Below are positions 1 to 64,000 of a DNA stretch of 64,000 bases, one piece after another. The DNA is taken from assembly GCA_965197905.1 (NCBI GenBank), contig CBDAOB010000005.1:800524-864523 (forward strand). The letters run 5' to 3'. Each line of letters begins with the position of its first letter. The first letter of the stretch is position 1. The translations under genes and the position numbers were made by a program. The notes under the pieces were generated by a model. It was not told where the DNA came from. It did not search any database and worked only from the letters and a program-made list of their open reading frames with translations. This DNA is from Candidatus Latescibacterota bacterium (GTDB lineage: Bacteria > Latescibacterota > UBA2968 > UBA8231).

Positions 1-491
1 CACAGGCGCCACGGGATGCGGTGGGCGCCCCCAAAGTAGAGGTCGCGGACCGCCTCAGGCTCGTTGAGTACAAGCCATTCCGCCAGAATGGGATGAATGA
101 GCTCTGCCCAGTTGTTTTCGGGGCTGGCATAAAAAATGACCCCGGTGACCATCACCACGACCTTCTGCGCCACGCCGCGGTTGGGAATGTGCGTGGCTAT
201 AGCCATCATGATGAATATGACCACGAGCTCGCCGGGCCGTAGATGCCATCCGCGGTTGAGCAAGGCGAGGAATACCTGCACCGTCAGGAGCAGGACGAAG
301 AACAGGATAAAGGCAGCGGGTGTGCACGAGCTGAGGCCGATGCGCGACCCGTGAATCACGTTTATCGTGTAGGGGAGGATCAAGGCAACGCTCAACGCCG
401 AGAACGAGCCGATCACCAGACTGCGGGACGAAACGGCCCACCGATCGGTAGGATGCGACGAACCGCTCGTTTCGCTTTGGCGGGCGTTCAA
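1..491 (-). CDS. Polytopic membrane protein, paralogue A of the 4-copy uncharacterised family (N-terminal part only; the gene runs off the window start)
   Basis: Absent from the ORF track because it has no stop inside the window. The minus frame from TTG 489-491 reads MNARQSETSGSSHPTDRWAVSSRSLVIGSFSALSVALILPYTINVIHGSRIGLSSCTPAAFILFF...FYASPENNWAELIHPILAEWLVL. This is colinear with the N-termini of the 654-aa and 656-aa proteins at 33195-35159 and 44307-46277. The listed ORF 55-549(-) is the off-frame shadow. There is no in-frame ATG, so the start codon is uncertain. Confidence 0.8.
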   Translation of the reverse strand, partial: MNARQSETSGSSHPTDRWAVSSRSLVIGSFSALSVALILPYTINVIHGSRIGLSSCTPAAFILFFVLLLTVQVFLALLNRGWHLRPGELVVIFIMMAIATHIPNRGVAQKVVVMVTGVIFYASPENNWAELIHPILAEWLVLNEPEAVRDLYFGGAHRIPWRL

Positions 492-713
492 GGAGGCGCC
501 TTGTTGGCAAGTACCGAACCCTTTGGTCCGGAGGCGCGCTTCGTTGCATCTTGAGCCATCGCCCTACCCTTTTTTTCCGTTATTCGCCCAAAAAGCAGGC
601 CGGATTGGAGTTGCGGTGAGAGAATGTGATATTGGGGTAGGCTCTTGGTCAAGGAGGGCTCTTACCAGCAGATTATCTGTTGCGATGGACCTTGAAGCGC
701 CATCGATGGCGGA

Positions 714-2507
714 GTGTCTAATCCAACGACACAGTCGAAGGTGTCCGATATGAAGGGTCACTACAGTGCAGCTTATCAGCGCATCGAAGAGCTGATAGCC
801 TCGGAGAGATGCGCGATTCTCGACGGCGGCGTCACCACGGAGCTGCAGCACGTCGGACCGAAAGAACACCGCGTCAGCGACAAGGGTCTCTGGGGCACCG
901 GGGTGCTCTACCGCGAACCGTATGCTGCCCTCGAGGTGCATAAACGCTACGTCGCTGCCGGATGCGATATCATCTCGACCATTACCTGGGCGATTATGGA
1001 CGCCCAGGAGATGGAGACGCAACGCATGGTGGAACATTCCGAACTACGCCATTGGATGGACGTAGCGCGACTGGGGATCATGCTGGCACGCCAGGCGGTG
1101 GACGAAGGGGGGAGAAGTGGGGAGTGTGCGGTGGGTTTCAGTCTCAACGGCGACATCGTCGATCCACAGCGTCTGCACAGAATTCAGCTTCTGGCGCGGG
1201 TGTTTAAGGAGGATCCGCCGGATTTGATCCTGCTTGAGACGATGTCGCTGGTCCGCGAAGATCTGACCGCGCCGGCTGTGGAAATCATGTTGGAAACAGG
1301 TCTGCCCGTGTGGCTCAGTTTTCGCCGCTGCCGGCACGGGGTGTGCGGGATCCATGGCCAACACTGGGGCGGGCCGGAAGGAGACCTGTTCGGGCGCCAG
1401 GCAAGGCAATTCGAAGAAATGGGGGTCGGCGCTCTGTTGATCAACTGCCTGCCAATAGACCATGTGCCAGGAATGATATCCTGGCTGCGTGATTTTACGG
1501 AGATGCCCCTTGGAGCATACCCCAATCTTGGGCGCTATCTGGATCCGGGGTGGAAGTTCGACGACGAGGTGGGCCCGGAGGAGTATGCAAACCTGGCGTT
1601 GCAGTGGCGCGGGGAGGGCGCCCAGATCGTGGGTGGATGCTGCGGCGTGACCCCCGAACATATGGCTGTCGTGGGCACCAGGCTCGCCTCGACCAAACCG
1701 GGAAACCGAAACATCGCTGCTGCCCATCCTCTCGCCGGTCCTGCGGCCGCTTCCCAACATCTCGAATCGCCGCCGCTCACGCTCGAACCCTGGATCGATG
1801 AAAAGAGCAGGGTGCTGTACCCGCTCCCCCTTCCTGAGATCGTTTGTGACCCAGGAGTTTTTCCACCAACCCAGGGCAGTTTCCTAATGTGGAAGTACCT
1901 GTGGCAATCTGGAGCAACCACAGGCAAACGGTGTTTGGACGTCGGTTGCGGAACTGGAATCCTCAGTGTCCAATTGGCCTTGAACGGTGCCCAACACGTA
2001 GATGCGATTGACATTCAACCTCAAGCCGTCGCCAATATGCTGACAAACGCCTTTCGCAACGGCGTGGCCGAACGCATCAGTGGCAAGGTGGCCGATCTCT
2101 ACTCCTACATTCCGGAGGAGCGCTACGAGGTTGTCGTGGCGAGTCTTTACCAGATGCCGGTGGATCCCATGGGGGAAACGACCAGCCACCGGCCGGTGGA
2201 TTTTTGGGGTCGAAATCTGCTGGACCACCTGATATCGCTCCTGCCGGATATGCTGGAGGAGGACGGGGTGGCGTATGTGATGCAGATTTCAGTGTTGGGC
2301 CAACTGCGAACCGTTGAGTTATTGGAGCGCAGCGGATTCGGGTGCAAGGTGATCGATTTCAGCCTGTTTCACTTCGGACCCGTGTTCCAGGAAAACATCG
2401 AACAGATTCGGCGCGTCGAGGAACTTTCAGATGCGTATCACCTGAGTTTCGGGGAAGATGAGGTGATGGTTATGTACTTGCTCGAAATCAGAGGTCGCAA
2501 GAATTAG
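714..2507 (+). CDS. Fusion protein: homocysteine S-methyltransferase domain plus class I SAM-dependent methyltransferase domain
   Basis: 597-aa ORF starting at GTG 714 (alternative ATG 750). The N-terminal half has ILDGGVTTELQ, LLINCLP and VGGCCGVTPEHM, the Cys pattern of the Zn/Hcy-binding methyltransferase fold. The C-terminal half has CLDVGCGTGILSVQLALNGAQHVDAIDI (SAM motif I) in a small-methyltransferase layout, with SLYQMP where HemK-type enzymes have NPPY. Confidence 0.8.
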   Translation: MSNPTTQSKVSDMKGHYSAAYQRIEELIASERCAILDGGVTTELQHVGPKEHRVSDKGLWGTGVLYREPYAALEVHKRYVAAGCDIISTITWAIMDAQEMETQRMVEHSELRHWMDVARLGIMLARQAVDEGGRSGECAVGFSLNGDIVDPQRLHRIQLLARVFKEDPPDLILLETMSLVREDLTAPAVEIMLETGLPVWLSFRRCRHGVCGIHGQHWGGPEGDLFGRQARQFEEMGVGALLINCLPIDHVPGMISWLRDFTEMPLGAYPNLGRYLDPGWKFDDEVGPEEYANLALQWRGEGAQIVGGCCGVTPEHMAVVGTRLASTKPGNRNIAAAHPLAGPAAASQHLESPPLTLEPWIDEKSRVLYPLPLPEIVCDPGVFPPTQGSFLMWKYLWQSGATTGKRCLDVGCGTGILSVQLALNGAQHVDAIDIQPQAVANMLTNAFRNGVAERISGKVADLYSYIPEERYEVVVASLYQMPVDPMGETTSHRPVDFWGRNLLDHLISLLPDMLEEDGVAYVMQISVLGQLRTVELLERSGFGCKVIDFSLFHFGPVFQENIEQIRRVEELSDAYHLSFGEDEVMVMYLLEIRGRKN

Positions 2508-2687
2508 CCCAGACTCTATTTGCCGAGATCTTGTCTCGAACCAGGCGCTTACCCTATTTTTCGATGAGAACACGGAGGCTAGCGGAGTTCAATCTAAACC
2601 CCATGGGGAATCGGCTGAGGGGATTGCTTTCGCCATCTGACCGCGAGACCGGTCAGTCGCGCCCCGGATCCTAGAAAGGTGGTACAA

Positions 2688-3530
2688 ATGGAAAACGGAC
2701 ATCTACCGAGCACCAATGCCGACGGTGTGCCGATCGTTCCGATGACGGCGGCACAAAAATATCTTTTCGACTTGAAGGGGTGGATCTGCTTGCCGGCCCT
2801 CCTGACTACTGAGGAGCTTGAGCCGATTCTGGAGCACCAGTGGAAGTTCCTCAAGGAACCGGAGTCATTACCTCCGGAAGAGAGAAACGCTGTCGGCGGT
2901 CCGTCACAGATCCTCCTGGATCATCCCGTGATTGTGGGCATGCTCAATGAGGTTCTCTCCTACCAGCCCTTGGCCGACGAGAACTGCTACGGTTTTCGCT
3001 TCGAGCGTACGCGCACCGACCGCCGCACGTGCGATCGCGACTACTTCGAAGCCCACGGGGGCGCGGGTTATTTCAACTTCTGTGGCAACTCACACCTCTA
3101 TCAGATGCTGCCCAACAAGATCCACGCAGGCCTGACCAGAGTCGTCTGGGAGCTGAACGAAGTGCGGTCCGGCGACGGTACCCATCTGATCTCCGGCAGC
3201 CACAAGACCGCCTATGAGCGCGCGGACGAGATCTGCGGACGAGACAGCGATCTGTGGGAGACCTACGCCTGTCCACCGGGGTCGGTCATGATCTTCACCG
3301 AGGCGATCTGCCACACAGGGGTGAGGTGGGAAAATCAGGAGTGGGACCGCCTCAGTCTTTTTCACCTTTACAACACGGTCAACTCGCGCTGGGGTGCGCA
3401 CTCGGTTCCCCCGGAGGTAATCGCAACCATGCCGGAAAAGCGCCAGAGTCTCTTCCGCCCCGTCTACGTCGCCCGTGGCCCCGGGAATCGGGACAACCTG
3501 AAGTACGATGAGGCGACCTACGGCGTCTGA
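2688..3530 (+). CDS. PhyH-like Fe(II)/2OG oxygenase with an atypical H-x-G metal motif
   Basis: ATG 2688 lies 5 nt after AAAGGTGG; the ORF track starts at GTG 2679. PhyH layout: KGWICLPALLTTEELE near the N-terminus, SGDGTHLISGSHK (the PGSH-like strand) and the distal TEAICHTG. At the position where paralogues carry WH-x-D, this protein has EAHGGAG (His codon 3054-3056). Confidence 0.7.
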   Translation: MENGHLPSTNADGVPIVPMTAAQKYLFDLKGWICLPALLTTEELEPILEHQWKFLKEPESLPPEERNAVGGPSQILLDHPVIVGMLNEVLSYQPLADENCYGFRFERTRTDRRTCDRDYFEAHGGAGYFNFCGNSHLYQMLPNKIHAGLTRVVWELNEVRSGDGTHLISGSHKTAYERADEICGRDSDLWETYACPPGSVMIFTEAICHTGVRWENQEWDRLSLFHLYNTVNSRWGAHSVPPEVIATMPEKRQSLFRPVYVARGPGNRDNLKYDEATYGV

Positions 3531-4948
3531 TGCACCGGGAGCCAGGGGGTATTGTGGTTCCACTCCTCCAGGCGGCGGCGTGATGCCTCGGCCAGGTCGG
3601 ACTGCTGTGCGCTCCGGGCCAGGTTGTTCTGCTCGTACGGATCGGCGCGTAGATCGAAGAAGCAATAGCGATCATCGGCGATGGTCTGCCGGTCTTCGTC
3701 AAGCTGCACGCCGTAGAGGTGAGTCGGCGTGCGCAAACCGATCCACCATGTTTTACTCTTCTGTGCTCTGTCGGTCTCGATGAACGCCGCGTCGTCTTCG
3801 AGCACGTCACAGCTTCCGGTGATTATCGGTGCCAGGTTCCTTCCCTGCGCGCTTGGGGGCACCTCCCCGCCACACACTTCCAGCAACGTGGGCATCACGT
3901 CGATCATCTGGGCGACCTGGCCACTGTTTACCCGCGGCGCCCAGCGTCCCGGAGCGTGGAAGATCAAAGGGATGCGGATGGCCTCCTCGATGAGTTGGCT
4001 CTTGTTGAACAGGTGGTGGCTGCCCAGGTTGTCGCCGTGATCGGCTAGAAACACCACAATGGTGTCGTCGGCCAGTCCATGTCTCTGGAGGGCGGCTAAG
4101 AGCCGGCCCATCATGTCGTCGACCCAGGTGGTCAGACCATAGTAGAGAGCAGTCAGGTGCCGCAGGTCGAACCCTGCGGGCGGAGTGGTCGTGTGCGGCA
4201 GTTTCTCCTGGTAGTAGAGAAAGTCCCAGCAATAGATCTTGAACCAGTGCTCGTCGTAGGCCAGCTCGCCGTCCACATACACATTGGGTCTGAGGGGCAC
4301 TTCGTCGGGAGCGTAGATATTGAGGTAGTGTGCGGGCGCGTCCATCAGCGGCATGTGGGGTGGCGATATGCTGTAGAACAGGAAGAATGGTCGCTCCGTG
4401 CGCGCGCCCAGGTAGCTATCCACCCGCTCCGCCTCGAACTCCACGCTGAAGCCCTCCACTACCTCGCCCATGCCCGTGTTCTCGATGAAGGTCTGGCCCG
4501 TGTGGCGGTGGTGAACCCGCGGGAACAGGCTGTAGTCGAAACCGAGCAGGTGCGGTGCTGGCTGGATGTGCCACTTGCCGATCAGCGCGGTATCGTACCC
4601 CAGGTTCCTGAACTGCTCCGGCAGGGTGGGATCTACGAGCTGGTTCCGTTCCTGGAAGGGATACTCGTCCCGGAGGGGATCCGCGGGTGCTGCGTCCTTT
4701 CGGGTGCCATGGCGCGGGCTGCCCATACAGGTGCGGCTGTACTGACCGGAAATCAGGCACGAACGCGCCGGCGTACACACCGGATTGTTGGTGACGGCGT
4801 GCTCGAAACGCACGCCCTCCTGTGCCAGGTGGTCGAGATTCGGCGTGCGGATGACCGGATTGCCGTAGCAACCCACCTCAAAGGCGCGCAGCTGATCGCA
4901 CATGCAGACGACGACATTGGGTCTGTTGCTCACTGCATACCTCCGCAC
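3518..4948 (-). CDS. Cys-type (formylglycine) sulfatase, no signal peptide
   Basis: 476 aa. NVVVCMCDQLR...PVCTPARSCLISGQY contains the C-x-P-x-R sulfatase signature. The N-terminus MRRYAVSNRPNVVV runs straight into the catalytic core. It overlaps the convergent gene 2688-3530 by 13 nt and the upstream lipoyl-protein gene by 19 nt. Confidence 0.9.
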   Translation of the reverse strand: MRRYAVSNRPNVVVCMCDQLRAFEVGCYGNPVIRTPNLDHLAQEGVRFEHAVTNNPVCTPARSCLISGQYSRTCMGSPRHGTRKDAAPADPLRDEYPFQERNQLVDPTLPEQFRNLGYDTALIGKWHIQPAPHLLGFDYSLFPRVHHRHTGQTFIENTGMGEVVEGFSVEFEAERVDSYLGARTERPFFLFYSISPPHMPLMDAPAHYLNIYAPDEVPLRPNVYVDGELAYDEHWFKIYCWDFLYYQEKLPHTTTPPAGFDLRHLTALYYGLTTWVDDMMGRLLAALQRHGLADDTIVVFLADHGDNLGSHHLFNKSQLIEEAIRIPLIFHAPGRWAPRVNSGQVAQMIDVMPTLLEVCGGEVPPSAQGRNLAPIITGSCDVLEDDAAFIETDRAQKSKTWWIGLRTPTHLYGVQLDEDRQTIADDRYCFFDLRADPYEQNNLARSAQQSDLAEASRRRLEEWNHNTPWLPVHQTP

Positions 4949-5442
4949 GCAGCGCGCACCTCGTCTTCGGTGATTCTGCGGGCACCGCTCGAATCGCAGA
5001 GCTTCCGCCAGTCGACTCCGAGCTCCTCCGCCAGTCGGCGTGCCCGGGGACTGATTCTGTATCTTGATGTTTTAGGCCGCGCGGTAGCCGCTGGCTGCGG
5101 ATGTTCCTGTTCCGTCGCAGGCTCGACCCCAGGGACTGAGATCGGTTTCGGGTCAGGCGCGGAACTCGTCGCCGGCACCGCTGCGGGCGGCGACTCGCCT
5201 TCGGCCAGCAGATAGCCGAGAAGCGTACCGACGGCAACGGTCGCGCCCTCACCGGGAACACCGTCGGGGATGTGCAGAATGCCTTCGTCGAGCGATTCGA
5301 CCTGACTGAGGGCCTTGTCGCTCTCGACCGTAAAGAGAATCTCTCCCAGTCCGACGCGGTCGCCGTGTTTGACGAGCCACTCCACGAGGGTGCCCTCTTC
5401 CATGGTCCAGCCGAGACGGGGCATCGCGATTTCCACAGCCAT
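4930..5442 (-). CDS. Lipoyl-domain plus E3/E1-binding (PSBD) protein; E2 lacking the acyltransferase catalytic domain
   Basis: 170 aa. MAVEIAMPRLGWTMEEGTLVEW...TVESDKALSQVES is a lipoyl-lysine motif. It is followed by an Ala/Pro linker and ISPRARRLAEELGVDWRKL..SGARRITEDEV (PSBD). The ORF stops right after this domain. Confidence 0.85.
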   Translation of the reverse strand: MAVEIAMPRLGWTMEEGTLVEWLVKHGDRVGLGEILFTVESDKALSQVESLDEGILHIPDGVPGEGATVAVGTLLGYLLAEGESPPAAVPATSSAPDPKPISVPGVEPATEQEHPQPAATARPKTSRYRISPRARRLAEELGVDWRKLCDSSGARRITEDEVRAACGGMQ

Positions 5443-5456
5443 GAAGATTGCCCGCG

Positions 5457-6437
5457 CTATTCCTCAGCGAGGTGGCGGACGGCCTGCGCGATCTGTTCGG
5501 CCGACGGTACCACAGCACTCTCGAGTGGTGGGCTGTAGGGTGTCGGGGTGTGTACGCCGTTCAGCCGGCGCACCGGCGCATCCAGAGCGTCGAACCCCGT
5601 CTCCATCACCCGGGCAGCGATCTCGGAACCGATGCCGCATGGACCGAAAGCCTCGTCGACGACGAGCAATCGACCCGTCTTGTGCAGCGATGTCAGTATG
5701 GTATCCATGTCCAGTGGCGCGAGACACCTGGGATCGACGACCTCGACAGAGATGCCCTCATCGGCTAGCTGGTCGCATACGCCCAGCGTCTTCGGCACCA
5801 TGGGACCAAGGGCGACAACGGTTAGGTCAGCGCCTTCGCGACTGATCGCAGCCTGACCCAGCGCGATCTCGTACGCCTCCTCCGGCACGTCGCCACGACT
5901 GTTCAGCAGCGACTTGTGCTCCAGGAAGAGGACCGGATCGTCGCAGCTCAGGGCGGTGGCCATGAGCCCCTTGGCATCGTATGGGGTGGCCGGCAGCACG
6001 ACGCGGAAGCCGGGGACGTTCACAAACAGCGGGTAATAGCTGCCCGAGTGGTGCGTAGCGGCACCGCCGCCGACCCCGATGCAGCCGCGCAGCACGACGG
6101 GCATCTTGAGTCTGCCGCTGGACATATACTGGATCTTGGCGATCTGGTTCACCAGTTCGCCGACGGAGTCCAGCACGAAGTCGATGAACATGAAGTCGAC
6201 GACCGGTCGGGTGCCCGTCATGGCGGCACCGGTGCAGATGCCGACGAAGCCGCGCTCGCAGATCGGCGTGTCTCGCAGACGTCTGGCTCCGTGGCGCTCA
6301 AACAGGCCCGTCGTCGTTTTGAAGTTGCCGCCGCGCACGCCGATGCCCTCACCGAGCACGAAAATCGTCGGATCACGCTCCATCGCCGCGGTGAGCGCTT
6401 CGCGGGCCGCCTCGGTATAGGTGATTTCTCTGGTCAT
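5457..6437 (-). CDS. 2-oxoacid (pyruvate/acetoin-type) dehydrogenase E1 beta subunit
   Basis: MTREITYTEAAREAL...FVLGEGIG..GG.FKTT.GL...RLRDTPICE is the transketolase-like pyrimidine-binding module. The preferred start is ATG 6437, which overlaps the E1 alpha stop in an ATGA. Confidence 0.9.
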   Translation of the reverse strand: MTREITYTEAAREALTAAMERDPTIFVLGEGIGVRGGNFKTTTGLFERHGARRLRDTPICERGFVGICTGAAMTGTRPVVDFMFIDFVLDSVGELVNQIAKIQYMSSGRLKMPVVLRGCIGVGGGAATHHSGSYYPLFVNVPGFRVVLPATPYDAKGLMATALSCDDPVLFLEHKSLLNSRGDVPEEAYEIALGQAAISREGADLTVVALGPMVPKTLGVCDQLADEGISVEVVDPRCLAPLDMDTILTSLHKTGRLLVVDEAFGPCGIGSEIAARVMETGFDALDAPVRRLNGVHTPTPYSPPLESAVVPSAEQIAQAVRHLAEE

Positions 6438-7375
6438 TGGGAATCGTCGCTGTAGATGTGAGCGCTCACGGATTCCGGCGATGGCCATGGGCTGTCGGTG
6501 GCGAACTGCACGGCCTCGGCAATCTCCTCCGCCACCTCCCGATCGACGGCCTGAAGGGTGTCGGCGCCGACGCCTTCGTCTGCGAGTCTGCGCGCCAGGG
6601 CCTCAATGGGATCCCTGGCCTTCCAGGCGTCGATCTCTTCCTGGGTTCGGTAACCGCCATCGCCCATGCCCTCCGCGTGAGGGCGGGTGCGATAGGTGCG
6701 GCACTCGAGGAGGGTGGGCCCATCACCTCCGCGGGCGCGCGCCGCAGCTTCACCGGCCGCTTCGAATACCGCCAGAGCATCGTTGCCGTCCACTGCAACG
6801 GCCTCGATCCCGTAACCGCGCGCTCGAGCGGCGACGTCGGTGTTGCGGGCGGCGTAGTTGAAAGCCACTTCAGTGGCATACATGTTGTTCTCGCACACAA
6901 ACAGCACGGGCAATTCCCAGATGGCAGCCAGATTGAGTCCCTCGTGAAATGCGCCGTTGCCGACGCCGCCGTCACCGAAAAAAGCGACCCCGACGCGATC
7001 GCTTTCCAGCAGCTGAAACGAGTAGCCGGCGCCGGTGGCCTGCAGGATGCTGGGACCGACGATACCGCTCGTGCCCATCATGCCGATCTCGGGCGCGAAG
7101 AGGTGCATGCTGCCGCCGCGGCCAGCGGAACAGCCGGTTGCCCGCCCGAAGAGCTCGGCAATGAGCTGTCGCGGAGGAAGGCCTTTGGCCAGAGCGTGAC
7201 CGTGACCGCGATGCGTGCTGAACACGGCGTCGTCATCACGCAGATGGGCACAGACCCCGGCGGCGACGGCCTCCTGTCCGACGTAGGTGTGACAGGCGCC
7301 GGTGATCAAGCCCGCCTGATAGGACCGTGCCAGCTGCTCTTCACAGCGCCGGATCCGCACCATGGTGCGATACAT
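6434..7375 (-). CDS. 2-oxoacid dehydrogenase E1 alpha subunit (TPP-binding)
   Basis: 313 aa. Motifs: YRTMVRIRRCEE, HTYVGQEAVAAG, GRGGSMH, and FFGDGGVGNGAFHEGLNLAAIWELPVLFVCENNMYA (TPP motif). The equally long antisense ORF 6437-7408(+) has no motifs. Confidence 0.9.
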   Translation of the reverse strand: MYRTMVRIRRCEEQLARSYQAGLITGACHTYVGQEAVAAGVCAHLRDDDAVFSTHRGHGHALAKGLPPRQLIAELFGRATGCSAGRGGSMHLFAPEIGMMGTSGIVGPSILQATGAGYSFQLLESDRVGVAFFGDGGVGNGAFHEGLNLAAIWELPVLFVCENNMYATEVAFNYAARNTDVAARARGYGIEAVAVDGNDALAVFEAAGEAAARARGGDGPTLLECRTYRTRPHAEGMGDGGYRTQEEIDAWKARDPIEALARRLADEGVGADTLQAVDREVAEEIAEAVQFATDSPWPSPESVSAHIYSDDSQ

Positions 7376-7414
7376 GTCGAGGAGTGCATCTGTTGGATAT
7401 GGTCATGAGTGCAA

Positions 7415-8230
7415 TCAGCCTGTGATGCCCGGGCCACCGGGATAGGAAGCGCCGGCATTCATGGCGAGGTTGCCGCCGTCCACGGGCAGCAGTACACCCG
7501 TCACCCAGGCGGAGGCATCGGAGGCCAGGAAGATGGCCACACCCCTGACGTCGTCGGGTTGACCGAGCCTGCCGGTTTGGAATGCCCCGCAGCCACTGCT
7601 CTTCCATACGGGGTTCACGCTTCATGCGCTCCTGCACGTCGCGGCGTGCGCGTCAACGCCATCCTGCTCGCTCAGGTGGTGAACCCGCTTCTTCGACCAT
7701 TCGGTGCTGAGCTCGCGCGTCATCTGGGCAACAGATCCCATCGCCATGCTGTAAGCCGTGTGACCGCGTCCGAGAGCGGTGAGACTGGCGAGCGAGCCGA
7801 TGTTGATAATACTTCCGCGCCCGGCGGCAAGCATGCGTTTGCCGGCCTCCTGGCAGCAGAGGAAGCGTCCGATCGCCAGACCCTGAAACACCTGGAGCAA
7901 CTCCTCGGTCGATATCTCCTCCGGCGGTTTGAGAATGGCCTCGCCGGCGACGTTGGCGCAGATGTCCAGGCGGCCGAACTCGTTGTCGATGTGCTCGAAC
8001 ATCGGGCGGATCTGGTCCGGGTCCGAAACGTCGCAGCGCAGCGGCATTGCCCGGCGACCCAGCGCCTCGACCACGGCGGCGGTCTGTTGCGCCCCATCCT
8101 CGTTCAGGTCGGCGAGCACGAGATCGGCACCGACTTCGGCAAAGGCGAGAGACATGGCTCGACCGACGCCACGCGCCGCCCCCGAAACCAGAGCTACGCG
8201 GCCAGTTAGATCGAACAGCGCGTGTGACAT
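7415..8230 (-). pseudogene. Short-chain dehydrogenase/reductase interrupted by a single in-frame TGA (probable pseudogene)
   Basis: ORFs 7622-8230 and 7415-7618 are in the same frame, separated only by TGA (7622-7624) and one Ser codon. Together they give 272 codons. The N-terminus has TGRVALVSGAARGVG (Rossmann fold) and the C-terminus has GRLGQPDDVRGVAIFLASDASAWVTGVLLPVDGG. The catalytic YxxxK reads YSMAM (Lys to Met, codon 7739-7741). The IRVN..PG segment is degenerate (RVHHLSEQDG). Confidence 0.6.
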
Positions 8231-8240
8231 AAATACCTAA

Positions 8241-9056
8241 TCAAGGGGCCCCTGGAGACCCTACTCGAGAACTAGTACGACGGATGTTCAACAACTGGTA
8301 AATACTGAAAAGACTGAGCGTGATGACAATCATTACCGTGCCTATGGCGTTGATATCCGGGGACATCTCGAAGCGTATCTTGGCAAAGACGACCGTTGGC
8401 AGGGTTTGGTTCGAAACCGAGGTCCAGAACATGGAACCGACGACGTTATCAAAGCTGATGATGAAGGCGATGATGGCGGCGCCGATGATGGCGGGAATCA
8501 TCAGGGGCAGGGTTACCTCCGTCAGCACTCGCAGCCGCGATGCGCCGAGGTTAAGGGCCGCCTCCTCCAGGGATCGGTCGAAGCCGTAGAGTCGAGCGCT
8601 TATTATGGAAACCACGTACGGCAGCAGCAACAGGGTATGGCCGATGGTCACGGTTACGTAGCCTCGCGGAATTCGCAGAAAGACAAAAAAGCTCAACAAA
8701 GCGACTCCGGTGATGATCTCCGGTACCAGCATCGGCGAGAACAGCGCCGCCTGCAAAATCGCCTTGCCGCGAAATTTGTGTCGTACCAGGCCAAAAGCCG
8801 CCGTGGTTCCGATTGCCACAGCCAGAACGGAACTACTCACCCCAACCAGGATGCTGAACCCAAGCGCACTCAAGGCCTCGGTATCACGGAGCAGTTGTAG
8901 ATACCACCGTGCCGACAGATTATTCATGGTGATTACACTGATGCTTTCGCTGAAGCTGAGCAGGACCACCACCAGAAGCGGCGCCAACAGGAATATATAG
9001 ACAAGGATTACGTAGACCCGCAAAGACAACCCGCCCCAGCCAAGACCCATCCGCAT
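8241..9056 (-). CDS. ABC transporter permease (PotC/spermidine-putrescine-type family)
   Basis: 271 aa with about 6 hydrophobic spans. An EAA-like loop is present: LEEAALNLGASRLRVLTEVTLP. Confidence 0.85.
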   Translation of the reverse strand: MRMGLGWGGLSLRVYVILVYIFLLAPLLVVVLLSFSESISVITMNNLSARWYLQLLRDTEALSALGFSILVGVSSSVLAVAIGTTAAFGLVRHKFRGKAILQAALFSPMLVPEIITGVALLSFFVFLRIPRGYVTVTIGHTLLLLPYVVSIISARLYGFDRSLEEAALNLGASRLRVLTEVTLPLMIPAIIGAAIIAFIISFDNVVGSMFWTSVSNQTLPTVVFAKIRFEMSPDINAIGTVMIVITLSLFSIYQLLNIRRTSSRVGSPGAP

Positions 9057-9058
9057 TT

Positions 9059-9949
9059 TTACCGCTCCTCACCCATGATCTTGTCCAGCCCCATTAGCGA
9101 ATTGAAAATCAGCAGGATACCGATCACCAGCACCAGGAGAACGATGGCGATGGCCGCACCAAGGGGCCAGTGGAAGGCCATCAAGAATTGGTCCTCGATC
9201 GCATTGGCAACCATATGATTTTTCGGCGCTCCCAACAAAACCGGGGTCACGAAAGCGCCGAAGGTCAGGATGAAGCAGATGATGCATCCTCCAGCCACGC
9301 CCGGCAGACTCAGGGGCAAGGTGACTTCTCTGAAAGCGCGAAAAGGCGTTGATCCCAAATTGCGCGCCGCTTCCAGCAACCGCCCGTCGATCTTCTCCAG
9401 GGTCACGAAGATCGGCAGGGCCATGAAGGGAATGAGCAGATGAACCATACCAACAATGACGGAAAATTCATTGTAGACCAAACTCAGAGGTTCCTCTACC
9501 AGGCCCGACAAGAGCAGAAATTGATTGACCACTCCGGTGTCCGACAGGATTGCCACCCAGGCGAAGTTCTTTACCAGGATGCTGGCAAACCACGGAACGA
9601 TCAGCAGGATCACCAGAAAGGCCCTCAACCCAGGGGCCGCAGTTACCAGGTAGGAACTAACTGGATAGGCAACCAGGAGCGTGATGAGGGTCACCTTGAA
9701 CGCTACCAAGAGCGAGTGCCCAGTCATCTTGAGATATAGACTGGAGGTCAAAAAACGTTGGTAGTTCTCCAATGTGAAGGTGAAATCAACCCCGCCGCCG
9801 GCAGTGCGGATGCTAAAGCTATAGACCAGCACGAACAGCATCGGCACGAAAAAGAAGGCCAGCAACCAGAACAACATGGGGGACAACGGCAGCCGTCCTC
9901 CCCGGGTAAGCGGCTGAAAAACACCGTGCCGCAGAAACCTTGTTACCAT
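9059..9949 (-). CDS. ABC transporter permease (PotB-type family)
   Basis: EAA loop LLEAARNLGSTPFRAFREVTLP. The preferred start is ATG 9949 (MVTRFLRHG...), 5 nt after the ATPase stop. The longer ORF-track start at 10144 would overlap the ATPase gene. Confidence 0.85.
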   Translation of the reverse strand: MVTRFLRHGVFQPLTRGGRLPLSPMLFWLLAFFFVPMLFVLVYSFSIRTAGGGVDFTFTLENYQRFLTSSLYLKMTGHSLLVAFKVTLITLLVAYPVSSYLVTAAPGLRAFLVILLIVPWFASILVKNFAWVAILSDTGVVNQFLLLSGLVEEPLSLVYNEFSVIVGMVHLLIPFMALPIFVTLEKIDGRLLEAARNLGSTPFRAFREVTLPLSLPGVAGGCIICFILTFGAFVTPVLLGAPKNHMVANAIEDQFLMAFHWPLGAAIAIVLLVLVIGILLIFNSLMGLDKIMGEER

Positions 9950-9954
9950 CGCGG

Positions 9955-11067
9955 CTAGCGGTTTTTCTTGAACCACGCCATGCCGTCGTTGTCCCACCCG
10001 AAACAGATCGGTCCGGGTTGCAGATTTCCGGAGCGCTCCCCCTTGACGTCGGCAATGATCAGCTTGTCGCCTTCCAAGGGCTTGAGATAGTATCGGGATG
10101 AAGCGCCGAGGAAGTCGCGTTCGACGATCCTTCCCCTGAACCATTGAGCGGATCCGGAAGGCGATTGTTGCAGCGACACGTTCTCGGAACGGACGATGAT
10201 CCAGACCGCATCACCGGTCTTCAATCCATCCTGCCGATCGGTTGAGTCCCGGCGCTTGAGACTAAGTTCCTTGCCCAGGTCCGGCAGGTAGGCCACGACA
10301 GCGTCGGCGCCTTCCAGCGCCTTCACAGTGCCCTGAAACCAGTTGGGCTCCCCGATAAAGTCCGCGACAAACTGGGATTTTGGTGAGAAGTAGATCTCCT
10401 CGGGTGGGCCGATTTGCTCGACCTCCCCATCATTCATCACCACGACCTTGTCCGCCATCGACATCGCCTCTTCTTGATCGTGGGTGACGTAGATGGTTGT
10501 AAGGCCTGTCTTGTGCTGCAGCTGCTTTAGCTCGTAGCGCATCGCCTTGCGCAGTTTCAGATCCAGCGCTCCCAAGGGTTCGTCCATCAGCAGCACAGCG
10601 GGTTCTACGACGATGGCGCGGGCCAGTGCAACTCGCTGCTGCTCTCCGCCGCTCAGCTGCCGTGGGTAGCGGTGATCGTAGCCTTCTAGTCCAACCAGTT
10701 TTAAAGCTTGTCGAGCCTTTTCATGAATCTGGGCTTTCGAGCCTGCCCGGCGCATGCGCAGACCAAAAAGGACATTCTCGAGCACCGTGCGATGGGGAAA
10801 GAGGGCGTAGCCCTGGAATACCATGACAGTATTGCGCCGGTTCGGCGGCAGCTCGGTGCAACGCTCGGCATTGATCAGTACGTCGCCGGCATCCGGTTTT
10901 TCAAAGCCGGCAATGATGCGCAGGGTGGTCGTCTTACCGCAGCCCGACGGACCGAGCAGGGCACAGAACTCGCCTTCACGCACCTGGAACGACACGTCAT
11001 CAACGGCCCGAACCTCGCCGTAGAGCTTGCTCACCCCCAACAGCTGGACCATGATTTTCGAGTCCAT
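9955..11067 (-). CDS. ABC transporter ATP-binding protein (PotA-type, with C-terminal TOBE-like extension)
   Basis: Walker A GPSGCGKTT, signature LSGGEQQRVALARA, Walker B LLMDEPLGALD. The start is ambiguous (ATG 11067 or 11052). The 11136 start would overlap the SBP gene. Confidence 0.9.
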   Translation of the reverse strand: MDSKIMVQLLGVSKLYGEVRAVDDVSFQVREGEFCALLGPSGCGKTTTLRIIAGFEKPDAGDVLINAERCTELPPNRRNTVMVFQGYALFPHRTVLENVLFGLRMRRAGSKAQIHEKARQALKLVGLEGYDHRYPRQLSGGEQQRVALARAIVVEPAVLLMDEPLGALDLKLRKAMRYELKQLQHKTGLTTIYVTHDQEEAMSMADKVVVMNDGEVEQIGPPEEIYFSPKSQFVADFIGEPNWFQGTVKALEGADAVVAYLPDLGKELSLKRRDSTDRQDGLKTGDAVWIIVRSENVSLQQSPSGSAQWFRGRIVERDFLGASSRYYLKPLEGDKLIIADVKGERSGNLQPGPICFGWDNDGMAWFKKNR

Positions 11068-11092
11068 GTCGCTAGCGCTCGTAGTGATGGAC

Positions 11093-12253
11093 TCAGCCTC
11101 CCGCCATGGTCTGTCTAAGCTTTTCCGTCCAGGCACTCATGTGGGCGTCCCAGTAAGGGGGATCGGGGAGAATTACACCCTTGAGCTCCCCGGTCGGGTC
11201 GTAGTCGGGCAGGTTCCGGATGATCTCGGTTGGTTGGGCATTCTTCGAGGTATGTGGATAGCCGATTGCTTCCGTCGAGGCGGTCGCGATGTCTGGTCTC
11301 AGCGTGAACTCGATGAATTTCTCGGCGGTGTACCGGTTTTTGGACCCTTTCCCGATGATCAGGAGATCCGCATCCACGAGGTATCCTTCCTTTGGCTGGT
11401 AGTATTCGATAGGGTGGCCTTCGCGCTGCAGTGCAAGGGCCCTTCCACCGCCGAACGACGAGATATGGATCGTCTCGTTGCGAAACATCTCCTGGCCTTC
11501 CGCCATGCCGCTGAAGTAGCGTTTCACCAGCTTTCTCTGCTGCCGCAGTTTGGCCCAGATTTCATCGAGATCGGTAAAGTTGTTGGGGTCCTGTCCTACC
11601 AGAACTGCGGCGTTGACCATTTGCCAAATCGTTTGACTGAAGATCCCCAGCTTGCCTTCGTAGGCCGGACTCCACAGCTCCCCGACGCTATCCAGTTTTC
11701 CCTGAATCCGTTTCGAGTTATAGGCAATACCTCCGGGCACATACTCTGCCGGCACGCCATGAATCTCCTTGCCCGGATCCCAGGGAACGGGATTCTTCAG
11801 CTTGTTGAACGGGTCGATAATCGAGCTGTAGCTCGGAATGTTATCCGGGCGCAAAGGCTCGACCAGACCTTGCGTAATGGCGATGTAGGAATGGGCAAGA
11901 TTCAGCCACAGCACATCGATGTCGCTGGGGGCGCCTCCCATGGTGGCTGCGCGCAGTTTCGCCAGCATTTCTGCATTGGCGCCGAGGACCCCCACGGTTA
12001 CCTTCACCCCGTATTCCTTTTCAAAGGGTTCCACAATCGTCTGGCGTACCCCATCGCCGAAGCTGCCGCCCCAGGTCATGATCTGCAGCTCCTTCGTCAT
12101 CCTGTCCTGGCCGGCTGAGGCCTTGGGGATGAGGAAATTGGCGGCAGAGAATCCCGCGGCCAAGCTCGCGGAGGTTGTCAGGAAATCCCGGCGCGAGAGG
12201 CCAGGCTCAAGGAATTTGAAACGACTTGTCATGTTGATTCCTCCCCGCGTCAT
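11093..12253 (-). CDS. Periplasmic solute-binding protein (PotD/PotF-like family 1) with twin-arginine-type signal
   Basis: 386 aa. The N-terminus SRRDFLTTSASLAAGFSAANFLIPKASA is Tat-like. It is the first gene of the SBP-ATPase-permease-permease order. An alternative start is at 12232. Confidence 0.8.
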   Translation of the reverse strand: MTRGGINMTSRFKFLEPGLSRRDFLTTSASLAAGFSAANFLIPKASAGQDRMTKELQIMTWGGSFGDGVRQTIVEPFEKEYGVKVTVGVLGANAEMLAKLRAATMGGAPSDIDVLWLNLAHSYIAITQGLVEPLRPDNIPSYSSIIDPFNKLKNPVPWDPGKEIHGVPAEYVPGGIAYNSKRIQGKLDSVGELWSPAYEGKLGIFSQTIWQMVNAAVLVGQDPNNFTDLDEIWAKLRQQRKLVKRYFSGMAEGQEMFRNETIHISSFGGGRALALQREGHPIEYYQPKEGYLVDADLLIIGKGSKNRYTAEKFIEFTLRPDIATASTEAIGYPHTSKNAQPTEIIRNLPDYDPTGELKGVILPDPPYWDAHMSAWTEKLRQTMAGG

Positions 12254-12399
12254 CGAATTGGTACAATCTGTCCGCTAGCGGTGTCACCTAAGTATAAGTA
12301 GGACGTATTGATGTTGACCTCAATACCCCAGACGATTGATATAGGGCACAGCGGCATTACCCTGAACGGTTTCAAAATCCCAGGAACCAAGGTGCCCTG

Positions 12400-13470
12400 A
12401 TGCATCAAGCGCAAGATCGCAGAAAACCGGCCATCGACACTCGTGGCGAGTTCCTCCTGCCACCCACCGAGCCCATGTGGGAAGCCATGCGAGCCGCCGA
12501 GATCGGATGGCCTTTGTTGGGTGAAGATCCTCATGTGAGTCGCCTGCAGGAGCTGGCTGCGGAGATGACGGGGAAGGAAGCCGCCCTGCTGTGTCCGACG
12601 ACCAATGTCGCCAATCTTCTGGGCGTGATGGGCTACTGCCGGCGCGGCGACGTGGCCATCATGGAAGCCCGCTGCCACCTCTGGTGGGTCGAAGAGCGCA
12701 ACATCGCTGCCCACACCGGTGCCGTTCCCCGCCTTATCAGAGGAGACAAACTCGGAGAAATGGCGGTGTCGGATGTCGAAGCCGCCATCCTCGAAACGGG
12801 GTACGGTTTCCAGCCGCGGACCAGTCTGGTCTGTCTCGAGAACACGCACAACATCGCCGGAGGTGTAGCTTTGCCCCCTGAGTACATGGCCGGTGTTTCG
12901 CGAGTCGCCCGTGAGCATGGCGCCGCGGTGTTTGTCGATGGTGCCCGACTGTTCAACGCTGCCGTGGCCCGCGGCGTGTCCCTAAGCGAAATGGCGGCGT
13001 CCGCGGATGCATTGAGTTTGAGCCTCAACAAAGGAATAGGCGCGCCCTACGGCTCGATGCTCTGCGGATCGGCCGAATTCATCGAAGGCGCCCGGAAAAA
13101 CCACAGCGTGTTGGGCTCGCACTCGATCCACAAGGAGGGCATGTTCGCCGCGGCCGCCATCATCGCCCTCGAAACCATGATTCCAAGGCTCGCCGAGGAC
13201 CACGCGCGGGCGCGTCGACTGGCCGGGTTACTCGGTGAAATGGAGGGCATTCGCGTCGATATGGAGACGGTTCAGACCAACATCGTTCGGGTTGAGATTG
13301 ACTGTATGACTCCGGCCGAATTCACCGAGGGTGTGCTCGCGCGCGGCGCCGGTGTGCTCGAGCTCGACGCCGGTTCGGTAAAGTTCATAACGCACCACGG
13401 GATCTCCGACGCCGACATCGACGCCGTGGCCGAGATCGTCTTGGATGTTCTCAACCGTGCAGGACGGTAG
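12400..13470 (+). CDS. ltaE: Low-specificity threonine aldolase / beta-eliminating lyase family (PLP)
   Basis: 356 aa. Motifs LENTHNIAGG, VDGARLFNA and SLSLNKGIGAPYGSMLCGS (PLP-lysine motif of the threonine aldolase fold). Confidence 0.75.
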   Translation: MHQAQDRRKPAIDTRGEFLLPPTEPMWEAMRAAEIGWPLLGEDPHVSRLQELAAEMTGKEAALLCPTTNVANLLGVMGYCRRGDVAIMEARCHLWWVEERNIAAHTGAVPRLIRGDKLGEMAVSDVEAAILETGYGFQPRTSLVCLENTHNIAGGVALPPEYMAGVSRVAREHGAAVFVDGARLFNAAVARGVSLSEMAASADALSLSLNKGIGAPYGSMLCGSAEFIEGARKNHSVLGSHSIHKEGMFAAAAIIALETMIPRLAEDHARARRLAGLLGEMEGIRVDMETVQTNIVRVEIDCMTPAEFTEGVLARGAGVLELDAGSVKFITHHGISDADIDAVAEIVLDVLNRAGR

Positions 13471-13655
13471 TTCTCGCTCCTGGTTGTTCGATAACTCCCC
13501 GTTTCGCCGTTTGAATACCGAAACGATGATGTTGTTGGGGGTTCCAGAATGTTGTCCTGGTCGATGTGGTAAGAGTCGTCTGTGGCTTCTGGCTGGCGAT
13601 TCTGTACCGGTTCATTACTCTCGACAGATTGGTACCTAACCAAAAGGACCGCAAA

Positions 13656-14771
13656 ATGCCAAGACCAAAATACGAAGCCCGCAAAAACTGGTGCAGGGGC
13701 TACTACCAACACCCCGGGCTGGAGGTCCAGGTAGGGGACACCCAGATCCTCATCCCCTCCCACCAGACGCCCGGCCCTCTTGGATACCTGTGCAAGCTGG
13801 CCAATGGAGAGCTGGTGACTGGTACCGGCTTGGGTTCTGAGCACCACGGTGAAGAATGGGCTGCCGCTGCCGCATCTCTACCGAGCTGGAGGCGATCGCC
13901 GGACGGCGGTAAGACCTGGGCCGACACGCCGGCTTGGCCCACCTACAACGCATGTCAGTTGCCCGATGGGGAGATTGTCCATTTGGGAGGCGGCCACCAA
14001 CTCGAAGAGACCGGTGAACTAGGTGTGTACACGACCGGGCTCGATCGCTCGACAGACAACGGCTACACCCACCAGCGGGAGACAGCGACTCTGGTAGATG
14101 TGCCCGAGCTCGCCAAGGCCAAGGATGGATTCGGCAAGGACCATCTGGTGGGGGCCGTAGACCATGCCGTGGTCTGGCTCGACGATGGCAGCATGCTGGC
14201 TGCTCTATACGGCAAGTTTACCACCGACATAAAGTACCGCACGTTCGTCGTCCGTTCGGTCGATCGGGGTGCTACCTGGCAGTATCTCTCGACCGTGGCC
14301 TTTGATCTGACCGCGGGGAACGAGCACAGGTGGGAAAGCTTTTGCGAACCCGACCTGTTGCTGTTGCCCGGCGGCGAAATCCTCTGTTTCATGCGCACCG
14401 GCGGGACCTACAATTCCACGTTTTCGCCGATGTACATGAGCCGCTCGATCGACGGGGGCAAAAGCTGGAGTCAAGCCGACCCGATCGCCGACCGCGGGGT
14501 CTGGCCCAATGCCTGCCTGATGGCCAACGGCGTCATCGCAGTGACCTGTGGGCGGACCGGCGACTGGCTGGCGTTCAGCCTGGACAACGGGCACACGTGG
14601 ATTGGACACTTCTGCTTCTACCGCGGGCCCCAGGCCTACGACGGCTGCAACTACGATTGGGTTGAGGAGGTGGCACCGGACACCCTGCTGGTTGCCTATG
14701 CGCGAACGGAGGTCAATGATTGCGGCCAGAGTGAGATCCTCGGCACTTTCATTGAGGTGAAGCGGACCTAA
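13656..14771 (+). CDS. BNR/Asp-box repeat, sialidase-like beta-propeller, no signal peptide
   Basis: Asp-boxes SPDGGKTW, SVDRGATW, SIDGGKSW and SLDNGHTW. The preferred start is ATG 13656 (MPRPKYEARK), preceded by AAGGA. Confidence 0.8.
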   Translation: MPRPKYEARKNWCRGYYQHPGLEVQVGDTQILIPSHQTPGPLGYLCKLANGELVTGTGLGSEHHGEEWAAAAASLPSWRRSPDGGKTWADTPAWPTYNACQLPDGEIVHLGGGHQLEETGELGVYTTGLDRSTDNGYTHQRETATLVDVPELAKAKDGFGKDHLVGAVDHAVVWLDDGSMLAALYGKFTTDIKYRTFVVRSVDRGATWQYLSTVAFDLTAGNEHRWESFCEPDLLLLPGGEILCFMRTGGTYNSTFSPMYMSRSIDGGKSWSQADPIADRGVWPNACLMANGVIAVTCGRTGDWLAFSLDNGHTWIGHFCFYRGPQAYDGCNYDWVEEVAPDTLLVAYARTEVNDCGQSEILGTFIEVKRT

Positions 14772-14793
14772 TGGCGTCCGACGGGCGGTAGCA

Positions 14794-16167
14794 ATGCCTG
14801 ATGAATTGCGTTTGGTAGCGATCAACGGCATGCTTGGCTACGGCTACGAACTGGCCAGCCTTGAAAACGGAATCGCGGCCGATCCTCATCTCTTCGGGGT
14901 CGATGCCGGGTCTACCGATGCTGGGCCGTTCTACCTCGGTCACGGCCGTTCCCTGACTTCGGCTCGGCAAGTGGAACGGGATCTCGATGGGGCCTTGCGA
15001 GCAGTCAAAAGGGCCGGAGTTCCGTTGGTGATTGGTTCGGCAGGTTTTGGCGGTGCCTCCGTGCACGTGGACTTCTGCCTCGAGCGCATCGAGCGGGTGG
15101 CCAAGCGGCTGTCGGCATCCTTCCGTTGCGCCGTCATCCGCTCTGATCTGGATCGCGAGATGGTCAAACGAGCCATCATCGAGCAGAAGGTCCGTCCCCT
15201 GGGCGGTGCACCGGAGATCGGTCCCGAAGATATCGACGATTTGACGCAGCTTGTCGGCCAAATCGATACGGAGGTGATTGCCGCAGCTCTGCAGGCAGAG
15301 GATGTGGAGGTCGTCGTCTGTGGCAGGTCCTGCGATACCGCCGTCTACGCCACGCTTCCCATTATGAAGGGTTTCGATCCCGGCCTCGCCCTTCACATGG
15401 CCAAGATCATGGAGTGCGGCGCCCAATGCGCCCTCCCCCTGGCTCCCAACGATTGCCTCCTGGGGATCATGCAAAGGGATTCGTTTCTCATCCAAACCCT
15501 GAACCCACAACGAACGGTGACCCCCGAATCAGTGGCCGCGCACTCTCTCTACGAGCAACCGGACCCCTACGAGCTGCACGAACCCGAAGGTACCGTTGAT
15601 ATGGTCGACACCCTGTTCGAGCAAGTCGATGCTCGCACGGTGCGGGTATCGGGTAGTTTTCTGCGACCCGCGCATGGACCCAAAACCATCAAGATGGAAG
15701 GCGCCAAGCTGGCCGGCTACCGGGCCACGACGATCGCCGGTGTCCATGACCCGGGCGTGATCGAGAATCTGGATACAATCTTCGCGACGTCGCAAGAGAT
15801 GGCCGTCGCCAACTTGCCTTCCGACATGGATCCCGGCTCGTTCGCAGCTGACATGAGAGTCTACGGCCGGGACGCGGTGTTGGGACATCTGGAGCCCGAA
15901 ACGGCGCCCCCCCGGGAAGTGGGGGTGCTGCTGGAGGTCATCGGCCCCACCCAGGAAACCGCCAGCGCCTTTCTGGCTTTGCTAAGATCATCGATGCTCC
16001 ATTGCCCCTTTGAAGGTCGCAAGACCACCGCCGGCAACTTGGCTTTTCCCTTCTCTCCTTCAGATCTTGAGGGCGGACCGGTCTACGAGTTTGCAGTCTA
16101 TCATCTTTTGGAGATAGAGGAGAATGGCTCGCTGTTTACTCCAGACTTTGTAACCATCGGAGGCTGA
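14794..16167 (+). CDS. AtuA-like protein (DUF1446 family)
   Basis: 457 aa. N-terminus LRLVAINGMLGYGYE...GVDAGSTDAGPFYLG. It is paired with a roughly 118-aa KNAGP-motif protein immediately downstream, the usual DUF1446/DUF4387 pairing as I recall it. Confidence 0.65.
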   Translation: MPDELRLVAINGMLGYGYELASLENGIAADPHLFGVDAGSTDAGPFYLGHGRSLTSARQVERDLDGALRAVKRAGVPLVIGSAGFGGASVHVDFCLERIERVAKRLSASFRCAVIRSDLDREMVKRAIIEQKVRPLGGAPEIGPEDIDDLTQLVGQIDTEVIAAALQAEDVEVVVCGRSCDTAVYATLPIMKGFDPGLALHMAKIMECGAQCALPLAPNDCLLGIMQRDSFLIQTLNPQRTVTPESVAAHSLYEQPDPYELHEPEGTVDMVDTLFEQVDARTVRVSGSFLRPAHGPKTIKMEGAKLAGYRATTIAGVHDPGVIENLDTIFATSQEMAVANLPSDMDPGSFAADMRVYGRDAVLGHLEPETAPPREVGVLLEVIGPTQETASAFLALLRSSMLHCPFEGRKTTAGNLAFPFSPSDLEGGPVYEFAVYHLLEIEENGSLFTPDFVTIGG

Positions 16168-16171
16168 ACCC

Positions 16172-16528
16172 ATGGCTCTGCTCAGCGAGTTGGCGTCGGT
16201 CTTCCGCAGCAAGAATGCTGGACCCTTCCTGGTGACCGTCGACCTGATGTTTGGCGCCGAGTCAACCTTCGAGCAAGTGGCGAACTCCGGCGTGTTGAGC
16301 GCCGAGACGGTTGCCCGGCTCTACCAGATCAGCGCGGCGGAGGTACGCGTGGTGCCATACGCCAGGGCCAAAGCGATCAAGGTGACACTGCCGCGCCTGT
16401 GGGGCAGAGCAGGGGCCGGCTCGCCTGGAGACCGCGACGTCTACGGCGCCCAACAACATGGACCACTAATGGACCTCGAGATACCCATGATGCCTCAATC
16501 TCAAAGCCGAGGCGCTCATGCGGAGTGA
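16172..16528 (+). CDS. DUF4387-like small protein (partner of the AtuA-like protein)
   Basis: 118 aa. Contains FRSKNAGPFLVTVDLMF...AIKVTLPR...GDRDVYGAQQH. It starts 4 nt after the upstream stop. Confidence 0.6.
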   Translation: MALLSELASVFRSKNAGPFLVTVDLMFGAESTFEQVANSGVLSAETVARLYQISAAEVRVVPYARAKAIKVTLPRLWGRAGAGSPGDRDVYGAQQHGPLMDLEIPMMPQSQSRGAHAE

Positions 16529-17912
16529 GTTCCCCAACGTCGTAGCGACCGCAATTGAAGACAACTTAGACCGCCACATAAAGCGGCTGCAGCGCTACAT
16601 CCGTCAACCTTCGATCTCCGCTCTGGCTCAGGGCAATGCGGAAATGGCCTCCATGCTGGCTGCGGATATCCGCGATCTCGGGGGGCAGGCAGATGTGGTT
16701 GCCGGTGTTGATTTCCCCCTGGTCTACGGGCGCGTGGAGGCAGACGCTCCGCGCACGGTGTTGATCCACAGCATGTATGACACGACACCGGCGAGCGAAC
16801 CGGGATGGGTTGCGCCACCCTTTGAAGCCCGCAGGGTCCAGCTCAATGGTTTGGGGGAGTGTATGGTGGGCCGGGGCGCGGAAGATACCAAAGGACCTGT
16901 CTCCACTGTCCTGGCCATGATCGATTCCTATCGACACGCTAACGTCGACCTGCCGGCGAATCTGATCTTGCTCTTCGAGGCGTCCGAACTGGGCAGTGCC
17001 TCCATGCCAGCGTTTATCCGCGATCACCTGGGTGAACTCAGACAGGCGGACGTAGCTTATTGGCCCTGGCATACTCAGCGATCGAATGGTACGGCCGTGG
17101 CCTGGCTGGGGTGCAAGGGTTTGATCTTGTTGCGATTGAGGGTTCGCGCGAATAGATGGGGCGGTCCCCTTGAAGCGGACATGCACGCACAACATTCGTC
17201 CTGGATTGCCAACCCGATCCACGAACTGACCGCAGCGCTTGCGAGCTTGAAAAACCAGGGCGACTTAGAGGTCGCCGTAGAGGGATTCACGGGAGACAGT
17301 CTCCCACCTGGCGAAGAGGATGAGGAATTGGTTCGCCAGCTGGCGGCTCGCCTCGATCCGAATTTGCTTTTATCGGACATCGGCGCGGCCCGATTCAAAC
17401 AGGGTAGTTTTCTCGACGCCCTCAGAGCCCACGTGCTCGAGCCCGAGCTCAACGTCTCCAGCATCCACGGGGGCTACACAGCAGAAGACGGTCACAAAGC
17501 GATCATCCCGCACGAGGCTTCCGCCAATATCGAGATTCGCCCCGTTAGCGGCATGACCGTCGATCAGGTACTGACCTGTTTGCGGCGGCATTTCGACGGA
17601 CATGGTTTCGGGCATGTGGAAATCGAGCAGCGAAGCGGTTATGTCGGTGGTCGCGTCCCTGCCAGCAGCCGGGCGGCGCAGGCATTGACGGCAACTTATC
17701 GCGACATGGGTTTTGATCCGGAAGTGTGGCCGCGTACGGCCACGGCTATTTCTGTTGATCTCTTCACTGAAACCCTGGGGATTCCGTGGGTAGGTTCATG
17801 CCTAGGCCATGCCGGAGGCAAACACTCCGCCAACGAGTACCTTAAGCTTTCAACCTATAGCGGCGCTATCGAATTTGTTAGCCGCCTGACGTGGAGACTG
17901 GGAGAGCTATGA
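16518..17912 (+). CDS. M20-family metallopeptidase / amidohydrolase
   Basis: 464 aa. HSMYDTTPASEPGWVAPPFEAR...VGRGAEDTKGP is the M20 metal-site region. Dimerisation-domain-sized insert present. Confidence 0.8.
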   Translation: MRSEFPNVVATAIEDNLDRHIKRLQRYIRQPSISALAQGNAEMASMLAADIRDLGGQADVVAGVDFPLVYGRVEADAPRTVLIHSMYDTTPASEPGWVAPPFEARRVQLNGLGECMVGRGAEDTKGPVSTVLAMIDSYRHANVDLPANLILLFEASELGSASMPAFIRDHLGELRQADVAYWPWHTQRSNGTAVAWLGCKGLILLRLRVRANRWGGPLEADMHAQHSSWIANPIHELTAALASLKNQGDLEVAVEGFTGDSLPPGEEDEELVRQLAARLDPNLLLSDIGAARFKQGSFLDALRAHVLEPELNVSSIHGGYTAEDGHKAIIPHEASANIEIRPVSGMTVDQVLTCLRRHFDGHGFGHVEIEQRSGYVGGRVPASSRAAQALTATYRDMGFDPEVWPRTATAISVDLFTETLGIPWVGSCLGHAGGKHSANEYLKLSTYSGAIEFVSRLTWRLGEL

Positions 17913-19507
17913 CTGGCATACAGAAAAAACCGGAACAGACGAGGAGAAAACGCCCCAAGAACATGCGGGGCAGCATAAGGCAAAACTCCGGCGCCTGGAG
18001 GCCCATCGTTGATGTGACCGATGTGTATCCCGGCACCCGCGGCATAGATCGTCGCGGCGTGTATAACCTGTACGATGCGCCTATAGGCGTCCATCTCAAG
18101 GTTGAGGAAGCGGTCAAGGCAGGACCTCTATTGGAAGCGGAGATGGAGTGGGAGACAGAAGGGATCAGCCCGCTCTACATGTGGCAAGAAGACCAGCGCT
18201 ACCACATGCTCTACGGAGCATCGCCGAACGGTGCCTGTTATGCCGTCAGCGAAGATGCCTACCACTGGACTCGTCCGGAAATGGGTTGGATAGAGTTCAA
18301 CGGTTCAAAGAAGAATAACATCATCCACAAAGAGCTACAGGGCTCGCAGGGGTTCTTCGAGGACCCGTCGGCTCCGCCGGAGGAGCGGTTCAAGACCATG
18401 GGTGGCGGCATTAGGGGCTGGCTCGACCCGGACACCAATGAGCCCTTGAGTGTCGACGAGGCCCTGAAACGGGCGGAAGCCATGCAATACCAGGGAGCGG
18501 CGTACAACGGACCGAGGGCGGTAACCGGGGGGAAAACCGTCGGTCTTACATCTCCCGACAGGCTCCACTGGAAGCAAATGGAGGAACCCCTGGCCGACAG
18601 GAAGGTGAATGGCGCCATCTCTGCCTGCTACGACCCTCACAATGGGGAATACTACGCCTATCTCCAGATAATGGGATTCCCGGCGGAGGAGCCGAAGGCG
18701 ATCGGCACGGCCTCTGTTGAAGAAGAGACTCAGCTCAGGACGATTGGCCTCTCCAGGACCAAAGATTTTCGTCGCTGGCCCGCGCCCAAGCTCATTATTG
18801 AGCCCGATGCTCAGGACGACCTGGACATCGATTTCTACGGTGCCAACTACTTCCCCTATCCCGGTCACAGTGACCTGCACGGGATGTTGATACCCGTCTT
18901 TCATCGGACAACGGATCACATGGACGGCCAGATCGCCTTCAGTCACGATGGGCTGTACTGGAGCCGCCCCGAGCGTCGGGCGATTATCACGGTAGGAGCT
19001 CCAGGCAGTGGCGACGACTGCATGGTCCATTTCTGGCGTGCGGGTATACTGGAGTTGCCCGATGGGTATTGGGGCACGCCCTACACGGGTGCCTCTAGGT
19101 TGCACACCGTCAGCGATGAGTATGCGGATGCGCTTTTCCCGTCGCGCCGTCCCACCGACATTCGATGGGCCCGCTGGCGACCACACCGGTTTTGCGGCGT
19201 GGAGGCCGACATTGAGGGACGGTTCACCATACCCACCCTGTACCGACACCATGACCAGTTGAAGCTCAACTACCGGTGCAAGCCGGGGGGTTGGATCAGC
19301 GTGGAGCTTATTCAGGCCACGCCCGGGATTCGGCCCGATGTAGACGGCCTATCAAAGTTCACCTTCGCCGAATGCGACCGGTTGACGGGGGACCGGGAAG
19401 ATCAGGCTGTCACCTGGAAGGGCAGAAGTGATATCTCCGGAATTGGCGAGACCATCGTCATCCGGTTGAAGATGTTCCAGGCCAAGCTGTTTGCCTACCA
19501 GGTGTGA
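17909..19507 (+). CDS. GH32/43/68-clan-like beta-propeller protein with C-terminal beta-sandwich (function unknown), no signal peptide
   Basis: VSEDAYHWTRPE and FSHDGLYWSRPE are S-x-D-G-x-x-W-type blade motifs. The C-terminus IVIRLKMFQAKLFAYQV resembles that of 55153-56586. ATG 17909 overlaps the upstream stop (ATGA) and follows GGGAGAG. Confidence 0.55.
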   Translation: MTGIQKKPEQTRRKRPKNMRGSIRQNSGAWRPIVDVTDVYPGTRGIDRRGVYNLYDAPIGVHLKVEEAVKAGPLLEAEMEWETEGISPLYMWQEDQRYHMLYGASPNGACYAVSEDAYHWTRPEMGWIEFNGSKKNNIIHKELQGSQGFFEDPSAPPEERFKTMGGGIRGWLDPDTNEPLSVDEALKRAEAMQYQGAAYNGPRAVTGGKTVGLTSPDRLHWKQMEEPLADRKVNGAISACYDPHNGEYYAYLQIMGFPAEEPKAIGTASVEEETQLRTIGLSRTKDFRRWPAPKLIIEPDAQDDLDIDFYGANYFPYPGHSDLHGMLIPVFHRTTDHMDGQIAFSHDGLYWSRPERRAIITVGAPGSGDDCMVHFWRAGILELPDGYWGTPYTGASRLHTVSDEYADALFPSRRPTDIRWARWRPHRFCGVEADIEGRFTIPTLYRHHDQLKLNYRCKPGGWISVELIQATPGIRPDVDGLSKFTFAECDRLTGDREDQAVTWKGRSDISGIGETIVIRLKMFQAKLFAYQV

Positions 19508-19569
19508 ATCGGCAGTGTGGGGGATGCTATCGAAGGAGCTCGCGCCAGAACGCCGACGACGGCCGCAGC

Positions 19570-20691
19570 CTATACCTGGACGCTCAGTCGGTGCGTGCGG
19601 ATACGGCCCTGACCTTCTTCGATCGCCCAATGAGTTGCTAGCACCTCGTCGTTGTCCAGGCGCAGGAGCGAAGCTTGACCGAATTTGAGGTTGTGCCCCA
19701 TGGTCGAATAGGCGGCCACTTTCATCGGGGGGGCGTTGCCCCATATCTTGGTTTCCTCGACGATGCGCCAGCGGTCATCGGCCAGATCGACAATTCTCAC
19801 ATGCAACCCGATATCCTCCCCTTCACGGTGGCAGTGAATCGTCAGCAGGATATCATCTGCCCAGTGTATCAGGTTCGAGGCCTGTCCCCAGACGCCCGTA
19901 TCAATCGGATCGGACCAGGTCGCTCCACCATCGTGGGACACCGTGATGTGGTTGGCCAGGTTCGTCCCCTTGACGTGGTCCATCATCCACACCAGGGAAA
20001 CGATGCGATCGTCCTGCATTTCGCACAATCTTGGCTCCGACGGCGCATAGTGTCCTGCAGGGTCCACGAAGAAGTTGGTTCGGTCGTCCCAGGTTTCGCC
20101 GTTGTCCTCGCTGCGGAACAGAGCTCCGACAAAACCGCCTGGATTGCTGCCGTCCCACATGGGGAACAACGAACCGGCTCCCAATAGCACCCCGCTGCGC
20201 AGCTGAATCGCCGGCCCGGATTGTTCGATCAATTCAGTGCGTGTCCGGGGCATGATGCTTGGAAAAGACCAGGTGTGCCCTTCGTCGTCTTGGGAAAACG
20301 AGATCAGGTTGTCACCACCGCGTATGCCGTCCACATTCGGGTCGGGGTTAGCGATGGTCTGGTCCGGGTCGGTGCGGTGAAGCCGAAAACCGATGGCCAT
20401 CAACCTGCCGTTTTGCAACAGTGTCGGTTTCAAGTAGTCGGAATCGTGGCGGTGTTCGTCGTCCTTCTCGTGCAGGGGACCTTCCAGATTCCACGTTCGC
20501 CCCTCATCTTTTGAGCGCGTCACAACCGTTGTATTATCAGTCGCTTCAAACGCTTCACCCAGGGTGAACATGCCCAATAGGTCACCCGACGGCAGCTTCT
20601 CCAGGCCGGGAAAGATGCCGTGACGGGATCGATTATAAGGCTGCGGGTTCTCGTATACAACGTGATGGTCGAGGACTTCAATTGCAGCCAT
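19570..20691 (-). CDS. BNR/Asp-box repeat, sialidase-like beta-propeller, no signal peptide
   Basis: 373 aa. Asp-boxes SKDEGRTW, SQDDEGHTW, SEDNGETW and SHDGGATW. Confidence 0.8.
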   Translation of the reverse strand: MAAIEVLDHHVVYENPQPYNRSRHGIFPGLEKLPSGDLLGMFTLGEAFEATDNTTVVTRSKDEGRTWNLEGPLHEKDDEHRHDSDYLKPTLLQNGRLMAIGFRLHRTDPDQTIANPDPNVDGIRGGDNLISFSQDDEGHTWSFPSIMPRTRTELIEQSGPAIQLRSGVLLGAGSLFPMWDGSNPGGFVGALFRSEDNGETWDDRTNFFVDPAGHYAPSEPRLCEMQDDRIVSLVWMMDHVKGTNLANHITVSHDGGATWSDPIDTGVWGQASNLIHWADDILLTIHCHREGEDIGLHVRIVDLADDRWRIVEETKIWGNAPPMKVAAYSTMGHNLKFGQASLLRLDNDEVLATHWAIEEGQGRIRTHRLSVQV

Positions 20692-21066
20692 GCCGGTCTC
20701 CTGGTTTAATCGTTTCTTCGAAAGCTAACTATACGGCGGACGAAAGCGTCAGACAACGGGCCCTCGGGCGCGCGCGATCGCTCAAAATGCCATGCAGGGC
20801 TGAATCGTCCGATTCCGGGCGGTTGCATCTCGAATAAAGTTGATTCTTGCCGATCAATTTATTATCTATGTATTCGATTCAAATCTGTAAACATTCTCCG
20901 CAAATTGTCTTACAAGACGCTCGAAGCCGCCTATCGCGGTGTCATGTTTTTCCAACTCGCTGTGGTCTCGAAAGGAGGTGATGCAGAAAAGACCCGTTGT
21001 AATGATTCTAATTCCCAATATTGTCGCAAAGAATAAGAGTTACACGAACCTCAAAGGAGGATTTCC

Positions 21067-23025
21067 ATGAAGTTACCTCGATTTGGCTTTTGCGCTCTGG
21101 CGCTGAGTGTGCTCGTCACGGGAATTGCCTGGGCGGAGTCCTTTCCAAGGCCCGTGGGACCGCCGGAAAACTTCGAAGAGCTCATTCCCGACATCACCAA
21201 CGCAACGCCGAACCCCCTGCGCCTGAGCACCTCGAACGTCCCCTACAACGGCAGCGGCGACGTGAACATTCCCTTCACGTTGAACCAGCGTGCCAGGGTG
21301 TGGATCGCCATATATGAGGTCGGCTCCAGCGAGACCGGTCCGAGCGGTCCCAACGGGGCCGTGGTCCGCGCCCAACCTCAGGCCAAGTTCGTGGCGGTGG
21401 CTCCCGTTTCCGGCGGCGCCGTCTTCCAGGCCGGCAACAACACCGCTAGGTGGGACGGTCGCGACTGGAACGGTCAGCCGGCGGGCGCTGGCAACTATGA
21501 ATTCGACGTCATAGGCATCAACAACCTTGACCTGGCAGCGGTGGTCGGGCCCAGCGCCGCCAATCCCCCCGACCCCATCTTCGATCTACGCAGCAACGAA
21601 ATCTGGGTCCATGCCACCGGCGGACAACCGTCTCCAGATAGAGGACAGTTTTGGGGGACGATGTGGCGCGGCACCCTGGGCACGGACTACCTTGCCAATC
21701 CCACGGGCTATGAGACCTGGAATTTCGAGGAGTCGCTCCAGATGATCGAGACCGCCACCTCGACTGGCGGCATTCGCCCGGATGCGGCGGATCCGACTTC
21801 ATTCTACATCTCAACGTGGACGGGCGAGCCGGCTAACGGCGTCTACAGGATGAAACGGAATGACAGCGCCAAGACGTTCGATCGGGACCCGTCGTTTGCC
21901 GATAACGGCTTTTCTGTACTGCCGTTGCCCGCAGGGGAGCGGGCCATGCAGCTGTCGATCTGGAAGGACAAACTCTATACGGCAAACTGGAGCACCCAAG
22001 AGGTCCCCGCCCCCTCGTTTTCGGTCTGGGACAAGGCCACGGGTGAATTCCTCCAGAATGTCGACCAGCATCGGGAGTTTTTCTACCAGTTCAACGTCGA
22101 CGAAAACGGCAACGAGACCTTCGGTGCGGGTGGTCCTACCTACGTCGCCATCAACGAAACCGGCCTCTGGGTGGTTGGCTGGCGGGGCACCAGCATGATC
22201 AAGGTCGATCACGACTTCGACCTCATCTGGGCCAACGGCCCGGGAGACCGGTTCGGCGACCAGATTTCCGCCGAGCGCGCTGCCCAGCTCGGGATTACGG
22301 GTGACGCTGCCGAAGGCGGATTCTCCCTCGTCATCAAAATGATCCCGGAAGCGGGCGGCAGATTGGCGTTCGGCAGCCCGCTGGCCAACGCGCAGGGCGT
22401 GTACCGCTTCATCGTGGGCCGCGACGGCGCGGGAATAATCAAACTTTTCATGGATCCCCAGATCGGGCCGTTCAGATTGATCGCCGACCGCAACACCGCC
22501 ATTCTCCAGAACAACTGCTCCGCGCAGGGTGGCGATCTCTACTGCGCACCTAACCGCGGTCCGGGTCCGTATGACGGCCTGATCTTCGACACCCGATACG
22601 ATCTTCAAACCCACTCCTACAGGTCGTTTGAAGCGTCTGATCCCCGCACTCCCGCGATGGCCATGCACGTCCCGTTTGACATCCAGACGGGGAGAATGCG
22701 TGCCAATGTTACGGCTGTCGAAGAGGTGGAAGGTGCCGGCACGCCGGACAGCTACAATCTGGGAGCCGCTTATCCCAACCCCTTCAATCCCGAGACCGCC
22801 ATCGACTTTGCCGTGCCGGCTGACAGCCACGTGAAGATCGACCTGTTTAATGCGGCCGGCCAGCTGGTGGACACGCTCGTGGACAATTTCAAAACCGCGG
22901 GTGCCTACAAAGCCACCTGGAATGCGCGCGATTCGAACGGCCAGCCCGTTTCGAGCGGCGTCTATTTCTATCGCATGCAAGCCGGTGATTTCTCGGCGAC
23001 GCACTCGATGACGCTGCTGAAGTAA
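21067..23025 (+). CDS. Secreted protein with N-terminal FlgD-Ig-like domain and T9SS-type (Por_Secre_tail/FlgD-Ig) C-terminal domain
   Basis: Signal peptide MKLPRFGFCALALSVLVTGIAWA. C-terminus YPNPFNPETAIDFAVPADSHVKIDLFNAAGQLVDTLV...WNARDSNGQPVSSGVYFYRMQAGDFSATHSMTLLK. Strong RBS AAAGGAGGA 6 nt upstream. Confidence 0.85.
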   Translation: MKLPRFGFCALALSVLVTGIAWAESFPRPVGPPENFEELIPDITNATPNPLRLSTSNVPYNGSGDVNIPFTLNQRARVWIAIYEVGSSETGPSGPNGAVVRAQPQAKFVAVAPVSGGAVFQAGNNTARWDGRDWNGQPAGAGNYEFDVIGINNLDLAAVVGPSAANPPDPIFDLRSNEIWVHATGGQPSPDRGQFWGTMWRGTLGTDYLANPTGYETWNFEESLQMIETATSTGGIRPDAADPTSFYISTWTGEPANGVYRMKRNDSAKTFDRDPSFADNGFSVLPLPAGERAMQLSIWKDKLYTANWSTQEVPAPSFSVWDKATGEFLQNVDQHREFFYQFNVDENGNETFGAGGPTYVAINETGLWVVGWRGTSMIKVDHDFDLIWANGPGDRFGDQISAERAAQLGITGDAAEGGFSLVIKMIPEAGGRLAFGSPLANAQGVYRFIVGRDGAGIIKLFMDPQIGPFRLIADRNTAILQNNCSAQGGDLYCAPNRGPGPYDGLIFDTRYDLQTHSYRSFEASDPRTPAMAMHVPFDIQTGRMRANVTAVEEVEGAGTPDSYNLGAAYPNPFNPETAIDFAVPADSHVKIDLFNAAGQLVDTLVDNFKTAGAYKATWNARDSNGQPVSSGVYFYRMQAGDFSATHSMTLLK

Positions 23026-23056
23026 ACGCGGCTTTACGTTTGGTGTGGTTGCGGTA

Positions 23057-23093
23057 CAGGGGCAGATCGCACGATCTGCCCCTGTTTCTCTTT
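23057..23093. terminator. Rho-independent (bidirectional) terminator between convergent genes
   Basis: A perfect 12-13 bp GC-rich inverted repeat CAGGGGCAGATCG/CGATCTGCCCCTG (23057-23084) is followed by TTTCTCTTT. It lies in the 117-nt gap between the stops at 23025 and 23143. Confidence 0.75.
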
Positions 23094-23142
23094 ACCCTGC
23101 GTGGATGCGGTGTCGGTCGTCTGTTACCGGATTAACGACAAC

Positions 23143-26133
23143 TCAGAGCGGGCGTCCGAACTCAGTGAAACCGACCACCGTCCGCACATAGAAGCTCCAT
23201 AAATCTACGTTTCGATCCTTCAGAGAGATCTGATCAAAACTCACCCTGTCTTTGTTGAATCCGACGATCGTCACCAGCTCGTAGCCGAAATAGTTCGAGC
23301 GATTTCTGAGGGAACCAAAGAACGTGCGCTGCTCGAAGCTGAGTCTTCTGTCTGTATGGTTCTTGCGCCGGTATGGCACCGGACCTAGACCCTGAATGCC
23401 AGCTGCCAGCGACGTCCGGCGCAAAAGTGGATACTCCAGCCGCAGAATCGGTACGGAGCGATATTCTGACTGCAGTCGCACGTCGCGCTCCCGGTCGATC
23501 GAGCGCAGGATCATGAACTTGTACTGGGGCGTCAAGCCCAAGGAGCCCCAATACACGGGATACTGAACTCGGCTCACCCAGGTCCAGAAATCCAACCGTC
23601 GATCGCGCTGGAAGTTGCCGTTGTAGAGCCGTCCACCTTGCTGCCAGTTGAAACGCAGGCGCAGCTTCTGCACGACCTCCAGCTTCGACCAGGGCCTGAG
23701 ACGGCCTTCAAGATAGGTGTCGCTCACGAAGCTGTCGCGGTAGAACAACAGATCCGGTATGAAGTCGACGAAGGTGAAAACCGGAAGGCCGAAACCGGAG
23801 TCGGTCGCTGGCGCGTTGAAGATCCCGCGCTGACGGTAGGCCCCTTGTCGAGTCCCGACGTCTGGATCGAAGGTCATGATCTCGTCGGGGATATCATCCT
23901 GTACCCGGCGGATGCCGCTCTCGAAAGAGAGCCGCTGCAGCCGCCCGCGTTGCTCGCGGCGATAGCTCAGCAGCCCGTAGGTGGAGCGGTTGCGGCCGCC
24001 CCCGGCTATCTCTGCCACCTCGTAGCGACCCACACCTGCGGACCAGCGCGGCGTCAGCTGCCACTGGCCGAACAGATGCCAGCCGCGCTGGTCGTAGTCG
24101 TACGGATAGTCGACATCGCCGTCGTCTTCGCGCGGATCGGGCTCGTTGTTGTTGTTGCGATCGAGCCCATACACGTAGCTGTTGGGCTCCACGTCGAACA
24201 TCAGAAACGGCTCGTCGTAGTCGGGGACTCGATTGAGATTGCGATTGATGTCGGGGCCCCCGTCATTGTCCTCGTCCTGATTCAGCCAGACGCCGTCGAG
24301 GTCGGTGCCGACCTGGTCCGGACTGACCGCCACCGGATTGCCGAACTGGCGGTCGGGATCGCGGTCGCCATCGTCGTTGTCTTCCACCAGCTGCCAGTAC
24401 ATGCTACTGTTGATCACGGCCGAAAACATGCCCAACCAGAGAGGGGTTTCGTTGTGCAGGTAGGAGCGCATCTCCGTCTGAAACCCTGGATCTATGGAGA
24501 ACAGCTCACCGCCCACCAGCCCGCGCTGAAACCGATGCACGGCGTTGAGGAAGTAGGCCGCACCTCGATGGTTGAAACGCGGTGCGTCATCAAACGCCGG
24601 TTGCCCACCCACTCGGGCAGGGTAGCGGGAATACAGACTGGAGCGCGCATACTCGCCGTGGATCTCCAGGCTCGACAGCACCAGTTGCACGTCGGCACTG
24701 TAGACGAACTGGCCGGTGTTCTCCCCCACCGAGAACCGCACCCGTCTCAGGTTCGACAAGTCCCTTACGTTCCCCTCGGCGCGCAGGACGACGTGATAGT
24801 AGGTGGCGTTGAATCTGTCAGCGTGAGCGGTAGCAATCTGATTCACGGCGTACAACATCGCCACATCCACGTGGTAGTCGTTGCCCAGCAATGCATCGAC
24901 CTCCACCGACTTGACGGAGGGCTCGGCTGAGAGATCGAATACGTATACCAGTTGGTTTTCGCCGTCGGCACGGAGCTCGCGTTCGGGCGCGTGCAGCTCG
25001 TAGGTGGTTTCCAGACCTGCTGCATTGGCCATTTTGCTTACATCGACGCCGTCAGCATGATCGATTCGCGTCAGGTAGTCGGCATAGAGCGGAAGATCGC
25101 GTTCCCTATAGAAGGTCTCGTTGAAAAAGCCCGTGCCCCCGGTAGAGGCCGTCAACCGGTTGTATGGTAGAGGGCTGAATTTCCCGGTGACGACCGAAAC
25201 AAAACCGACCTGCACCGGAGGATCGGCCGTATGGCCGATTACCCGAGGTATCAGGTCCCGGCGCACTTCGCCATCGATCAACAGGTGCACGTCCCGCACT
25301 ACCGCACCGCCCGTGTCGTCGTCCGGCGAGTCGTCTGTAAAACGGACGAGAAGGTACTCCGTCATGGGCTGGTCCGGCTTCAATCGCCCCTTGAGGCTGT
25401 TGCCCGGCTGGGTGCTCTGGTATACGTGCTGGTTGACCCAGTTGAGCCCTATCTGAAGACGGCCCAGGTCCACCTGCGCCCGACTGCCCGAAAGCAAAGT
25501 GGAATCGTCGGCAAAATGGGTCTTTGTTTCAAAGGCGCTATTGAAGAGCCTGGCTCGGTCCTTGGGCCGCTCCTGCCTCGATGCCAGCCCTGTGATTTTC
25601 AAATAGGGTGTGGAAACATCCAGGCGCGCGCCGTTGTAATTCACCTTGGACAGCGTCAGCGGGGTGAAGCGGGCGATCAGGGCGTCGCCGACGATCATGT
25701 TGTATCCCCACCGTCCGTAACCGTCGCTGCCCGCCACCACGTAATCGAACGCGTTGGGCCAGGTACCCCCTGACTCATCGAGGCCGAATTCCTTGAAAAT
25801 GGCACTCCCATATTCCTGACCCAAGACGCGCGTCTCCTCCCATCGGTACAGATCGTACCCGGTCACCAGGTAGTTCCCCATGAAGTCGTAACGGGATTTC
25901 GGCGTGTCCACGTAGGGAAACATGTGGCCAGGGGAGTTGGTGATATTCTGGTGGGCGTAGTTGTGGTAAGCAGGCCGTGTCCAGCGCAGAAACGGACGCG
26001 CGGTGGTTACCTCCTCGAGGCGCTCAGACACGTCGGCGCCGGCGGTCTCTGAGATCGTCACGGCGAGGCAGACGATTCGGATCAGTCTACACGCACGGTC
26101 CCGGATGGGGGAAGACTTGGGCTGCGGACGCAA
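23143..26133 (-). CDS. Very large putative outer-membrane protein with an Asp-rich Ca-binding-like segment
   Basis: The ORF is open to 26505, but that start would overlap the divergent gene at 26396. TTG 26133 gives MRPQPKSSPIRDRACRLIRIVCLAVTISETAGA-DV, which is signal-peptide-like. The C-terminal third has alternating-hydrophobic strands ending ...YVRTVVGFTEFGRPL. Start uncertain (26133-26352). Confidence 0.7.
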   Translation of the reverse strand: MRPQPKSSPIRDRACRLIRIVCLAVTISETAGADVSERLEEVTTARPFLRWTRPAYHNYAHQNITNSPGHMFPYVDTPKSRYDFMGNYLVTGYDLYRWEETRVLGQEYGSAIFKEFGLDESGGTWPNAFDYVVAGSDGYGRWGYNMIVGDALIARFTPLTLSKVNYNGARLDVSTPYLKITGLASRQERPKDRARLFNSAFETKTHFADDSTLLSGSRAQVDLGRLQIGLNWVNQHVYQSTQPGNSLKGRLKPDQPMTEYLLVRFTDDSPDDDTGGAVVRDVHLLIDGEVRRDLIPRVIGHTADPPVQVGFVSVVTGKFSPLPYNRLTASTGGTGFFNETFYRERDLPLYADYLTRIDHADGVDVSKMANAAGLETTYELHAPERELRADGENQLVYVFDLSAEPSVKSVEVDALLGNDYHVDVAMLYAVNQIATAHADRFNATYYHVVLRAEGNVRDLSNLRRVRFSVGENTGQFVYSADVQLVLSSLEIHGEYARSSLYSRYPARVGGQPAFDDAPRFNHRGAAYFLNAVHRFQRGLVGGELFSIDPGFQTEMRSYLHNETPLWLGMFSAVINSSMYWQLVEDNDDGDRDPDRQFGNPVAVSPDQVGTDLDGVWLNQDEDNDGGPDINRNLNRVPDYDEPFLMFDVEPNSYVYGLDRNNNNEPDPREDDGDVDYPYDYDQRGWHLFGQWQLTPRWSAGVGRYEVAEIAGGGRNRSTYGLLSYRREQRGRLQRLSFESGIRRVQDDIPDEIMTFDPDVGTRQGAYRQRGIFNAPATDSGFGLPVFTFVDFIPDLLFYRDSFVSDTYLEGRLRPWSKLEVVQKLRLRFNWQQGGRLYNGNFQRDRRLDFWTWVSRVQYPVYWGSLGLTPQYKFMILRSIDRERDVRLQSEYRSVPILRLEYPLLRRTSLAAGIQGLGPVPYRRKNHTDRRLSFEQRTFFGSLRNRSNYFGYELVTIVGFNKDRVSFDQISLKDRNVDLWSFYVRTVVGFTEFGRPL

Positions 26134-26346
26134 CCGCCAGTTTCGTGGAAAAGCCACTGAATCCGTCTGAGTTTTTTGTGCCAAAGCCAATTGTCTCGGG
26201 TATTTGTACCCCAACCGACTCGAGGCAGACATCCACGACCTTTTCGACAGAGAGTGAAATTCCAACAGAATAACGCTAACGCTTGAGATCAGAGAAAGGA
26301 AAGATCGTCGAGGTAACCGGCGTGGGCGGCAATTGCCTGGGTTTGG

Positions 26347-26375
26347 TTGCATGGCACACCCCTGATGAGTAGAAT
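26347..26375 (+). promoter_or_regulatory. Candidate sigma-70-type promoter for the 26396 operon
   Basis: TTGCAT (26347-52), a 17-nt spacer, then TAGAAT (26370-75), 20 nt upstream of ATG 26396 with GAGAGGAG in between. This is a pattern match only. Confidence 0.3.
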
Positions 26376-26395
26376 AGTTCGGTCGAGAGGAGCCC

Positions 26396-27238
26396 ATGAA
26401 CGTCGCCCAGATCGTCATGCACATGCAGATCGATGGGTTTTGCGTCATCCCGGGGGTCATCCCGAAGGATGAGGTGTCGCACGTGCTCGAAAGCATCGAG
26501 CGCACGACGAAGATGTTGGCCCCTGAGCGCTTCCCCGAAGATGGCGAGGAACCCAGTCAGTGGACCGATCCCGACTTTGTTAAGAGCGGAAAAGAAGCGC
26601 GGCCGCGAGGTTTACTCAACCACGACCAGTCGTTTGTCCCCTACCTTTGCGAACCGCGCCTGGCAGGCGCGCTCGAGGCGCTATTGGGTCCGCATTATCT
26701 GGCCCAGGACTGCGGTGTGGCGGTCAGTATCGGCCTCAGGCGGCGCGGGTTGCATTGTGACTGGCCTTACAATCAAAACGGGGATATCTCCGGCAAACTC
26801 CTCAAGCAACTCCCTGAGATACCTGTCCTCATCAACACCCTGTGGATGCTGACGCCCTTTTCCGAAGAAAATGGTGCTACGGCCGTGGTCCCCGGCAGCC
26901 ATCGATACGGAAAACCCTCCGGCGCCGCTGTTGACCGATTGGCGCGCTACCCGACGGAGTTGCAGGCAACAGGCGAGGCTGGCAGCGTGCTCATGCTCGA
27001 TGGCCGCACCTGGCACAGCATCATGCCTAACAGCTCCGGCAGGCGGCGTTCCTGCCTGATATTGCGCTGGATCCCGTGGTGGTTCAATATGGGGCTCTGC
27101 TGTGAGGGATCGCTCGAGCGACAGCATTGGATTGACCTCGGCTACACTATGCGGACGGAGCCACTCGTCAAGCCCGATGTCTACGACCGGCTACCATCCA
27201 ATGTAAAGCAGTTTTACCGTCACTGGGTCGAGTCATAG
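26396..27238 (+). CDS. PhyH-family Fe(II)/2OG dioxygenase
   Basis: 280 aa. Motifs DGFCVIPGVIPKDEV, LHCDWPY (H-x-D), ENGATAVVPGSH and WHSIMPNSSGRRR. Confidence 0.85.
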   Translation: MNVAQIVMHMQIDGFCVIPGVIPKDEVSHVLESIERTTKMLAPERFPEDGEEPSQWTDPDFVKSGKEARPRGLLNHDQSFVPYLCEPRLAGALEALLGPHYLAQDCGVAVSIGLRRRGLHCDWPYNQNGDISGKLLKQLPEIPVLINTLWMLTPFSEENGATAVVPGSHRYGKPSGAAVDRLARYPTELQATGEAGSVLMLDGRTWHSIMPNSSGRRRSCLILRWIPWWFNMGLCCEGSLERQHWIDLGYTMRTEPLVKPDVYDRLPSNVKQFYRHWVES

Positions 27239-27285
27239 CCGGCAAGAGATTCGACGATCCACTCCATCATAAAGGTTGGCGAGAA

Positions 27286-28260
27286 TTGTCAAAAATACGC
27301 GTTGCACTTGTAGGAGCGGGCGGCAAAGGTCGCCAGCATATGGGGATAGTCAACAGCTTCGAAGAAGTTGAGATCGTTGCGGTCTGTGATCCGGTGGAGA
27401 CTTTGCGCACGGCCGTGGCCGACGAATTTGAGGCAGTGGGGCGCTACCCCAGCATTGAGGAAATGCTGGACAATGAGGAACTCGATGCTGCCTTTGTAGC
27501 GACGCCGGCGCATATCAACGGACAGGCTGCATTGCCGTGTCTGACAGCGGGGGTCAATACCTTTGTAGAGAAGCCTCCCGGGCTGAGCCTGGAAGAGACC
27601 ACAGCTCTGCGCGATGCCGCTATGCGCTCCGGCGTGCAGGGCATGGTGGGTTGGAATCGCCGTTTCCATCCCCAGATTGTCCAGACGCGGCAGATGGTCG
27701 AGGAGCGCGGCCCCATAGTGCAATTGGTCGGCGAATTTCACAAGAGTATGACACGTCTGGAAAAACGTACCGACAGGTTTCCCGAACATCTGCTGGACAA
27801 TTATATGTGGGAAAGCCCCATTCACTCCATAGATCTGGTGCGCTTCCTGGCGGGAGCAGAGGTGGTCGAAGTGCACAGCGTGGTTCGCCGCGCTCTGCAC
27901 AAATACAAGGATGTGTACGGGGCTCTGGTCCTCTTTGAAAACGGCTGTGTGGGGCATTTTATGTTCAACTTGACCACCTCGATGCGCCTGGAACGCTACG
28001 AGATCCACGGGCGCGATATTTCCGCGTATCTGGAAGGCGTAAGAGAGAGTATAGTGTATTGCGATGGAGAGCGTCACGAAGTACTAAATAAGGAGGGCAC
28101 GAGCGGTACCGAGGAGGAGGACCGCTATTTCATAGACTGCATTAGAGAGGGGCGTCCCATTTCTCTGCCGGGAGCCAATCTGGATGAGGCGGTAAAAACC
28201 ATGGAATTGGGAGAAAAGATCATGGCAGGATTTTTGGCCAAAGATGGACTGCCGGACTAG
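27286..28260 (+). CDS. Gfo/Idh/MocA-family NAD(P)-dependent oxidoreductase
   Basis: TTG start. IRVALVGAGGKGRQH is the Rossmann fold, with FVEKPPGLSLEE as the EKP motif. Confidence 0.85.
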   Translation: MSKIRVALVGAGGKGRQHMGIVNSFEEVEIVAVCDPVETLRTAVADEFEAVGRYPSIEEMLDNEELDAAFVATPAHINGQAALPCLTAGVNTFVEKPPGLSLEETTALRDAAMRSGVQGMVGWNRRFHPQIVQTRQMVEERGPIVQLVGEFHKSMTRLEKRTDRFPEHLLDNYMWESPIHSIDLVRFLAGAEVVEVHSVVRRALHKYKDVYGALVLFENGCVGHFMFNLTTSMRLERYEIHGRDISAYLEGVRESIVYCDGERHEVLNKEGTSGTEEEDRYFIDCIREGRPISLPGANLDEAVKTMELGEKIMAGFLAKDGLPD

Positions 28261-28264
28261 CGAT

Positions 28265-29020
28265 ATGACTGCGGAACTGGACACCAGACGGCATCTTAAG
28301 CTCGAAGGCACCTTGAACACGCGGGACATCGGTGGATATGCCACCCGGGACGGGCGACAGACGCGCTGGGGACAATTCCTGCGCTCCGATTCTCTGCATC
28401 AACTGTCGGCCAAGGACCAGCAGGATCTCCTGGACTACGGCCTCCGGACCATCATCGACCTGAGAAGGAGCGGGGAGATGCAGGACAAGCTCAACGTCTT
28501 CTTCGGTTCGGACAAGGTGACCTACTACCACCACAACATGGCCGGGGACATGGAGTTGCGCGAACGACAGGGCCTTCCCCCGATGGAAGAGGTCGAGAGG
28601 AAGCGCTGGGGATACTCGGTGGTGCTCGACAAGCGACAGTCTGAAGTGCGCGACACCCTGTGCACGCTGGCTGCCCCCGAGGCGCTGCCCGCGCTCGTCC
28701 ACTGCGCCGGCGGCACCGACAGGACAGGTCTCATCGCCGCCCTCGTTCTCGGGATCGCCGGAGTATCTGCCGAGACCATCGCGCAGGATTACGGCCTGAC
28801 CGCTCGTTTCAACCTGCCCCGCTACCTCGAGGCCCATCCGGAGATCGATGCCGCCAACTACACTTGGCAGGACTTCCGGCGTGATGCCTGCAATCCCAAC
28901 GTGATGCTCGCCGTGCTCCGGGACCTGGACGAACGCCACTGCGGCGTCGAGGGTTATGCCCTACATGCCGGCGTCAGTCAGGCTCAGATCGATTCCCTCC
29001 GCGACGCCCTCGTCGACTAG
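28265..29020 (+). CDS. Tyrosine/dual-specificity phosphatase-family protein (CX5R)
   Basis: NTRDIGGY and the active-site loop VHCAGGTDRTG. ATG 28265 lies just after the upstream stop; the ORF-track start at 28244 overlaps it. Confidence 0.8.
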   Translation: MTAELDTRRHLKLEGTLNTRDIGGYATRDGRQTRWGQFLRSDSLHQLSAKDQQDLLDYGLRTIIDLRRSGEMQDKLNVFFGSDKVTYYHHNMAGDMELRERQGLPPMEEVERKRWGYSVVLDKRQSEVRDTLCTLAAPEALPALVHCAGGTDRTGLIAALVLGIAGVSAETIAQDYGLTARFNLPRYLEAHPEIDAANYTWQDFRRDACNPNVMLAVLRDLDERHCGVEGYALHAGVSQAQIDSLRDALVD

Positions 29021-29169
29021 GGGCATCGCACCTCGAGAGCGGCAGGTGTCTCTGGTGCCGTCGATCATTGGATTGATTCTCTGGCGTGCGGGTGCCGAGC
29101 GGTCATCCGGCCGTAGCCGGATTCGCGCTGCGCTTGGCTCGGTGCTCAGAGATTGTCCTGCGGATTCTC

Positions 29170-31170
29170 CTAAAGGGTTTGGAACGGTACGGGAATCTTG
29201 TCCCCGTGCCAAGGGAAGGCGTAGCTGGGGGCGTTGACAAAGCGTTTCAGGCCGGCCTCCACACGTATGGACGTGGACGGCGGAAGCTCAATGGCGAAGT
29301 ACTTCTCATTCACCGGCGCAACGGTCTCGCCGTCGCGGCCTTCCTCGTGGTAGCGGACCTGCGTGAACCGATGCTCGCCAAAAGCCCCCGCCTGCACGAT
29401 GAGATTGCGCGTCTCGCTTCGATGGGTGTTGACGAGCTGAAAGCCCACGACCTCGGGCCCCAGCTCATCCACGAGAGCGGCCACGTCCCCAGGTAGTCCG
29501 GGACGAGCGCGATCCTGGTCGAAGTAGCGCACCGTGGCGCGCAGCAGTCCGCCGGTATAGATGGTCTGGGGTGCCCCCATCGTGACCTGGGTCAGCCCCT
29601 TGGTCACGACGGGCTGGTAGGGGAACTCGTTAGTCAGAATCATCTCGTGGGGGGTGCGCTCATCGAGCCGAATCCGCTCGTAGATCTCCAGGGCGTGCTG
29701 ATATTCGGCGGTCAGGATCTTCTCGGGCCAGTCGGGATTCTTGCCATCGTAATACTGGAACCGGGCGAACTCGGTCTGCCCTCCGTTCTTCTCGCCCAGA
29801 ACGGATCCGACCTCGTTCCAATCCCGCTCCACCTCGCCGTCGCGGACATGGGTGATCAACTCGTAATCCTCCCGGGACATGGAAGCGTGGTAGAGGTGCA
29901 TCATCTCCTGCCCGTTCATGGGGCCGGGAGGCGAGTAAGACCATTCTCCCATCGGAATGCCATCGTCTACGTAGGGTTCGATCGGCTCTCCCATCTCCCA
30001 GCCATCCAGGCCATACCGATAGGGCACAACGAACTGACCGTCTTCACGGCGGAACCCCTGATCGATTCGGACCTTGAGCTGCGAGCGCAGAAAATCCAGG
30101 TAGCTGCTGTCGCCGGTGAGCAGTTGGGCACACTCGACGCCGATGTTGATTCCGTTGTACATGATGCTGCAGCCTTTGAAGGAGGACCAGCCATACTGTC
30201 CTCCCCACCAGATACCCTCGCGTCCGCCGCCGATGACCCCGTTTGCATCGACGTTGTCCGGAACGATGCCGCCATTCAACTTAGTACGCTCCATCCAGGC
30301 CTCGGTGTAGTCCAAAACCCATTGTTTGTATTTCTCGTCCCCCGTGTAGAGATAGGCGTTGGTCACGAGGGCGGCCGCAGCCAGACTGCTGGGGGTGTCG
30401 CATTGCATGACCATCTTGTTGAACAGGTCAAGGATCTGCCGCCTGCGCTCGGGTTTCTCGAACCAGCGGGCCTCAAGGTGTTTGATGTGGGGGTAGAGAC
30501 TCGCCCGCACGCCGTAGTAGTTGCCCGGGTCTCCCAGTCGGCGGCCACCCAGGAGCATCACGTTGGCCAAGATCGCATCCCCCTCCAGCTTGGGTCCCTG
30601 ACTGGAATGGAAGGGGGAGCGCAGGATCCGATGTTCGGGGTCCCAGTTGGGCGCTTCGGGATCTTCGCCGATGAACATGGCGGCGAAGCGTTTGGCTCGG
30701 CGCACGTTCTCTGAGATGGTCGGATCGCCCAGACCCATGTGATAGAACGCCGTACCTCCTTCCCCGAGATGGTGCCATTCCGCCCCCGCATCCAAGTTCC
30801 AGAACTCGTTGTGGATGGAGGGCATGTAGACCCTGATGAAATCTTCGTGCAGGTTGGGACGATGTTGAATACTCTCATCGCTGATGCGGGTGGCGGCGTT
30901 CCACTGCTGAAGATGGAGGTCCAGCAGATCGTCGGCAGCGCCGATGGCGTAGAACAGACCGTAGTTGTAGAACTGCTCGTAGAGGTCGTCGAGATCCTCG
31001 GCGAGAAGGGTCCCGCCCCCGCGCTCGGTGTACTTCCTGGTGAACAGGCGGGCGGAGCGCTCCATCAGCTCGATCAGGTTCCGCTCGATGAGCGCCCACG
31101 CCGGCGCCGCCGAGACCTTCGTTGCTTTGATCTCAATCATTCCTGGAATTTCGACGGGTTTAGCGTACAT
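29170..31170 (-). CDS. Large conserved hypothetical protein (about 666 aa), no signal peptide
   Basis: Longest ORF in the region; the antisense ORFs are shorter. ATG 31170 is preceded by GGAGGA at 10 nt. I recognise no catalytic motif. The helical, Trp/Gly-rich core (IWWGGQYGWSSF) is compatible with an alpha/alpha-toroid carbohydrate enzyme, but that is a guess. Confidence 0.7.
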   Translation of the reverse strand: MYAKPVEIPGMIEIKATKVSAAPAWALIERNLIELMERSARLFTRKYTERGGGTLLAEDLDDLYEQFYNYGLFYAIGAADDLLDLHLQQWNAATRISDESIQHRPNLHEDFIRVYMPSIHNEFWNLDAGAEWHHLGEGGTAFYHMGLGDPTISENVRRAKRFAAMFIGEDPEAPNWDPEHRILRSPFHSSQGPKLEGDAILANVMLLGGRRLGDPGNYYGVRASLYPHIKHLEARWFEKPERRRQILDLFNKMVMQCDTPSSLAAAALVTNAYLYTGDEKYKQWVLDYTEAWMERTKLNGGIVPDNVDANGVIGGGREGIWWGGQYGWSSFKGCSIMYNGINIGVECAQLLTGDSSYLDFLRSQLKVRIDQGFRREDGQFVVPYRYGLDGWEMGEPIEPYVDDGIPMGEWSYSPPGPMNGQEMMHLYHASMSREDYELITHVRDGEVERDWNEVGSVLGEKNGGQTEFARFQYYDGKNPDWPEKILTAEYQHALEIYERIRLDERTPHEMILTNEFPYQPVVTKGLTQVTMGAPQTIYTGGLLRATVRYFDQDRARPGLPGDVAALVDELGPEVVGFQLVNTHRSETRNLIVQAGAFGEHRFTQVRYHEEGRDGETVAPVNEKYFAIELPPSTSIRVEAGLKRFVNAPSYAFPWHGDKIPVPFQTL

Positions 31171-31288
31171 GAGTTGGGTCTCCTCCGGAAACACACGGCG
31201 TCGTGAGCCCAGACAACATGAGTCCTGCACTGGGTCTTGGTGACGCCGTGAATCGCGAATAGCGGATAAGTCTCATTGTGGTCGTTTT

Positions 31289-32167
31289 TCAGTTCTCGGC
31301 GTAGGCCGCCTCCCGCAGTCCCTTCACGTAGCCCACCGCGAACACCCGTGCCGAGAGGTATTCGTCGTCGTAGGCGTCGTCACCCATTATCGGGTAGTGA
31401 TCCGGACGCAGCACACCCTCGTAGCCCACCTCGCGATACGCGCGCAGGCATTTCACAAGATCGGTCTGTCCATCGTCGTGGAAGGTCTCTTTGAAGTCGG
31501 CGGCTGTTCCGCGCACGTCGCGGAAGTGGACGAAATGGATCTTGCCCTGACCGCCGAAGTGGCGGATGGCAGCGGGTAGATCATCCGTCATCAAGGCGAA
31601 ATTCCCCTGACACAGGCCGACACCGTTCATCGGGCTGGGCACCATGTCGATGAGGCGCTGGTAGTTGTCGATGCTGCTCATGATGCGGGCCACGCCGCGG
31701 ATCGGGGACAGGGGCGGGTCGTCGGGGTGCATGGCCATCTTCACGTCAGCTTCCTCGGCCACAGGGACGACACGCTCGAGGAAATACTGGAGGTTGTTCC
31801 ACAGCTCCTCTTCGGAGACAACGCCGTGCTCGGTGGGGCCCACCTCCACCTGGGAAAGCTTGAAACCGCTAACGCGGGCGCCGGCGCGGGACGGCAGGTC
31901 GCGGTCAGTTCGCACAACGCCGAGGATGGTTGAGAACATGCTGCACCACACCGGAATGCCGAGCTCGCCCATATTGCGCAGCATCCGGCAGATCACCTCG
32001 ATCTCCTCGTCACGCCCTGGCAGGCTCCAGGGCTGTTCCTCTTCGGGCTTACCGGGGATCACCTGCAGGTTGCCGTGGCAGACGGCATGCTCCACGCCGC
32101 ACTGCCGCATCAACGTCCACTGCAGGCTCGGCTCGGGGGGCATGGAGATGGTTATCTTGATCATCAC
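31289..32167 (-). CDS. Mannonate dehydratase (UxuA)-family / xylose-isomerase-like TIM-barrel protein, short form
   Basis: 292 aa. MAMHPDDPPLSPIRGVARIMSSIDNYQRLIDMVPSPMNGVGLCQGNF matches the UxuA HPDDPP...NG..C.G core. The start overlaps the upstream stop in an ATGA. Confidence 0.65.
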   Translation of the reverse strand: MMIKITISMPPEPSLQWTLMRQCGVEHAVCHGNLQVIPGKPEEEQPWSLPGRDEEIEVICRMLRNMGELGIPVWCSMFSTILGVVRTDRDLPSRAGARVSGFKLSQVEVGPTEHGVVSEEELWNNLQYFLERVVPVAEEADVKMAMHPDDPPLSPIRGVARIMSSIDNYQRLIDMVPSPMNGVGLCQGNFALMTDDLPAAIRHFGGQGKIHFVHFRDVRGTAADFKETFHDDGQTDLVKCLRAYREVGYEGVLRPDHYPIMGDDAYDDEYLSARVFAVGYVKGLREAAYAEN

Positions 32168-33093
32168 CGGCTCCTTGATTCTACGTTAATTCGTTTCCTC
32201 CTCGTCCCGCGCACCGTGAAACGCCAGCGGGGTCCATATTTCTTCGCCAGGTTAGTGTTTTTCTTTATATCGCCCAAGATCTCCAGTACTTCCTTCACCG
32301 GAACCTCGTCACGGCCGGCTGTGCGTTTCAAGAATTCCCGGGTCTTGCCATTGAGAACCCCATAGAATCCTCGCACCTCCTCGTCCGGATGGTCACGCCA
32401 TAGTTGGGTCGGTATGAACGATTGGTGGCTGAGGAATTCGCGATGCCGGTGGCCGTAATAGATCTGCACCGATTTGCGTTCGGACTGTGTGGGACGCACG
32501 GTCACCGTGTGCAGGCGGGTAATATTAAACAGTATCGCCGTTCCCGCATGGCCGTAGAGGTCTTGGATTCCACCGCGCTCGAGCTGAGCCTCCGCATCCA
32601 GAAATTCTTGATCGAACGCCTGGGGCGAAACGGCGAAGCTATGGGTAGTGTCGTTCACGTCTTCCAGGTAAACCATCATCTGTATATAGCCGATGCGCAG
32701 CGGATGTTCCGGCCACATGGTGTCTGGCCCCCCATCTCGATGCCAGCGGCGCCCCACGGGCCCTTCCCACGACCTCATCCCCGGGAGCGGCTCACCGGCG
32801 TACGGCCCCATGTGCCTGAGGCAAATTTCCGAGAAACAGACCTCGTCGCCCATCAGACCCTGTAGCGCCGCCATCGCTTTGGGGTGGCGAATGATTTCAT
32901 CAAACTCGGGCGCGGTCAGGAGCGAATCGCAATGCTGGGATTGCCAGATGCCGTTGTTACCCCAGTAGCGGCTGTAGTCGCGCCGATTCCGGTCGAAAAG
33001 ATCCGCAAAATGGGTTACCTCGTCGTCACTCAAGATCTTTCCCAGCGACAGGTAGCCGTTCTCTTTGAAGAACTGGTAGTCCTTCTGTTTCAT
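32164..33093 (-). CDS. PhyH-family Fe(II)/2OG dioxygenase with conserved basic C-terminal tail
   Basis: ATG 33093 (MKQKDYQFFKENGYLSLGK) follows GGAGG at 7 nt. Motifs: RRWHRDG (H-x-D), distal LHTVTVRP, and the tail NLAKKYGPRWRFTVRGTRRKR. It is a paralogue of 43285-44214. Confidence 0.85.
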   Translation of the reverse strand: MKQKDYQFFKENGYLSLGKILSDDEVTHFADLFDRNRRDYSRYWGNNGIWQSQHCDSLLTAPEFDEIIRHPKAMAALQGLMGDEVCFSEICLRHMGPYAGEPLPGMRSWEGPVGRRWHRDGGPDTMWPEHPLRIGYIQMMVYLEDVNDTTHSFAVSPQAFDQEFLDAEAQLERGGIQDLYGHAGTAILFNITRLHTVTVRPTQSERKSVQIYYGHRHREFLSHQSFIPTQLWRDHPDEEVRGFYGVLNGKTREFLKRTAGRDEVPVKEVLEILGDIKKNTNLAKKYGPRWRFTVRGTRRKRINVESRSR

Positions 33094-33194
33094 GCGCTTT
33101 CCTCCTCTTTGACAAGCTGCCGTCGTAGTCACCGAAGTGACGGATGGCTAAAATCGGCCCCGGCACGCTACCTACGGGATCTGAACCCCGTGGA

Positions 33195-35159
33195 TCAATA
33201 TACCCGAATGTGGTTGTGTTTCACGCCTGTGATCGAATCGACCAACAACCAGAAGCCGGCTGCCACGAACTGGCCCAGAATAATCCCCATGAAAAACGGC
33301 TTCGTGCGTTCGTACAGCGCCGGCCCCCCGTAGTTTAATACCAGGACTTTGATCAGCCAGGCGACCAGTGTTGACATCCAGATGGCGTTCAAGATCCAGG
33401 AGGAGCTTATGGCGAAACCGACCGGATGGAAAGGCCACCAGGCGAAGGTGTGGCGGGCGATCATCAATACGCCCATAACTGCAGCGCCCACCCCGGTCCA
33501 TATCCAGCCGCCCATGTGCGCTTCAGTTGGACTGTTGAGCTTGAGCTCTACAAACCGAGCGGCGGTCTGCGCGTAGACGAAGTAGTAGCGGGTATTGAGG
33601 TTGAGTCCACCGTGCTTGTAGGCCAGGTGGATTTGAAACCAGGTGGCGGCCACCATGGCAATCACCGAAGCGGCGCCGATGGCGAAGACGAGCCTCCTTC
33701 GATTGCGAGTGATCTCTGATCCCATGCGCAGGGCGTTAGCCATCGGTGCGGTGATGAAGGTCATGAACCCACTGGCCCAGATCAGGGTAAGGCCTGTCGC
33801 CACGACCCCCGTCATGCCGAGGGCTGTAGTGCCGAGGGCGGAGGTGACGAAGTTGGCCGGGGCCATCGCGGGCGTAATGGTGGGCACCCCGGTCTCGGCG
33901 ATGACCCGCGCCAATCCGATCATTACGACCAGGGTGGCGAAGATGAATATAGGAGCGATCCAGGCCGGCATGCCGGAGTGCCACAACCAGAAAAAAACGA
34001 AGGTCGCACCACCCAGGAAGCAGAGCACTGCAGCACGGTACGGCATCACCTCCTGCGAATCGTCCACCGATGGGTCTCCGTTCCATGCCTTGCGCAACAC
34101 CTCCATGAGGTGGGACCGCGCCGTCCACAAGCCGAAAACCACCATCACGATCAGCGCCCCCATCATCTGGTGACCGAAGATCGGTCCTCCGATAGGCGTC
34201 GTGGCGTGCCCCGGACCCAGGTTCTGCGTGAGCCCGATGCCCAGCAGGACGAAGATCCCTCCCTGCAGCACACGCACGAGATAGAAGAACCACATGCTGA
34301 AGGCGACGCCTGTGTTGATGAAGTAGGCGAACCCCAACATGAGGAAATTGATGCGGAACATGATCTCGATCTGGTCGTGAAAGAACCTGTATTGTACCTG
34401 CCCCATGAAAGCGGGGATCCAGGCGAAGTAGTTGTGCAGAATGTTGGTGCTGTTCATCAGGAAGCAGAAGATGAAACCTGCCCACATGACCGGATTCTTG
34501 AAGAAGGGTTTGATGATCGCGTCGGGCCGGCCGTTGTCCTGCAGCATCGCCAGCGGCACCTGAGCCAGGGGGAAGGCCAGGCGCTCGCGCTCAACCCACT
34601 GGCGCCGCAGGATCACCAAGGCGCTGAGCAGCATGAGGTGGTAGGCGACAAAGAAGAGAAGCCAGCGCAGCAGGACCGGGAGCCATAGATGCCACGGAAT
34701 TCGGTCCGGGTCTCCTCCGTAGTAGAGCTCGCGGATCGCGTCCGCATCACTGAGCACCAACCATTCCGCCAGTACGGGATGAATCAGCTCGCCCCAGTTG
34801 TTTTCGGGCGAGGCGTAGAAGATGATCCCAGTGATCCCCACCACCAGCTTCTGCGATACGCCCCGGGTGGGAATGGCGGTGGCGATCGCCATCATGATGA
34901 AGATCACTGCCAGCTCACCGGGACGCAGGTGCCAGTTGCGCCTGAGCAGCGTCAGCATCACCTGTACGGTAAAAAGCACGACGAAAAACAGAATGAAAGC
35001 TGCCGGCGTACAGGAGCTGAGGCCGATGCGCGTCGCCCGCATCACGTTCAATGTATAAGGCAGGATTAACGCGATGCTGAGCGCCGAGAGCGAGCCGATA
35101 ACGAGGCAGCGAGCGCTGATCTCCCAGCGATCGGCAAGTTGAGACGGGTGGGTCATCAT
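33195..35159 (-). CDS. Polytopic membrane protein, paralogue B of the uncharacterised family
   Basis: 654 aa with about 14 or more hydrophobic spans. Family motifs: RIGLSSCTPAAFILFF, FYASPENNWGELIHP, ERERLAFPLAQVPLAML, WWPFHPVGFAI and YGGPALYERTKPFFMGI. Confidence 0.9.
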   Translation of the reverse strand: MMTHPSQLADRWEISARCLVIGSLSALSIALILPYTLNVMRATRIGLSSCTPAAFILFFVVLFTVQVMLTLLRRNWHLRPGELAVIFIMMAIATAIPTRGVSQKLVVGITGIIFYASPENNWGELIHPVLAEWLVLSDADAIRELYYGGDPDRIPWHLWLPVLLRWLLFFVAYHLMLLSALVILRRQWVERERLAFPLAQVPLAMLQDNGRPDAIIKPFFKNPVMWAGFIFCFLMNSTNILHNYFAWIPAFMGQVQYRFFHDQIEIMFRINFLMLGFAYFINTGVAFSMWFFYLVRVLQGGIFVLLGIGLTQNLGPGHATTPIGGPIFGHQMMGALIVMVVFGLWTARSHLMEVLRKAWNGDPSVDDSQEVMPYRAAVLCFLGGATFVFFWLWHSGMPAWIAPIFIFATLVVMIGLARVIAETGVPTITPAMAPANFVTSALGTTALGMTGVVATGLTLIWASGFMTFITAPMANALRMGSEITRNRRRLVFAIGAASVIAMVAATWFQIHLAYKHGGLNLNTRYYFVYAQTAARFVELKLNSPTEAHMGGWIWTGVGAAVMGVLMIARHTFAWWPFHPVGFAISSSWILNAIWMSTLVAWLIKVLVLNYGGPALYERTKPFFMGIILGQFVAAGFWLLVDSITGVKHNHIRVY

Positions 35160-35293
35160 TTCACCGAGAGGCGTGGTGGAGTTGGCGACAAAATCAGGCC
35201 GGTCTTCTGAAGGTCTGGCGACACCAGATCATGCCGTTCAAAACCTTCTTGCCTCCCGGCTGCCCTCCGGCGACTGACACGATCGATGGCTGA

Positions 35294-36772
35294 TCAGTGG
35301 GTGTTGACTCCGAAGGTGAGATTGTCCCAGCGATGCGTCAGCAGATGGCGGAGTAGAGCTTCCTGTGCCGTTTCTGTTCCGATATTGCGCAAGGCATGGA
35401 CGGCCTTGCCGCGAACGTAGCGGTTGCTGTCCTCGAGAGCTGCCTCCAGCTGAGGCGTGGCTTCCTCGGCACGTGAACCCAAGCGGGCTAGCGCCATGAC
35501 AGCCCTCATGCGAACCCTCTCTTCGGAGTGACCAAGCGTTCTAGCCAGCGCTCCCGGGACATCAGTTGCCGGCGGATCGATCCATCCTAGGGCTTCGGCG
35601 GCGTTTGCCGCCACTTCATCCGTCTGGTCTTCCAGACACCTGACCAGCTCCGGGAGGGCGGGCCGGGCTTGGTTCCCCATGTCGGCCAGCGCCTCGGCCG
35701 CACCGGCACGGACAGATGAGTCGCTATGACCCAGAGCTTCTGTGAGAGCGGGTACGGCTGATTTACCGATGGCGCTAAGCGCGTAGGTAAAACCCCTGCG
35801 AACACCCTCAGTGCTTGCCAGGGCATCGATGAGGGAAGGCACCGCCGACTCCCCGAGGGCAGCCAGCTCGTAGATGCTTTCGAGCCAGACCGGTTCGGAT
35901 GCGCCTACCTGTTCGTTGGTCTCCACTCGGGTCCACATCGCTCGATTAGGTTCACCAAGGGCCGAATTTTCCGAAGCGGTTTTGACGAGTTTGTCGATCG
36001 AAGCAGCAGCAGAATCCCCGTTCTCTGCGAATTTCTCACCGCTTTTGCCGCAATGCCAATCCCACACGCGCTTCTTCAAATTTGCATGGGGGACATCGGT
36101 GCCTGGCTGCCAGTCTTGATTCTTGCAGTCCCAGCTGGGACTCAGCGGCTCGCTCATGCGCGCGAAGATGAAAACCACCATAGCCCGTTTCTTCTCGGTC
36201 TTGTTGGAGGTGGCCGCGTGAAAGAGATCGTAGTTCGCCAGCACGATGGTTCCCGCATCCCCGCAGATCGGGAATTCCCGACCGAGGTCAACGCCATCCA
36301 AGGAATTGTAGTACTGACTACCCGGAAGGATGGTAGTCGCGCCCATCTCCGCGGTCGTATCCTGGGGGTAGTAGAGGCACCAGGCCCACCGGGTGCGATG
36401 TCTGCGACGGTGGCTCATGTCATCCTTGTGCAGCTTTCCGCCGAGGCGGCCGCGTTTGGGATCCGTGTTGACCCCGCCTCTGGGTATGAAACCGTGCTGG
36501 CGAAAGTGGCAATGCCGATGCGGATACATGAAGTAGTCGGCACCCAGGACACTCTCGAAGAAGCCGGAGATCTGCGGCTCATCGAACAGGTGCTGGAACA
36601 GTGGGATCCGCGGCAGGAGGTTGTTGCCGGGGTTACCCTCGCTTTCGTAGACACTCTCGATTTCGTCGAAGATCTGCTTGTGGAACGCAGCGGGCAGGCC
36701 GGACTTGAACATGAGGTATCCATCAATGATAAACCTCTGCATCTGTTCGTCGGTAAGGAGTTTGCGATCCAT
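35294..36772 (-). CDS. PhyH-like dioxygenase fused to C-terminal HEAT (PBS-lyase-type) repeats, copy 2
   Basis: Preferred start ATG 36772 (MDRKLLTDEQMQRFIIDGYLM), matching the paralogue's start. PhyH core motifs: LHKDD, MGATTILPGSQ and LFHAATSNKTEKKR. The C-terminal roughly 200 aa carry repeated ...AVPxLxxALxxxDxxVRxxAAxALxxxG... units. Confidence 0.85.
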   Translation of the reverse strand: MDRKLLTDEQMQRFIIDGYLMFKSGLPAAFHKQIFDEIESVYESEGNPGNNLLPRIPLFQHLFDEPQISGFFESVLGADYFMYPHRHCHFRQHGFIPRGGVNTDPKRGRLGGKLHKDDMSHRRRHRTRWAWCLYYPQDTTAEMGATTILPGSQYYNSLDGVDLGREFPICGDAGTIVLANYDLFHAATSNKTEKKRAMVVFIFARMSEPLSPSWDCKNQDWQPGTDVPHANLKKRVWDWHCGKSGEKFAENGDSAAASIDKLVKTASENSALGEPNRAMWTRVETNEQVGASEPVWLESIYELAALGESAVPSLIDALASTEGVRRGFTYALSAIGKSAVPALTEALGHSDSSVRAGAAEALADMGNQARPALPELVRCLEDQTDEVAANAAEALGWIDPPATDVPGALARTLGHSEERVRMRAVMALARLGSRAEEATPQLEAALEDSNRYVRGKAVHALRNIGTETAQEALLRHLLTHRWDNLTFGVNTH

Positions 36773-36810
36773 GTCAGCTGTTCCCAGGTCGGCGAACGAC
36801 GAAATACCGC

Positions 36811-38256
36811 TCAGTGGGTGTTGACTCCGAAGGTGAGATTGTCCCAACGATGGGTCAGAAGATGGCGGAGCAGCGCTTCCCGGGCTTCGGGCGTCCCAAT
36901 GTTGAACAACGCATGGACGGCTTTGCCGCGAACATACCTGTTGCTGTCCTCAAGGACAGATGCCAGCTGCGGTGTCGCTTCTTCTGCGCGTTTACCCATT
37001 CGGGCCAACGCCAGAGCGGCCCGCATTCGAACTTTGTCTGCGGCATGCTCGAGGGTCCTCCCCAGAGCCTGGGGTAGGTCCGGTTCCGGCACATCGATCA
37101 ACCCAAGGGCTTCGGCGGCATGTTCGACCACATCCTCTGACTCGTCTCCCAGACACCTGATCAACTCCGGAACCACCTGCTCGGCCTGTTTGCCCATGTC
37201 TCCCAACGACTCCGCCGCCACGGCGCGAACCGATGCGTTGTCATCCTCCAGAGCGTTCGCGAGTGCGGGTACGGCCGCTTCGCCGATGGCGGTCAGCGAG
37301 TGAGCGAAACCTCGGCGCACCCCCTCCGACGGATGTGCCAGGCCATCGATCAGAGTAGGCACTGCCGCCTCGCCGAGAGCGGCAAGTTCATAGATGGTTT
37401 CGAGCCAGATCGGTTCGGACCTGCCCTCCTGAGGCGTATTGTCCAGAGCCGCATTCTCGGTCGCCCTGGTCACCAGCTCGTCGATGGAAGCCACGGGTCG
37501 ATCGCCGCCTGAGGCGGATCCCCCATTGAGCTTGCCGCAGTGCCAGTCCCAGATCTGTTTCCGTAGAGATGGATGTTTGACCTCGGCGCCGGGCTGCCAG
37601 TCCTGACTCTCGCTGTCCCAGCTCGGGCCCGGCGGTTCGTTCATGCGCGCGAACATGAACTTGACAAGAGCCCGTTTCTTTTGGCTGCGGTTCGGCGTGG
37701 CTGCATGCCAGAGATCGTAGTGGGTGATGACGATGGTTCCAGCATCCACGCAGAGCGGAAACTCGCGACCGAGGTCAACGTCGGAGAGCGCATTGTAGTA
37801 CTGACTTCCCGGAAGGACAGTGGTGGGTCCCATATCGGGCGCCGTATCCTGAGGGTAGTATAGGCCCAGCGCCCACCGGGTGCGATGTCGGCGACGGCTC
37901 ATGCCATCCCGGTGCAGGCTTCCTCCGAAACCGCCCTTTCTGGGATCGGTGTTTACCCCATTTCTGGGAACGAACTCCGGCTCGCGAAAGTGGCAGTGGC
38001 GATGCGGATAGAGGAAGTAGCCTGCGCCCAGGATACTTTCCAAAGCGCCGGAGATGCGCGGGTCATCGAATACCTGTTGGAGCATCGGAATCCGCGGCAG
38101 CAGGTTGTTGCCGGGGTTCCCTTCCGTCTGGTACACGCTGTCGATTTCGTCGAAGACCTGCTTGTGAAACTCGGCGGGCAGGCCGGACTTGAGCATGAGG
38201 TATCCATCAATGATGAACCTCTGCATCTGTTCGTCGGTCAGAAGTCTGCGATCCAT
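36811..38256 (-). CDS. PhyH-like dioxygenase fused to C-terminal HEAT repeats, copy 1
   Basis: 481 aa. Motifs LHRDG, MGPTTVLPGSQ and LWHAATPNRSQKKR, followed by HEAT repeats. It ends with the same LLRHLLTHRWDNLTFGVNTH as copy 2. Confidence 0.85.
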   Translation of the reverse strand: MDRRLLTDEQMQRFIIDGYLMLKSGLPAEFHKQVFDEIDSVYQTEGNPGNNLLPRIPMLQQVFDDPRISGALESILGAGYFLYPHRHCHFREPEFVPRNGVNTDPRKGGFGGSLHRDGMSRRRHRTRWALGLYYPQDTAPDMGPTTVLPGSQYYNALSDVDLGREFPLCVDAGTIVITHYDLWHAATPNRSQKKRALVKFMFARMNEPPGPSWDSESQDWQPGAEVKHPSLRKQIWDWHCGKLNGGSASGGDRPVASIDELVTRATENAALDNTPQEGRSEPIWLETIYELAALGEAAVPTLIDGLAHPSEGVRRGFAHSLTAIGEAAVPALANALEDDNASVRAVAAESLGDMGKQAEQVVPELIRCLGDESEDVVEHAAEALGLIDVPEPDLPQALGRTLEHAADKVRMRAALALARMGKRAEEATPQLASVLEDSNRYVRGKAVHALFNIGTPEAREALLRHLLTHRWDNLTFGVNTH

Positions 38257-38358
38257 GTCAGCTATTCTCCAAAGCTAAGCACATCGGCGAACCTTGACAG
38301 TTGCCCAGAGCCTGATACATCGCCTGAGCTAAGGTGCTCTGGGGCCACAGCAGGACCG

Positions 38359-39441
38359 CTAGCCGAATTCCCTGGTAAGCTCGGGTTCGGCGCTGCTGGC
38401 GAGCTTGGAGTAGATCTGCAGCCGGCCGCGAGAGTCGGCGATGATGACCCGGTCCTGCTCGTCCACCTCTACTCCCGTTGGCCTGATGAACCTGCCCAAC
38501 GGTGTAAGGTCTTCGACCACGTCGAACGCCAACTTAGTCCGCGCGTCGCGGTTAATGACATACTCCCCGGCCTTGGAATCTGTGGGGTTCTTGGCGTCAC
38601 CGTGTATGGCCGTCAGGATCTCTCCACTGGACTCATAGATCTGCACCCGGTTGTTTGCCCAATCGGTGACGTAGACATCTCCGCCGCTGTCTACCGCCAC
38701 GTCCGCCGGATGATCCAGCGCTCCTCCCTCTTCGGGTGAGGTGCCGAAGCTCATCAGGTATGCGCCGTCGGCGGTGAATTTCTGCACTCGATTATTGCTC
38801 CAGTCGGCGATATAGACGTCGCCCGCGGCATCAACTGTGATCCCCCAGGGCCGTCTGAACTCACCCTCGCCTTGCCCCGTACTCCCCCAGGTCGCGAGAA
38901 ACTGACCCTCCTTGGTGAACCTTTGCACGCGGTCGTTGCGGCTATCAACGACCAGCAGGTTGTTGTCGGCGTCGAACGCGAGGCCCGAAGGACCGTTGAG
39001 TTGCCCGGGTCCCGCGCCGGTCTCTCCCCATCGCCCTTTCCGGTCACCGTTTTCTCCGTACTCCGGGAACGGAAGCGTCGAATTGGGATCGAAGATGGAG
39101 ATGGCGTTTTCGTACTCGTCTGAGCAGAACACATCTCCGTCGTCAGACACGGCAATGCCTGCCGGCCAGGTGAAATCGTTGCGGCCGAAGTCGCCCTCGT
39201 GGTGCTCCTCGATCGTGGTTTTTCCGATGCGCCGGTAGAGATCGGGCGCATCGGGGCTGAACGTCCCATAACCCAGGCCACGACTGAGGACGAAGATGAG
39301 ACCACCCGGCGCCAGGGCAAGAGACACCGGCCGCGAGAACCCGCCGGTGACGCCGTACTTGCTCTCGTTGTGCTCGGCCGTATTGCGTCCGAGGGCGTGG
39401 CTGAACCGCCAGGTGCGCCCAGCGGCGGTGGTGGTGATCAT
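38359..39441 (-). CDS. NHL-repeat six-bladed beta-propeller protein, no signal peptide
   Basis: Repeats include GPSGLAFDADNNLLVVDSRNDRVQRF, PWGITVDAAGDVYIADWSNNRVQKF and HPADVAVDSGGDVYVTDWANNRVQIY. ATG 39441 is preceded by GGAGG at 9 nt. Confidence 0.85.
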   Translation of the reverse strand: MITTTAAGRTWRFSHALGRNTAEHNESKYGVTGGFSRPVSLALAPGGLIFVLSRGLGYGTFSPDAPDLYRRIGKTTIEEHHEGDFGRNDFTWPAGIAVSDDGDVFCSDEYENAISIFDPNSTLPFPEYGENGDRKGRWGETGAGPGQLNGPSGLAFDADNNLLVVDSRNDRVQRFTKEGQFLATWGSTGQGEGEFRRPWGITVDAAGDVYIADWSNNRVQKFTADGAYLMSFGTSPEEGGALDHPADVAVDSGGDVYVTDWANNRVQIYESSGEILTAIHGDAKNPTDSKAGEYVINRDARTKLAFDVVEDLTPLGRFIRPTGVEVDEQDRVIIADSRGRLQIYSKLASSAEPELTREFG

Positions 39442-39497
39442 ATCAGCAACCTCCGCGTCCATCCGTTGCGGCCCGTGGTCACATGAACCTTGTAGTG

Positions 39498-40631
39498 TCA
39501 TCCAACGTCTATCAGGTGGGGCTTCTCGTGCTGGCCGCGAACGGCAGCTGCGGGATCCACCTTCAGCCAGTCTTCCAGCAGGTTGGTGTAGAGGCCACGG
39601 AAGTCGAATGTCGGCGCCAGATCGCCATCCTTGAGCCTCTCGCTCCTGATATCCGGATACTCGGCATAGGCGCCGCCTTTGACTTTCGGCCCCAGAACCC
39701 AGGACACTCCGGCCGCCCCGTGATCGGTGCCGCCGCCGTTTTCCTTCACCCGTCGACCAAATTCGGAGAACACCAGCATGACGACGTTTTCATCGGCCTC
39801 GTGGGCCTTGAGGTCGTCCCAGAACTCGGCGATGGCATTGGATATGTCGGTCAGCAGCTTCACATGTGAGGTGGCTTGGGCGGCGTGGGTGTCGAACCCG
39901 CCATATTCGGTGTAGAGTATCCGTGCTCCCAGGTCGGCAAGGTGAATCTTGGCTACATCTTTTAGCCGGTTGGAAACGGGGTTGGGGCCGTACTCTGTGT
40001 CCGAGCTGTAGTTTTGCGCCGCCGTTTTGACCATATCCGCGCCGTTCAGCGCGTCCATACCGGTGTGACCCAGGTAGTCCATCACCGGACCCGAGTCGCT
40101 GGAAGGGCTGTATATCCTGGCAAACCTTTCGAGCATATTCCGGCGTTCTTCCTTCGCGAAGGAGGTGAACAGGCCGTAGGCGTCGATGTCCGCCACGGAG
40201 GCGACGGAGACGCCGTCGGCCACCAGCGCGCGCGGCAAACCCGGACCTATGTTCACGGTGGTGACCGGATTGTCACCTTTGGGGTCGAGTTCCCTGGTAG
40301 CCTTACCCAGCCAGCCTTCGCTGGAGAAGGTGTCCGGTTCGGCGGTGTGCCAGATGTCCAGGCAGCGGAAGTGAGATCGGTTGGAGTTCTCCCAGCCTAC
40401 TCCATGGACGATCGCCATCTCTCCCTTGTCGTGCATCTCCTTGAGCGGGGCCATCGCGGGATGAAGGCCAATCTCGTCGTCCAGCTTGAGAACATCATCC
40501 TCGGGTACACCCAGCAGCGGGCGGTTGTCGTAGTATTGCGGGTTGGCGAAGGGGACGACGGAGTTCATGTAATCATTGCCGCCGCTCAATTGCAAAACCA
40601 CGAGCACCGGGTCTTTGTCTCTAGTTGTCAT
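39498..40631 (-). CDS. DUF1501-family (sulfatase/alkaline-phosphatase-fold) protein lacking the usual Tat signal
   Basis: 377 aa. Contains LVVLQLSGGNDYMNSVVP and YTEYGGFDTHA. The N-terminus MTTRDKDPVLVV runs directly into the core. Confidence 0.75.
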   Translation of the reverse strand: MTTRDKDPVLVVLQLSGGNDYMNSVVPFANPQYYDNRPLLGVPEDDVLKLDDEIGLHPAMAPLKEMHDKGEMAIVHGVGWENSNRSHFRCLDIWHTAEPDTFSSEGWLGKATRELDPKGDNPVTTVNIGPGLPRALVADGVSVASVADIDAYGLFTSFAKEERRNMLERFARIYSPSSDSGPVMDYLGHTGMDALNGADMVKTAAQNYSSDTEYGPNPVSNRLKDVAKIHLADLGARILYTEYGGFDTHAAQATSHVKLLTDISNAIAEFWDDLKAHEADENVVMLVFSEFGRRVKENGGGTDHGAAGVSWVLGPKVKGGAYAEYPDIRSERLKDGDLAPTFDFRGLYTNLLEDWLKVDPAAAVRGQHEKPHLIDVG

Positions 40632-40687
40632 AGGATGTTCTCCACACTCGGTCTGCCATTCTGTTTCCGCAGAACATATGATCCTCT

Positions 40688-42100
40688 CTATCCGAACTGA
40701 TACTCACGCGTGCCCGCGATCAAGGCCAGCAACTCGCCCACAATACGTGCGCATTCCGGCGTTGGTTCGACCGTCTCAAAGGACGGCCCCAGTGAACGGG
40801 CATGGTCTACTAGCTCTGAGCGCGTAGCCTCTTCAACTACCAACGGACCCATCTCATACAGACAGCGCTGAACCAGGACCTCGGCCGCGTCGCCGCCGCC
40901 GTTGACCTCCGCGGCCACTCTTTTAACGATGTTCTGGACGCCGGGCAGGTCGGTATCTCTGACGCGGTCGGCGACGAAGTTCACGCGGTTGATGAGGGCC
41001 CCACTATTAACCCACTCTCTGCCGGTATGCCAACCTTCGACGCTGGGAGGGTTGAGCAGGTCCTGTCCCATGCCCCGGGTCTGGGCGGGTATCTCTCCCC
41101 AGCTCGGATGCGGTCCTCTCAGGGCCCCGGTGAACCTCAGGGTCCCGGCGACAACCTCGACCGGGCTCCGGACCTTCTGGTAGGTCGCATCCTTGAAGAA
41201 GTCAGCGTTGAAAAGGACACGCAGCACAGGCTTCATTTCGAAGTCGTTATTGACCCACGTCTCTGAGAGCAGGTCGATGGCATCCGGGTCTCGAGGAGGC
41301 TGGTTGGGCCACTTTGGCACCTCGGGCTCATCAGCCACGAAGAAGTTATAGAGGTGTCTCATGACGAACGCCGGGCAGGCCGGTTGCTGCAGGATGATGT
41401 CGATGATGTCTTGACCGTTGAAGTGACCGGTGTGTCCCAGAAAACTCTTCTCGCCGTGGTCGTGGTCCTCCGGGCGGTACTCGAAGCCCCAGGGATGAGC
41501 ACCCCAGGGAAATCCGGGGATCTTGGGTTTGATGGTCCAACCCGTAAAGGCGCGGGCACACTCAAAGACATCTTTTTCGGTGTAGTTTCCCACCCCCAGG
41601 GAGAACAGCTCCATCAACTCCCGGCCCCAGTTTTCGTTGGGGGCACGCTTGTGGTTCTCCTGATTGTCGAGCCAGAAGATCATGGCGGGATTCTGGGCCA
41701 GCTCCAGCAGCAGGTCCCGGAAATTCTCTATTCCCCGGGCGCGGAACATCTGTATCTGGACGTCCATGTCGATAGCGGACGACACCTTGTCGTCACCGGT
41801 GGCGAAGACGTGGTGCCAGAAAAGCGCCATCTTCTCTTGAAGAGGTCGACCGGTGTTCACCATGCGGTAGAGCCACAACAGCTGTGCATGGTTAATTCCC
41901 TCGGACGGATGGGTGATAGGGTGATAGCGGTAGAACTCATACTCATCTATGTCCGGGTGCTGCTCGGGGTGCAGCAGTTGCTCTACGGTCTCTTCATACC
42001 CGTGCTCAGCCAGGACCTCCAGCTCTTCGTAAGCCGCGCCAAAGCCAGCTCGACGCATCAGGTGCGCCATCAGCGCGATCTCTTCTCGACCCGCCACCAA
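40688..42100 (-). CDS. DUF1800-family protein (usual partner of DUF1501)
   Basis: 470 aa with a TTG/GTG start after GGAG. Motifs: HLMRRAGFG, FWHHVFATG, NFRDLLLELAQNPAMIFWLDNQENHKRAPNENWGRELMELFSLGVGNYTEKDV and ARAFTGW. Confidence 0.75.
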   Translation of the reverse strand: MVAGREEIALMAHLMRRAGFGAAYEELEVLAEHGYEETVEQLLHPEQHPDIDEYEFYRYHPITHPSEGINHAQLLWLYRMVNTGRPLQEKMALFWHHVFATGDDKVSSAIDMDVQIQMFRARGIENFRDLLLELAQNPAMIFWLDNQENHKRAPNENWGRELMELFSLGVGNYTEKDVFECARAFTGWTIKPKIPGFPWGAHPWGFEYRPEDHDHGEKSFLGHTGHFNGQDIIDIILQQPACPAFVMRHLYNFFVADEPEVPKWPNQPPRDPDAIDLLSETWVNNDFEMKPVLRVLFNADFFKDATYQKVRSPVEVVAGTLRFTGALRGPHPSWGEIPAQTRGMGQDLLNPPSVEGWHTGREWVNSGALINRVNFVADRVRDTDLPGVQNIVKRVAAEVNGGGDAAEVLVQRCLYEMGPLVVEEATRSELVDHARSLGPSFETVEPTPECARIVGELLALIAGTREYQFG

Positions 42101-42390
42101 CAGTCTCCTTCTCTCATTCGAGGATTGAAGTTTATTAGCGCCGTTCGCAGGTTGAAATTAGGCTGTCACCCTCTGTGCACCGTCAAACAAACGTCAAAGG
42201 CGACCTGCAAAATAATACACATGGAGACTTCAACGGTAAATGATCAATTAAGGGAGCTACGCAATCGGCGGTAGAAGGTGTGAATAGAGCTAGTGATGAC
42301 GCCGGTCGTGGCGGCCGCAGGACTGGATCTCCTGGTTTAGATTCAGCAACTTTCCTGTGCCAGCTGTACGCTTTGAAAGGAATTTGAGCT

Positions 42391-43260
42391 ATGTCAGATA
42401 TATCTTCTTCGTCCCAACGAGTTAGCAGCCCACGCATAGACGATCGCGATTGGAGCCGACTCACCCTAGGGCAGCAGATTCAACAGCTCGAGGTCGAAGG
42501 CTACGTCGTTCTGCCCGATCTACTCTCGGCCGATCACATTGCGCGCCTCAAGGAACAAACCGTGCAGTTCGAAACCACTCACGTGGATTACAGCGTGCAC
42601 CAGCGCGGTCGGCAAGATATCCAGTTTGCCGGCGGGGGGGTTACCGAGCTTGTTGCGTTTCCCCCCATGATCGAGTTCTTGAAAGCAGTCTGCGGCGATG
42701 AGATCGTTTTGATGTCCTACGATTACTCTCGCTCCGAGCCGGGGCACCCGGGCATCAGTCTGCACTGCGACGGCCAGCCGTGGGGGTCGCGAATTTTCGG
42801 TGCTGAATACACCTGCCCCAAACTGATCCGCGCCCTCTACTACCTGGACGATTTGATACCCGAGGTATCGCCCTTCCGCGTGGTGCCGCGGTCGCATCTG
42901 AGCTACCACAACGAAGCCAATCCGTACCTGCGCTACGAGGAGCACCCCGAGGAAGTCATGGTGACCTCCAGGGCCGGCTCTGCAGTGCTGTTCGACAATT
43001 ATGTATTCCACGGCAACTATCCCAACGTGGGCAGCTACCCGCGGGAGGCGCTTCAGCTCTCCTACCGGCCAACCTGGGCAGGTCCGGCAGGCGATGTCGA
43101 ACCGTGGGATCCGGACCATGTGGCCAACCTCGCTCCGACCGTGCGCCAGTTCATGGGCGATCGCAGTGCTCGCCTTTGGATCTACGAGGGCGGCAACAAA
43201 CCGGCTGATATGGCCAGCGAGGCTCCGGGCATGAACCCCAGTCGCTGGGATCGCGATTAG
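42391..43260 (+). CDS. PhyH-family Fe(II)/2OG dioxygenase
   Basis: 289 aa. Motifs EGYVVLPDLLSADHI, LHCDGQP (H-x-D), FRVVPRSH and VFHGNYPNVGSYPR. Confidence 0.85.
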   Translation: MSDISSSSQRVSSPRIDDRDWSRLTLGQQIQQLEVEGYVVLPDLLSADHIARLKEQTVQFETTHVDYSVHQRGRQDIQFAGGGVTELVAFPPMIEFLKAVCGDEIVLMSYDYSRSEPGHPGISLHCDGQPWGSRIFGAEYTCPKLIRALYYLDDLIPEVSPFRVVPRSHLSYHNEANPYLRYEEHPEEVMVTSRAGSAVLFDNYVFHGNYPNVGSYPREALQLSYRPTWAGPAGDVEPWDPDHVANLAPTVRQFMGDRSARLWIYEGGNKPADMASEAPGMNPSRWDRD

Positions 43261-43284
43261 GGCGAAGAATGTTGATCGCGCCCG

Positions 43285-44214
43285 TCAGGCGCGAAGCGGC
43301 TGTCGTAGTCTCCTCAGCCTCCGCGTCCCGCGCACCGTAAAGCGCCAGCGGGGTCCATATTTCTTCGCCAGGTTGACGTTCTCCCTTATGTCGGCCAGGG
43401 TCTCCAGCGTCTCAACCACCGGAACCTCGTCGCGGCCGGCGGTGCGCTTCAGGAACTCCCGGGTCTTGCCGTTGAGAACCCCGTAAAACCCGCGAACATC
43501 CGCATCTGTGTGGTCCCGCCAAAACATGGCCGGTATGAACGAATCGTCGCCGAGGAATTCGCGGTGGCGGTGGCCATAGTAGATCTGCACCGTCTTGCGC
43601 TCGGATTGCGTGGGACGCACGGTCGCCGTGTGCAAGCGGGTGATGTTGAAGATCACCGCCGTACCCGCTTTGCCATACAGATCGTGGACGCCTCCGCGCT
43701 CCAGCTGTGCCTCCGTGTCCAGCAATTCTTCATCGAACGCCTGCGGTGAGATGGAGAAGGTGTGGGTCGTCTCGTCCGCGTCTTCCAGAAAGAGCATCAT
43801 CTGCACATAGCCGATCCGCAGCGGATGTTCCGGCCACATGCTGTCCTCTCGCCCGTCCCGATGCCACCGCCGCCCCACCTGTCCTTCCCACGTCCTCATC
43901 CCAGGAATCGGCTCGCCCGCGTAGGGTCCCATGCGCCTGAGGCAGATCTCGGCGAAGCAGACATCGCCGCCCATCAGGGCACGAAGGGGTCCCATCGCCT
44001 TCGGATGCCGAATGATCTCGTCGAACTCGGGTGCCGTCAGGAGCGCATCACAATGCTGGGTCTGCCAGATGCCGTTGTCATTCCAGAAACGGCTGAATTC
44101 CCGACGATTGCGATCGAAAAGATCGACAAATCGGGCAAGCTCCTCGTCACTCAGAATCTTTCCCAGCGATACGTAACCGTGATCTCGGAAGAAATCGTGA
44201 TCTGCCTGCTTCAC
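43285..44214 (-). CDS. PhyH-family Fe(II)/2OG dioxygenase with basic C-terminal tail (paralogue of 32164-33093)
   Basis: GTG 44214 follows GGAGG at 7 nt. Contains MKQADHDFFRDHGYVSLGK, RRWHRDG and NLAKKYGPRWRFTVRGTRRLR. Confidence 0.85.
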   Translation of the reverse strand: MKQADHDFFRDHGYVSLGKILSDEELARFVDLFDRNRREFSRFWNDNGIWQTQHCDALLTAPEFDEIIRHPKAMGPLRALMGGDVCFAEICLRRMGPYAGEPIPGMRTWEGQVGRRWHRDGREDSMWPEHPLRIGYVQMMLFLEDADETTHTFSISPQAFDEELLDTEAQLERGGVHDLYGKAGTAVIFNITRLHTATVRPTQSERKTVQIYYGHRHREFLGDDSFIPAMFWRDHTDADVRGFYGVLNGKTREFLKRTAGRDEVPVVETLETLADIRENVNLAKKYGPRWRFTVRGTRRLRRLRQPLRA

Positions 44215-44306
44215 CGCCGGTACCTCCTGTTAAGCTGGTGGCATTCTTTAGCCACAGTTTGGAGACGCATGTAGGCCTTGCCAACGGGCGCTTGGACAAC
44301 GCAGAA

Positions 44307-46277
44307 TCAATACACCCGGATATGATTGTACTTCACTCCCGTGAAGGAATCCACCAGCAGCCAGAATCCCGCTGCCACGAACTGCCCCAGAATGATCCCC
44401 ATGAAAAACGGCTTTGTTCGTTCGTAGAGGCTGGCCCCTCCGTAGTTCAGCACCATAACCTTGATCAACCACGCGCACATTATGGACATCCACAAGTGGT
44501 TCATCACCCAGGAAGCGCTGACGGCAAATCCTATCGGGTGGAACGGCCACCAGGCGAAAACGTGGCGCGCAAGCATGAGCCCGCCCATCAAGGCACCCCC
44601 TACCCCGGTCCATATCCACCCTTCCACGTTCGGCCCGGTGAGGTTCGCCATACCGGCTTCCGCAAACCGCGACGGCCACATGGCAAAACCCTGGTAGTAC
44701 TTGGAGTTGAGGTGCAAACCTCCATACTTGTAGGCGAGGTAGATCTGAAACCACGTCGCCGCTAATATGGCGATCACCACGGCCGCGGCCACGGCGAGAA
44801 AGACTCCCCTCCGGTTGCGGGTTATCTCCGAACCCATCCGCAGCGCGTTCGCCATCGGCGCGGTTACGAACATGAGAAACCCACCGACCCAGACCAGGGT
44901 GTAGCCAAGCGCCACCACCCCCTTGATGCCCAGTGACGTTGAGCCGATCCCCGACATCAGGAAGGTCGCGGGCGCCATGGCCGGGGCGACGGTAGGCAAA
45001 CCAGTCTCGGCAACCACCCGCGCCAAGCCGATCATAAGCACGAGCGCGGCGAAGATGAAGAGCAGCGCCGTCCAGGCCGGCATCCCCGACTGCCACAGCC
45101 AGATGAAAATGAAGCCCGACCCTCCCAGAAAGCAGAGCACCGCGGTCCGGTACGACATGATCTCCTGCGAGTCATCCACTGGAGTCTTGCTGTTCCAGGC
45201 CTTGCGCAAAACCTCGGCCAGGTGGGGCCTTGCCGTCCACAGGCCGAAGACCACCAGAACGATCAGGGCACCGATCATCTGGTGCCCAATGGCGGCCCCA
45301 CCCACCGGTCCCGAGGCATCCCCCGGACCCAGGTGCTGGCTCAGGCCAATGCCAAAAATCGCAAACGCCCCTCCTTGAAGCACCCGAACGAGATAGAAGA
45401 ACCACATGCTGAAAGCGACGGTGGTGTTGATGAAATAGGCGAAGCCGAGCATCAGAAAATTGATGCGGAACATCAACTCGATCTGGTCGCGGAAGATCAT
45501 GGTCTCCACGACCCCCATCACGGCGGGAATAAAGGAGAAATAGTTGTGTAGTATGTTGGTGCTGTTGATCAGAAACGAAAAGAGGAATCCGCCCCACATC
45601 ACCGGATTCCTGAAGAAGGGTCTGATGATCGCATCCGTCCGGCCGTTGTCCTCCAACATGGCCAGGGGCACCTGGGCTAGCGGAAACGCCAGGCGCTCGT
45701 GCTCCACCCATTGCCGGCGCAGGATGACCAGCGCGCTGAAGAGGGTCAGATAATAAGCGATAAAGAAGAGAAACCAGCGCAGCAGGACCGGCATCCACAA
45801 CTCCCAGGGAATTCGATCGACGCCCCCGCCGTAATACAGATCGCGGACGGCTTGTTGATCGCCCAGCACGAGCCATTCCGCCAGTATGGGTTGGATGAGC
45901 TCGCCCCAGTTGTTCTCCGGGGTGGTGTAGAAGGTGACGCCCGTGACCATGGAAACCACCTTCTGGGCTATGCCGCGATTGGGAACGACCGTGGCCATCG
46001 CCATCATGATGAAGATGACCGCCAGCTCCCCGGGACGCAGCAGCCAGTCGCGCTTGAGCAGTCCGAGGACGATCTGCAGGGTCAGAATGAGTGTGAAGAA
46101 GAGAATGAACGCAGCGGGTGTGCAGGAGCTCAGGCCGATGCGCGACCCGTGGATCACGTTGATGGTGTAAGGCAGGATCAGCGCTATACTCAGGGCCGAG
46201 AGCGAACCGATCAACAAGCTGCGCGGCGTCAGCGCCCACCGATCCGACGGGAGTAGGTCGACGCGGCTCGTCGTCAT
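44307..46277 (-). CDS. Polytopic membrane protein, paralogue C of the uncharacterised family
   Basis: 656 aa, colinear with paralogue B along its whole length, with the same motifs. The N-terminus is nearly identical to edge copy A (PYTINVIHGSRIGLSSCTPAAFILFF). Confidence 0.9.
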   Translation of the reverse strand: MTTSRVDLLPSDRWALTPRSLLIGSLSALSIALILPYTINVIHGSRIGLSSCTPAAFILFFTLILTLQIVLGLLKRDWLLRPGELAVIFIMMAMATVVPNRGIAQKVVSMVTGVTFYTTPENNWGELIQPILAEWLVLGDQQAVRDLYYGGGVDRIPWELWMPVLLRWFLFFIAYYLTLFSALVILRRQWVEHERLAFPLAQVPLAMLEDNGRTDAIIRPFFRNPVMWGGFLFSFLINSTNILHNYFSFIPAVMGVVETMIFRDQIELMFRINFLMLGFAYFINTTVAFSMWFFYLVRVLQGGAFAIFGIGLSQHLGPGDASGPVGGAAIGHQMIGALIVLVVFGLWTARPHLAEVLRKAWNSKTPVDDSQEIMSYRTAVLCFLGGSGFIFIWLWQSGMPAWTALLFIFAALVLMIGLARVVAETGLPTVAPAMAPATFLMSGIGSTSLGIKGVVALGYTLVWVGGFLMFVTAPMANALRMGSEITRNRRGVFLAVAAAVVIAILAATWFQIYLAYKYGGLHLNSKYYQGFAMWPSRFAEAGMANLTGPNVEGWIWTGVGGALMGGLMLARHVFAWWPFHPIGFAVSASWVMNHLWMSIMCAWLIKVMVLNYGGASLYERTKPFFMGIILGQFVAAGFWLLVDSFTGVKYNHIRVY

Positions 46278-46292
46278 CGAATGTTCGAGGGA

Positions 46293-47180
46293 CTACCTTG
46301 GAACGGGGATCCTCGACCCGAATCCACTGTCGACGAGCTTGAGCCCGGTGGCGTCCTCAGAGGTATCGCAGATTTCCCTGAGGCTGTCTATCCACTGTTG
46401 GCGTTTCGGGTTCTTCTCGGGGTTGCTCAACCACTCCTCGGCGACCCCGTCCTGCCAGGGCATCTCGGGATGCGGTTCGGGATGCAGGTATCTCGGAGCG
46501 ATGTTGCGCATGGTTTCCAGTTCCTGAGGTGTCTCAGGGTAGTTGAAGAAACTCACACAATTCATCTGCCGGTCGTTGCTTCCGCCGTAGGTTGCGTGCA
46601 TGATGCGCAGGTCGAATGCCACGACGTCGGAGGGCTCCATCTCGATCTTGCAGCACGGTATCCGGTCCAGCTGCTCGGTTGCTTTCTCGTGAAAATCGGG
46701 ATTCTTCCGGAACTGCTTGCCCAGCACGGGGTACTGGGCGAGCTGGGTCTGGTATGGGTCTTGATGGGAACCGGGTATGAATCTCAACGCGCCACTATTG
46801 GCATCCACCCGCTGCAAACCGAACTGGAATTTTATCCCTCCTCCGTAGACGTTCATGCAGCCGTCGTTGTAGTGCCACGGAGTATTGCCGACGTACCGAT
46901 AGGCATTGACCTCGAAACAGAGAGCTCTTTCACCGAAGAGCTGCTCGGCCGCCTCGTAGAAGCGCGGGTCTTCCGGGAGGCCTGCGTAGACGGGTGTCTC
47001 AGCGCTCAGCATCCTGAAGAATTGCATTTTCGTACCGTCGAATTTTGTCCACCTCGACGCTTTTTCTGCGGCGTAATCGAACTCTTTCCTGAGAGTATCC
47101 AACTCCTCTGGACGAAAAAATTCCCTGAGTACAACAAATCCAAAGGCTCTAAATTGTCTCTCTTGTTCCGAAGTCAACAT
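46293..47180 (-). CDS. PhyH-like Fe(II)/2OG oxygenase, variant metal motif (WHYND)
   Basis: 295 aa. Contains FGFVVLREFFRPEELDTL, TPWHYNDG, NSGALRFIPGSH and IMHATYGGSNDRQ. Its stop is 15 nt upstream of the start of membrane paralogue C. Confidence 0.75.
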   Translation of the reverse strand: MLTSEQERQFRAFGFVVLREFFRPEELDTLRKEFDYAAEKASRWTKFDGTKMQFFRMLSAETPVYAGLPEDPRFYEAAEQLFGERALCFEVNAYRYVGNTPWHYNDGCMNVYGGGIKFQFGLQRVDANSGALRFIPGSHQDPYQTQLAQYPVLGKQFRKNPDFHEKATEQLDRIPCCKIEMEPSDVVAFDLRIMHATYGGSNDRQMNCVSFFNYPETPQELETMRNIAPRYLHPEPHPEMPWQDGVAEEWLSNPEKNPKRQQWIDSLREICDTSEDATGLKLVDSGFGSRIPVPR

Positions 47181-47208
47181 GATTTACTCCTGTCATCGCT
47201 GTGGCTGT

Positions 47209-47502
47209 CTAGATTTCCATTTTTTTGGGATCACTTAGAGGCAAGCCATGATTTTCGTATTTCTTGGCAATCGTGAAAACGAAACGTAGATTTCCTGGGG
47301 CGAGAACTGCGATTGCCGGTTCATCGCCTTTTTGGATGCGTTTGGAAACTGCAGTTTCTTCTGCGTTAAAACAGCATGGGAAATTCGAATCCTTGACGAG
47401 GTAATCTAATAGAGCTGGACTGTCAATGGGGAAGTGGTTTCCCAGGTGCAGAGTGTTGCGATGGTGGTAAGTGTGGCTCCAGATAGTGGCGACGGTCTTT
47501 TG
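47209..47502 (-). pseudogene. Relic of the 5' third of a sigma-70 (RpoD/SigA-like) gene
   Basis: The minus frame is open for 97 codons between TAA (47503-05) and TAG (47209-11), with no usable start codon. It reads ...DSPALLDYLVKDSNFPCCFNAEETAVSKRIQKGDEPAIAVLAPGNLRFVFTIAKKYENHGLPLSD|PKKMEI*. This matches sigma-70 regions 1.2-2.1 (..YL.eI....LL..EEE..La.RI..GD..A...L...NLRFVvsvAkqY.n.GL.l.DLI..GN). Similarity ends abruptly at 47230. Not in the ORF track. Confidence 0.7.
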
Positions 47503-47543
47503 TTAGCTTCCCTCGCTTTTGCCCTCTACAATGCGTCTTACCA

Positions 47544-48488
47544 ATGGACCAAGAAATGCCCGTGAGAATAGATATTGCTGTCATCGGATTCCTGACCCTG
47601 TTCGTCTGTTTTCAGGCAGGCGCATCTGCCCAAACCGAGGCCCCTCAGGATTCGCTTATCCTCCTGGAACAATCGGAAACGCCCTACAACAGCATGTTCG
47701 TATATCGCAGGGGCGACCTGATCGTGATGCGCTTTAAACGCCTTGGATTAGATTTCAACGAGTCCGCAATCTATCCGAAGAATCCCCTCGAGCTCGCATT
47801 TTCCCACTACAAGCTAATGCCCGTGGGGCTGCTATACGTCGATAATCCGGTGAAACTGTTGATGATCGGACTGGGTGGCGGAACGACATCCAGATACATC
47901 CACCATCATATGCCCGAGCTCAAGATCGCGGCAGTGGAGCTGGATCCTGGAGTTATCGCCGCTGCTGCCAAGTATTTTGGCACCGTAGAGGACTCTACCT
48001 ACTCTATCACCGCGAACGACGGTCGCATCTTCCTGATTCGCAATTCTGCCCAATATGACATTATCGTCGTAGACGCCTTTCGCGGAGGGTACATCCCTTT
48101 TCACCTCACCACCCAGGAGTTTTATAAGCTTCTGAAATCCCGCTTGAAGGCCGGAGGATGCATAGTAGCCAACGTCAACGGCGGCAGCCGCCTGTTCGAT
48201 AGTACACTGCTAACGCTCGGCAGCGTGTTCGATGTGGTGGACACCTTCTCGAGTGAAGGCGACAATGTCATCACCGTGTCATACATGGGCCCTCGAAAGG
48301 CTGAGGAAGAACTTGCGGTGCGGGCAGCATCGCTGCAGAAACGATTCGAATTTCACCATGATATCGGGGAAATCGTAAAACACAAGTTCTCAGTAAATCC
48401 CGATCCGAACGCGATTCTGCTTACGGATGACTTTTCGCCTGTCAACTACCTGAACGCCATTGGCCGACACAACGAACCGCTGTGGTGA
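47544..48488 (+). CDS. Spermidine-synthase-like methyltransferase-fold protein with N-terminal signal/anchor
   Basis: 314 aa. N-terminus IDIAVIGFLTLFVCFQAGASAQ. Contains LLMIGLGGGTTSRYI...KIAAVELDPGVI...YDIIVVDAFRG. Confidence 0.75.
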   Translation: MDQEMPVRIDIAVIGFLTLFVCFQAGASAQTEAPQDSLILLEQSETPYNSMFVYRRGDLIVMRFKRLGLDFNESAIYPKNPLELAFSHYKLMPVGLLYVDNPVKLLMIGLGGGTTSRYIHHHMPELKIAAVELDPGVIAAAAKYFGTVEDSTYSITANDGRIFLIRNSAQYDIIVVDAFRGGYIPFHLTTQEFYKLLKSRLKAGGCIVANVNGGSRLFDSTLLTLGSVFDVVDTFSSEGDNVITVSYMGPRKAEEELAVRAASLQKRFEFHHDIGEIVKHKFSVNPDPNAILLTDDFSPVNYLNAIGRHNEPLW

Positions 48489-48614
48489 CCGGAATACCTG
48501 TGCCCGAACGCCTAGTTCTGTAGCTGCCACCAAACGGCCGCGCGGGTTCATTGGCTTGCGCCTCTTTCGGGTTCGAGGCGCCCAAGGCAAGTGACCGGCA
48601 CTGATGGTCGCAAT

Positions 48615-49010
48615 CTATCCGACACCCCTCGGTCCGGCCGCGGTGTGCCCTGCGGTGGGGAACCAGATCAGGTCGACCAAGACGGAAGAGGCAACCCCGA
48701 CTATGTAACCGACCCCCATGCCGTAGAAAAACGGCTTGCCTGCCACGTAGGCGGCGACCCCGCCATAGCGTAGGAGGGTGGCTTTGACGCCCCAGACCAC
48801 CGCCAGATTAATCCAGTAGAGATCCAGCCAGAATGATTCCTGAAAAGCGAGACCGACCGGGTGCAAGGAGAACCAGTGGTAGCGACTGCGCAGGTAGGTC
48901 ATGCCCGCCGCTTGTAGCCATCCGAAGAGAAATACCCCGATCTTCTGCCAGTCCATAACTGTGCGGTTCTGGAGCATGTAGACCAAGGGGTCGAAGAAAC
49001 GGGCGGTCAT
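48615..49010 (-). CDS. C-terminal piece of membrane-protein paralogue D (split gene)
   Basis: 131 aa. MTARFFDPL...WFSLHPVGLAF...LLRYGGVAAYVAGKPFFYGMGVGYIVG aligns to the last roughly 130 aa of paralogues B and C (TAARFVE...WWPFHPVGFAI...LNYGGPALYERTKPFFMGIILGQFV). Its ATG overlaps the stop of 49007-50758 (ATGA). Confidence 0.75.
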   Translation of the reverse strand: MTARFFDPLVYMLQNRTVMDWQKIGVFLFGWLQAAGMTYLRSRYHWFSLHPVGLAFQESFWLDLYWINLAVVWGVKATLLRYGGVAAYVAGKPFFYGMGVGYIVGVASSVLVDLIWFPTAGHTAAGPRGVG

Positions 49011-50758
49011 CCACCACTCGAAGCTGATACCGGTGCCTCCCCCCGGTAGGTAGTATCGACGCGGGCGGCAACGGTGACGACAAAGACGAGGGCGAAAACT
49101 CCAAGGGTTACAAGGGTAACCGCTAGTGGCTGATGTCGCAGTGAAAAAAAACGCAAGCAGTGGGTGAGAGCGGGCCAGGCGGGGATCAGATTACCGCCGA
49201 AGAAGCCGGGGCTGGTGAACAGGTGGAATCCGGCCAACCCGCGCGCCGTGATGGGGGCCGTGCCCAACAGGTCGACCACAAAAGGGGCGCCCTTGACGAA
49301 TGGACGGTACGGAGCGAGGTAGGCGAACCCGCAGGCGGCGACGAGTTTGGTCGTAACAAAAAAGGTCAGGGACATCAGCAGGAAAGATCCCAGTGCTAAT
49401 GCCAGACTCATGCCTAAACTCATTGCCCAGACGACCACGTAGACCGCGGAAAGCACAAGCCCCACCCAGGCGAACCGATAGCGTCGGCGGAGATGGGCAT
49501 CGTCCCGTACTCGAAAAGCCATGCGCCAGGTCTCTCGCAGGTGACCTCGCGCGATCCATATCGCCCACACGGCGATGAACATCAAAGCTCCATAGTTTTC
49601 CATGAAGAGCAGCCGTTCGCCGCCGATCTGCTGGCCTTCCGCGCCGAACGAGATCCCGGTGCGAGTCAGCATACCTGCCTTGAAGAGACTCATGATACGG
49701 AAAAGGATCAGGCTGCCGAGAGTGTCCATCGGGCAGAGATAGGTCACCGCCATCACCAGCGGCATGTAGCGAATGTTGATCCGGTAGATCCAATCGCTCA
49801 CCTCGAAGCGAAAGATCTCGGTATTGAAAGGGAGAATCATGGCCATGGTGAAATAGGTGGAGATGTTGTAGAGGATCGGCACAAAAACCAATCCGAAACC
49901 GATCCAGAACAGTTTCGTTCGGAACAGGTCGGGTAGGCGGCGGCGACCATCCATGCCGCGCAGCAGGTCTAATGGCAGCTGGGCCAGCGGGAAGGCGAGT
50001 TTCTCACGGTCCTCCCATTGGGTCTGGAAGAGAACGAACAGGCAGTACCCGAAGGCCACCATCGCCAGGGAAACACCCAGCCATTGCAAGGTTATCTCGA
50101 TCCATCCCTCCCAGGGCACCAGGGCGCCGTCCGGAAGTCCGAGCCAAAAGCTGTCCAACACACGTGCACTCGTAGGAGCGAGCACATGCCACGGCAGGTA
50201 GTCGAAGAAATGCTCGGCGTACATGTTCTCGGGAGAGGCGAAATGGGTGGGTGAGGCGACCATCAACGACCATCGGCCCAACCAGTGGGGGAGGGTGCCG
50301 ACAATCCAGAGCATGGAAAGGATGGTCAGCAGCTCTCCGGTCTTGAGGGTTTGGGAGGGCCAGATCCGCGAGAAGCCCACGTTCAGGAAGATCCAGAGGA
50401 CGAACGGCATTAGGGCGAGCAGCGGCAGCTGCGAGTGGACGAAGTGTCCCACCCCCGAGCGCTCCGAGACGTAGATGACATAGAGGATCACGCCCACCGT
50501 GGTGGCCAAGCCCAGGACCACGCCTCTCAAGGTGATCGATGGAGTTGCCGAGACGGTGTTGTGATCAGGGTCGGAAATGGGCAAACCGTTCGTCCGGGGA
50601 GGGCAGGTCGGATGGATCGGCAAGTCTATTACATGTTCGGCTGGATTACAAGCAAGGTGTGGCCAGGCGGCAAAATCCGGCTGTTGCCGCTCGTGTTGGC
50701 TGTCGACTGCCTCTGTCCGCTGGATACCTCGCCAGCCTGATCCGTACGGCTTGACCAC
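49007..50758 (-). CDS. N-terminal piece of membrane-protein paralogue D (divergent copy)
   Basis: 583-aa ORF. HFASPENMYAEHFFDYLPWHVL and WEDREKLAFPLAQLPLDLL match the family motifs. It ends where the paralogues continue. The true start is uncertain, since no internal ATG lies near the first TM span. Confidence 0.75.
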   Translation of the reverse strand: MVKPYGSGWRGIQRTEAVDSQHERQQPDFAAWPHLACNPAEHVIDLPIHPTCPPRTNGLPISDPDHNTVSATPSITLRGVVLGLATTVGVILYVIYVSERSGVGHFVHSQLPLLALMPFVLWIFLNVGFSRIWPSQTLKTGELLTILSMLWIVGTLPHWLGRWSLMVASPTHFASPENMYAEHFFDYLPWHVLAPTSARVLDSFWLGLPDGALVPWEGWIEITLQWLGVSLAMVAFGYCLFVLFQTQWEDREKLAFPLAQLPLDLLRGMDGRRRLPDLFRTKLFWIGFGLVFVPILYNISTYFTMAMILPFNTEIFRFEVSDWIYRINIRYMPLVMAVTYLCPMDTLGSLILFRIMSLFKAGMLTRTGISFGAEGQQIGGERLLFMENYGALMFIAVWAIWIARGHLRETWRMAFRVRDDAHLRRRYRFAWVGLVLSAVYVVVWAMSLGMSLALALGSFLLMSLTFFVTTKLVAACGFAYLAPYRPFVKGAPFVVDLLGTAPITARGLAGFHLFTSPGFFGGNLIPAWPALTHCLRFFSLRHQPLAVTLVTLGVFALVFVVTVAARVDTTYRGEAPVSASSGG

Positions 50759-50816
50759 GCAACTTTCGCTGCACTTAGTATTGACATCCCTTCAACCCAA
50801 AACAGAACGGAGTCTC

Positions 50817-51767
50817 GTGAGCTCTCACAAATTCAAATTGGGCATGTTCCTGACCGAACCGCAGCTGCCGTTCGAAGAAACCCTGGATCTGGCAGCGGAG
50901 CTGGGCATCAAATACCAGTGGTACATGTGCAACGGCGAAGTAAGCGGTAGGCGCGAAGACAAGGCTCTGGTGGATATGAGCGAAGCCGAGCTCGACGCGA
51001 TGCAGGCGAAACTCAAGTCCCGCGGCCAGGAGTTTTTTCTGCTGCTCAACCGACCCCATTTCAAGGGCATCCACCTGACCGATTTCGACCTCGACAACAT
51101 GGAAGAGCACCCCACCTTCAAGCGCGACTTCACCGAGCTCGTGCGCACGATGGAGGTCGCTACCTACCTCGGCGCCCCTGCCGTCAACGTATTCTCCTTT
51201 CTATGGCCTGGAGAGCTGGCCGGGAAACAAACCTGGCCGATGCGCTGGATGACCCGCGGCGGCATCATCTCCGATCTGGATATGGACAAGCTGGTCAAGG
51301 CGTTCTCACTGATCATGGAACAGGGTGAACGCCACAACGTCGATGTGGCCGTATCGATGATGCCCTGGAACTATACCAACACCACCGGCAACTTCCGACG
51401 TGTCGCCGAGCGGGTCGGCTCCCCGCGCATGAAAGTGATGTGGGGACCGGCCGACAACACCAACTGCGGAGAAACCGATGCGGCTACGGCGGGATTCCAC
51501 AATCTGCGCCCCTATATCTACGGCCTGCACATCAAGGATCTGCGCGTCAATGACGGTCTGAGCCTGGATTTCGAGTACTGCCCGTTTGGGGAGGGGGACA
51601 CCGATTACCCAACCGTGTTTCGCAACCTGCGCGACCACGACTGCGATGTCTTCGTCTCTTTAGCAACCCACTTCCAACCGCCCGGAGGCACCAACGTCGA
51701 CGCCATGCGCATCAACGCAGCCAACATCAAGAAGCTGCTCAATCAGATCGAAACAGAAACGGCGTGA
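50817..51767 (+). CDS. Xylose-isomerase-like TIM-barrel protein (sugar phosphate isomerase/epimerase family)
   Basis: GTG 50817 lies 4 nt after GGAG (50809-12) and gives VSSHKFKLGMFLTEP... The ORF-track start at 50577 would overlap the divergent membrane gene. This is an AP-endonuclease-2-type TIM pattern (LGAPAVNVFSF, GLHIKD). Confidence 0.7.
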   Translation: MSSHKFKLGMFLTEPQLPFEETLDLAAELGIKYQWYMCNGEVSGRREDKALVDMSEAELDAMQAKLKSRGQEFFLLLNRPHFKGIHLTDFDLDNMEEHPTFKRDFTELVRTMEVATYLGAPAVNVFSFLWPGELAGKQTWPMRWMTRGGIISDLDMDKLVKAFSLIMEQGERHNVDVAVSMMPWNYTNTTGNFRRVAERVGSPRMKVMWGPADNTNCGETDAATAGFHNLRPYIYGLHIKDLRVNDGLSLDFEYCPFGEGDTDYPTVFRNLRDHDCDVFVSLATHFQPPGGTNVDAMRINAANIKKLLNQIETETA

Positions 51768-51786
51768 CGGAGGTAGGAGCGCGCTG

Positions 51787-53424
51787 ATGGCTGCAGCCAA
51801 CGGCAATAGGTTGCGTCACATCTTCGTCGAGGATGCAGCACAGTGGTTCCACCATCTTTTCATATCCAAAGATGGACCGGAGAATATCCGCGTCGAAGAA
51901 GCGAGAAGGCGGGTGCTGGACACCTTCGTCGAGCCTTTGCTGGCGACCGCGGTGGAAGGCGTCACCTACCGAATCTGCCAAGGCAACCATTTCCTATTCT
52001 ACGATTCCAAGGTGGCGCCGTGCCTCGGCGACACCGTCGAGCTGTTGGATCGGTATCCTTTCGCTCACCGCAGCAAGCAAATCTACTCCGCCGAAGGTCC
52101 TCGAGGTCTGTGGAACACGGCGGAGAATTTCCGCCGCTTTCGCGAAGCCGGATGGGACCCTCACAAGGCTATCATCGAGCGTCTCCACGAGGCCGGCAAG
52201 AAGGCGTATATAAAGACTCGCATCAACGACACCCACGTAAGCGCCCGCCGGCTGTGGTTCGATTACACCGGCTCCCGCGCCCGGGGCACGGACGAATTCC
52301 TCTCACACCCGGAGTTGATGCTGGGTTACCTCGATCAGCGCGACGTTTCGGGCGGTTTCTGCCTGGCCAGCGATTTTTGCCTTGAGGAGGTGCGCACCCG
52401 CCGTCTCGCCGAGATCGAGGAGATCTGTGAGCGCTATGATCTGGACGGCCTCGAGATCAACTTTTGCCGCAGCTATCACCTTTTCAAGCAAAACGAGATA
52501 GACAAGGGCCGAGAGCTGCTGACCGATTTCTTTCGGCAGATGCGTCGCATTCTCGATCGGCTGGGCGCGGAACGCGGTAGACGGCTTCAAGCCATCGTCC
52601 GCTTCCACGTATGCTGTGGCACCGAGCGCCATTATCAGGACATGGAGTATGAAGAAGGGGCGGACATCGTCCGCTGGATGCGCGAAGAGCTGGTGGACAT
52701 TGTTGTTCCCACCGTGCCGGTAGCTGCCGCCGAAGGCGCGCGCTACGTGGCGAAATATGTAGAGGCAGCGCAGGGTTTGCCCTGCTCCGTCTTCGCCGGG
52801 ACCCGCAATCCGAATCACGACGACCTCGCCTTGCGTCCGGTTACCAAAGAGATCCTGCGGGCGCAAATATGTGCGTACGAGCGTGCCGGCGTTGACGGGG
52901 TCTACCACTGGTGGCCTCGCATAGATCCGGATCACGCCAATTGGGAGCTACTTAAGGATGTCGGTGATCCCCCCAGGCTGGCGGCGGCAGACAAACATTA
53001 TGTGGCTTCCGAGCATCTGCCGCTGGCGCTGGCAGGTACCGGCAACACTGTGCCGTTGTTGGTGGCTGACGATCTTCAGGATGCGGCGGCCAAGGGGATA
53101 CTGGGCGAGGCGCGCCTGCGCCTCCGCTTTCTGCATCTGAGACCCGGAGATGAGCTCGATTGGAGGGTCAATGGCGAGCTCGTTCCGGCGAAGGCCTTCA
53201 GAGCACCAGAATATCCATCAGAGCCGTATGTCTCGGGTCGGGTTGATGCGATCCTTGCCGGGCCGACGCTTCCCAAGCTGGGCGAGAACATGCTGACGAT
53301 CTCGGTGACGAAAAGAGATGTCGGCGCGGCCGACATGCCCGACGATCGTCGACGCCTCGGCGAGTTGATCCTGAGAAATGTCGAGCTGACCGTGCGCTAC
53401 ACCAACCCGGGGCAACGCAATTGA
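51787..53424 (+). CDS. Glycoside-hydrolase-like TIM-barrel protein, tandem paralogue 1 (function unknown)
   Basis: 545 aa. Contains NFRRFREAGWDPHKAIIERLHEAGKKAYIKTRINDTH and YDLDGLEINFCRS. It is colinear with 53421-55148. Confidence 0.5.
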   Translation: MAAANGNRLRHIFVEDAAQWFHHLFISKDGPENIRVEEARRRVLDTFVEPLLATAVEGVTYRICQGNHFLFYDSKVAPCLGDTVELLDRYPFAHRSKQIYSAEGPRGLWNTAENFRRFREAGWDPHKAIIERLHEAGKKAYIKTRINDTHVSARRLWFDYTGSRARGTDEFLSHPELMLGYLDQRDVSGGFCLASDFCLEEVRTRRLAEIEEICERYDLDGLEINFCRSYHLFKQNEIDKGRELLTDFFRQMRRILDRLGAERGRRLQAIVRFHVCCGTERHYQDMEYEEGADIVRWMREELVDIVVPTVPVAAAEGARYVAKYVEAAQGLPCSVFAGTRNPNHDDLALRPVTKEILRAQICAYERAGVDGVYHWWPRIDPDHANWELLKDVGDPPRLAAADKHYVASEHLPLALAGTGNTVPLLVADDLQDAAAKGILGEARLRLRFLHLRPGDELDWRVNGELVPAKAFRAPEYPSEPYVSGRVDAILAGPTLPKLGENMLTISVTKRDVGAADMPDDRRRLGELILRNVELTVRYTNPGQRN

Positions 53425-55148
53425 TCGTGGACGGAACAGACTATCGCATATTTGTTGCCGACAGCGGGGAGCAATGGCACGGACCGGCCTATCTGACCAC
53501 CGACTGTCCGGCGGAAATGCGGGTCGAAAGGGCGCGCGAGCGGATCTTGAACGACTTCGTGTATCCCTTTGTCAACTCGGGTACGGATGCCTTGATATTC
53601 CGCGTCGATGCGGGCAATCAGTTTCTGTGTTACGACACCCGGGTGGGTGAGCCGGTTACGGTGATTCAAAGCCGCCTGGAGAACGATTACGGGCTGATAC
53701 CTCGCAACGCGGGCGGTCCCGAGTACGTCTCCTTCCCGCACGCGCTGGGCTGGTGGCGGCTGGCTGAAAATTTCAGACTTTTCCAGCAGCACGGATTCGA
53801 TCCTTGGAAGACGATCATTGAGGCAGCCCATCGCCATGGCATCGAAGTGTTTCTGGAGCTGCAGATCAATCGGGCGGATGCGGCGATCCACTACCTCGAT
53901 GGCTCGCACGTTCCAATCAGTCGTTTCGCCCTCGAGAACAGCGAGTATCTGCTCGGTTACGATTGCCATCGCACCGATCTCAGCGGGACGGAGTCAGAGG
54001 CGTACCGAGCGATGTACCAGAGTCCCGCCCCCGATGGCGATACTCACTCCAAGCCCGAAACCGCCTTCTGCCCACGTCTGGATTTCGGGCGCGGGGAGGT
54101 CCGTGAGTTGCGTCTGGAGACCATAGAGGAGGTCTGCCGGCGTTACGAAATCGATGGCCTCGAGCTCAACTTCTGCTTCGATCCCCATTTCTTCAGGAAG
54201 GACCAGGTTGGCGGCGCCCAGATCATGTCGGAGTTCATGTCGGCAACGAAAGCCGTCATGGACAGAATTGGTACCGAGCGCGGTCGGTCCATTCGGCTAC
54301 TGGCCCGGTTCTTCGCCCACAAGGGTCTCGAGTTCTTACGCCGGCAAGTTGGCCTCGATGTCTCCTCCTGGATCGCCGAAAAATCGGTGGATATTCTGGC
54401 GCCGGTTGGATCCACTACCGCGACGGAGCACGTCAGTGGCGTGGCTGATTGTGTGACTGCGGCGCGCGGCACGGACTGTCAAGTATTGGGCTGTCTCAGC
54501 GAAATCATGAGCGACCAGTTTACCCAGATACGTCCGAGCGCAGAGATGCTGCAGGCCGCCAATTCCCTGTATCGCAACGCTGGCGTCGACGGTCTGCACG
54601 TGTGGTGGCCCCGTCACCAGAGCGTTTCGAGCGACTTCCAGCAGCCCGAAGACTACAGTCTGCTGCGAGACCTCAAGTCCAGGTCCACCTGTGCGACGTT
54701 CGACAAACATTATTTGTTGTTCGACCAGCTGCCGCACCGGTTGGATGAAGGAAGCCAGTACGCCGTCAAGTTGGAGGTGGGGGACGATCTGGAGGCGGCC
54801 TATGCGCGCGGAGCTATTGAGAAGATGATTCTCGTTATCGGCCTCAGACACTTCACCGCAGACGATGACGTAGTCTTCAGTTGCAACGGCAAGACCATCC
54901 CTCCGAAAGATTTCATCGAACCGGATTTCCCCCTGATCTGGTACTGCGTCGGTCGTCTTGAGATATCGCTGCAGGAAGACAACCTGAAACAGGGAACGAA
55001 CGAAATCGGCTTGCGAGTGAACCGCCACGTGCCCGACGCCGAAGGCATGACCCTCGATGCTGACGATCCGCGGCGTCCAGACCAGCTGATTTTTACGAAC
55101 CTGGAGCTGATCATCAAAAACCGGGAAGTGAACGCTCCAGGAGGGTGA
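53421..55148 (+). CDS. Glycoside-hydrolase-like TIM-barrel protein, tandem paralogue 2
   Basis: 575 aa. Its TTG start overlaps the upstream stop (TTGA). Contains NFRLFQQHGFDPWKTIIEAAHRHGIEVFLELQINR and YEIDGLELNFCFD. Confidence 0.5.
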   Translation: MIVDGTDYRIFVADSGEQWHGPAYLTTDCPAEMRVERARERILNDFVYPFVNSGTDALIFRVDAGNQFLCYDTRVGEPVTVIQSRLENDYGLIPRNAGGPEYVSFPHALGWWRLAENFRLFQQHGFDPWKTIIEAAHRHGIEVFLELQINRADAAIHYLDGSHVPISRFALENSEYLLGYDCHRTDLSGTESEAYRAMYQSPAPDGDTHSKPETAFCPRLDFGRGEVRELRLETIEEVCRRYEIDGLELNFCFDPHFFRKDQVGGAQIMSEFMSATKAVMDRIGTERGRSIRLLARFFAHKGLEFLRRQVGLDVSSWIAEKSVDILAPVGSTTATEHVSGVADCVTAARGTDCQVLGCLSEIMSDQFTQIRPSAEMLQAANSLYRNAGVDGLHVWWPRHQSVSSDFQQPEDYSLLRDLKSRSTCATFDKHYLLFDQLPHRLDEGSQYAVKLEVGDDLEAAYARGAIEKMILVIGLRHFTADDDVVFSCNGKTIPPKDFIEPDFPLIWYCVGRLEISLQEDNLKQGTNEIGLRVNRHVPDAEGMTLDADDPRRPDQLIFTNLELIIKNREVNAPGG

Positions 55149-55152
55149 GGCG

Positions 55153-56586
55153 ATGGGAGACAACGGTAGATTCCGCATTCCACGGGGCCAGCGACAGTTG
55201 TTTATCGACGACCACGGTGTCGCCCAGATGGAGGGGGTGACCCGCGTCCTGCATCAGCCTTCGAAGAAGGGAGCGGTCATCCGACCCGATTTCTCCAAGG
55301 GCGAAAGAGGTGTGCAGACCCGGAGTGCGCCCTACTGGGATTCGCAAGCGGAGCGGTTTCGGCTGCTTGCCGATTCAGTCTGGTATGAAAGTGTTGACGG
55401 TCTGCACTGGGGCCGCAGCGAGAAGCAGTTCGAGAGTGGCGACGATACCCCCGCATACTGTGTCTTGTACGACGAGAAGGATCCCGATTCCAAACGGCTT
55501 TACAAAGGTTTCACCATGCACACCATCGACCCGGCGACGGGAAGGGTCGTGCGCGACGACTCCGAGATGGTCGACCCCGAGGGCAGGCCGTGGCCGGGCA
55601 AGAAATTCCAAATGCTCCTCGATTTCGTCGTATCGCCGAATGGCCAGGATTGGCGGCGTCTGGACTGCTCCCTGCCCAGCTCGGACGAACAGAACCTCAG
55701 CTATGATTCGCTCGGCGGCCAGTATATCGTCTCCTTGAAGCGCGGCGGCACCTATGGTCGCTCCCATGCCATCACCACCAGTCCGGACTTCGAGAGTTGG
55801 ACCGAACCGGTGCTGGCGATCCAGACAGACGATCTTGATCAAGAGCTGGGCAGGTTGCACATCGAGGAGCTGCTGCAGACGGCCAACGCCGACTACCTCC
55901 GCCCCTTTCCCAACACCGCGGCATGGCATTGGCAGAACGTGGACATCTACAACGCCGGGGTCTTCTGCTACGAGGGCATTTTTCTCGCGTTGCCGGCGAT
56001 CTATCACGCCCGCGGCGAGCGCTGGACGAGCCACACCTTGCGCTTCACCCTGATTCAGCTGTGGCACAGCCGCGATCTCTACACGTGGGAACGCGCCGCC
56101 CACCGGCAGACCTTCCTTCCCTGGTCACCGCTGGGCAGCGGCGCCTACGACCTTACCAAGAACATGCCCCCATCCTACCCGTTGGTGTGGGGAGATGAGC
56201 TGTGGTTCTATTACACCGGCGGCAAGGAGTACTCTGACCACCAGAATCCGGCCTCCGATCATTTCGCCGTATGCCTGGCGGTCCTCCGCCGCGATGGTTT
56301 CATCTCACTGGATGCCGGCGGGGACCAGGGATCGATAACCACGGAGCCGTTTGTTTTGCCCGAGGGTGCGCTGTGGGTCAATGCAGACGCGCGGCGGGGG
56401 CAGGTCGTTGTCGAGCTTCTGGACAGCGAGGGCAACGTGACCGCGGTGTCGGCAGATTTGGAAGGGGATCATCGCCGCGTACAGGTGCAGTGGGACGAGG
56501 GGAATCTCTCCGCCGCCGCGGGTTCACCGGTTCAGCTCCGCTTCACGCTGCGGAGCGCATCTCTGTATTCCTACTGGATTGAATAG
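55153..56586 (+). CDS. GH32/43/68-clan-like beta-propeller plus C-terminal beta-sandwich protein, no signal peptide
   Basis: 477 aa. Contains ESVDGLHWGR and WHSRDLYTWER. The C-terminus is LRRDGFISLDAG..GSITTEPFVLPEGALWVNADARRGQVVVELLD...VQLRFTLRSASLYSYWIE. RBS GGAGGGTGAGG. Confidence 0.55.
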   Translation: MGDNGRFRIPRGQRQLFIDDHGVAQMEGVTRVLHQPSKKGAVIRPDFSKGERGVQTRSAPYWDSQAERFRLLADSVWYESVDGLHWGRSEKQFESGDDTPAYCVLYDEKDPDSKRLYKGFTMHTIDPATGRVVRDDSEMVDPEGRPWPGKKFQMLLDFVVSPNGQDWRRLDCSLPSSDEQNLSYDSLGGQYIVSLKRGGTYGRSHAITTSPDFESWTEPVLAIQTDDLDQELGRLHIEELLQTANADYLRPFPNTAAWHWQNVDIYNAGVFCYEGIFLALPAIYHARGERWTSHTLRFTLIQLWHSRDLYTWERAAHRQTFLPWSPLGSGAYDLTKNMPPSYPLVWGDELWFYYTGGKEYSDHQNPASDHFAVCLAVLRRDGFISLDAGGDQGSITTEPFVLPEGALWVNADARRGQVVVELLDSEGNVTAVSADLEGDHRRVQVQWDEGNLSAAAGSPVQLRFTLRSASLYSYWIE

Positions 56587-56876
56587 AGCTAGTCCAGCCG
56601 AAAGGTGGTCCGGCCATAAAGTGTGCTAGCTCAGGCTCCTCATGGATCTGCAGTCTGACATCTCCCATCGCCAATCCTTCCTCGGTAGGGCCCCATACCG
56701 CCAGAGGTGGTGGAACAGGCCAGTGTCCGAGGTCAGCGATCGCCGACTTGGTGCTGGTAGTGCCGAAATCTATCCAGATAGGGCGTCATCTGTTCAGCTC
56801 ATGTTGTCCGCGTCAAGGGGATCATCTAATTTTTCGGCAAGTCGTCAAGCCAGGAAGGACCGGAGGCATTCGCGCT

Positions 56877-57812
56877 ATGCAGCTGTCAGCGTCGCAGATC
56901 GAGCACTTCGAAGAAGAGGGATACCTGGTCGTGGAGGGCGCCCTCCACGATTCCGACCTGGATCCAGTCATTCGCGAATACGAGGAGTTGATCGGGATTG
57001 TGGCGGAGCGCTGGCTGGATGAGGGGAAGATCCGTTCGTTGCACACCGCTGCACCGTTCGAGACGCGCCTGATTAGAATCTGCGACGAGAATCCGGAGCT
57101 CGTGGCCCAAATCAACGATCTATTCGATCTGTACCGTGCCCGGGGCCGGCGCACCTTCGAGTTTCTGCGCAACGACAACCTTCTGGATCTCGTGGAGGAT
57201 TTGGTGGGCCCGGAAATCATCTGCAGTCCCATTCAACACATGCGGCCAAAACTGCCAAGCCGGCTGGTCGCCGACTACCACTCGAGTGCTTCCCACGTGG
57301 CAGCCTGGCACCAGGACGCCGGCGTAGCCAAGGAAGATGCCGATCCACACTTCATCCTCACGGTCTGGATCTCAATGACCAAAGTGACCCGCGAAAACGG
57401 TTGTCTGCAGGTCATTCCTCGAACGCAGGAGGGCGGGTTGTTAAATCACGAGACCGTTCCCGAGTTCGGAACCCGAATTCGGGCCGAGGAATTGCCGGAG
57501 ATAGAGCCGGTTGATCTGCCCATGGAGAAGGGGAGTCTGGTCCTGATTCACAAAAATATACCCCACCGCTCAACCCCCAATCTTTCGGACGGAATCCGCT
57601 GGAGCATGGACCTGCGCTATCAGAAGACCGGCACCTCCACCGGCAGGACCATCTACCCCGACTTCGTTGTGCGCAGCCGGTCCAATCCCGCCTCGGTGTT
57701 AACCGACCATTCGGCGTGGTCGAGGATGTGGGTGGAAGCCCTTGAGGCCGAGACGTCGCTCGGGGCCGATAGGCACCATCGCTGGGAAACGGCGACCGCG
57801 GAGCAAGGTTAG
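56877..57812 (+). CDS. PhyH-family Fe(II)/2OG dioxygenase
   Basis: ATG 56877 lies 10 nt after GGAGG. Contains MQLSASQIEHFEEEGYLVVEGAL, AAWHQDAG (H-x-D), ENGCLQVIPRT and IPHRSTPNLSDGIRW. Confidence 0.85.
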   Translation: MQLSASQIEHFEEEGYLVVEGALHDSDLDPVIREYEELIGIVAERWLDEGKIRSLHTAAPFETRLIRICDENPELVAQINDLFDLYRARGRRTFEFLRNDNLLDLVEDLVGPEIICSPIQHMRPKLPSRLVADYHSSASHVAAWHQDAGVAKEDADPHFILTVWISMTKVTRENGCLQVIPRTQEGGLLNHETVPEFGTRIRAEELPEIEPVDLPMEKGSLVLIHKNIPHRSTPNLSDGIRWSMDLRYQKTGTSTGRTIYPDFVVRSRSNPASVLTDHSAWSRMWVEALEAETSLGADRHHRWETATAEQG

Positions 57813-58099
57813 TGCCTCCAGAACGACCGTCGAATGTGGCGGGGGATCTATCGAGCGGAACACAGCCCGGGGTCAATATCCCCCCTCTTCAACCACGACT
57901 TTTCGCTTCCGCCAATTAGGCGGAACATCGTCGGAATATCCCGGATCCGAAGCCAGTCCAGTATTTCGATCCAAAAACAGGGGAAAATCCTCCTTTGGCG
58001 GCTTGGAGCGAATATAGCCGTGAGCGTAGCTGCGCATGATAATGCGGGTTCAATGCGTCAGAGCGTCTTGGAGAATCGACGAGGCGCACGATCGCGAAC

Positions 58100-58942
58100 C
58101 TAGACGTCGTCGAGAATCCCCACCGGCGGCTCGTAGTTCTGGCCCTCGAGCGGGGGCAGGGGCCATCCCGGTCCCGAGGGACGCTGGAAGCGGTCGCTCT
58201 TACCGCACAGCCACAGGAACATTTGGGCGCCGTCCTGGTGGGCGCGGTATTGCTCACCGAAGCGCGGCTCGAGACGCCCGAACTCGACGCCGCCGATGTC
58301 CAGATCCGGCTCGCGAACCCAGTCGCGCGTGGGCGCCGCCGTCCGGCTCATGGAGCCGGTCAGCATGTAGCGGATGCCGGGCGCCCGGCACTTGGCGCGG
58401 CGGTGCCAGATGGAGTAGTGCGTCAGGTAGATGGACCCGGCTGGACCGATCGCCTTGTAGGTGCCGCGGAACGAGTCGTAGTGCGCCATGAAGCGGACCT
58501 GGTTGAAGGCGAGGTGGGAGCCGGAGACGAAGATCGTGGGTCCCGTGTCTTCGGTCGCTTCGCTGGGGATATAGTACCACTTCAGCGTGCGTACCTTAGG
58601 ACCCCACTTGGAGCAGCCGTCGATGTGCCACTGCCCGGCGGGCCCAGGCCCCTCGCCGCGGAACCAGGCCAGCCACTCGGGCTCCCGGTAGTTGGGGCCC
58701 AGTAGCGAGCGCATGGCACCCGTAGCCTCGGGATTGCGTATCACCTGCTCGAAGAACCATTCTTCCTCGAGCAACCTACTGATCTGAAACCTGCCGGTTT
58801 TGGCGTGGTATTCGTCCATGAACTCGCGCGCCTGCTTGTTGACGTCATCCGGGACGACCCCCGGGAGCATGAGATGACCGTTGCGGCAGAATTCGATGAC
58901 CTGGGAATCGGTGAGTGTCGGTTTGCTGTCGTGGGTTCTCAT
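58100..58942 (-). CDS. PhyH-family Fe(II)/2OG dioxygenase
   Basis: 280 aa. Motifs NGHLMLPGVVPDDV, QWHIDG (H-x-D), TGPTIFVSGSH and IWHRRAKCRAPGIR. Confidence 0.85.
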   Translation of the reverse strand: MRTHDSKPTLTDSQVIEFCRNGHLMLPGVVPDDVNKQAREFMDEYHAKTGRFQISRLLEEEWFFEQVIRNPEATGAMRSLLGPNYREPEWLAWFRGEGPGPAGQWHIDGCSKWGPKVRTLKWYYIPSEATEDTGPTIFVSGSHLAFNQVRFMAHYDSFRGTYKAIGPAGSIYLTHYSIWHRRAKCRAPGIRYMLTGSMSRTAAPTRDWVREPDLDIGGVEFGRLEPRFGEQYRAHQDGAQMFLWLCGKSDRFQRPSGPGWPLPPLEGQNYEPPVGILDDV

Positions 58943-59340
58943 CGGTAGCGGATCCTTTCCAGAATGAATTCATTGCCGACCCCATGGGTGATGGAATCGT
59001 CCATCATCAGCGCCATGTTGGGGAAGCTGACGATCCGCCAGCCGTCGTTCATCGCCTCGAGGACTGATTGGTAGGGCCAGTCATCGGGGTCTTCCGGCAC
59101 TTCCTGCACCTCGCCGTCGCTGATCATGGAGATGCCGTTGACGATCGATGTTACCGAGGAAAACACGGTCTGCATGTAGAGGACGTCCTGGCACAGCTTG
59201 CCGCTTGCCGCTGAGCTCGACGCCACCGCGGCTTTTAGCGATCTCAGACGTTCTGCCGTCAGATCGCCGCGCTCGAGGAGATCGATGCACTCGTCGATCT
59301 GTCTGTCGATCTCTGGAACTGCCATCGCAATGCGCTCCAC
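58939..59340 (-). CDS. Small hypothetical protein, translationally coupled to the PhyH gene downstream
   Basis: 133-aa ORF from GTG 59340 (or 128 aa from ATG 59325, which follows GGAG). Its stop overlaps the PhyH start (ATGA). I recognise no motif. Confidence 0.55.
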   Translation of the reverse strand: MERIAMAVPEIDRQIDECIDLLERGDLTAERLRSLKAAVASSSAASGKLCQDVLYMQTVFSSVTSIVNGISMISDGEVQEVPEDPDDWPYQSVLEAMNDGWRIVSFPNMALMMDDSITHGVGNEFILERIRYR

Positions 59341-59442
59341 TGTTTGATTGGTTTTGGCCGGTCGTGATCGACGAATCCCGTGAACTGACCAACGAGGGTC
59401 AAGAAGAAGGCGCCAACCGCTCTTGCTCTCTGTGCGGCAAAT

Positions 59443-60213
59443 CTATGCTTGCCCACCGCACCTGTCGACGACGATTTCAACCCCGGGCTTCGCGAGGAAA
59501 TCGGCGGCTCCCTCTGTCAGCCACGGCGCGACCGGCGTGAGCAGCAGGCGGACACCCTGCGACACGAGGTCTGCAGCGGTGTGGTTGAAGGCCAGCGAAC
59601 CCGCCGTTCGTCCCGCATCGACGATGGTCCGCAGCGCCCTGTCCTTGACGGTCACAGCTTCGGGGTGATTCATCTCTCCGGTGTATCCCATCGAGCTCGC
59701 CAGGTCGTTAGGCGCCACCATGAACGCGTCGATGTGATCGACGGTGAGTATTTCCTCCAGGTTTTCCACCGCGACGATGTCCTCGATCAGGACGATGAGC
59801 AGAGTTTCGTCGTTGGCCACCTTGGGGTAGTCGGCCACGCCGAAGCCCTGCCGGCCGGTGAACATCCCGCGTTTGCCGATGGGCCCGAACTTACCTCCCT
59901 CTACCACGTTGACGGCCTCTTCTTTGGTGTTGACATGGGGCACCACGATGCCCTGCGCACCGCGGTCGAGGGTCCGGTAGATCAGGTTCTGGTCGTTGCG
60001 GTTGACGCGCACGACCGAGCTGATGCCCCAGATGTCGCAGGCCCGGGTCAGATTGCCCAGGTCGGCCGGACCGTGCTCCCCCTCGATCCATATCCCGTCG
60101 AAGTCGTTGGGCCCGAAGGCTTCGATATCGTCGGCCGAGCTGATGCCGCTGACCGCGCAGGCGACTTCGCCGGCTGCCAGTTTACGTTTGACTCGATTCG
60201 GTCTGATCTGCAC
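59443..60213 (-). CDS. HpcH/HpaI-family 2-keto-3-deoxy-acid aldolase
   Basis: GTG 60213 lies 6 nt after GGGAGG. Contains FDGIWIEGEHGP, RVNRNDQNLIYRTLDRGAQGIVVPHVNT, LLIVLIEDIVAVENLEEI and DAFMVAPNDL. Confidence 0.8.
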   Translation of the reverse strand: MQIRPNRVKRKLAAGEVACAVSGISSADDIEAFGPNDFDGIWIEGEHGPADLGNLTRACDIWGISSVVRVNRNDQNLIYRTLDRGAQGIVVPHVNTKEEAVNVVEGGKFGPIGKRGMFTGRQGFGVADYPKVANDETLLIVLIEDIVAVENLEEILTVDHIDAFMVAPNDLASSMGYTGEMNHPEAVTVKDRALRTIVDAGRTAGSLAFNHTAADLVSQGVRLLLTPVAPWLTEGAADFLAKPGVEIVVDRCGGQA

Positions 60214-60431
60214 CTGTGTCCTCCCTTTGCCGGTTGATTGGTCAAAGAACCTAGGCAGCCACCGGTGGTTCGCCAGGGGGCGCGATGACAAAACGGGATT
60301 CCGGGACCTCAGTCAAGTCATAGCACGGTGGGAGCGCGAGAGTACCAGCGGACGCCGAAACGCACTCCAAGTGAAGCTGTTGACCTCGCCATGTCCACCG
60401 CCGTCTTTTGAATACCCACAGGAGGATGACG

Positions 60432-61340
60432 ATGGATCGTTTTCGCGGAGTGTTTCCGGCGCCAGTCACACCGATGACGTCCGCCGGCGAGTTCGACGAC
60501 GAGGTGTTCGCGCGGGTGCTCGAGTTCAACCTGCAGGCAGGCGTCCACGGATTCTGGCTGGCAGGTGGAACGGGTGAGAGCGTGCTGCTGGACGATGAGG
60601 AGAACGAGCGCATGGCGAGCGTTGCCGCCGACGTGGTCGGTGACCGGGGCGCGACCATCATGCACGTGGGCTCTCCCACGACTCGTCGCTCCGCCGCCAT
60701 GGCCGAGCACGCCGCGGCCGCGGGCGTCGACGCGATCTGTTGCGTGCCCCCCGTCTTCTACGCGCGATCCGAGGTGGAGATCGTCGAGCACTATCGAGCC
60801 GTCGCCGCCGCCGCCGATCTGCCGTTCTTCGTCTACAACCTGCCGTCCATGACGGGGATCGAAATCACTCCCGACCTCATGCGCAAGATCGCCGACGCGG
60901 TGCCTCAGCTCGTCGGCCTCAAGCACTCCGCTTCCAACTACGCGAACCTGCAGGAATTCATGGCGATGGATCTGCCCGCGTGTTTCATCGGCAATTGCCT
61001 GCTCCTTCTGCCGTCGTTGTCCCTCGGCGCCGTCGGCTGCATCGACGGTCCTCCCAACATGGCCCCAGAAGTCTTCGTCGAGGTGTGGGACGCCTTCCAC
61101 GCCGGCGACATGGAGCGGGCCCGCACCGCGCAAGAGCGCGGACGCCAGATCAAGGAGCTGATCGGCGAGTCCGGGCCGCATCACTTCCATGCCGTGTTGA
61201 AGGCCATCGTCGGCGAGCGCATCGGATGCGACTGCGGCGACCCGCGCCGGCCCGGCTTGCCCCTTTCTCCCGAGCAGCGCGAGCACATTCTGGCCAAGGC
61301 GGCTGAATTCGGATTGGTGCGAGCAACAGTGGAGGTCTGA
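60432..61340 (+). CDS. DapA/DHDPS-family pyruvate-dependent lyase (sugar-acid aldolase or dehydratase type)
   Basis: ATG 60432 lies 6 nt after GGAGG. Contains GVFPAPVTPM, LAGGTGES, FFVYNLP and the Schiff-base lysine in VGLKHS. The antisense 399-aa ORF is spurious. Confidence 0.8.
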   Translation: MDRFRGVFPAPVTPMTSAGEFDDEVFARVLEFNLQAGVHGFWLAGGTGESVLLDDEENERMASVAADVVGDRGATIMHVGSPTTRRSAAMAEHAAAAGVDAICCVPPVFYARSEVEIVEHYRAVAAAADLPFFVYNLPSMTGIEITPDLMRKIADAVPQLVGLKHSASNYANLQEFMAMDLPACFIGNCLLLLPSLSLGAVGCIDGPPNMAPEVFVEVWDAFHAGDMERARTAQERGRQIKELIGESGPHHFHAVLKAIVGERIGCDCGDPRRPGLPLSPEQREHILAKAAEFGLVRATVEV

Positions 61341-61889
61341 GGTGAGCAGGTCCCGGGTCGCGGCCACCACGCCCGCCAAACGACCCAATAAATCGCCCGC
61401 CACAAACTCGCGTACCTCGCGGGTATTCCTGTCCTGTCGGCTGAGGAATGGATCGAAACGCCCGGGACTCCTTATCTGTGCGTGAATGTTACGATCGCCA
61501 CAGTATGCCACGATCACCTGGCGGCTTATTCAGTGGCGCTCGAGCTGCATCAAATGTGGTTCTCTCGAGAGAGCTTTGGTCGCCACATCTTCGTCGACTT
61601 GGGATACGGGTATCGTCAACATCGTTTCCACCGGCGGACTGGGCGACGATTCGCCGGTCTATATCCACCCTCACCGAATTCTTCGTCGAAGATTTCTCTG
61701 CAGCCAACCCACCCTGATCCCGATTTCTCGAAGCGGGTTTAGTTCGATAGCGCCAAACGGTACGCCGCCACGGCATTTGACGCCAAACTACGACCTCGAT
61801 CCAGGGGAATGACCGACCGGGCCCAAATTTTTGTCGATGCCCTCGGTTTTTATATCTTTCCCCAAAGGTCCCATGTTGCGAGGTGTCTA

Positions 61890-63170
61890 ATGCCAGCTGT
61901 CTATCCTCAAGAAAACGCCGAAACCGATGGTCTGATCGCCGAAATCTCCTACTTGAGAAAGCGGGTGACCGAGCTGGAGGAGGAGTCGCCGGGTATCGAA
62001 GAGGCCCTTCGCAAGAGTGAAGAGCGCTACCGGGCAGTGGCCGAAACGGCATTCGCCGGTATTTCAGACGTCCACGAGAATATCATTTACGCAAACCCCG
62101 CATTCGCCAAAATGCTGGGCCATGCCGACGGCGAGCTTATCGGGGTCAGCCTTTCGAATCTAACGGTGCCCGCCGAGTTCTCCCGCTTCCAACAGCTCAC
62201 CGAACAACGACAACGGGGGGTCTGTAACCACTACGAGACCCACCTATATCGCAAGGACCGGAGCAGCCTTTCGGCGTTGGTGTCGGCATCGCCGCTGACC
62301 GCCCAGGACGGCAGTTTCGAAGGGACGCTTGCGGTGGTCCTCGATATGTCGGAAAGCAAGCGGGTGCAGAGGGAGCTGCAGAAGGCGAAGGAAGCGTATA
62401 CCGAACGACTGGAGGATATGGTCGACGAACGCACCCGCGAACTCAAGGCGACCCAGGCGCAGTTGATACATTCCGAGAAGATGGCGTCGCTTGGCAACCT
62501 CGCGGCAGGTGTGGCGCACGAAATCAACAATCCGACAGGTGTCCTGTTAATGAAGCTGAAGTTTCTCCTTTCCATCGCCGACAGCGAGAAGCTTTCTCAA
62601 AAGATTGTTTCGAGCCTCGAAGTTGCCGTTCAACAGATCGATCGCATCGCCCGCATCACCCGAAGCCTGCTCAGTTTTTCGCGACAAGATCAGGGTACTC
62701 CTGTGGAGATCGATCTCAACAAGACCGTAGAGACCGCGCTCATACTCTCCGAGCTGGTGTTGAATTCACTGAAGATCGAATTGGCCGTTTCTCTCGATCC
62801 AAACCTGCCAAAGGTTTTGGCCGATCCAACGGATCTGGAGCAGGTGGTGATCAACCTGTTGAGCAATGCGGTCGACGCGATGCCCTCGGGGGGGCGGCTG
62901 GACATTGCTACGTTCACGGACGGTACCAACGGGTCCCAGGTTGTCTTTACTATCACCGACTCTGGAAATGGTATCCCGAAGGAACACCAGGGCCGGATTT
63001 TTGACCCGTTCTTCACCACCAAAGAGGTCGGGAAGGGTACCGGTCTGGGTCTGTCGGTCAGTTTCGGCGTAATCGAGAAACTGGGAGGACAGATTGAAGT
63101 CCAAAGTGACAGGGGGGTGGGGACATCGTTCACCGTTCGACTTCCAGTCGACCAGGATACCGCAAGCTGA
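61890..63170 (+). CDS. Cytoplasmic PAS-domain sensor histidine kinase
   Basis: H-box HSEKMASLGNLAAGVAHEINNP, N-box LLSNAVDAM, G1 DSGNGIP and G2 GTGLGLSVS. A PAS-like segment (YRAVAETAFAGI...IIYANPAFAKMLGH) and a coiled coil lie N-terminal, with no TM spans. Preferred start is ATG 61890 after GAGGTG; the ORF-track start is 61809. No response regulator is adjacent. Confidence 0.85.
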   Translation: MPAVYPQENAETDGLIAEISYLRKRVTELEEESPGIEEALRKSEERYRAVAETAFAGISDVHENIIYANPAFAKMLGHADGELIGVSLSNLTVPAEFSRFQQLTEQRQRGVCNHYETHLYRKDRSSLSALVSASPLTAQDGSFEGTLAVVLDMSESKRVQRELQKAKEAYTERLEDMVDERTRELKATQAQLIHSEKMASLGNLAAGVAHEINNPTGVLLMKLKFLLSIADSEKLSQKIVSSLEVAVQQIDRIARITRSLLSFSRQDQGTPVEIDLNKTVETALILSELVLNSLKIELAVSLDPNLPKVLADPTDLEQVVINLLSNAVDAMPSGGRLDIATFTDGTNGSQVVFTITDSGNGIPKEHQGRIFDPFFTTKEVGKGTGLGLSVSFGVIEKLGGQIEVQSDRGVGTSFTVRLPVDQDTAS

Positions 63171-63225
63171 AACGCCCGCAGTCGCGCGACCATCTAATCC
63201 AAACCAATACGAATGGAGGTGTACG

Positions 63226-64000
63226 ATGGCGGGGTTGACATCTTTGTTGGCACTGATCGCCATGGTCGAAATCGCGATCGCCCAGGAGTGGCGCATCGAA
63301 GAGGTTGCGGAAGGCACAAAGCCGGAGCTGGCGGTGGATCAGCTTGGCCGGCCTCGCATCGCCTTCATGACCGAAGCGCTGGAAGGTGGTGTGTTCTATG
63401 CCGTCCGCAGTACCGACGGCTGGGGGATCGAAGCGGTTGCGACCGGATATTTCTACGGTCCCCTCGATCTGGCTCTCGACGCCGAGGGCCATGCCCACAT
63501 CGCCTACCACGACCATCAAGCCCCCAACTTCAATCCCCAGCTTGGGGACGCGACCTACGCCTTTCAGGATGGTGACGACTGGGTCGTCGAGACTATCGTC
63601 CATGCAGGTCACGACGGGTGGGACACGAGCATCGCCGTATCTCCGTCGGGCGAGGTGCACGTGGCATCCATCGATCCCGTCCAGTTCGGCTCGCTAGAAG
63701 GGGTCGAATGGGCTGTGCGGGGGGCGGGTGGAGGCTGGTCGGTAGAGGCGATCGGCAGTGGTCCCGTCCCATATGAGTTCGGCACCGGGCTGGTGCTGAA
63801 TCGGGAAGGGGTTCCCTCAATTGTCTATCACGACGGCAGCGAACGGCTCAACCCCGGACCCGATGGCAGCGACCTCTTTCTGGCGGTGAGAAACGGCGGG
63901 AGCTGGTCTTTGGAGGTCGTCGACCAACGTGGCGACGTGGGGAAATTCGCCAGCCTGGCGATGGACAGCCAGGACCGCGAGCACATCGCCTACTTCCATT
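63226..64000 (+). CDS. Secreted repeat (beta-propeller-like) protein, 5' part only (runs off the window end)
   Basis: Absent from the ORF track because it has no stop in the window. ATG 63226 lies 6 nt after GGAGG. Signal peptide MAGLTSLLALIAMVEIAIAQE, then five or more roughly 50-aa repeats of the pattern L(A/V)(V/L)D..G.(P/H).IAY.D....(F/Y)A(V/F)..G..W..E.(V/I). The frame is open for 258 codons to the edge. Confidence 0.75.
   Translation, partial: MAGLTSLLALIAMVEIAIAQEWRIEEVAEGTKPELAVDQLGRPRIAFMTEALEGGVFYAVRSTDGWGIEAVATGYFYGPLDLALDAEGHAHIAYHDHQAPNFNPQLGDATYAFQDGDDWVVETIVHAGHDGWDTSIAVSPSGEVHVASIDPVQFGSLEGVEWAVRGAGGGWSVEAIGSGPVPYEFGTGLVLNREGVPSIVYHDGSERLNPGPDGSDLFLAVRNGGSWSLEVVDQRGDVGKFASLAMDSQDREHIAYFH

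Follow-up and report, generated by a model that had tools for sequence, protein, structure and literature searches.

Gene copies and family identity

The window, i.e. the whole 64-kb stretch of DNA that was analyzed, contains four copies of a gene for a polytopic membrane protein, all on the minus strand, and an hmmsearch with the profile of each subfamily, run on all six frames, found no more, which bears out the count of four paralogous genes given in an earlier note on this DNA. Copy A (<1-491) is cut by the window edge, leaving the N-terminal 163 aa (Pfam DUF6785 E 2.8e-27, 95.9 bits). Copy B (33195-35159, 654 aa) carries DUF6785 and DUF6784 (E 1.5e-117 and 5.3e-32; 393.6 and 110.4 bits), as does copy C (44307-46277, 656 aa; E 1.1e-114 and 2.6e-31; 384.1 and 108.2 bits). 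Copy D (48615-50584) is present as two ORFs, 49007-50758 and, in another frame, 48615-49190, with a DUF6785 score of 220.1 bits and a C-terminal ORF that matches the family profile. Copies A, B, and C are 72–76% identical pairwise by BLASTP (A-C 76%, A-B 72%, B-C 72%); copy D is 27% identical to B and C and is therefore assigned to a separate subfamily, and hhalign matches the two subfamily profiles from end to end (probability 100%, E 1e-93). The sequence motifs listed previously are present with small deviations, reading TTPENNW and WPFHPIGFA in copy C, and the RIGLSSCTPAAF motif is missing from copy D. That four copies in 64 kb exceed chance was also upheld, clustering being a property of the family: at least two copies lie within approximately 20 kb of each other in 23 of 78 related loci. 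In a related MAG (OZ244235.1), the locus orthologous to that of copy C (L003) has kept the same flanking PhyH genes.

The reading frame of copy D is broken by the loss of a single base in a run of G at about 49039-49044, where six are present and seven are needed. A 98% identical protein (P0121), located in a syntenic locus (L161), is intact at 656 aa and reads TTYRGGGTGISFEWWM across the split site. The true start of copy D is probably the TTG near 50584 and not 50758. A natural split into two genes was considered, prompted by an ATGA stop/start overlap at 49007-49010 that resembles translational coupling, and was rejected, as the 98% identical relative has a single ORF and copy D differs from it at the split by one homopolymer G.

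The family had been taken as unrecognized but is already catalogued in Pfam, all four copies being full members of DUF6785 (PF20581) and DUF6784 (PF20580), with E-values down to 1e-117 and 5e-32 and gathering scores of 25 bits and 26.4 bits, respectively. The arrangement of two domains in one chain is that of nearly all retrieved homologues, with no difference seen. Neither Pfam entry has a function attached, and a literature search on DUF6785, DUF6784, PF20581, and PF20580 found no paper in the library covered. The family comprises 6,828 clusters at 50% identity (E ≤ 1e-3). Latescibacterota and Gemmatimonadota carry it in multiple copies, one genome (OZ244561.1) having at least 11. The description of a polytopic, transporter-like protein outside the characterized families, with no nucleotide-binding, MFS, or APC signature, held: the copies have no NCBIfam match and no Pfam match to ABC, MFS, or APC families, Foldseek matches to APC/LeuT-fold, MFS, and ABC chains have E > 0.03 and TM ≤ 0.21, and a HMMER profile of the family gave no match at E ≤ 10 among all PDB sequences. 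Invariant charged or aromatic residues include E82, E119, N120, R185, R193, R348, H350, R375, K604, and D641.

Predicted fold and relation to OPT/YSL transporters

Barley Yellow Stripe 1 (HvYS1) is an Fe(III)-phytosiderophore transporter of the OPT/YSL superfamily (TC 2.A.67, Pfam PF03169), for which there is one solved structure. AlphaFold2 models of copy B (pLDDT 83.5, pTM 0.86) and of the D type (pLDDT 89.2) were searched with Foldseek against 350,542 PDB chains; the two models are independent in that the subfamilies are 27% identical. The copy B model matched HvYS1 (7wst) at E 8.9e-8 with TM 0.64/0.69 and nothing else below E 0.04, and the D-type model again matched only HvYS1 (E 4.4e-8, TM 0.58/0.62). 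Taking 7wst and 7wsr together, both models match over the whole length with probability 1.0, E 4e-8 to 1.5e-7, and TM 0.58–0.69, while the remaining matches have E > 0.03 and TM ≤ 0.21. By these models the family adopts the YS1-type fold of OPT/YSL, with core and scaffold domains, and the earlier view needs correcting in that the fold has a confident and specific match to a characterized transporter family, albeit of predicted structures. To our knowledge, only the OPT/YSL proton-symport elevator transporters, through HvYS1, have so far shown this two-domain core-plus-scaffold fold.

At the level of primary structure, OPT membership fails. None of 49 members scanned against Pfam matched PF03169 at E ≤ 10, the only matches being chance-level ones to unrelated small families, and alignment of the family profile with a profile of 22 plant YSL sequences gave an hhalign probability of 0.6% (E 0.1), a comparison of limited sensitivity because the YSL profile is shallow (Neff approximately 2). 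The motifs NPG and KIPPR are given as conserved in OPT proteins by Koh et al. 2002, as cited in PMC3061005; they are absent as family motifs here, with NPG in 0/49 and 2/51 sequences and K[ILVM]PPR in 0/100. The inverted internal repeat expected in a YS core was not significant when the N-terminal half was aligned with the C-terminal half (hhalign probability 0.3%). Against an OPT yardstick of approximately 16 transmembrane segments, copies B and C have 16–17 Kyte-Doolittle peaks, some of them overlapping, so that the earlier count of at least 14 hydrophobic spans was about right; the D-type relative P0121 has 13 such peaks, and the models of both types have about 20 helices each.

The likeness to HvYS1, the one PDB entry matched significantly by both of the divergent subfamilies, lies in the predicted fold of the whole chain and extends to a size of approximately 650 aa with many helices, to a short C-terminal beta element at the end of the copy B model as in YS1, and to stand-alone genes with no ATPase. 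In consensus lines compared by eye, without statistics, each half consists of a helix, an extended loop containing Gly-Leu, and a second helix, with loop motifs GLSSxTPAAF and EAGLPTxTP in DUF6785 compared with TGLVPTLNVSAAL and GAGLTDMNMAY in YSL. The differences are the lack of similarity by HMMER, Pfam, and hhalign, the Asp residues of the YS1 proton site, which are not mappable onto the DUF6785 family, the occurrence of this family in uncultured Latescibacterota and Gemmatimonadota, very numerous paralogues per genome, and a genomic context pointing to carbohydrate or organosulfate catabolism rather than to peptides or iron chelates.

Catabolic neighbours and PhyH genes

Downstream of copy B on the same strand lie a UxuA-like or xylose-isomerase-like TIM barrel (31289-32167, minus strand; Pfam UxuA E 1.3e-67) and a 686-aa protein (29170-31230, minus strand) with no Pfam or PDB match. 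An operon on the plus strand (50577-55148) diverges from copy D and contains a xylose-isomerase-like TIM-barrel gene (Pfam AP_endonuc_2 E 2.4e-20; 316 aa in the syntenic locus L161) and two paralogous GH156-like exosialidases (51787-53424 and 53421-55148; phmmer 6rzd E 1.5e-10), neither with an evident signal peptide when the N-termini are read. Near copy A is a Cys-type sulfatase (3518-4948, minus strand; Pfam Sulfatase E 7.6e-49), also without a signal peptide at its N-terminus as read, homologues of which occur in 12–13 of 79 related loci. A large secreted protein of an unnamed family (23143-26505, minus strand) has homologues that cluster near DUF6785 genes, 32 of them in 22 of the 79 loci and all within five genes of the transporter, compared with 0 of 325 genes in control loci. 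These homologues have signal peptides and beta-strand-like C-termini, with a weak SlpA_C match in 3 of 18 members, and the protein is possibly an outer-membrane beta-barrel. PDB sequence searches with this protein, the 686-aa protein, and the product of 55153-56586 returned nothing useful, no Rfam riboswitch was found in the whole window, and promoter and terminator counts between 29 and 48.7 kb were at the level of shuffled sequence.

Across loci, the neighbouring families include UxuA, MR_MLE, Pec_lyase, Lyase_8, rhaM, GH172, sulfatase, BNR, and GFO_IDH_MocA, i.e. varied catabolic genes acting mostly on carbohydrates or sugar acids, and most of the neighbouring enzymes in the window lack an N-terminal signal peptide. 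There was no obligate partner gene among the immediate neighbours, of which 54 of 83 non-redundant clusters were singletons and the commonest Pfam family made up only 7%. The presence together of a secreted possible barrel, an inner-membrane transporter, sulfatases, and sialidase-like and sugar-acid enzymes recalls polysaccharide-utilization islands, but no SusC/SusD pair or TonB-dependent receptor adjoins these copies, the enzymes mostly appear cytoplasmic, and the inner-membrane carrier has a predicted OPT fold instead of belonging to MFS or ABC.

The membrane protein had further been described as wired to PhyH oxygenases, every copy being in an operon with, or divergent from, such a gene. 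This is the case for B and C but not for A and D, which have no adjacent Pfam PhyH gene: in the window, copy A adjoins a protein without a Pfam match and a methyltransferase fusion, the latter divergent from it, and copy D lies between a spermidine-synthase-like gene and the TIM-barrel gene. A PhyH-family dioxygenase lies 62 bp downstream of B (32164-33132, minus strand; Pfam PhyH E 1.1e-4; HxD...H triad present in the alignment) and another 92 bp downstream of C (43285-44214, minus strand; E 4.2e-7), and these two are 77% identical paralogues. On the upstream side, copy C has a PhyH gene 15 bp away on the same strand (46293-47180, minus strand; E 9.9e-15), the orthologue of which in L003 is 4 bp upstream of the transporter, and copy B has two tandem fusions of PhyH to HEAT repeats (35294-36847 and 36811-38256, minus strand; Pfam PhyH and HEAT_2), 67% identical to each other, with an orthologue directly upstream of the transporter in locus L001. 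Copies B and C are a recently duplicated module of transporter and PhyH gene, co-transcribed with Fe/2OG dioxygenases. Elsewhere, co-directional operons with PhyH were seen only at L001 and L003, where the orthologues of these modules lie, and at a single distant locus, L062.

For the family as a whole, the wiring did not survive the neighbourhood-enrichment test that had been set beforehand, applied to 79 related loci. PhyH genes made up 6 of 83 immediate neighbours (7.2%, non-redundant), 7 of 120 genes more than 5 kb away (5.8%), and 8 of 120 genes in transporter-free control loci from the same phyla (6.7%), with Fisher p of 0.77–1.0 for enrichment near the transporter and a PhyH fraction that stays flat with gene rank, showing no decay. 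Family-wide, PhyH-transporter adjacency is at chance level because these genomes are crowded with PhyH genes: PhyH outnumbered every other Pfam family in the regions sampled and accounts for 9 of approximately 51 genes in the window. A genome-wide expansion of PhyH genes with no known transporter link has been reported for Poribacteria (Kamke et al. 2014, PMC3909097), which likewise are uncultured, often sponge-associated or marine bacteria with dense and diverse PhyH genes. The two cases differ in phylum, in density (approximately 6% of sampled genes of at least 150 aa here, >1.9% of all genes there; PMC3909097), and in that the PhyH genes here include HEAT-repeat fusions and genes co-transcribed with the transporter. 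Where PhyH genes make up several percent of all genes, adjacency to one should not be equated with functional linkage.

Probable function and alternative readings

The patterns detected are, in our judgment, probably those of divergent secondary importers of the OPT fold that have radiated into many catabolic islands, each importer probably with its own substrate. Proteins with DUF6785 and DUF6784 would most likely be stand-alone, elevator-type importers of the inner membrane, coupled to an ion, probably the proton, and apparently needing no ATPase or binding protein. Within Latescibacterota and Gemmatimonadota they would have radiated to many paralogues per genome, each in a different catabolic island. 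For direction and substrate class we go by the very varied gene neighbourhood alone, which suggests inward transport of bulky polar or charged organic solutes, e.g. acidic or sulfated sugar derivatives or oligomers, to be processed by cytoplasmic enzymes; copy D, for example, faces the operon of apparently cytoplasmic GH156-like sialidases. The import role proposed in the earlier note agrees both with the predicted fold and with a neighbourhood made up mainly of catabolic enzymes that lack signal peptides. An oligosaccharide-specific subcluster of prokaryotic OPT proteins has already been suggested from genome context (PMC3061005).

An alternative explanation could be a dedicated system of import and oxidation, in which the membrane protein feeds partner PhyH Fe/2OG dioxygenases and the pairing defines the family. 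Copies B and C each have same-strand PhyH genes on either side, at gaps of 15–134 bp, transporter and downstream PhyH gene were duplicated together (72% and 77% identity) and have stayed paired in L001 and L003, with a similar pair at a 10-bp gap in the distant marine locus L062, the PhyH partners retain the HxD...H iron triad, and PhyH density in control loci is higher in the two transporter-expanded phyla (4.3%) than in Chloroflexota (1.8%) or Planctomycetota/Verrucomicrobiota (0.8%). This would not account for the similar PhyH share near the transporter, far from it, and in control loci, for the lack of PhyH among immediate neighbours even in the clade that shares at least 70% identity with B and C (L004-L008), for the surroundings of A and D, or for the transporter-independent expansion documented in Poribacteria (PMC3909097). 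As a family property such a system is largely refuted, and we consider it improbable as an explanation overall.

Uptake of oligopeptides, glutathione, or metal-chelate (siderophore-like) complexes, the conventional function of OPT proteins, would be in keeping with an Fe(III)-phytosiderophore transporter as the sole structural relative, with an M20 peptidase in the window, and with SBP_bac_5 and sarcosine oxidase genes near the transporter of locus L162. Characterized members carry peptides of 3–8 residues or iron chelates, and many prokaryotic ones are predicted peptide transporters (PMC3061005). However, peptidase, siderophore-synthesis, and iron-regulation genes are absent among recurrent neighbours, where carbohydrate and sugar-acid enzymes, sulfatases, and PhyH keep returning instead, identity to YS1 is 11–14%, and no binding-site residues are mappable; this function seems very unlikely to us. 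Alternatively, the protein may be no importer at all but an exporter or flippase, a membrane-embedded enzyme, or a transporter-like sensor of shared architecture. The literature search on the DUF names found no experimental data on any member, sigma-54 activators account for two of the 83 neighbour clusters, and the invariant residues listed above could have a part in catalysis just as in coupling. In locus L080 the gene lies inside an ABC importer operon that also encodes a binding protein and two permeases of ABC type, where a separate importer is not obviously needed, an observation that counts against import. Yet the predicted fold matches a bona fide symporter over its whole length and is not known from enzymes, biosynthetic or envelope-assembly genes do not recur nearby, and radiation of paralogues within catabolic islands is what nutrient importers would be expected to show; we accordingly give a role other than import scant credence.

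If OPT-fold importers are what these proteins are, and the fold assignment holds, several thousand clusters would move from a domain of unknown function to a testable class, that of proton-coupled elevator transporters of OPT/YSL type, of which no prokaryotic member had been biochemically characterized as of a 2011 review. More than 10 copies per genome in catabolic islands suggest a major route of nutrient uptake in uncultured Latescibacterota and Gemmatimonadota, and the neighbouring genes are concrete candidates for substrate screens. It is possible, though we think it rather doubtful, that this family is a deep and previously unlinked OPT/YSL branch and, in these two phyla, the principal way across the inner membrane for bulky solutes derived from glycans (acidic or sulfated sugars or oligomers), partnering the co-clustered family of the secreted 23143-26505 protein, possibly outer-membrane barrels, and feeding an unusually large cytoplasmic repertoire of PhyH, sulfatase, and sialidase-like enzymes. 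Many of these bacteria are marine or sponge-associated.

Predicted fold and identity of the putative transporter family

The four paralogous membrane-protein genes of the window, here A to D, belong to a family that is catalogued yet uncharacterised, since Pfam assigns all copies to DUF6785 (PF20581) with DUF6784 (PF20580) after it, at E values as low as 1e-117, NCBIfam gave no match for them, and a literature search on the two names found no paper. The description of the protein as unrecognised in the earlier note therefore does not hold. A profile search of 1.84 billion representatives recovered 6,828 clusters at E <= 1e-3, of which 2,263 remained at E <= 1e-30. The best 80 matches in species-representative genomes were nearly all to MAGs of Latescibacterota and Gemmatimonadota, many of which have a marine or sponge origin. 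The family is multicopy and its genes tend to cluster, with at least 11 DUF6785 copies in the loci examined from a single 7.3-Mb genome and two or more within ~20 kb in 23 of 78 loci.

B was modelled with AlphaFold2 from an alignment of 49 sequences (pLDDT 83.5, pTM 0.86). Searched by Foldseek against 350,542 PDB chains, the model matched only barley Yellow Stripe 1 (7wst/7wsr; E 9e-8, probability 1.0), with TM 0.64/0.69 over the whole chain; for all remaining matches E exceeded 0.04 and TM was no higher than 0.21. For the D subfamily, a model built on its own alignment (pLDDT 89.2, pTM 0.91) found the same protein (E 4e-8, TM 0.58/0.62) and no other PDB chain below E 0.03. On these predicted structures, an OPT/YSL fold, that of oligopeptide and iron-chelate transporters, is well supported for the family. 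Tests at the sequence level failed: PF03169 (OPT) gave no match at E <= 10 in 49 members, the family profile found nothing among PDB sequences, hhalign gave a probability of 0.6% against a profile built from actual plant YSL sequences, whose shallowness limits the sensitivity of the comparison, the NPG and KIPPR motifs were not found in the family, and hhalign detected no internal repeat. For this reason the family is described by its fold and is not classed as a member of the OPT family. It shares the predicted whole-chain fold with OPT/YSL proteins but not their motifs or a sequence match; it represents a known transporter architecture in divergent form and probably works like an OPT transporter. 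The result is a starting point for studying a large, as yet uncharacterised family and how uncultured phyla take up nutrients.

The four copies and the interruption of D

Searching all six reading frames of the window by hmmsearch with profiles from both subfamilies recovered four copies and no more, each on the minus strand, in agreement with the earlier count, and the shared motifs quoted with that count were found in the copies with small deviations. Copy A (<1-491) is truncated by the window edge, B (33195-35159) and C (44307-46277) encode 654 and 656 aa, and D occupies two ORFs (49007-50758 and 48615-49190). Identity among A, B and C is 72–76%; D shares 27% with B and C, and the two subfamily profiles nevertheless align end to end in hhalign (probability 100%, E 1e-93).

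D is split where a G run at ~49039-49044 has lost one base, giving G6 where its intact relative needs G7. That relative, P0121, is one 656-aa chain 98% identical to D, reads TTYRGGGTGISFEWWM over the split site, and lies in a fully syntenic locus (L161) of a related assembly. A natural two-gene form of D is thereby ruled out, and comparison with P0121 places the start of D near 50584. Judged from this comparison the split stems from an assembly error or marks a pseudogene of very recent origin; in the former case, G6 would be a homopolymer error of the kind typical of long-read assembly. The ATGA stop/start overlap at 49007-49010 is a chance product of the G6 run. The window is closely related to OZ244235.1, a Candidatus Latescibacterota MAG, with 97% identity between their E1-beta proteins.

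Association with PhyH genes

The earlier note had proposed that the membrane protein is wired to PhyH oxygenases, and the pattern inside the window is a striking one. Nine Pfam PhyH genes (26396-27238, 32164-33132, 35294-36847, 36811-38256, 42391-43260, 43285-44214, 46293-47180, 56748-57812 and 58100-58942) occur among ~51 genes in 64 kb, about 18%; same-strand PhyH genes lie on either side of both B and C, and the transporter and its downstream PhyH gene were duplicated together (72% and 77% identity). The proposed enrichment across homologues was not found when genes were called on 79 related loci, clustered at 60% identity, and compared with 29 control loci, drawn from the same phyla by means of an unrelated anchor gene and holding a single transporter gene over 507 kb. 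PhyH accounted for 6/83 immediate neighbours of the transporter (7.2%), versus 7/120 genes of those loci lying beyond 5 kb (5.8%) and 8/120 control-locus genes (6.7%; Fisher p 0.77–1.0). A purpose-built PhyH profile reproduced the Pfam counts and gave a flat PhyH fraction against gene rank. Even in the clade that shares 70% or more identity with B and C, PhyH flanks were kept only in direct orthologues.

Support for PhyH coupling extends no further than a lineage-specific operon. PhyH is very abundant in these genomes, at ~6% of the genes sampled from related loci and control loci in Latescibacterota and Gemmatimonadota. A looser link at the genome level is possible; PhyH density in control loci was 4.3% in these phyla versus 1.8% in Chloroflexota and 0.8% in Planctomycetota/Verrucomicrobiota, a small and phylogeny-confounded comparison. 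Abundant PhyH genes have been reported for Poribacteria (PMC3909097), and the share in the present loci is higher than in that expansion.

The tandem duplicates 35294-36847 and 36811-38256 (minus strand, 67% identical) encode an unusual fusion of an N-terminal PhyH dioxygenase domain to C-terminal HEAT/PBS-lyase-type repeats, an arrangement kept in two related loci, L001 and L003. The 283-aa product of 2679-3530 (plus strand) has no Pfam match, is PhyH-like at its N-terminus, with phmmer matches to PhyH-like ORFs, and shows no HxD iron motif in alignment; it may be a degenerate PhyH relative.

Possible envelope proteins, catabolic neighbours and a probable transport role

A better-supported neighbour is the unnamed family of a large secreted protein encoded at 23143-26505 (minus strand), with 32 genes in 22 of 79 transporter loci, each within five genes of the transporter, and none in the 29 control loci (Fisher p 1.6e-5 by gene and 7e-4 by locus, orthologous loci being non-independent). 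Homologues (e.g. L004:7024-9975, L010:5757-8978 and L080:2038-4749) are about 900–1,080 aa with clear signal peptides, acidic D/N-rich repeats and beta-strand-like C-termini, and 3 of 18 members have a weak SlpA_C outer-membrane-barrel match; the family may be a putative outer-membrane partner of the transporter. Adjoining and divergent from one transporter subclade is a ~840-aa CarboxypepD_reg + DUF5686 gene (L162, 5043-7565). In L041, L045, L046, L050 and L055, unannotated ~840-aa genes located upstream of the transporter match it in size and position only. DUF5686 is a putative outer-membrane barrel family and, if it is such a barrel, this would be a second kind of large envelope protein adjoining these transporters.

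There was no obligate partner gene among the 83 neighbour clusters, 54 of which were singletons. Recurrent themes across loci were catabolic, including sulfatase, type I phosphodiesterase, GFO_IDH_MocA, BNR, UxuA, MR_MLE, pectate lyase, polysaccharide lyase 8, rhaM and GH172. The operon divergent from D holds a TIM-barrel enzyme and two tandem paralogues (51787-53424 and 53421-55148, plus strand) with no Pfam match and no evident signal peptide, the first related by phmmer to GH156 exosialidase 6rzd (E 1.5e-10). Together with BNR genes (13566-14771 and 19570-20691), a DHDPS-family lyase (60408-61340) and an HpcH aldolase (59443-60291), this sialidase-like pair points to breakdown of sialic or other nonulosonic-acid glycans in the cytoplasm. 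Neighbouring hydrolases had all been said to lack signal peptides; judged by eye this is true of most of these window enzymes, and it supports cytoplasmic processing after import. The import idea itself is supported, narrowed to a secondary transporter of predicted OPT/YSL fold. OPT-type carriers take bulky substrates, and such a carrier would import bulky catabolic substrates for cytoplasmic enzymes to process; the DUF6785 transporter's substrate, direction and coupling ion are what we infer. An oligosaccharide-specific prokaryotic OPT subcluster was suggested earlier from genome context (PMC3061005).

On a Latescibacteria contig (L080, 5904-11992), DUF6785 closes a tightly spaced array of same-strand genes, which opens with PhyH and continues with a binding protein of sugar type and two ABC permeases, with no ATPase. 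A same-strand DUF1800–DUF1501–NHL-repeat trio (38359-42100, minus strand) lies upstream of the PhyH-HEAT genes and B and is kept in L161; DUF1501 proteins usually carry a twin-arginine signal, and the one in this trio starts without it. Divergent from A, 714-2507 (plus strand) encodes a 597-aa fusion of a homocysteine S-methyltransferase and a class I SAM-methyltransferase.

Follow-up and report, generated by a model that had tools for sequence, protein, structure and literature searches.

The window analysed here is a 64-kb stretch of DNA for which the closest genome is a MAG labelled Candidatus Latescibacterota. Among its roughly 50 genes, ten (20%) encode PhyH-family Fe(II)/2-oxoglutarate (2OG) oxygenases, all of them intact, and no eleventh member emerged when every window ORF of at least 70 aa was scanned with HMMs and phmmer. 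Nine of the ten ORFs match PF05721 above the Pfam gathering score (E-values from 3e-26 to 1e-4) and the tenth, c1, was recognized by profile, solved-structure and fold comparison; all ten therefore belong to the PhyH branch of these oxygenases. The count of ten given in the initial annotation is thus upheld, as HMM searches do not place most of the ORFs outside the superfamily, and its start positions were refined here, those of the six minus-strand genes being in fact the stop-codon ends. The ten genes are under purifying selection (Ka/Ks of 0.06–0.23 for all the paralog and ortholog pairs tested). With the Poribacteria level of about 2% of genes as background (PMC3909097), 50 genes would be expected to include about one PhyH gene, and the Poisson probability of ten or more is about 1e-7; against ordinary genomes, this probability is far smaller.

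The canonical HxD...H...R motif is present in eight of the ten ORFs. On the plus strand, c2 (26396..27238; PF05721 E 6.6e-19; H120-C-D122, H207, R217) has distant PDB matches to AsqJ, PrhA, and KanJ, and c6 (42391..43260; E 1.1e-12; H125-C-D127, H207, R218) has a counterpart in L014, while tblastn of the related locus L001 gave no match. The c6 and c7 genes are convergent. On the minus strand lie c3 (32164..33093; 23 bits for a PF05721 cut-off of 22; H118-R-D120, H195, R206), whose start was adopted from the L014 gene call, c7 (43285..44214; E 4.2e-7), which is 84% identical to its L001 ortholog and for which the PDB comparison found no close solved structure, and c10 (58100..58942; E 3.4e-6; H106-I-D108, H180, R191). 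Within the window, c10 is nearest to the catalytic domain of c4 and c5 (24–29% identity; BLASTP against c5, E 6e-17), two minus-strand genes described below.

The best PhyH score of the window belongs to c9 (56877..57812, plus strand; E 3.4e-26; H145-Q-D147, H230, R241), whose best PDB matches are PHYHD1 (E 8.6e-11) and PHYH (E 2.7e-9). With PHYHD1/FJS and human PHYH, c9 shares the canonical H-Q-D, the distal H and the R, although the similarity is remote and mainly restricted to the C-terminal half, and c9 did not approach any NCBIfam equivalog cut-off. PHYHD1/FJS, a PhyH-family enzyme, demethylates 2'-O-methyl ribose (PMC12709175), showing that sugar O-demethylation is within the repertoire of the family. 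By analogy, c9 might plausibly hydroxylate a sugar so that it is O-demethylated, but this remote similarity allows neither an activity nor a substrate to be inferred; we agree with the initial annotation that none can be named from the sequence for any of these genes.

The proposal that most of these proteins have an H-x-D, distal H and R layout is borne out by the eight canonical members, the exceptions being c1 and c8. In c8 (46293..47180, minus strand; PF05721 E 1e-14), H103-Y-N105-D106 replaces HxD; this WHYND stretch is shared by P0361 and by the orthologs from L001 and L003, whereas D is found in at least 90% of the sequences of the wider family. The c1 protein (2688..3530, plus strand) is a divergent PhyH-fold oxygenase with the motif H123-G-G125 ... 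E205-x3-H209, R221, in line with the invariant columns of its family. By itself c1 matches no Pfam or NCBIfam family, but many of its 801 relatives carry a precomputed PF05721 match and the name phytanoyl-CoA dioxygenase family protein, and hhalign aligned it with the profile of the other nine ORFs at 96.7% probability (E 3e-10). In the PDB, the best sequence match of the c1 profile was HygX (E 1.7e-6, aligned residues 18–236), and a Foldseek search with its AlphaFold (AF2) model, which is weak around H123 (pLDDT below 50), matched FtmOx1, SptF, and HygX with E-values near 1e-9.

HygX, the Fe/2OG oxygenase forming the orthoester of hygromycin B (PDB 4XC9/4XCA/4XCB), has the same unusual H-X-G ... 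E-X3-H metal motif (PMC13374393), in which the carboxylate has moved beside the distal His. Nevertheless, HygX and c1 share just ~17–20% identity, the residue aligned with Lys137 of HygX is not invariant across the c1 family, and c1 genes adjoin lactonase, TIM-barrel or methyltransferase genes, in contrast to the aminoglycoside cluster of HygX. The c1 gene is widespread at ~60% identity in Latescibacteria, Gemmatimonadota, Poribacteria, and Armatimonadetes. Judging from their motifs, c1 and c8 fall outside the canonical triad, and their oxygenase activity is putative and uncertain.

Two pairs of paralogs stand out, c3/c7 (77% identity) and c4/c5 (67%), while all the remaining PhyH pairs in the window have at most 29% identity or no detectable similarity. 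The window was thus rightly described as divergent apart from two pairs, but these are old duplications rather than recent ones: their Ks values are 0.87–0.90 and, for each pair, other genomes also carry the two types. The suggestion of a family of related substrates also appears overstated, as eight lineages with at most 29% identity, two of them with a non-canonical metal motif, point to different substrates or chemistries rather than to one substrate family. Most likely, judging by this divergence, separate paralogs serve different substrates.

Interleaved with the PhyH genes are four DUF6785/DUF6784 membrane protein genes, which were overlooked in the initial annotation together with the cassettes that they form. 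Two of them, at 33195..35159 (PF20581 E 1.5e-117, plus PF20580; 12 hydrophobic segments) and 44307..46277 (PF20581 E 1e-114, plus PF20580), both on the minus strand, are 72% identical. A third, distant gene (48615..50758, minus strand; 27% identical to the others) matches PF20581 on 49007–50758 and PF20580 on 48615–49190, its DUF6784 part being split off in another frame, with the change of frame close to a homopolymer (T8, at ~49143–49150). The fourth (3..563, minus strand; PF20581 E 4e-27) is an N-terminal part cut by the left window edge, with a full-length 93% identical ortholog in L095 and two more PhyH genes beyond it. These polytopic proteins of ~650 aa have 10–12 hydrophobic segments in a hydropathy scan. 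The AF2 model of the 44307–46277 protein (pLDDT 86, pTM 0.88) had barley Yellow Stripe 1 (HvYS1, PDB 7WSR) as its sole strong Foldseek match in the PDB (E 2e-6, TM 0.64/0.69), a full-length fold match and the only one of the 50 matches listed to exceed a TM of 0.2. In contrast, sequence similarity between the two families is undetectable: we found no sequence-level PDB match for this protein and no Pfam OPT match for the DUF6785/6784 proteins, which form a separate Pfam family, and the word DUF6785 is absent from the searchable literature. The model therefore predicts, from fold only, an OPT/Yellow-Stripe secondary transporter.

The order PhyH (c8- or c4-type), DUF6785/6784, PhyH (c3/c7-type) occurs twice in the window. 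Cassette 1 is composed of c4 upstream, the 33195–35159 permease and c3 downstream, and cassette 2 of c8, the 44307–46277 permease and c7, with gaps of only 15–134 nt (15 nt between c8 and the permease start). The cassette recurs in L001–L004, representing three other Latescibacterota genomes, where c3/c7-type genes are found downstream of DUF6785 in all four loci and c4-type genes upstream of it in L002 and L004. The similar Ks values of the two window copies (1.10 for the permease, 0.90 for the oxygenase) fit the duplication of the cassette as one block. Outside the closest relatives the association is missing, suggesting that the pairing is young: among 80 metagenome loci with 27–54% identical DUF6785 homologs, PhyH genes were present in nine and adjacent in one, and none was found at Armatimonadota DUF6785 loci or beside a 59% identical homolog.

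This local restriction leaves room for an explanation that we regard as possible but rather doubtful, in which the chromosome carries a genome-wide swarm of paralogs, any 64-kb window would contain many PhyH genes and their adjacency to permease and sugar-acid genes is incidental. Six out of six loci from close Latescibacterota relatives contain 2–7 PhyH genes per ~22 kb, although all were seeded on PhyH or DUF6785 and thus form a biased sample rather than a measure of the true background; the two additional PhyH genes to the left of the window region in a relative point the same way. Poribacteria provide a precedent, as PhyH is their most abundant Pfam family, with more than 1.9% of genes, and sponge-associated Poribacteria have 305 PhyH genes in 193 clusters (PMC3909097, Kamke et al., 2014). 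Similarly, the ten window genes form eight clusters at 60% identity, Poribacteria have members of the c1 family at 61% identity and of the c4/c5 family at 43–48%, and a Poribacteria locus with four PhyH genes in 21 kb, two of them tandem HEAT fusions, is comparable in local density. Therefore, the window may be an ordinary sample of its genome rather than an unusual hotspot, and the DUF6785–PhyH pairing could be a by-product of the very high PhyH density. Nevertheless, four genomes retain the exact cassette order and the PhyH subtype at each position although the identity of their permease orthologs is just 73–84%, which, together with the short gaps and the signs of joint duplication, argues against purely incidental adjacency.

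The c4 (35294..36772, minus strand; PhyH E 1.7e-8, HEAT_2 E 8e-28; 492 aa with the start adopted from L014) and c5 (36811..38256, minus strand; PhyH E 4.7e-10, HEAT_2 E 3e-29) genes are tandem paralogs encoding PhyH–HEAT-repeat fusions, a feature absent from the initial annotation. Both domains are present in all of the best 120 database clusters for c5, including Poribacteria, with 43–99% identity over at least 97% of the query, and its C-terminus matches alphaRep/HEAT structures. Both fusion proteins probably dock onto a protein partner or a different kind of macromolecule. It is nevertheless improbable that c4 and c5, at least, act on a protein or nucleic acid gripped by the HEAT solenoid, hydroxylating or demethylating it instead of a small nutrient. 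The C-terminal 180 residues are indeed HEAT repeats of the classic alphaRep/PBS-lyase type, a kind of binding scaffold, and the fusion is full-length in those 120 best-scoring clusters and extends to a second phylum; however, the fusions lie directly upstream of the permease in three genomes (the window, L002 and L004), their tandem duplication in the window, L001 and the Poribacteria locus is more typical of substrate-diversifying catabolic genes, and such a role covers just two of the ten genes.

The sulfatase-fold, sialidase-like and sugar-acid neighbors noted initially are indeed present: Pfam scans identified a sulfatase (3518–4948), BNR/sialidase-like (BNR_2) genes (13566–14771 and 19570–20691), HpcH/HpaI aldolase, DHDPS and GFO/IDH/MocA families, xylose-isomerase-like TIM barrels, an ABC importer and E1/E2 dehydrogenase components. 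Downstream of cassette 1 (29170..32167) are minus-strand genes for a UxuA-like dehydratase (31289–32167; PF03786 E 1.3e-67; 4-nt overlap with the c3 stop) and for a DUF8034 protein (29170–31230; PF26099 on the L014 ortholog). Co-directional with c5 on the minus strand, genes for an NHL-repeat protein (38359–39501), DUF1501 (39498–40631) and DUF1800 (40688–42100) keep the same order in L001 and L014. A plus-strand run (50577..57812) comprises a xylose-isomerase-like TIM barrel, two paralogs weakly similar to GHL10, a 477-aa protein and c9, and its homologs flank another DUF6785 gene in L097. Several large neighbors received no annotation at all; in the nearest genome, homologs of the unannotated 17891–19507, 51787/53421 paralogs and 55153–56586 surround another DUF6785 paralog at a distance of 0.5 Mb.

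The window thus resembles polysaccharide utilisation loci in that modules combining a transporter with hydrolase-like and modifying enzymes are repeated and have paralogous counterparts elsewhere in the genome. In contrast to these loci, it has neither a SusC/D pair nor a TonB receptor, and oxygenases dominate instead of glycoside hydrolases. Most of the enzymes checked also differ in lacking a hydrophobic segment: a crude hydropathy scan detected none in the sulfatase, DUF1501, DUF1800, BNR 19570 or the large unannotated proteins, while the 13566–14771 BNR protein has an N-terminal hydrophobic stretch. Most of the enzymes checked are therefore putatively cytoplasmic.

This context makes it unlikely, slightly more so than macromolecule modification, that the oxygenases decorate a secondary metabolite exported by the permease, in the manner of FtmOx1, AsqJ, HygX, and SnoK. 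Such tailoring enzymes are the nearest solved structures of several members, and methyltransferase genes are located at 714–2507 and 47544–48488; nevertheless, biosynthetic PhyH enzymes are overrepresented in the PDB, the matches reach just 12–20% identity, Pfam scans of the window's main ORFs found no PKS, NRPS, terpene synthase, RiPP or glycosyltransferase core, and the neighbors are of hydrolase, dehydratase, aldolase and importer types. Least probable of all is a metallophore system, with the Yellow-Stripe-like permease, an aminopropyltransferase-like enzyme and the oxygenases serving to produce, import or recycle a chelator resembling nicotianamine or mugineic acid. In its favor, the one fold matched by the permease is that of an Fe(III)-phytosiderophore transporter, a polyamine-aminopropyltransferase-like gene is divergent from cassette 2 in the window and L001, and mugineic acids are hydroxylated by 2OG dioxygenases in plants; however, no homolog of that gene was found in the parts of L002–L004 examined, nicotianamine-synthase and opine-dehydrogenase families were not detected, the OPT fold also carries peptides, and those plant dioxygenases fall into another 2OG subfamily.

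Our results therefore lead us to favor, with modest confidence, the multiplication and diversification of PhyH genes on a Latescibacterota chromosome, in modules with OPT-fold permeases, hydrolase-like and sugar-acid-type enzymes dedicated to catabolic scavenging. We found no published report of a PhyH expansion in Latescibacterota, but the phenomenon is the same as the PhyH expansion published for Poribacteria in 2014 (PMC3909097), a precedent not considered initially; it differs in the host phylum and in the cassette, which is absent from the single Poribacteria locus examined. In the likeliest reading, these are cytoplasmic scavenging modules combining import, oxidative hydroxylation or dealkylation, and sugar-acid-type breakdown. 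The OPT-fold permease would bring in a small organic substrate, which the flanking cytoplasmic oxygenases would hydroxylate using Fe(II), 2-oxoglutarate and O2; hydroxylation beside O or N would result in dealkylation, and the nearby dehydratase, aldolase and dehydrogenase genes could feed the product into central metabolism.

Spurious open reading frames are frequent in this window because its G+C content is about 60%; genes were picked on ORF length, third-position G+C and Pfam support, giving about 50 genes, and starts were corrected against a near-identical public contig for c1 (2688), c3 (33093), c4 (36772) and c9 (56877). Rfam and tRNA scans of the window returned no matches. Ten of the ~50 genes belong to the PhyH superfamily, and they are those named as Fe(II)/2OG oxygenases in the initial annotation: c1 (2688-3530, +), c2 (26396-27238, +), c3 (32164-33093, -), c4 (35294-36772, -), c5 (36811-38256, -), c6 (42391-43260, +), c7 (43285-44214, -), c8 (46293-47180, -), c9 (56877-57812, +) and c10 (58100-58942, -). 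The superfamily assignment holds for all of them: nine exceed the PF05721 gathering score (scores of 23-93 bits, the cut-off being 22), c3 only barely (23.0), and c1, which has neither a Pfam nor an NCBIfam match of its own, is placed by profile, PDB and fold comparisons. No eleventh member was found with custom HMMs in all window ORFs of at least 70 aa. None of the ten approaches an NCBIfam equivalog cut-off, and the closest solved structures in the PDB comparison are distant, in agreement with the earlier statement that no substrate can be read from the sequence.

Gene expansions of this kind are already known, as indicated by the PhyH abundance of Poribacteria, in which PF05721 outnumbers all other Pfam families and accounts for more than 1.9% of genes, all other genomes available at the time lying below 0.049%, with 305 sequences forming 193 clusters at 60% identity, most of them of unassignable function (Kamke et al., 2014; PMC3909097), and by one Poribacteria locus in which we found two PhyH-HEAT and two further PhyH genes within 21 kb. 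The window resembles Poribacteria in being PhyH-rich with paralogs mostly below 60% identical (the ten genes form eight clusters at 60% identity), its richness being known here as a local density of 10 per 64 kb. It is a PhyH expansion of the Poribacteria type; we found no literature report of one in Latescibacterota, the group to which the window extends the phenomenon. A sponge origin of the sample is suspected. One rival explanation is that the genes belong to a background swarm of PhyH paralogs. Under a 2% background, set at the Poribacteria level and not at the host genome's own, about one PhyH would be expected per 50 genes, and the probability of ten or more is ~1e-7. Related Latescibacterota loci of ~22 kb, all seeded on PhyH or DUF6785 and thus a biased sample for density, hold seven (L001), three (L002), two (L003), three (L004), three (L095) and two (L097) PhyH genes, L097 and L001 lying 0.5 Mb apart on one chromosome; with 2-7 PhyH per 22 kb, even this biased sample shows that the window is no unique hotspot.

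The ten oxygenases had been described as mutually divergent apart from two recent pairs. The divergence is borne out by BLASTP identities of 77% for c3/c7, 67% for c4/c5 and at most 29% for all other pairs; the recency is not, as Ks reaches 0.90 for c3/c7 and 0.87 for c4/c5 and both oxygenase types of the duplicated genes are found in relatives. Every DUF6785 copy is also closer to its counterpart in another genome than to its window paralog. Ka/Ks lies between 0.06 and 0.23 in all ten tested pairs; these are working genes rather than decaying copies. The further proposal that the enzymes act on a family of related substrates is not favored, since their low mutual identity points to diverse substrates.

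The canonical HxD...H...R layout is present in c2-c7, c9 and c10 (8/10, with roles taken from alignments), and an arginine follows the distal histidine at +9 to +12, the position of the 2OG C5 carboxylate binder, in all ten. In c8, H-Y-N-D replaces HxD, a feature that the L001 and L003 orthologs and the closest database relative share, whereas at least 90% of the more distant c8 relatives have HxD. Matches of c8 and c9 to the halogenase model TIGR01762 are sub-threshold. As judged from these motifs, the window appears to contain two active-site variants, c1 and c8. The c3/c7 subfamily carries SPQAF where PGSH is the usual strand motif, terminates in a basic tail that is conserved (KKYGPRWR[FY]T..GTRR), and has no solved relative at E <0.4. 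The first reading of the sequence missed that c4 and c5 are fusions, in which the PhyH domain is joined to ~180 residues of alphaRep/PBS-lyase-type HEAT repeats. Both domains occur in all 120 best-scoring database clusters (43-99% identical over at least 97% of the query), and proteins of Candidatus Poribacteria are among them.

The c1 family comprises 801 database relatives, many of which carry a precomputed PF05721 match and the name phytanoyl-CoA dioxygenase family protein, and its profile matches that of the other nine oxygenases with 96.7% probability (E 3e-10). Among solved structures, c1 matches HygX (E 1.7e-6). Its AlphaFold model (pLDDT 72.5), the only one made among the ten oxygenases, has a double-stranded beta-helix fold like that of solved PhyH-type enzymes, with Foldseek matches to FtmOx1, SptF, HygX, AsqJ and GriE (E ~1e-9, TM ~0.58). 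H123-G-G125, E205-x3-H209 and R221 are invariant across the family. In HygX, the carboxylate has moved beside the distal histidine and a glycine occupies its usual position (PMC13374393); the c1 family shows the same H-G-G and E-x3-H arrangement when residue roles are read from alignments. The possibility that c1 is an Fe/2OG halogenase of the SyrB2/WelO5 type (HxA/G, no replacement carboxylate) was rejected, since the invariant E205 precedes the distal histidine by four and the Glu of E-x3-H is the carboxylate ligand in HygX. This widespread family, ~60% identical across Latescibacteria, Gemmatimonadota, Poribacteria and Armatimonadetes, is predicted to carry a rare HygX-type relocated-carboxylate iron site. 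A conserved c1 partner was sought and rejected: the gene ~180 nt upstream (714-2507, +), whose 597-aa product joins a homocysteine S-methyltransferase domain (PF02574) to a class-I SAM methyltransferase domain (PrmA/MTS-like), is retained only in a close relative (L095) and does not stand beside c1 homologs of another lineage, in which c1 adjoins lactonase, CoA-transferase and TIM-barrel genes.

Pfam and hydropathy identify two DUF6785/DUF6784 polytopic membrane proteins (33195-35159 and 44307-46277). There is also the N-terminal part of a fourth DUF6785 gene (3-563) and a distant third copy (48615-50758, -), whose DUF6785 gene (49007-50758) and DUF6784 tail (48615-49190) lie in separate frames overlapping by ~180 nt beside a T8 run (~49143-49150); the split reflects either an assembly error in the homopolymer or a genuine frameshift, which would make the gene a pseudogene. 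When the model of 44307-46277, built from 40 homologs (pLDDT 86, pTM 0.88), was compared with the PDB by Foldseek, the one specific match was to barley Yellow Stripe 1 (HvYS1) of the OPT family (E 2e-6, TM 0.64/0.69 over ~690 columns; next-best TM 0.18). Sequence searches gave no link to OPT: Pfam returns only DUF6785/DUF6784, NCBIfam is empty, and the DUF6785/6784 profile has no match among PDB sequences at E up to 10. The predicted structure indicates that the DUF6785/6784 protein has an OPT-transporter fold, and we do not claim it as a member of the OPT family. This model allows a fold to be proposed for Pfam DUF6785/DUF6784, and with it a probable role; no mention of DUF6785 was found in the searchable literature. 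The permease in the nearest genome, a 6.7-Mb MAG of Candidatus Latescibacterota, is 97% identical.

The first reading of the sequence overlooked these membrane genes as well, and with them the cassette that they form with oxygenases. Both complete permease genes are flanked by oxygenases in the order PhyH (c8- or c4-type), DUF6785/6784, PhyH (c3/c7-type), with gaps of 15-134 nt, and the same order recurs at the matching permease genes of L001-L004, from three other Latescibacterota genomes. The copies in the window (c4-permease-c3 and c8-permease-c7) show similar Ks for the permease (1.10) and the oxygenase (0.90), which fits a block duplication of the cassette. The first copy lies in a co-directional run of nine genes: DUF1800, DUF1501, NHL, c5, c4, permease, c3, UxuA-like and DUF8034. 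A deep association between DUF6785 and PhyH was rejected, as it disappears in more distant lineages: among 80 metagenome loci whose DUF6785 homologs are 27-54% identical, any PhyH occurred in nine and an adjacent one in a single locus, and none was found near the Armatimonadota/Fervidibacter DUF6785 loci or near a 59% identical homolog. The cassette of an OPT-fold permease between two PhyH genes is apparently undescribed and it is testable; with defined PhyH subtypes and a permease of recognisable fold, it is a tractable unit for heterologous expression and for screening of substrates.

Further genes accompany the cassettes. An ORF of ~1050-1120 aa (23143-26505, -) adjoins c2, which its annotated start overlaps by 110 nt, and homologs of 55-61% identity lie immediately upstream of the cassette in L002 (3952-6876), L003 (5973-8840) and L004 (4198-7107). 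Divergent from the second cassette is a polyamine-aminopropyltransferase-like gene (47544-48488, +; NCBIfam "fused MFS/spermidine synthase" subfamily, 94 bits), conserved in L001 (95%). Its association with the cassette, along the lines of nicotianamine, was rejected, as the fetched parts of L002-L004 contain no homolog. Transposase genes (IS91/Y2, DDE, IS1595) and a restriction-modification pair occur in otherwise syntenic PhyH-rich regions of relatives (L095 290-1744 and 13202-15436; L097 17422-19849), and mobile elements may contribute to the rearrangements that distinguish the window from L001.

A set of cytoplasmic scavenging modules is the best-supported reading of these data, because of the permease fold, the few hydrophobic segments, the catabolic neighbours and the homologs recurring near another permease; its remaining rivals are biosynthetic tailoring by the oxygenases, a metallophore system, and HEAT fusions that modify a macromolecule. 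Most enzymes checked lack a hydrophobic segment in the hydropathy scan. The sulfatase, sialidase-like and sugar-acid-type neighbours listed initially are indeed present, and the catabolic genes comprise a sulfatase, two BNR/sialidase-like proteins, a UxuA-like dehydratase, an HpcH aldolase, a DHDPS-family lyase, a GFO/IDH/MocA dehydrogenase, TIM-barrel isomerase-like proteins, an ABC importer and 2-oxoacid dehydrogenase components. In the nearest genome, homologs of three unannotated window proteins lie around a further permease paralog at a different location.

The large ORFs 17891-19507, 23143-26505, 29170-31230 and 51787-56586 have no Pfam (E up to 1), NCBIfam or PDB-sequence match save a sub-threshold GHL10 (glycoside-hydrolase-like) signal, which is the only one in the adjacent, 33% identical paralogs 51787-53424 and 53421-55148 (both +). 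Homologs of these paralogs lie upstream of a different DUF6785 paralog of the nearest genome (L097 4684-6294 and 8270-9871), and those of 17891-19507 and 55153-56586 are likewise at L097. The protein encoded at 21067-23025 (+), with a homolog near the L003 cassette, combines an N-terminal signal-peptide-like hydrophobic stretch with a C-terminal FlgD_ig/Por_Secre_tail (type IX secretion sorting) domain, and is one of three scanned proteins with a hydrophobic segment in the N-terminal region. Beside E1 alpha/beta, an E2-like gene of only 170 aa (4930-5442, -) has lipoyl and E3-binding domains and lacks the acyltransferase catalytic domain; the E1-beta gene of L095 is broken up by DDE transposase genes. 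At 14794-16528 (+), a DUF4387 protein follows an AtuA-like protein; this recurrent pair is flanked by a BNR-repeat protein on one side and an M20 peptidase on the other.

In the scavenging modules, the oxygenases would hydroxylate imported compounds. The PhyH-family enzyme PHYHD1/FJS O-demethylates ribose (PMC12709175), which makes dealkylation of methylated sugars by the predicted oxygenases a concrete possibility. A more specific proposal, which we consider rather improbable, is that the cassettes are dedicated "import-and-unlock" units, in which protected compounds would enter through the OPT-fold protein and the paired 2OG oxygenases would strip the protecting group. The transporters would then represent a previously unrecognised bacterial branch of the OPT fold, the cargo could be, for example, O-/N-methylated sugars, nucleosides, peptides or aminocarboxylate chelators, and the oxygenases would include HygX-type and H-x-N-type active sites.

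For the question, raised in 2014, of what the large PhyH sets of Poribacteria-like uncultured bacteria do, the cassette is a practical point of entry. If the import-and-unlock proposal were true, rapid duplication of whole cassettes would widen the diet of Latescibacterota, and by analogy that of Poribacteria, on recalcitrant or host-derived organic matter.

Follow-up and report, generated by a model that had tools for sequence, protein, structure and literature searches.

In Fe(II)/2-oxoglutarate (2OG) halogenases, a small residue stands in place of the carboxylate otherwise located two positions past the proximal histidine: SyrB2 contains H-x-A, and WelO5 and BesD contain H-x-G. We know of no such halogenase with a compensating carboxylate supplied by the protein. 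HygX, the hygromycin B orthoester synthase of Streptomyces hygroscopicus, contains H-x-G and still has an acidic ligand. According to a 2026 review (PMC13374393), from which the assignment of the HygX ligands is taken here, its iron site is "H-X-G ... E-X3-H"; the acidic ligand is relocated, and the gap left behind is filled by Lys137. The inserts of HygX are flexible and its product is an orthoester, not a halide adduct (PMC13374393). In the same review, this triad is presented as a departure peculiar to HygX, and NvfE is described as a non-oxidative or inactive-type case on an oxygenase scaffold (PMC13374393). Aspartyl/asparaginyl beta-hydroxylase (AspH) also departs from the canonical H-x-D/E...H triad (PMC13168262).

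Here these systems are compared with a protein encoded in the window, the whole stretch of 64,000 nucleotides that was analysed. The protein is most likely a new, uncharacterised representative of the permuted-triad enzymes of which HygX is the known type. The same H-x-G ... E-x3-H pattern distinguishes a large clade, likewise uncharacterised, that has 1286 representatives at 50% clustering. The gene and the sites discussed below are as follows.

2675–2682, +, Shine-Dalgarno-like sequence AAAGGTGG, 5 nt upstream of ATG 2688 (sequence read directly; homologue N-termini)
2688–3530, +, target ORF, 280-aa protein with the PhyH fold, similar to Fe(II)/2OG oxygenases and belonging to the HygX-type clade (H-x-G ... 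E-x3-H) (homology; AF2 fold)
3054–3062, +, H123-G124-G125, putative proximal metal-binding His, with Gly where canonical enzymes carry Asp/Glu (conservation; hhalign and MAFFT pairing with H-G-G of HygX)
3072–3128, +, residues 129–147, loop of pLDDT < 50 with conserved H136, Y138, Q139, and H146 (AF2 model; alignment)
3138–3140, +, R151 (AGA) in LTRVVWEL, aligned with Lys137 of HygX (invariant in close homologues; alignments)
3195–3206, +, G170-S-H-K173, the "GSHK" strand of the PhyH family, common to HygX (alignments)
3300–3314, +, E205-A-I-C-H209 (E-x3-H, in FTEAICH), proposed relocated carboxylate and distal His (conservation; pairing with NEALMH of HygX)
3348–3350, +, R221 (CGC) in a D-R-L motif, 12 residues past the distal His, candidate Arg for binding the C5-carboxylate of 2-oxoglutarate (invariance; alignment to GDRLL of HygX)

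The ORF starts with ATG at 2688, ends with the stop codon at 3528–3530, and contains 280 codons without interruption. Almost all of the best 120 homologues are 279–283 aa in length. The presence of AAAGGTGG before the ATG and this agreement in length indicate that the ORF is real. GTG at 2679 was considered as an alternative start codon, but it falls within the Shine-Dalgarno sequence, and both the N-termini of homologues and the Shine-Dalgarno spacing favour ATG 2688. GC3 of the gene is 0.75, similar to the other genes of the window. A scan of positions 2300–3800 for promoters and terminators found none.

The protein itself shows no match to Pfam or NCBIfam at E ≤ 10. Of 56 close homologues, 53 match PF05721 (PhyH), with the best E value of 2.2e-9. 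The protein is too divergent to be detected with Pfam or NCBIfam by itself. Its AF2 model (pLDDT 81.4, pTM 0.83) is a double-stranded beta-helix, and the best Foldseek matches of the model are SptF, FtmOx1, and HygX, together with OkaE and DhiD, with probability 1.0 and TM scores of 0.55–0.66. The initial annotation had called the product PhyH-like, and both the family matches and the model agree with it.

The initial annotation also assigned the proximal His to EAHGGAG with Gly two residues later. The codons, CAC at 3054–3056 for H123 followed by GGG and GGC for G124 and G125, and the pairing with H-G-G of HygX both lead to the same assignment. H-x-D/E, stated to be absent upstream, is not found anywhere in the 280 residues by a regex scan. 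The distal His is the histidine of CHTG, H209 (codon 3312–3314), and the strand SGDGTHLISGSHK corresponds to residues 161–173, both as first described. This strand ends with GSHK, which is not known to be a metal ligand in PhyH-type enzymes.

In the 90%-clustered database, 595 homologues are detectable, and the best 120 of them are 57–96% identical to the target. In the MAFFT alignment of the query and these 120 sequences (n = 121), H123 is conserved in 120 sequences, and G124 and G125 are conserved in all 121. R151, E155, H172, K173, E205, H209, R221, R252, and R257 are likewise seen in 121/121. H136 is conserved in 119 and H146 in 115. There is no position in the alignment of the 121 sequences at which H-x-D/E is conserved.

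An exhaustive profile search against 1.84 billion representatives of 50% clusters revealed 1286 proteins with E ≤ 1e-3; of these, 513 reach E ≤ 1e-10 and 94 reach E ≤ 1e-30. Among the best 150 of the 1286, essentially all sequences covering the site contain pH[GNAHCQ]G, F[TS]E-x3-H, and R221, and the exceptions resemble fragments or frameshifted gene calls. R151 and E155 are confined to the nearer part of this clade; further out, position 151 is occupied by Val. Positions 136 and 146 are variable (H/F/M/Y/W) in the wider clade, while H123 is nearly invariant there. H-x-G is kept both in close homologues and in the wider clade, and therefore it is a trait of the family, not the result of chance or of degeneration of one copy. 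Asp-bearing orthologues, which had been pointed out as a sign that this gene could be an inactive variant, are not what the alignments contain, and that reading fails.

The family is large, uncharacterised, and centred on Latescibacterota. Its members originate from metagenome-assembled genomes (MAGs) of Latescibacterota, Gemmatimonadota, Planctomycetota, Poribacteria, Handelsmanbacteria, and Spirochaetia. A genome frequently contains more than one copy, and in Latescibacterota the number is often two. Several Latescibacterota genomes contain two HygX-type copies located far apart on the chromosome: OZ244235.1 (loci L006 and L009), OZ242311.1 (L022 and L023), and CBDDPH010000002.1 (L013 and L019). 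The copies in OZ244235.1 share 95% and 82% identity with the query.

Based on a profile built from 56 family members, the best match in PDB is HygX (4XC9, 4XCA, 4XCB, and 4ZPI), with an E value of 6.2e-7 by hmmsearch. DhiD, SwnH2, AndA, EctD, TlxJ, and FtmOx1, all canonical PhyH-type enzymes, follow as much weaker matches. The single target sequence gives only noise and HygX at E about 1 by phmmer against PDB, and thus the family profile is required to reach HygX. The comparison of the family profile with the HygX sequence by hhalign gives a probability of 96.3% and an E value of 1.6e-9. The identity of HygX to the target is approximately 17–25%.

In the hhalign alignment, EA-H123-G-G of the target corresponds to YL-H-G-G of HygX, and FT-E205-AIC-H209 corresponds to LN-E-ALM-H. 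LT-R151-VVWEL is paired with YV-K137-ALVYL, and D-R221-L with D-R-L. An independent alignment by MAFFT L-INS-i, in which the query and HygX were combined with four close homologues and with 46 divergent full-length representatives, among them intermediates with L-x-L-HGG, reproduces all four of these pairings. The hmmsearch alignment agrees on E-x3-H, K137/R151, and D-R-L, but places HGG and its surroundings about 7 residues out of register. This offset is considered a local alignment error associated with a length difference of 9 residues; hhalign, MAFFT, and the intermediate sequences concur with one another.

HygX and the target thus share the PhyH-type double-stranded beta-helix, H-G-G, E-x3-H, a basic residue in the strand facing the Gly gap (K137 and R151, respectively), the GSHK strand, the Arg of D-R-L, and a variable segment following the proximal His. 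They also differ. The residue at the gap position is Arg in the target and Lys in HygX, and the connection before H123 is longer by 9 residues in the target. The context differs as well: the target does not lie in an aminoglycoside cluster, and belongs to a large family with paralogues in Latescibacterota, Gemmatimonadota, and Planctomycetota. No orthosomycin or aminoglycoside cluster is found at the target locus; the genes around the target encode a methyltransferase fusion, a sulfatase, E1 subunits of a 2-oxoacid dehydrogenase, and an ABC transporter. The substrate of the target certainly differs from that of HygX.

The window contains six other PhyH-domain genes, all of which are canonical H-x-D genes.

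26396–27238, +, PhyH-domain gene
35294–36847, −, PhyH-domain gene
36811–38256, −, PhyH-domain gene
42391–43260, +, PhyH-domain gene
43285–44214, −, PhyH-domain gene
58100–58942, −, PhyH-domain gene

The target resembles canonical PhyH enzymes (PF05721: SptF, FtmOx1, AndA, DhiD, ectoine hydroxylase, and the six paralogues) in the fold, the GSH(K) strand, the distal His, and a later Arg. In contrast to the target, these enzymes have H-x-D, and they carry Gly, Ser, or another non-acidic residue at the position that precedes the distal His by four (distal-His-4). All six paralogues have H-x-D, and none of them has an acidic residue at distal-His-4. In the PDB alignments, the position of E205 is taken by Gly or Ser in DhiD, SwnH2, and AndA, which are enzymes with H-x-D. 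Among the PhyH genes of the window, the combination of H-x-G and E-x3-H is seen only in the target. Where H-x-D is present, distal-His-4 is non-acidic, and where H-x-G is present, Glu occupies that position; in these aligned sequences the two features replace each other, as relocation of the ligand predicts.

The genome is strongly enriched in the PhyH fold, with these six further genes within 64 kb. The ORFs at 35294–36847 (−) and 36811–38256 (−) are tandem paralogues with N-terminal PhyH and C-terminal HEAT repeats, an architecture that seemed unusual for an Fe/2OG oxygenase. There are also three large paralogous DUF6785 proteins at 33195–35159 (−), 44307–46277 (−), and 49007–50758 (−). Two of them contain DUF6784 as well, and two adjoin PhyH genes.

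From these comparisons, the target is predicted to be a soluble Fe(II)/2OG-dependent oxygenase that adopts the PhyH fold and whose facial triad is permuted, with a probability of about 0.78. HygX shares H-x-G together with a relocated Glu, and the invariant E205-x3-H209 of the target aligns with it; we therefore consider it most likely that the triad is permuted yet complete, with its carboxylate relocated rather than lost. The initial annotation had read the Gly as loss of the carboxylate, either as in halogenases or as in the 2-His site of AspH. This part is not supported, given the alignment of the invariant E205 with the Glu in E-x3-H of HygX. In the AF2 model, a strand is interrupted between residues 204 and 208, and with such a break E205 and H209 could face the same site.

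In the proposed mechanism, Fe(II) would be held by H123, E205, and H209, and E205 would stand in for the Asp/Glu two residues after the first His. R151 would fill the cavity at Gly125 near the metal, the part played by Lys137 in HygX. 2OG would chelate the iron and be anchored by R221; this candidate role of R221 is one that we presume from what is known of the PhyH family. The flexible loop 129–147, with its conserved H136, Y138, Q139, and H146, is probably a substrate lid, equivalent to the segment of variable length after H-G-G in HygX, and would close over the substrate. Activation of O2 and decarboxylation of 2OG would then generate Fe(IV)=O, which would abstract a hydrogen atom from the substrate. 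The outcome could be hydroxylation or oxidative C–O bond formation similar to that by HygX. We infer metal ligation by E205, dependence on 2OG, and the reaction from the motifs, their conservation, the homology to HygX, and the fold.

The invariance of H-x-G in the family might instead be taken as the mark of an Fe(II)/2OG halogenase or another anion-transferring enzyme, in which H-x-G leaves a site for chloride or bromide, as in WelO5 and BesD, and E205 is in the second sphere or hemilabile. The likeness to halogenases lies in the small residue, here G125, found in place of the carboxylate at the second position past the proximal His. The difference lies in the invariant Glu of the target, which is aligned to the relocated acidic ligand of HygX. 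Known halogenases are absent from the PDB sequence matches at E ≤ 10, both for the single sequence and for the profile, and from the top 50 Foldseek matches; no sequence relationship to solved halogenases was detected. The only relative that has been characterised, HygX, produces an orthoester. Neither NRPS, carrier-protein nor natural-product clusters are seen nearby, and several copies per genome over many environmental phyla fit catabolism better than halogenated natural products. A halogenase is thus very improbable. It can be speculated, with equally slight expectation, that E205 is hemilabile or in the second sphere, that H-x-G transiently opens a coordination position, and that R151 helps to hold an anion. 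If this were true, this large and environmentally widespread clade would be a source of Fe/2OG enzymes that act on free small molecules and either transfer anions (by halogenation or pseudohalogenation) or carry out other reactions than hydroxylation. A site of two His without a carboxylate that still hydroxylates, as in AspH, could be imagined based on the absence of H-x-D/E from the protein, and the departure from the canonical triad is common to the target and AspH (PMC13168262). AspH belongs to an unrelated subfamily and is truly without the carboxylate, whereas the target appears to keep one at E205, the position of the relocated carboxylate in HygX. Similarity to AspH is not seen: the target protein has no Pfam match, and AspH is absent from the PDB matches. 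This reading is as hard to sustain as that of a halogenase.

It is also conceivable that the proximal ligand is H136, or H146 in H146-x-G, both in the loop 129–147, and that H123 is structural. The strong conservation of both residues in the close family (119/121 and 115/121) is in favour of this assignment, and one canonical paralogue has a spacing similar to the 13 residues between H136 and the LTRVVWEL strand. However, it is the two loop positions that vary in the wider clade and H123 that stays nearly invariant; hhalign and MAFFT both pair H123 with H-G-G of HygX, and H136 and H146 sit in the loop of pLDDT < 50, off the beta-helix core. We regard a ligand from the loop as highly unlikely. 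A somewhat less remote alternative, improbable all the same, is that the protein is independent of 2OG or non-oxidative, such as an isomerase or an epimerase, or that it is an inactive pseudo-enzyme, as for NvfE. Such cases exist in the superfamily (PMC13374393). Against this, the candidate 2OG-binding R221 and the three proposed ligands are invariant, and the identity of about 60% kept across phyla argues against decay. The oxygenase with a permuted triad is therefore preferred over all of these readings.

The closest genomic locus is in a MAG of Candidatus Latescibacterota, where the orthologue is 95% identical and the locus is syntenic. The genes on both sides of the target in the window are as follows.

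714–2507, +, 597-aa fusion of homocysteine S-methyltransferase (PF02574) and class I SAM-dependent methyltransferase, directly upstream of the target with a gap of 180 bp
3518–4948, −, sulfatase (PF00884 and SGSH_C), convergent with the target with an overlap of 13 bp (3518–3530)

The neighbours of 80 loci were clustered into families. No conserved operon partner is present in this set, and no neighbour family is seen in more than 14 of the 80 loci. Three gene orders recur in subgroups. One is aldo-keto reductase, Ldh_2 dehydrogenase, target, and SDR/epimerase; another is TPP enzyme, Zn-ADH, and target. In the remaining one, a divergently transcribed lactonase gene is located upstream, and a xylose-isomerase-like barrel and a HAD hydrolase are located downstream. 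These contexts do not resemble a natural-product cluster, and weakly hint at catabolism of small polar, carbohydrate-like molecules. Based on the neighbours in other genomes and the convergent sulfatase in the window, one tentative guess, and a doubtful one, is that the substrate of the target is a small polar molecule derived from carbohydrate.

Assuming that the permuted triad is correct, the unsupported halogenase call at this locus is replaced by a testable oxygenase model. In genome mining, the rule that H-x-G/A means a halogenase would yield false positives unless Glu at distal-His-4 is checked. The family might also serve as a natural set of enzymes for learning how relocation of the carboxylate alters the reactivity of the ferryl intermediate.

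Several other features of the window were observed. The ORFs at 23143–26505 (−; 1120 aa) and 29170–31230 (−; 686 aa) are long and have no Pfam match at E ≤ 1e-5. Three consecutive ORFs of 545, 575, and 477 aa at 51787–56586 (+) likewise have no Pfam match at this threshold. Inspection of translations by eye in the region 4930–7375 (−) revealed an ORF of 170 aa with a lipoyl-attachment-like N-terminus and no catalytic E2 core. It adjoins E1-beta-like and E1-alpha-like ORFs of a 2-oxoacid/acetoin dehydrogenase. The SDR gene at 7400–8230 (−) is broken. Compared with the intact orthologue at locus L006 (10745–11741), a 55-bp segment at 7638–7692 is reversed, and in this reverse orientation the segment aligns with 92.7% identity. 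The reversal puts the coding piece GVRVNAILLAQVVNP on the + strand and gives rise to an in-frame TGA at 7622–7624. This could be either a small real inversion or an artefact of assembly.

Follow-up and report, generated by a model that had tools for sequence, protein, structure and literature searches.

In the window, which is the whole stretch of 64,000 nucleotides of Candidatus Latescibacterota DNA analysed here, two adjacent genes encode proteins that join a PhyH oxygenase to HEAT repeats. The locus raises the question of what a 2OG oxygenase does with a helical-repeat solenoid, and on what kind of substrate it acts. The first-pass annotation had suggested a macromolecule, possibly a protein, or docking to the membrane protein encoded next to the pair.

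Organization of the locus

Fusion gene A is located at 36811..38256 of the minus strand and encodes a protein of 481 aa from an ATG start, as supported by Pfam and AF2. Fusion gene B, identified by Pfam, is located at 35294..36772 of the same strand. In the list of open reading frames, B was present as a maximal ORF of 517 aa with a TTG start (35294..36847, minus strand). The true start is the ATG at 36772, which gives a protein of 492 aa, because the orthologues P0004 and L005B begin with MDRKLL and because the leader AGCTGAC-ATGGATCGC, preceded by an SD-like GGAG/GGGA, is common to A and B. Compared over their full length, A and B are 67% identical, and both end with THRWDNLTFGVNTH; the lengths (about 481-492 aa) and the identical ends are those first reported.

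The PhyH family (PF05721; cut-off 22 bits) was detected in A with E 4.7e-10 and 40.5 bits, and in B with E 1.6e-8 and 35.6 bits. The corresponding values were 3e-29 and 101.5 bits (A) and 6e-28 and 97.5 bits (B) for HEAT_2 (cut-off 27.7), and 6e-14 and 51.5 bits (A) and 1e-15 and 56.9 bits (B) for HEAT_PBS (cut-off 20.9). We judge these scores to be far above chance for both domains of both proteins.

Directly upstream of A, at a distance of 102 nt, we found a gene for an NHL-repeat beta-propeller protein (38359..39501, minus strand; Pfam NHL E 1e-37), which occupies the same position in the loci L001-L003. The spacer of 38 nt between A and B (36773..36810, minus strand) contains in its sequence an SD-like GGGAA and the duplicated leader AGCTGAC. 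B is followed, after a gap of 134 nt (35160..35293, minus strand), by a gene on the same strand for a polytopic DUF6785 + DUF6784 membrane protein of 654 aa (33195..35159, minus strand; Pfam E 1.5e-117 and 5e-32), with about 12 TM segments according to hydropathy; strand, gap and order had all been described correctly. Further downstream are a 322-aa PhyH-like protein (32164..33132, minus strand; Pfam PhyH 23 bits), which belongs to a repeated "DUF6785 + PhyH-like" module, a UxuA-like/xylose-isomerase-like TIM-barrel protein (31289..32167, minus strand; Pfam UxuA E 1.3e-67) and a 686-aa protein (29170..31230, minus strand). The latter had no match in the local copy of Pfam, and its orthologue in L001-L003 carries DUF8034. 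A paralogous "DUF6785 + PhyH-like" module is found at 43285-46277, and the window contains at least seven PhyH genes.

The genes from NHL to the 686-aa protein belong to a run of ten co-directional genes (42100 -> 29170) that includes DUF1800, DUF1501, NHL, A, B, DUF6785, PhyH-like, UxuA-like and DUF8034. The fusion genes had been placed at the head of an operon, but they lie in the middle of this run. A scan for promoters and terminators between 33000 and 39700 found nothing in the intergenic gaps, that between B and the membrane protein gene included, and terminator-like sites were fewer than in shuffled sequence; in this organism such a scan carries no information, including on operon structure.

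The catalytic domain

In A, the catalytic domain with its conserved C-terminal extension comprises residues 1-240 (37537..38256, minus strand), as delimited by invariant columns, hhalign and the alignment with PHYHD1. The alignments predict H115 (37912-37914), D117 (37906-37908) and H184 (37705-37707) as Fe ligands and R195 (37672-37674) as the 2OG-binding residue, all codons being on the minus strand; the predicted counterparts in B are H115, D117, H185 and R196. The four residues of A are invariant in 81 aligned sequences. With a canonical PhyH profile built from 22 sequences, hhalign (probability 99.2%, E 1.8e-18) aligned the canonical WHQD on H115-x-D117 and the canonical H..N..R on H184/N189/R195, and R195 also aligned with the Arg of PHYHD1. 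An alternative assignment of HxD to H85-x-H87, obtained with a single canonical PhyH sequence, was dropped, since the 22-sequence profile gives the correct spacing with H115-x-D117.

When the N-terminal domain of the model was compared with known structures by Foldseek, the relatives were SptF, TlxI/J, HygX, SnoK and FtmOx1 (probability 1.0, target-normalised TM-score 0.53-0.63), which indicates that the modelled domain adopts a double-stranded beta-helix (DSBH) fold. The catalytic core is complete, with its metal and 2OG sites intact. Halogenases of this kind have HxA/G in place of HxD; since HxD is retained here, the activity would be of the hydroxylase/demethylase type.

A and B share with the characterised PF05721 enzymes PHYH, PHYHD1 and EctD the DSBH fold, the HxD...H triad, the Arg for the 2OG C5-carboxylate, placed some 10 positions beyond the distal His, and the N-terminal "LTxEQxxxFxxxGY" start. 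However, their sequences are very divergent from these enzymes. PHYHD1 was the sole PDB sequence match of the catalytic domain, and a partial one (E 2e-3, residues 144-231). The subfamily also has invariant motifs of its own, GNPGNN (46-51 in A), PHRHCH (84-89, in the strand before HxD), YYPQD (133-137) and the WxW extension (236-238), and an obligatory C-terminal HEAT solenoid that none of the characterised members has.

Linker, HEAT solenoid and C-terminal tail

The linker of A (residues 241-280; 37417..37536, minus strand) combines a G/S-rich segment of low confidence (pLDDT 63-72) with a conserved helix at 256-267 assigned by DSSP; it coincides with a region of variable length in the alignment and is 11 residues longer in B. 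It is followed by the HEAT solenoid (281-468) and by a conserved tail (469-481) with the motif RW[C/D]xxT (together 36814..37416, minus strand), as defined by Pfam, Foldseek and conservation in the register of the repeats. Both A and B contain about six PBS-type repeats. The AF2 model of the whole A chain had pLDDT 89.7 and pTM 0.91, and predicts with confidence one rigid two-domain body in which the HEAT repeats are packed against the protein's own catalytic domain. The region 281-468 is all-helical and made of helix pairs, and Foldseek matched it to alphaRep/HEAT proteins (31-36% identity, target-normalised TM-score about 0.7). It is a genuine HEAT solenoid, and Pfam, AF2 and Foldseek agree with the fusion of PhyH core and HEAT repeats that had been read from the letters of both genes.

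The repeat of 31-33 residues (AVPxLxxAL..D....VR..AA.ALG.IG) is common to the PBS-lyase HEAT proteins CpcE/F and NblB and to the alphaRep scaffolds, which derive from proteins of this type. The possibility that A and B are themselves phycobilin lyases (CpcE/CpcF/CpeY) or NblB was discarded, as the NCBIfam scores were 23-33 bits with respect to cut-offs of 220-600. Membership in anti-phage defence systems was also discarded, as the PADLOC matches corresponded to short HEAT stretches of giant models (16-41 bits).

In contrast to the PBS-lyase HEAT proteins and alphaRep, the repeats of this family are fused to an oxygenase and the binder positions are conserved instead of variable. R315, Y319, E349, D353, R419, R440, Y441, H448 and R452 are 88-100% conserved across the family, whereas in the outer helices structural residues alone are conserved. 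In members sampled from four phyla, the normally variable HEAT positions hardly change, and most of the constant ones are kept in Metabacillus (Bacillales) despite an overall identity of about 41%. The tail of A has pLDDT below 50, yet it is conserved in the family.

A solenoid of this kind might present a protein to the active site, its concave face binding the substrate and offering a side chain to the PhyH domain, so that A and B would be bacterial cytoplasmic analogues of AspH or collagen prolyl hydroxylase. Protein binding is the classic role of HEAT/ARM solenoids, the mixed Arg/Glu/Tyr/His composition of the conserved concave positions suits a specific peptide, and the tail, conserved though disordered, might serve for docking or as an autosubstrate. 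In AspH, collagen P4H, leprecans and PLODs, as in A and B, one polypeptide carries both a 2OG oxygenase and a solenoid of about six helical repeats. The concave face of the AspH TPR solenoid binds the EGF-domain substrate and is required for its hydroxylation, which the oxygenase domain alone fails to carry out (PMC6817910). The likeness is one of design only: TPR repeats precede the oxygenase in AspH-type enzymes, whereas HEAT repeats follow it in A and B, which have no TPR, Asp_Arg_Hydrox or P4H match in Pfam and belong to a different oxygenase clade. AspH has a two-ligand Fe site and the family of A and B the full triad; AspH-type enzymes are eukaryotic, ER-lumenal and act on proteins, whereas this family is bacterial, cytoplasmic and encoded in catabolic gene clusters. 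All the nearest structural matches to the catalytic domain are small-molecule enzymes, and we know of no PhyH-clade enzyme that hydroxylates a free protein. A given genome moreover contains two to three paralogues, all with the same constant HEAT surface. On the whole we regard a protein or peptide hydroxylase as unlikely. Somewhat less likely still is the wider proposal that the PhyH-HEAT proteins are solenoid-guided macromolecule hydroxylases, whose constant concave HEAT face and conserved RWCxxT tail recognise a conserved protein or peptide of the cytoplasm or, in this Latescibacterota clade, a loop of DUF6785. If true, they would be the first protein hydroxylases of the PhyH clade and a prokaryotic equivalent of AspH and collagen P4H, and part of the PhyH expansion in sponge symbionts would be explained.

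HEAT-like repeats of the AlkD type bind nucleic acid, and the solenoid could in principle serve a modifier of RNA, DNA or another polyanion, such as an RNA 2'-O-methyl demethylase. PF05721 enzymes, PHYHD1/FJS among them, demethylate 2'-O-methyl nucleosides (PMC12709175), and the best PDB match of the catalytic domain, PHYHD1, would fit with this idea. However, the net charge of the strongly acidic HEAT domain averages -9.8 and amounts to -14 in A, that of the concave positions is about -1, which is unfavourable for polyanions, and no nucleic-acid-related genes recur among the neighbours of 90 fusion genes. We consider this reading very improbable.

Occurrence of the PhyH-HEAT fusion

Species-representative genomes of Poribacteria, Chloroflexota, Latescibacterota and Gemmatimonadota yielded at least 543 confirmed loci, and the fusion is also present in Paenibacillus and Metabacillus. 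Far from the rarity implied at first, the fusion is a large family, present in at least five phyla and widespread in sponge-associated and some soil bacteria. A full-length profile search of 1.84 billion representatives was dominated by giant multi-HEAT proteins, and its 186,364 matches were uninformative on architecture; its usable part was about 50 representatives of full length (446-553 aa) within the best 150.

Databases list relatives from Poribacteria, Paenibacillus and Metabacillus as "HEAT repeat domain-containing protein" or "phytanoyl-CoA dioxygenase"; these share with A and B the architecture, the motifs and the C-terminal tail at 41-48% identity. A and B are new members of this family, which has no characterised member, the design itself being already known. 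The first-pass annotation, which knew of no characterised enzyme with this architecture, is borne out by our searches for a curated family (NCBIfam model), a solved structure, a paper or a characterised enzyme, all negative. It had also considered that the architecture might be common and have a known, unrelated function; common it is, but no known function was found.

The catalytic subfamily is nearly always fused to HEAT repeats, as apparent stand-alone matches mostly stop within the first repeat or are frameshifted. A programmed frameshift in Firmicutes was ruled out, since the position of the break differs between genomes. The protein P0313, from a Planctomycetes MAG, is seemingly a true stand-alone catalytic domain.

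Gene neighbourhoods and possible substrates

Among the close same-strand neighbours of 90 fusion genes, we counted GFO/IDH/MocA (13), AKR (10), PhyH (7), MBL (5), MR_MLE (4), cyclase (4) and DUF6785 (3). The neighbourhood is variable, each family being found in at most 14 of 80 loci. In L004 a TRAP transporter is near the fusion, and in Firmicutes the fusion gene is flanked by AraC regulators and a xylose-isomerase-like TIM barrel. The usual setting is one of small-molecule catabolic genes; outside one Latescibacterota clade, GFO/IDH/MocA and aldo-keto reductases lead the same-strand neighbours, together with further PhyH genes and members of the enolase superfamily. Enzymes, transporters and AraC regulators of this sort argue against a protein hydroxylase, as does the search of the 80 loci for a conserved protein partner, which gave no candidate; the macromolecular substrate first proposed is therefore disfavoured by context.

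The flanking AraC regulators, together with the conserved tail predicted to be flexible, could also suit a sensor of O2, 2OG or Fe in which HEAT repeats and tail are the output or autoinhibitory module. Several paralogues per genome, embedded in catabolic clusters and, in the case of A and B, devoid of DNA-binding or signalling domains in Pfam, speak against such a regulator, to which we give very little credence.

The DUF6785/DUF6784 protein is a candidate transporter. A profile search against PDB sequences found no relative of DUF6785, no paper on DUF6785, DUF6784 or PF20581 was found, and an AF2 model built from the three window paralogues only was unusable (pLDDT 36, pTM 0.24). The HEAT repeats might tether the oxygenase to the cytoplasmic face of this protein, the imported substrate being oxidised at the transporter. 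Each DUF6785 paralogue in the window is paired with a PhyH-like gene, and the window shares with three other Latescibacterota genomes (L005, L006 and L007) a B-type fusion directly upstream of DUF6785. A physical link between B and DUF6785 could therefore exist in this clade, since the adjacency is kept across four species-level genomes despite dS of about 1. As a general explanation, however, docking finds no support: besides being a close neighbour of only 3 of the 90 genes, DUF6785 is present within 10 kb at 10 of 83 loci, and these, except for four, belong to a single Latescibacterota clade. As to co-occurrence in other genomes, which had been proposed as a check, adjacency is confined to the Latescibacterota subclade L001-L007. 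In the members sampled, the HEAT surface is constant across phyla, and largely so in the Bacillales member, although the remaining 73 loci have no DUF6785 at that distance, and AF2 packs the repeats on the catalytic domain itself. We consider the tethering reading improbable.

The explanation that we prefer, and to which we would give an even chance, is that A and B are soluble cytoplasmic Fe(II)/2OG hydroxylases or demethylases of the PhyH fold that act on small molecules, with the HEAT solenoid as an integral accessory domain. The solenoid would be obligatory and rigidly packed, and its constant concave face, together with the conserved tail, may help to form the oxygenase's substrate site or to cap or gate it; recruitment of varied macromolecules is probably not its role. 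The substrate may be an imported small organic molecule of the carbohydrate, cyclitol or methylated-sugar type, a class suggested by gene neighbourhood only, and the neighbouring enzymes (NAD(P) oxidoreductases, TIM-barrel and enolase-type proteins and further PhyH members) would take part in its processing. Within this clade of Latescibacterota, DUF6785, encoded downstream, would then be a likely importer and not a docking partner. Among the PF05721 enzymes that demethylate 2'-O-methyl nucleosides there is one from Poribacteria (PMC12709175). As counter-points to a small-molecule substrate, the conserved low-confidence tail could equally be a partner-binding motif, and the helical-repeat domains of characterised 2OG oxygenases (AspH, collagen P4H) bind protein substrates (PMC6817910).

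PhyH-family genes represent more than 1.9% of the gene content of Poribacteria, and other sponge-associated phyla are rich in them too; hardly any has an assigned function, and the expansion in Poribacteria is unexplained (PMC3909097). The PhyH-HEAT proteins are a sharply defined and widely spread subfamily of this expansion, and a tractable entry point to it because they are also present in the culturable Paenibacillus and Metabacillus. The identity of the substrate would reveal what sponge symbionts oxidise and how a HEAT solenoid serves a 2OG oxygenase, whether by clamping the substrate or as a module for protein recognition. Surveys probably count these genes twice, under "eukaryote-like HEAT repeat proteins" and under PhyH. 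Host-interaction inferences based on such counts may be inflated, since the PhyH-HEAT proteins lack a signal peptide and look cytoplasmic.

Evolution of the gene pair

The divergent Latescibacterota subclade of A and B differs from the other members in an insert of 14 residues between PHRHCH and HxD, in the replacement of the tail Cys with Asp (RWC to RWD), in a tandem duplication and in having DUF6785 as a neighbour. In the tree, the A/B duplication predates the split from single-copy relatives; A may derive from a B-like gene through an old tandem duplication and would be the faster diverging copy. With respect to the L005 orthologue, dN/dS was 0.23 for A and 0.135 for B, values that indicate purifying selection on both genes.

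Gene organization and evolution of the fusion pair

Two tandem minus-strand genes, here called A and B, each encode a PhyH oxygenase fused to HEAT repeats. The first-pass annotation had placed this pair upstream of a membrane protein, and the ORFs, Pfam matches and spacing bear it out. Gene A (36811-38256) starts with an ATG and encodes 481 aa. The maximal ORF of gene B spans 35294-36847, but its start was placed at the ATG at 36772 (492 aa), because orthologues start at the same MDRKLL and a duplicated leader precedes both genes. This leader, AGCTGAC-ATGGATCGC, comes with an SD-like GGAG/GGGA and is found at 38257-38275 for A and at 36773-36790 for B. The two proteins share 67% identity over their whole length, and each has the C-terminal end THRWDNLTFGVNTH. 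In both of them PhyH (PF05721) is above the Pfam cut-off, and HEAT_2, HEAT_PBS and HEAT_EZ give strong matches across residues ~290-480.

The DUF6785+DUF6784 membrane protein (33195-35159, minus strand) lies 134 nt past the stop codon of B. The earlier placement of the pair at the head of an operon is not demonstrable: A and B lie within ten genes that all run the same way (DUF1800, DUF1501, NHL, A, B, DUF6785, PhyH-like, UxuA-like and DUF8034, in this order), and scans for consensus promoters and terminators around the pair were uninformative. The DUF1800-DUF1501-NHL-repeat trio (38359-42100, minus strand) is directly upstream of A on the same strand and is kept in the closest relative; a related Latescibacterota strain, L002, has an insertion of an IS1595-family transposase and small genes on the upstream side of the trio.

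Comparison with the orthologues of a related locus (L005) gave a dN/dS of 0.23 (dN 0.102) for A and of 0.135 (dN 0.049) for B, while A versus B gave 0.23 (dN 0.197, dS 0.87). These ratios indicate that A and B are under purifying selection, with A evolving about twice as fast as B. In a neighbour-joining tree the A clade is sister to a group formed by the B clade and the single-copy relatives L006 and L007, and the duplication therefore predates the split from these relatives. A and B do not differ at any nucleotide of their last 12 codons (36814-36849 and 35297-35332), and over the first 30 codons the identity at third positions rises to 0.83, as compared to ~0.55 elsewhere. Together with the common leader, this pattern suggests local gene conversion at the ends of the two genes. 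In closely related strains some of these ORFs are split, namely the B copy of L001 (231 + 214 aa; 11485-12180 and 12318-12962) and the DUF6785 gene of L002 (330 + 323 aa; 13097-14089 and 14086-15057), which may be pseudogenes of the single strain or result from indel errors in long reads.

The catalytic domain

Two alignments, of 24 and of 81 members of the family, have H115, D117, H184 and R195 (A numbering) among their invariant residues, and the subfamily motifs GNPGNN, PHRHCH, YYPQD and a WxW extension are invariant or nearly so. A 22-sequence canonical PhyH profile matched the family globally in hhalign (probability 99.2%, E 1.8e-18), aligning the canonical WHQD with H115-x-D117 and H..N..R with H184, N189 and R195; the alignment with PHYHD1 concurs on the distal His and Arg. 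This profile overturned an assignment of the HxD motif to H85-x-H87, obtained by alignment to a single canonical PhyH. Since the Asp of the HxD motif is kept, A and B are predicted to be enzymes of the hydroxylase/demethylase type and not halogenases.

In the Latescibacterota subclade, 14 residues (EFVPRNGVNTDPRKG; A residues 94-108, ~37933-37977) are inserted after the PHRHCH strand and before HxD, and the tail reads RWD (A residue 472, 36841-36843) as compared to RWC in the rest of the family. The co-occurrence of the insert and the Cys-to-Asp change may mean that the tail interacts with the region of the active site.

Predicted structure and the HEAT surface

The AF2 model of the full 481-residue chain of A, built with 81 sequences, has a pLDDT of 89.7 and a pTM of 0.91. 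A double-stranded beta-helix (DSBH) domain is followed by a short linker (~241-255), rich in G/S and modelled with low confidence, then by helix pairs from 256/281 to 468, and lastly by a tail (474-481) that is again of low confidence. For a two-domain chain, such a pTM implies that the DSBH and HEAT domains are modelled in a fixed relative orientation. In Foldseek searches against the PDB, the C-terminal half matched alphaRep/HEAT solenoids (31-36% identity, target-normalised TM-score ~0.7), which together with the helix pairs upholds the earlier HEAT assignment. The N-terminal half matched the small-molecule PhyH-type oxygenases SptF, TlxI/J, HygX, SnoK and FtmOx1, and no PDB chain spanning both halves was found by Foldseek (query-normalised TM-score ≤0.36).

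The V of the VR motif was used to bring the six repeats into register. The positions randomised in alphaRep binders, which we take to be −2, −1, +2, +3, +6 and +10 relative to this V, are strongly conserved in the PhyH-HEAT family: R315 (96%), N316 (85%), Y319 (92%), E349 (90%), D353 (95%), R419 (98%), R440 (88%), Y441 (100%), H448 (90%) and R452 (90%). On the outer helices conservation is limited to structural Pro and Leu. A Metabacillus protein keeps most of the conserved concave residues at ~41% overall identity, and the HEAT surface is constant between paralogues of one genome and between phyla. The simplest explanation for this constancy, along with the rigid model, is a partner that does not change either, which we infer to be the catalytic domain of the protein itself or a substrate moiety that is shared. 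With a mean net charge of −9.8 (−14 in A) the HEAT domain is highly acidic, and the net charge of its concave positions is about −1, which speaks against nucleic acids or sulfated glycans as ligands. The tail RW[C/D]xxT is conserved despite its low confidence in the model, and may be a lid or a partner motif.

Distribution of the architecture

A search with A gave 956 matches, the best 120 of which are all full-length (~442-510 aa), have PF05721 and HEAT Pfams, and are named at source only "HEAT repeat domain-containing protein" or "phytanoyl-CoA dioxygenase". A one-genome-per-species collection yielded at least 543 confirmed stretches; the best 80 are from MAGs of Poribacteria, Chloroflexota/Dehalococcoidia, Latescibacterota and Gemmatimonadota, with sponges and corals as frequent sources and often with two or three copies per genome. 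Searches with the catalytic domain alone revealed that this subfamily is almost always fused to HEAT, most of the "PhyH-only" matches being frameshift halves or ending within the first HEAT repeat.

In Metabacillus halosaccharovorans the halves are overlapping ORFs (L084, 8001-8687 and 8639-9406), the conserved tail SRWCPTTTKVNTF included. Paenibacillus species also have the fusion, and the member from Paenibacillus sp. CC-CFT747 is split (L085, 7666-8031 and 8001-9077). Each of the Firmicutes halves has an annotation of its own, "phytanoyl-CoA dioxygenase family protein" for one and "HEAT repeat domain-containing protein" for the other. The interrupting frameshifts are at differing positions, and are probably errors or pseudogenes rather than programmed frameshifts.

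No NCBIfam model for the architecture, no paper in the literature search and no PDB relative, except a marginal match to PHYHD1, were found. This agrees with the first-pass remark that no characterised enzyme was known to be built in this way: the architecture is common but uncharacterised.

Genomic neighbourhood and proposed function

The window is a PhyH island with at least seven PF05721 genes, three DUF6785 paralogues (33195-35159, 44307-46277 and 49007-50758, all minus strand), TIM-barrel/UxuA genes and BNR-repeat proteins. Besides A and B, the PhyH genes include those at 26396-27238(+), 32164-33132(-), 42391-43260(+), 43285-44214(-) and 56748-57812(+). For two of the three DUF6785 paralogues, the next gene downstream on the same strand is PhyH-like (309-322 aa), so that "DUF6785 + PhyH-like" is a duplicated module. 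For DUF6785, neither literature nor a PDB relative was found.

Among the matches listed, Candidatus Latescibacterota OZ244235.1 is the closest relative (81% identity for A, 90% for B), and it keeps the gene order of the window. In two further Latescibacterota loci, L006 and L007, DUF6785 is directly preceded by a lone fusion of the B type. Co-occurrence of fusion and membrane family is seen as adjacency in the Latescibacterota subclade, but beyond it DUF6785 lies within 10 kb in four more loci only, ~4-9 kb away. Unbiased neighbour clustering of 80 loci gave no partner in more than 14 loci. A clade-specific docking of A and B to DUF6785, as the adjacency might suggest, appears very improbable; the HEAT surface is conserved across phyla.

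The 111 same-strand ORFs within 250 nt of 90 fusion genes include GFO/IDH/MocA (13), aldo-keto reductase (10), PhyH (7), metallo-beta-lactamase (5), MR_MLE (4), cyclase (4) and DUF6785 (3) neighbours. The GFO/IDH/MocA genes recur in Latescibacterota and Chloroflexota, and the aldo-keto reductases in Poribacteria. Other loci have a TRAP transporter or MR_MLE and FAH genes, and the Firmicutes fusions adjoin AraC regulators, a xylose-isomerase-like TIM barrel and Zn-ADH.

A and B show every defining feature of PhyH-family 2-oxoglutarate (2OG) oxygenases and of HEAT-repeat proteins that can be tested in sequence or fold. Their identity as phycobilin lyases (NCBIfam comparison) and membership of a known defence system were rejected, as was an AspH-type enzyme, given that neither protein has a TPR or Asp_Arg_Hydrox Pfam match. 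In AspH a six-repeat solenoid is needed for substrate hydroxylation (PMC6817910). A and B resemble it in combining an oxygenase with a solenoid, a likeness that might speak for a protein hydroxylase; however, their solenoid is of another type and on the opposite side of the catalytic domain, and their setting is bacterial, cytoplasmic and catabolic. A protein hydroxylase seems rather unlikely. A and B are further members of an uncharacterised form of the oxygenase-plus-solenoid design.

PF05721 enzymes, including one from Poribacteria, were recently shown to demethylate 2'-O-methyl nucleosides (PMC12709175); by this analogy, oxidative O-demethylation or hydroxylation of a sugar-like metabolite is a reasonable reaction class. 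The PhyH expansion of Poribacteria was described in 2014 (PMC3909097) and has stayed unexplained since. We give roughly even chances to A and B being cytoplasmic 2OG hydroxylases or demethylases of small molecules, encoded in a catabolic island; the HEAT repeats would form an integral accessory domain and DUF6785 would be the likely importer. Of the first-pass annotation, the fusion pair itself stands, and its interpretation holds in part.

Near-tandem PhyH-HEAT pairs of Poribacteria have between them, on the opposite strand, a gene for a protein of ~242 aa (L029, 11565-12293, minus strand), which adjoins the fusion in 14 loci and has counterparts at the equivalent position in L031, L034, L037, L049, L056 and others. 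Its product has no Pfam match, a signal-peptide-like N-terminus and an Arg/Gly-rich tail. In the window, a 1120-aa ORF without any Pfam match (23143-26505, minus strand) adjoins the gene (21067-23025, plus strand) of a 652-aa protein with an FlgD_ig / type IX secretion C-terminal sorting domain.
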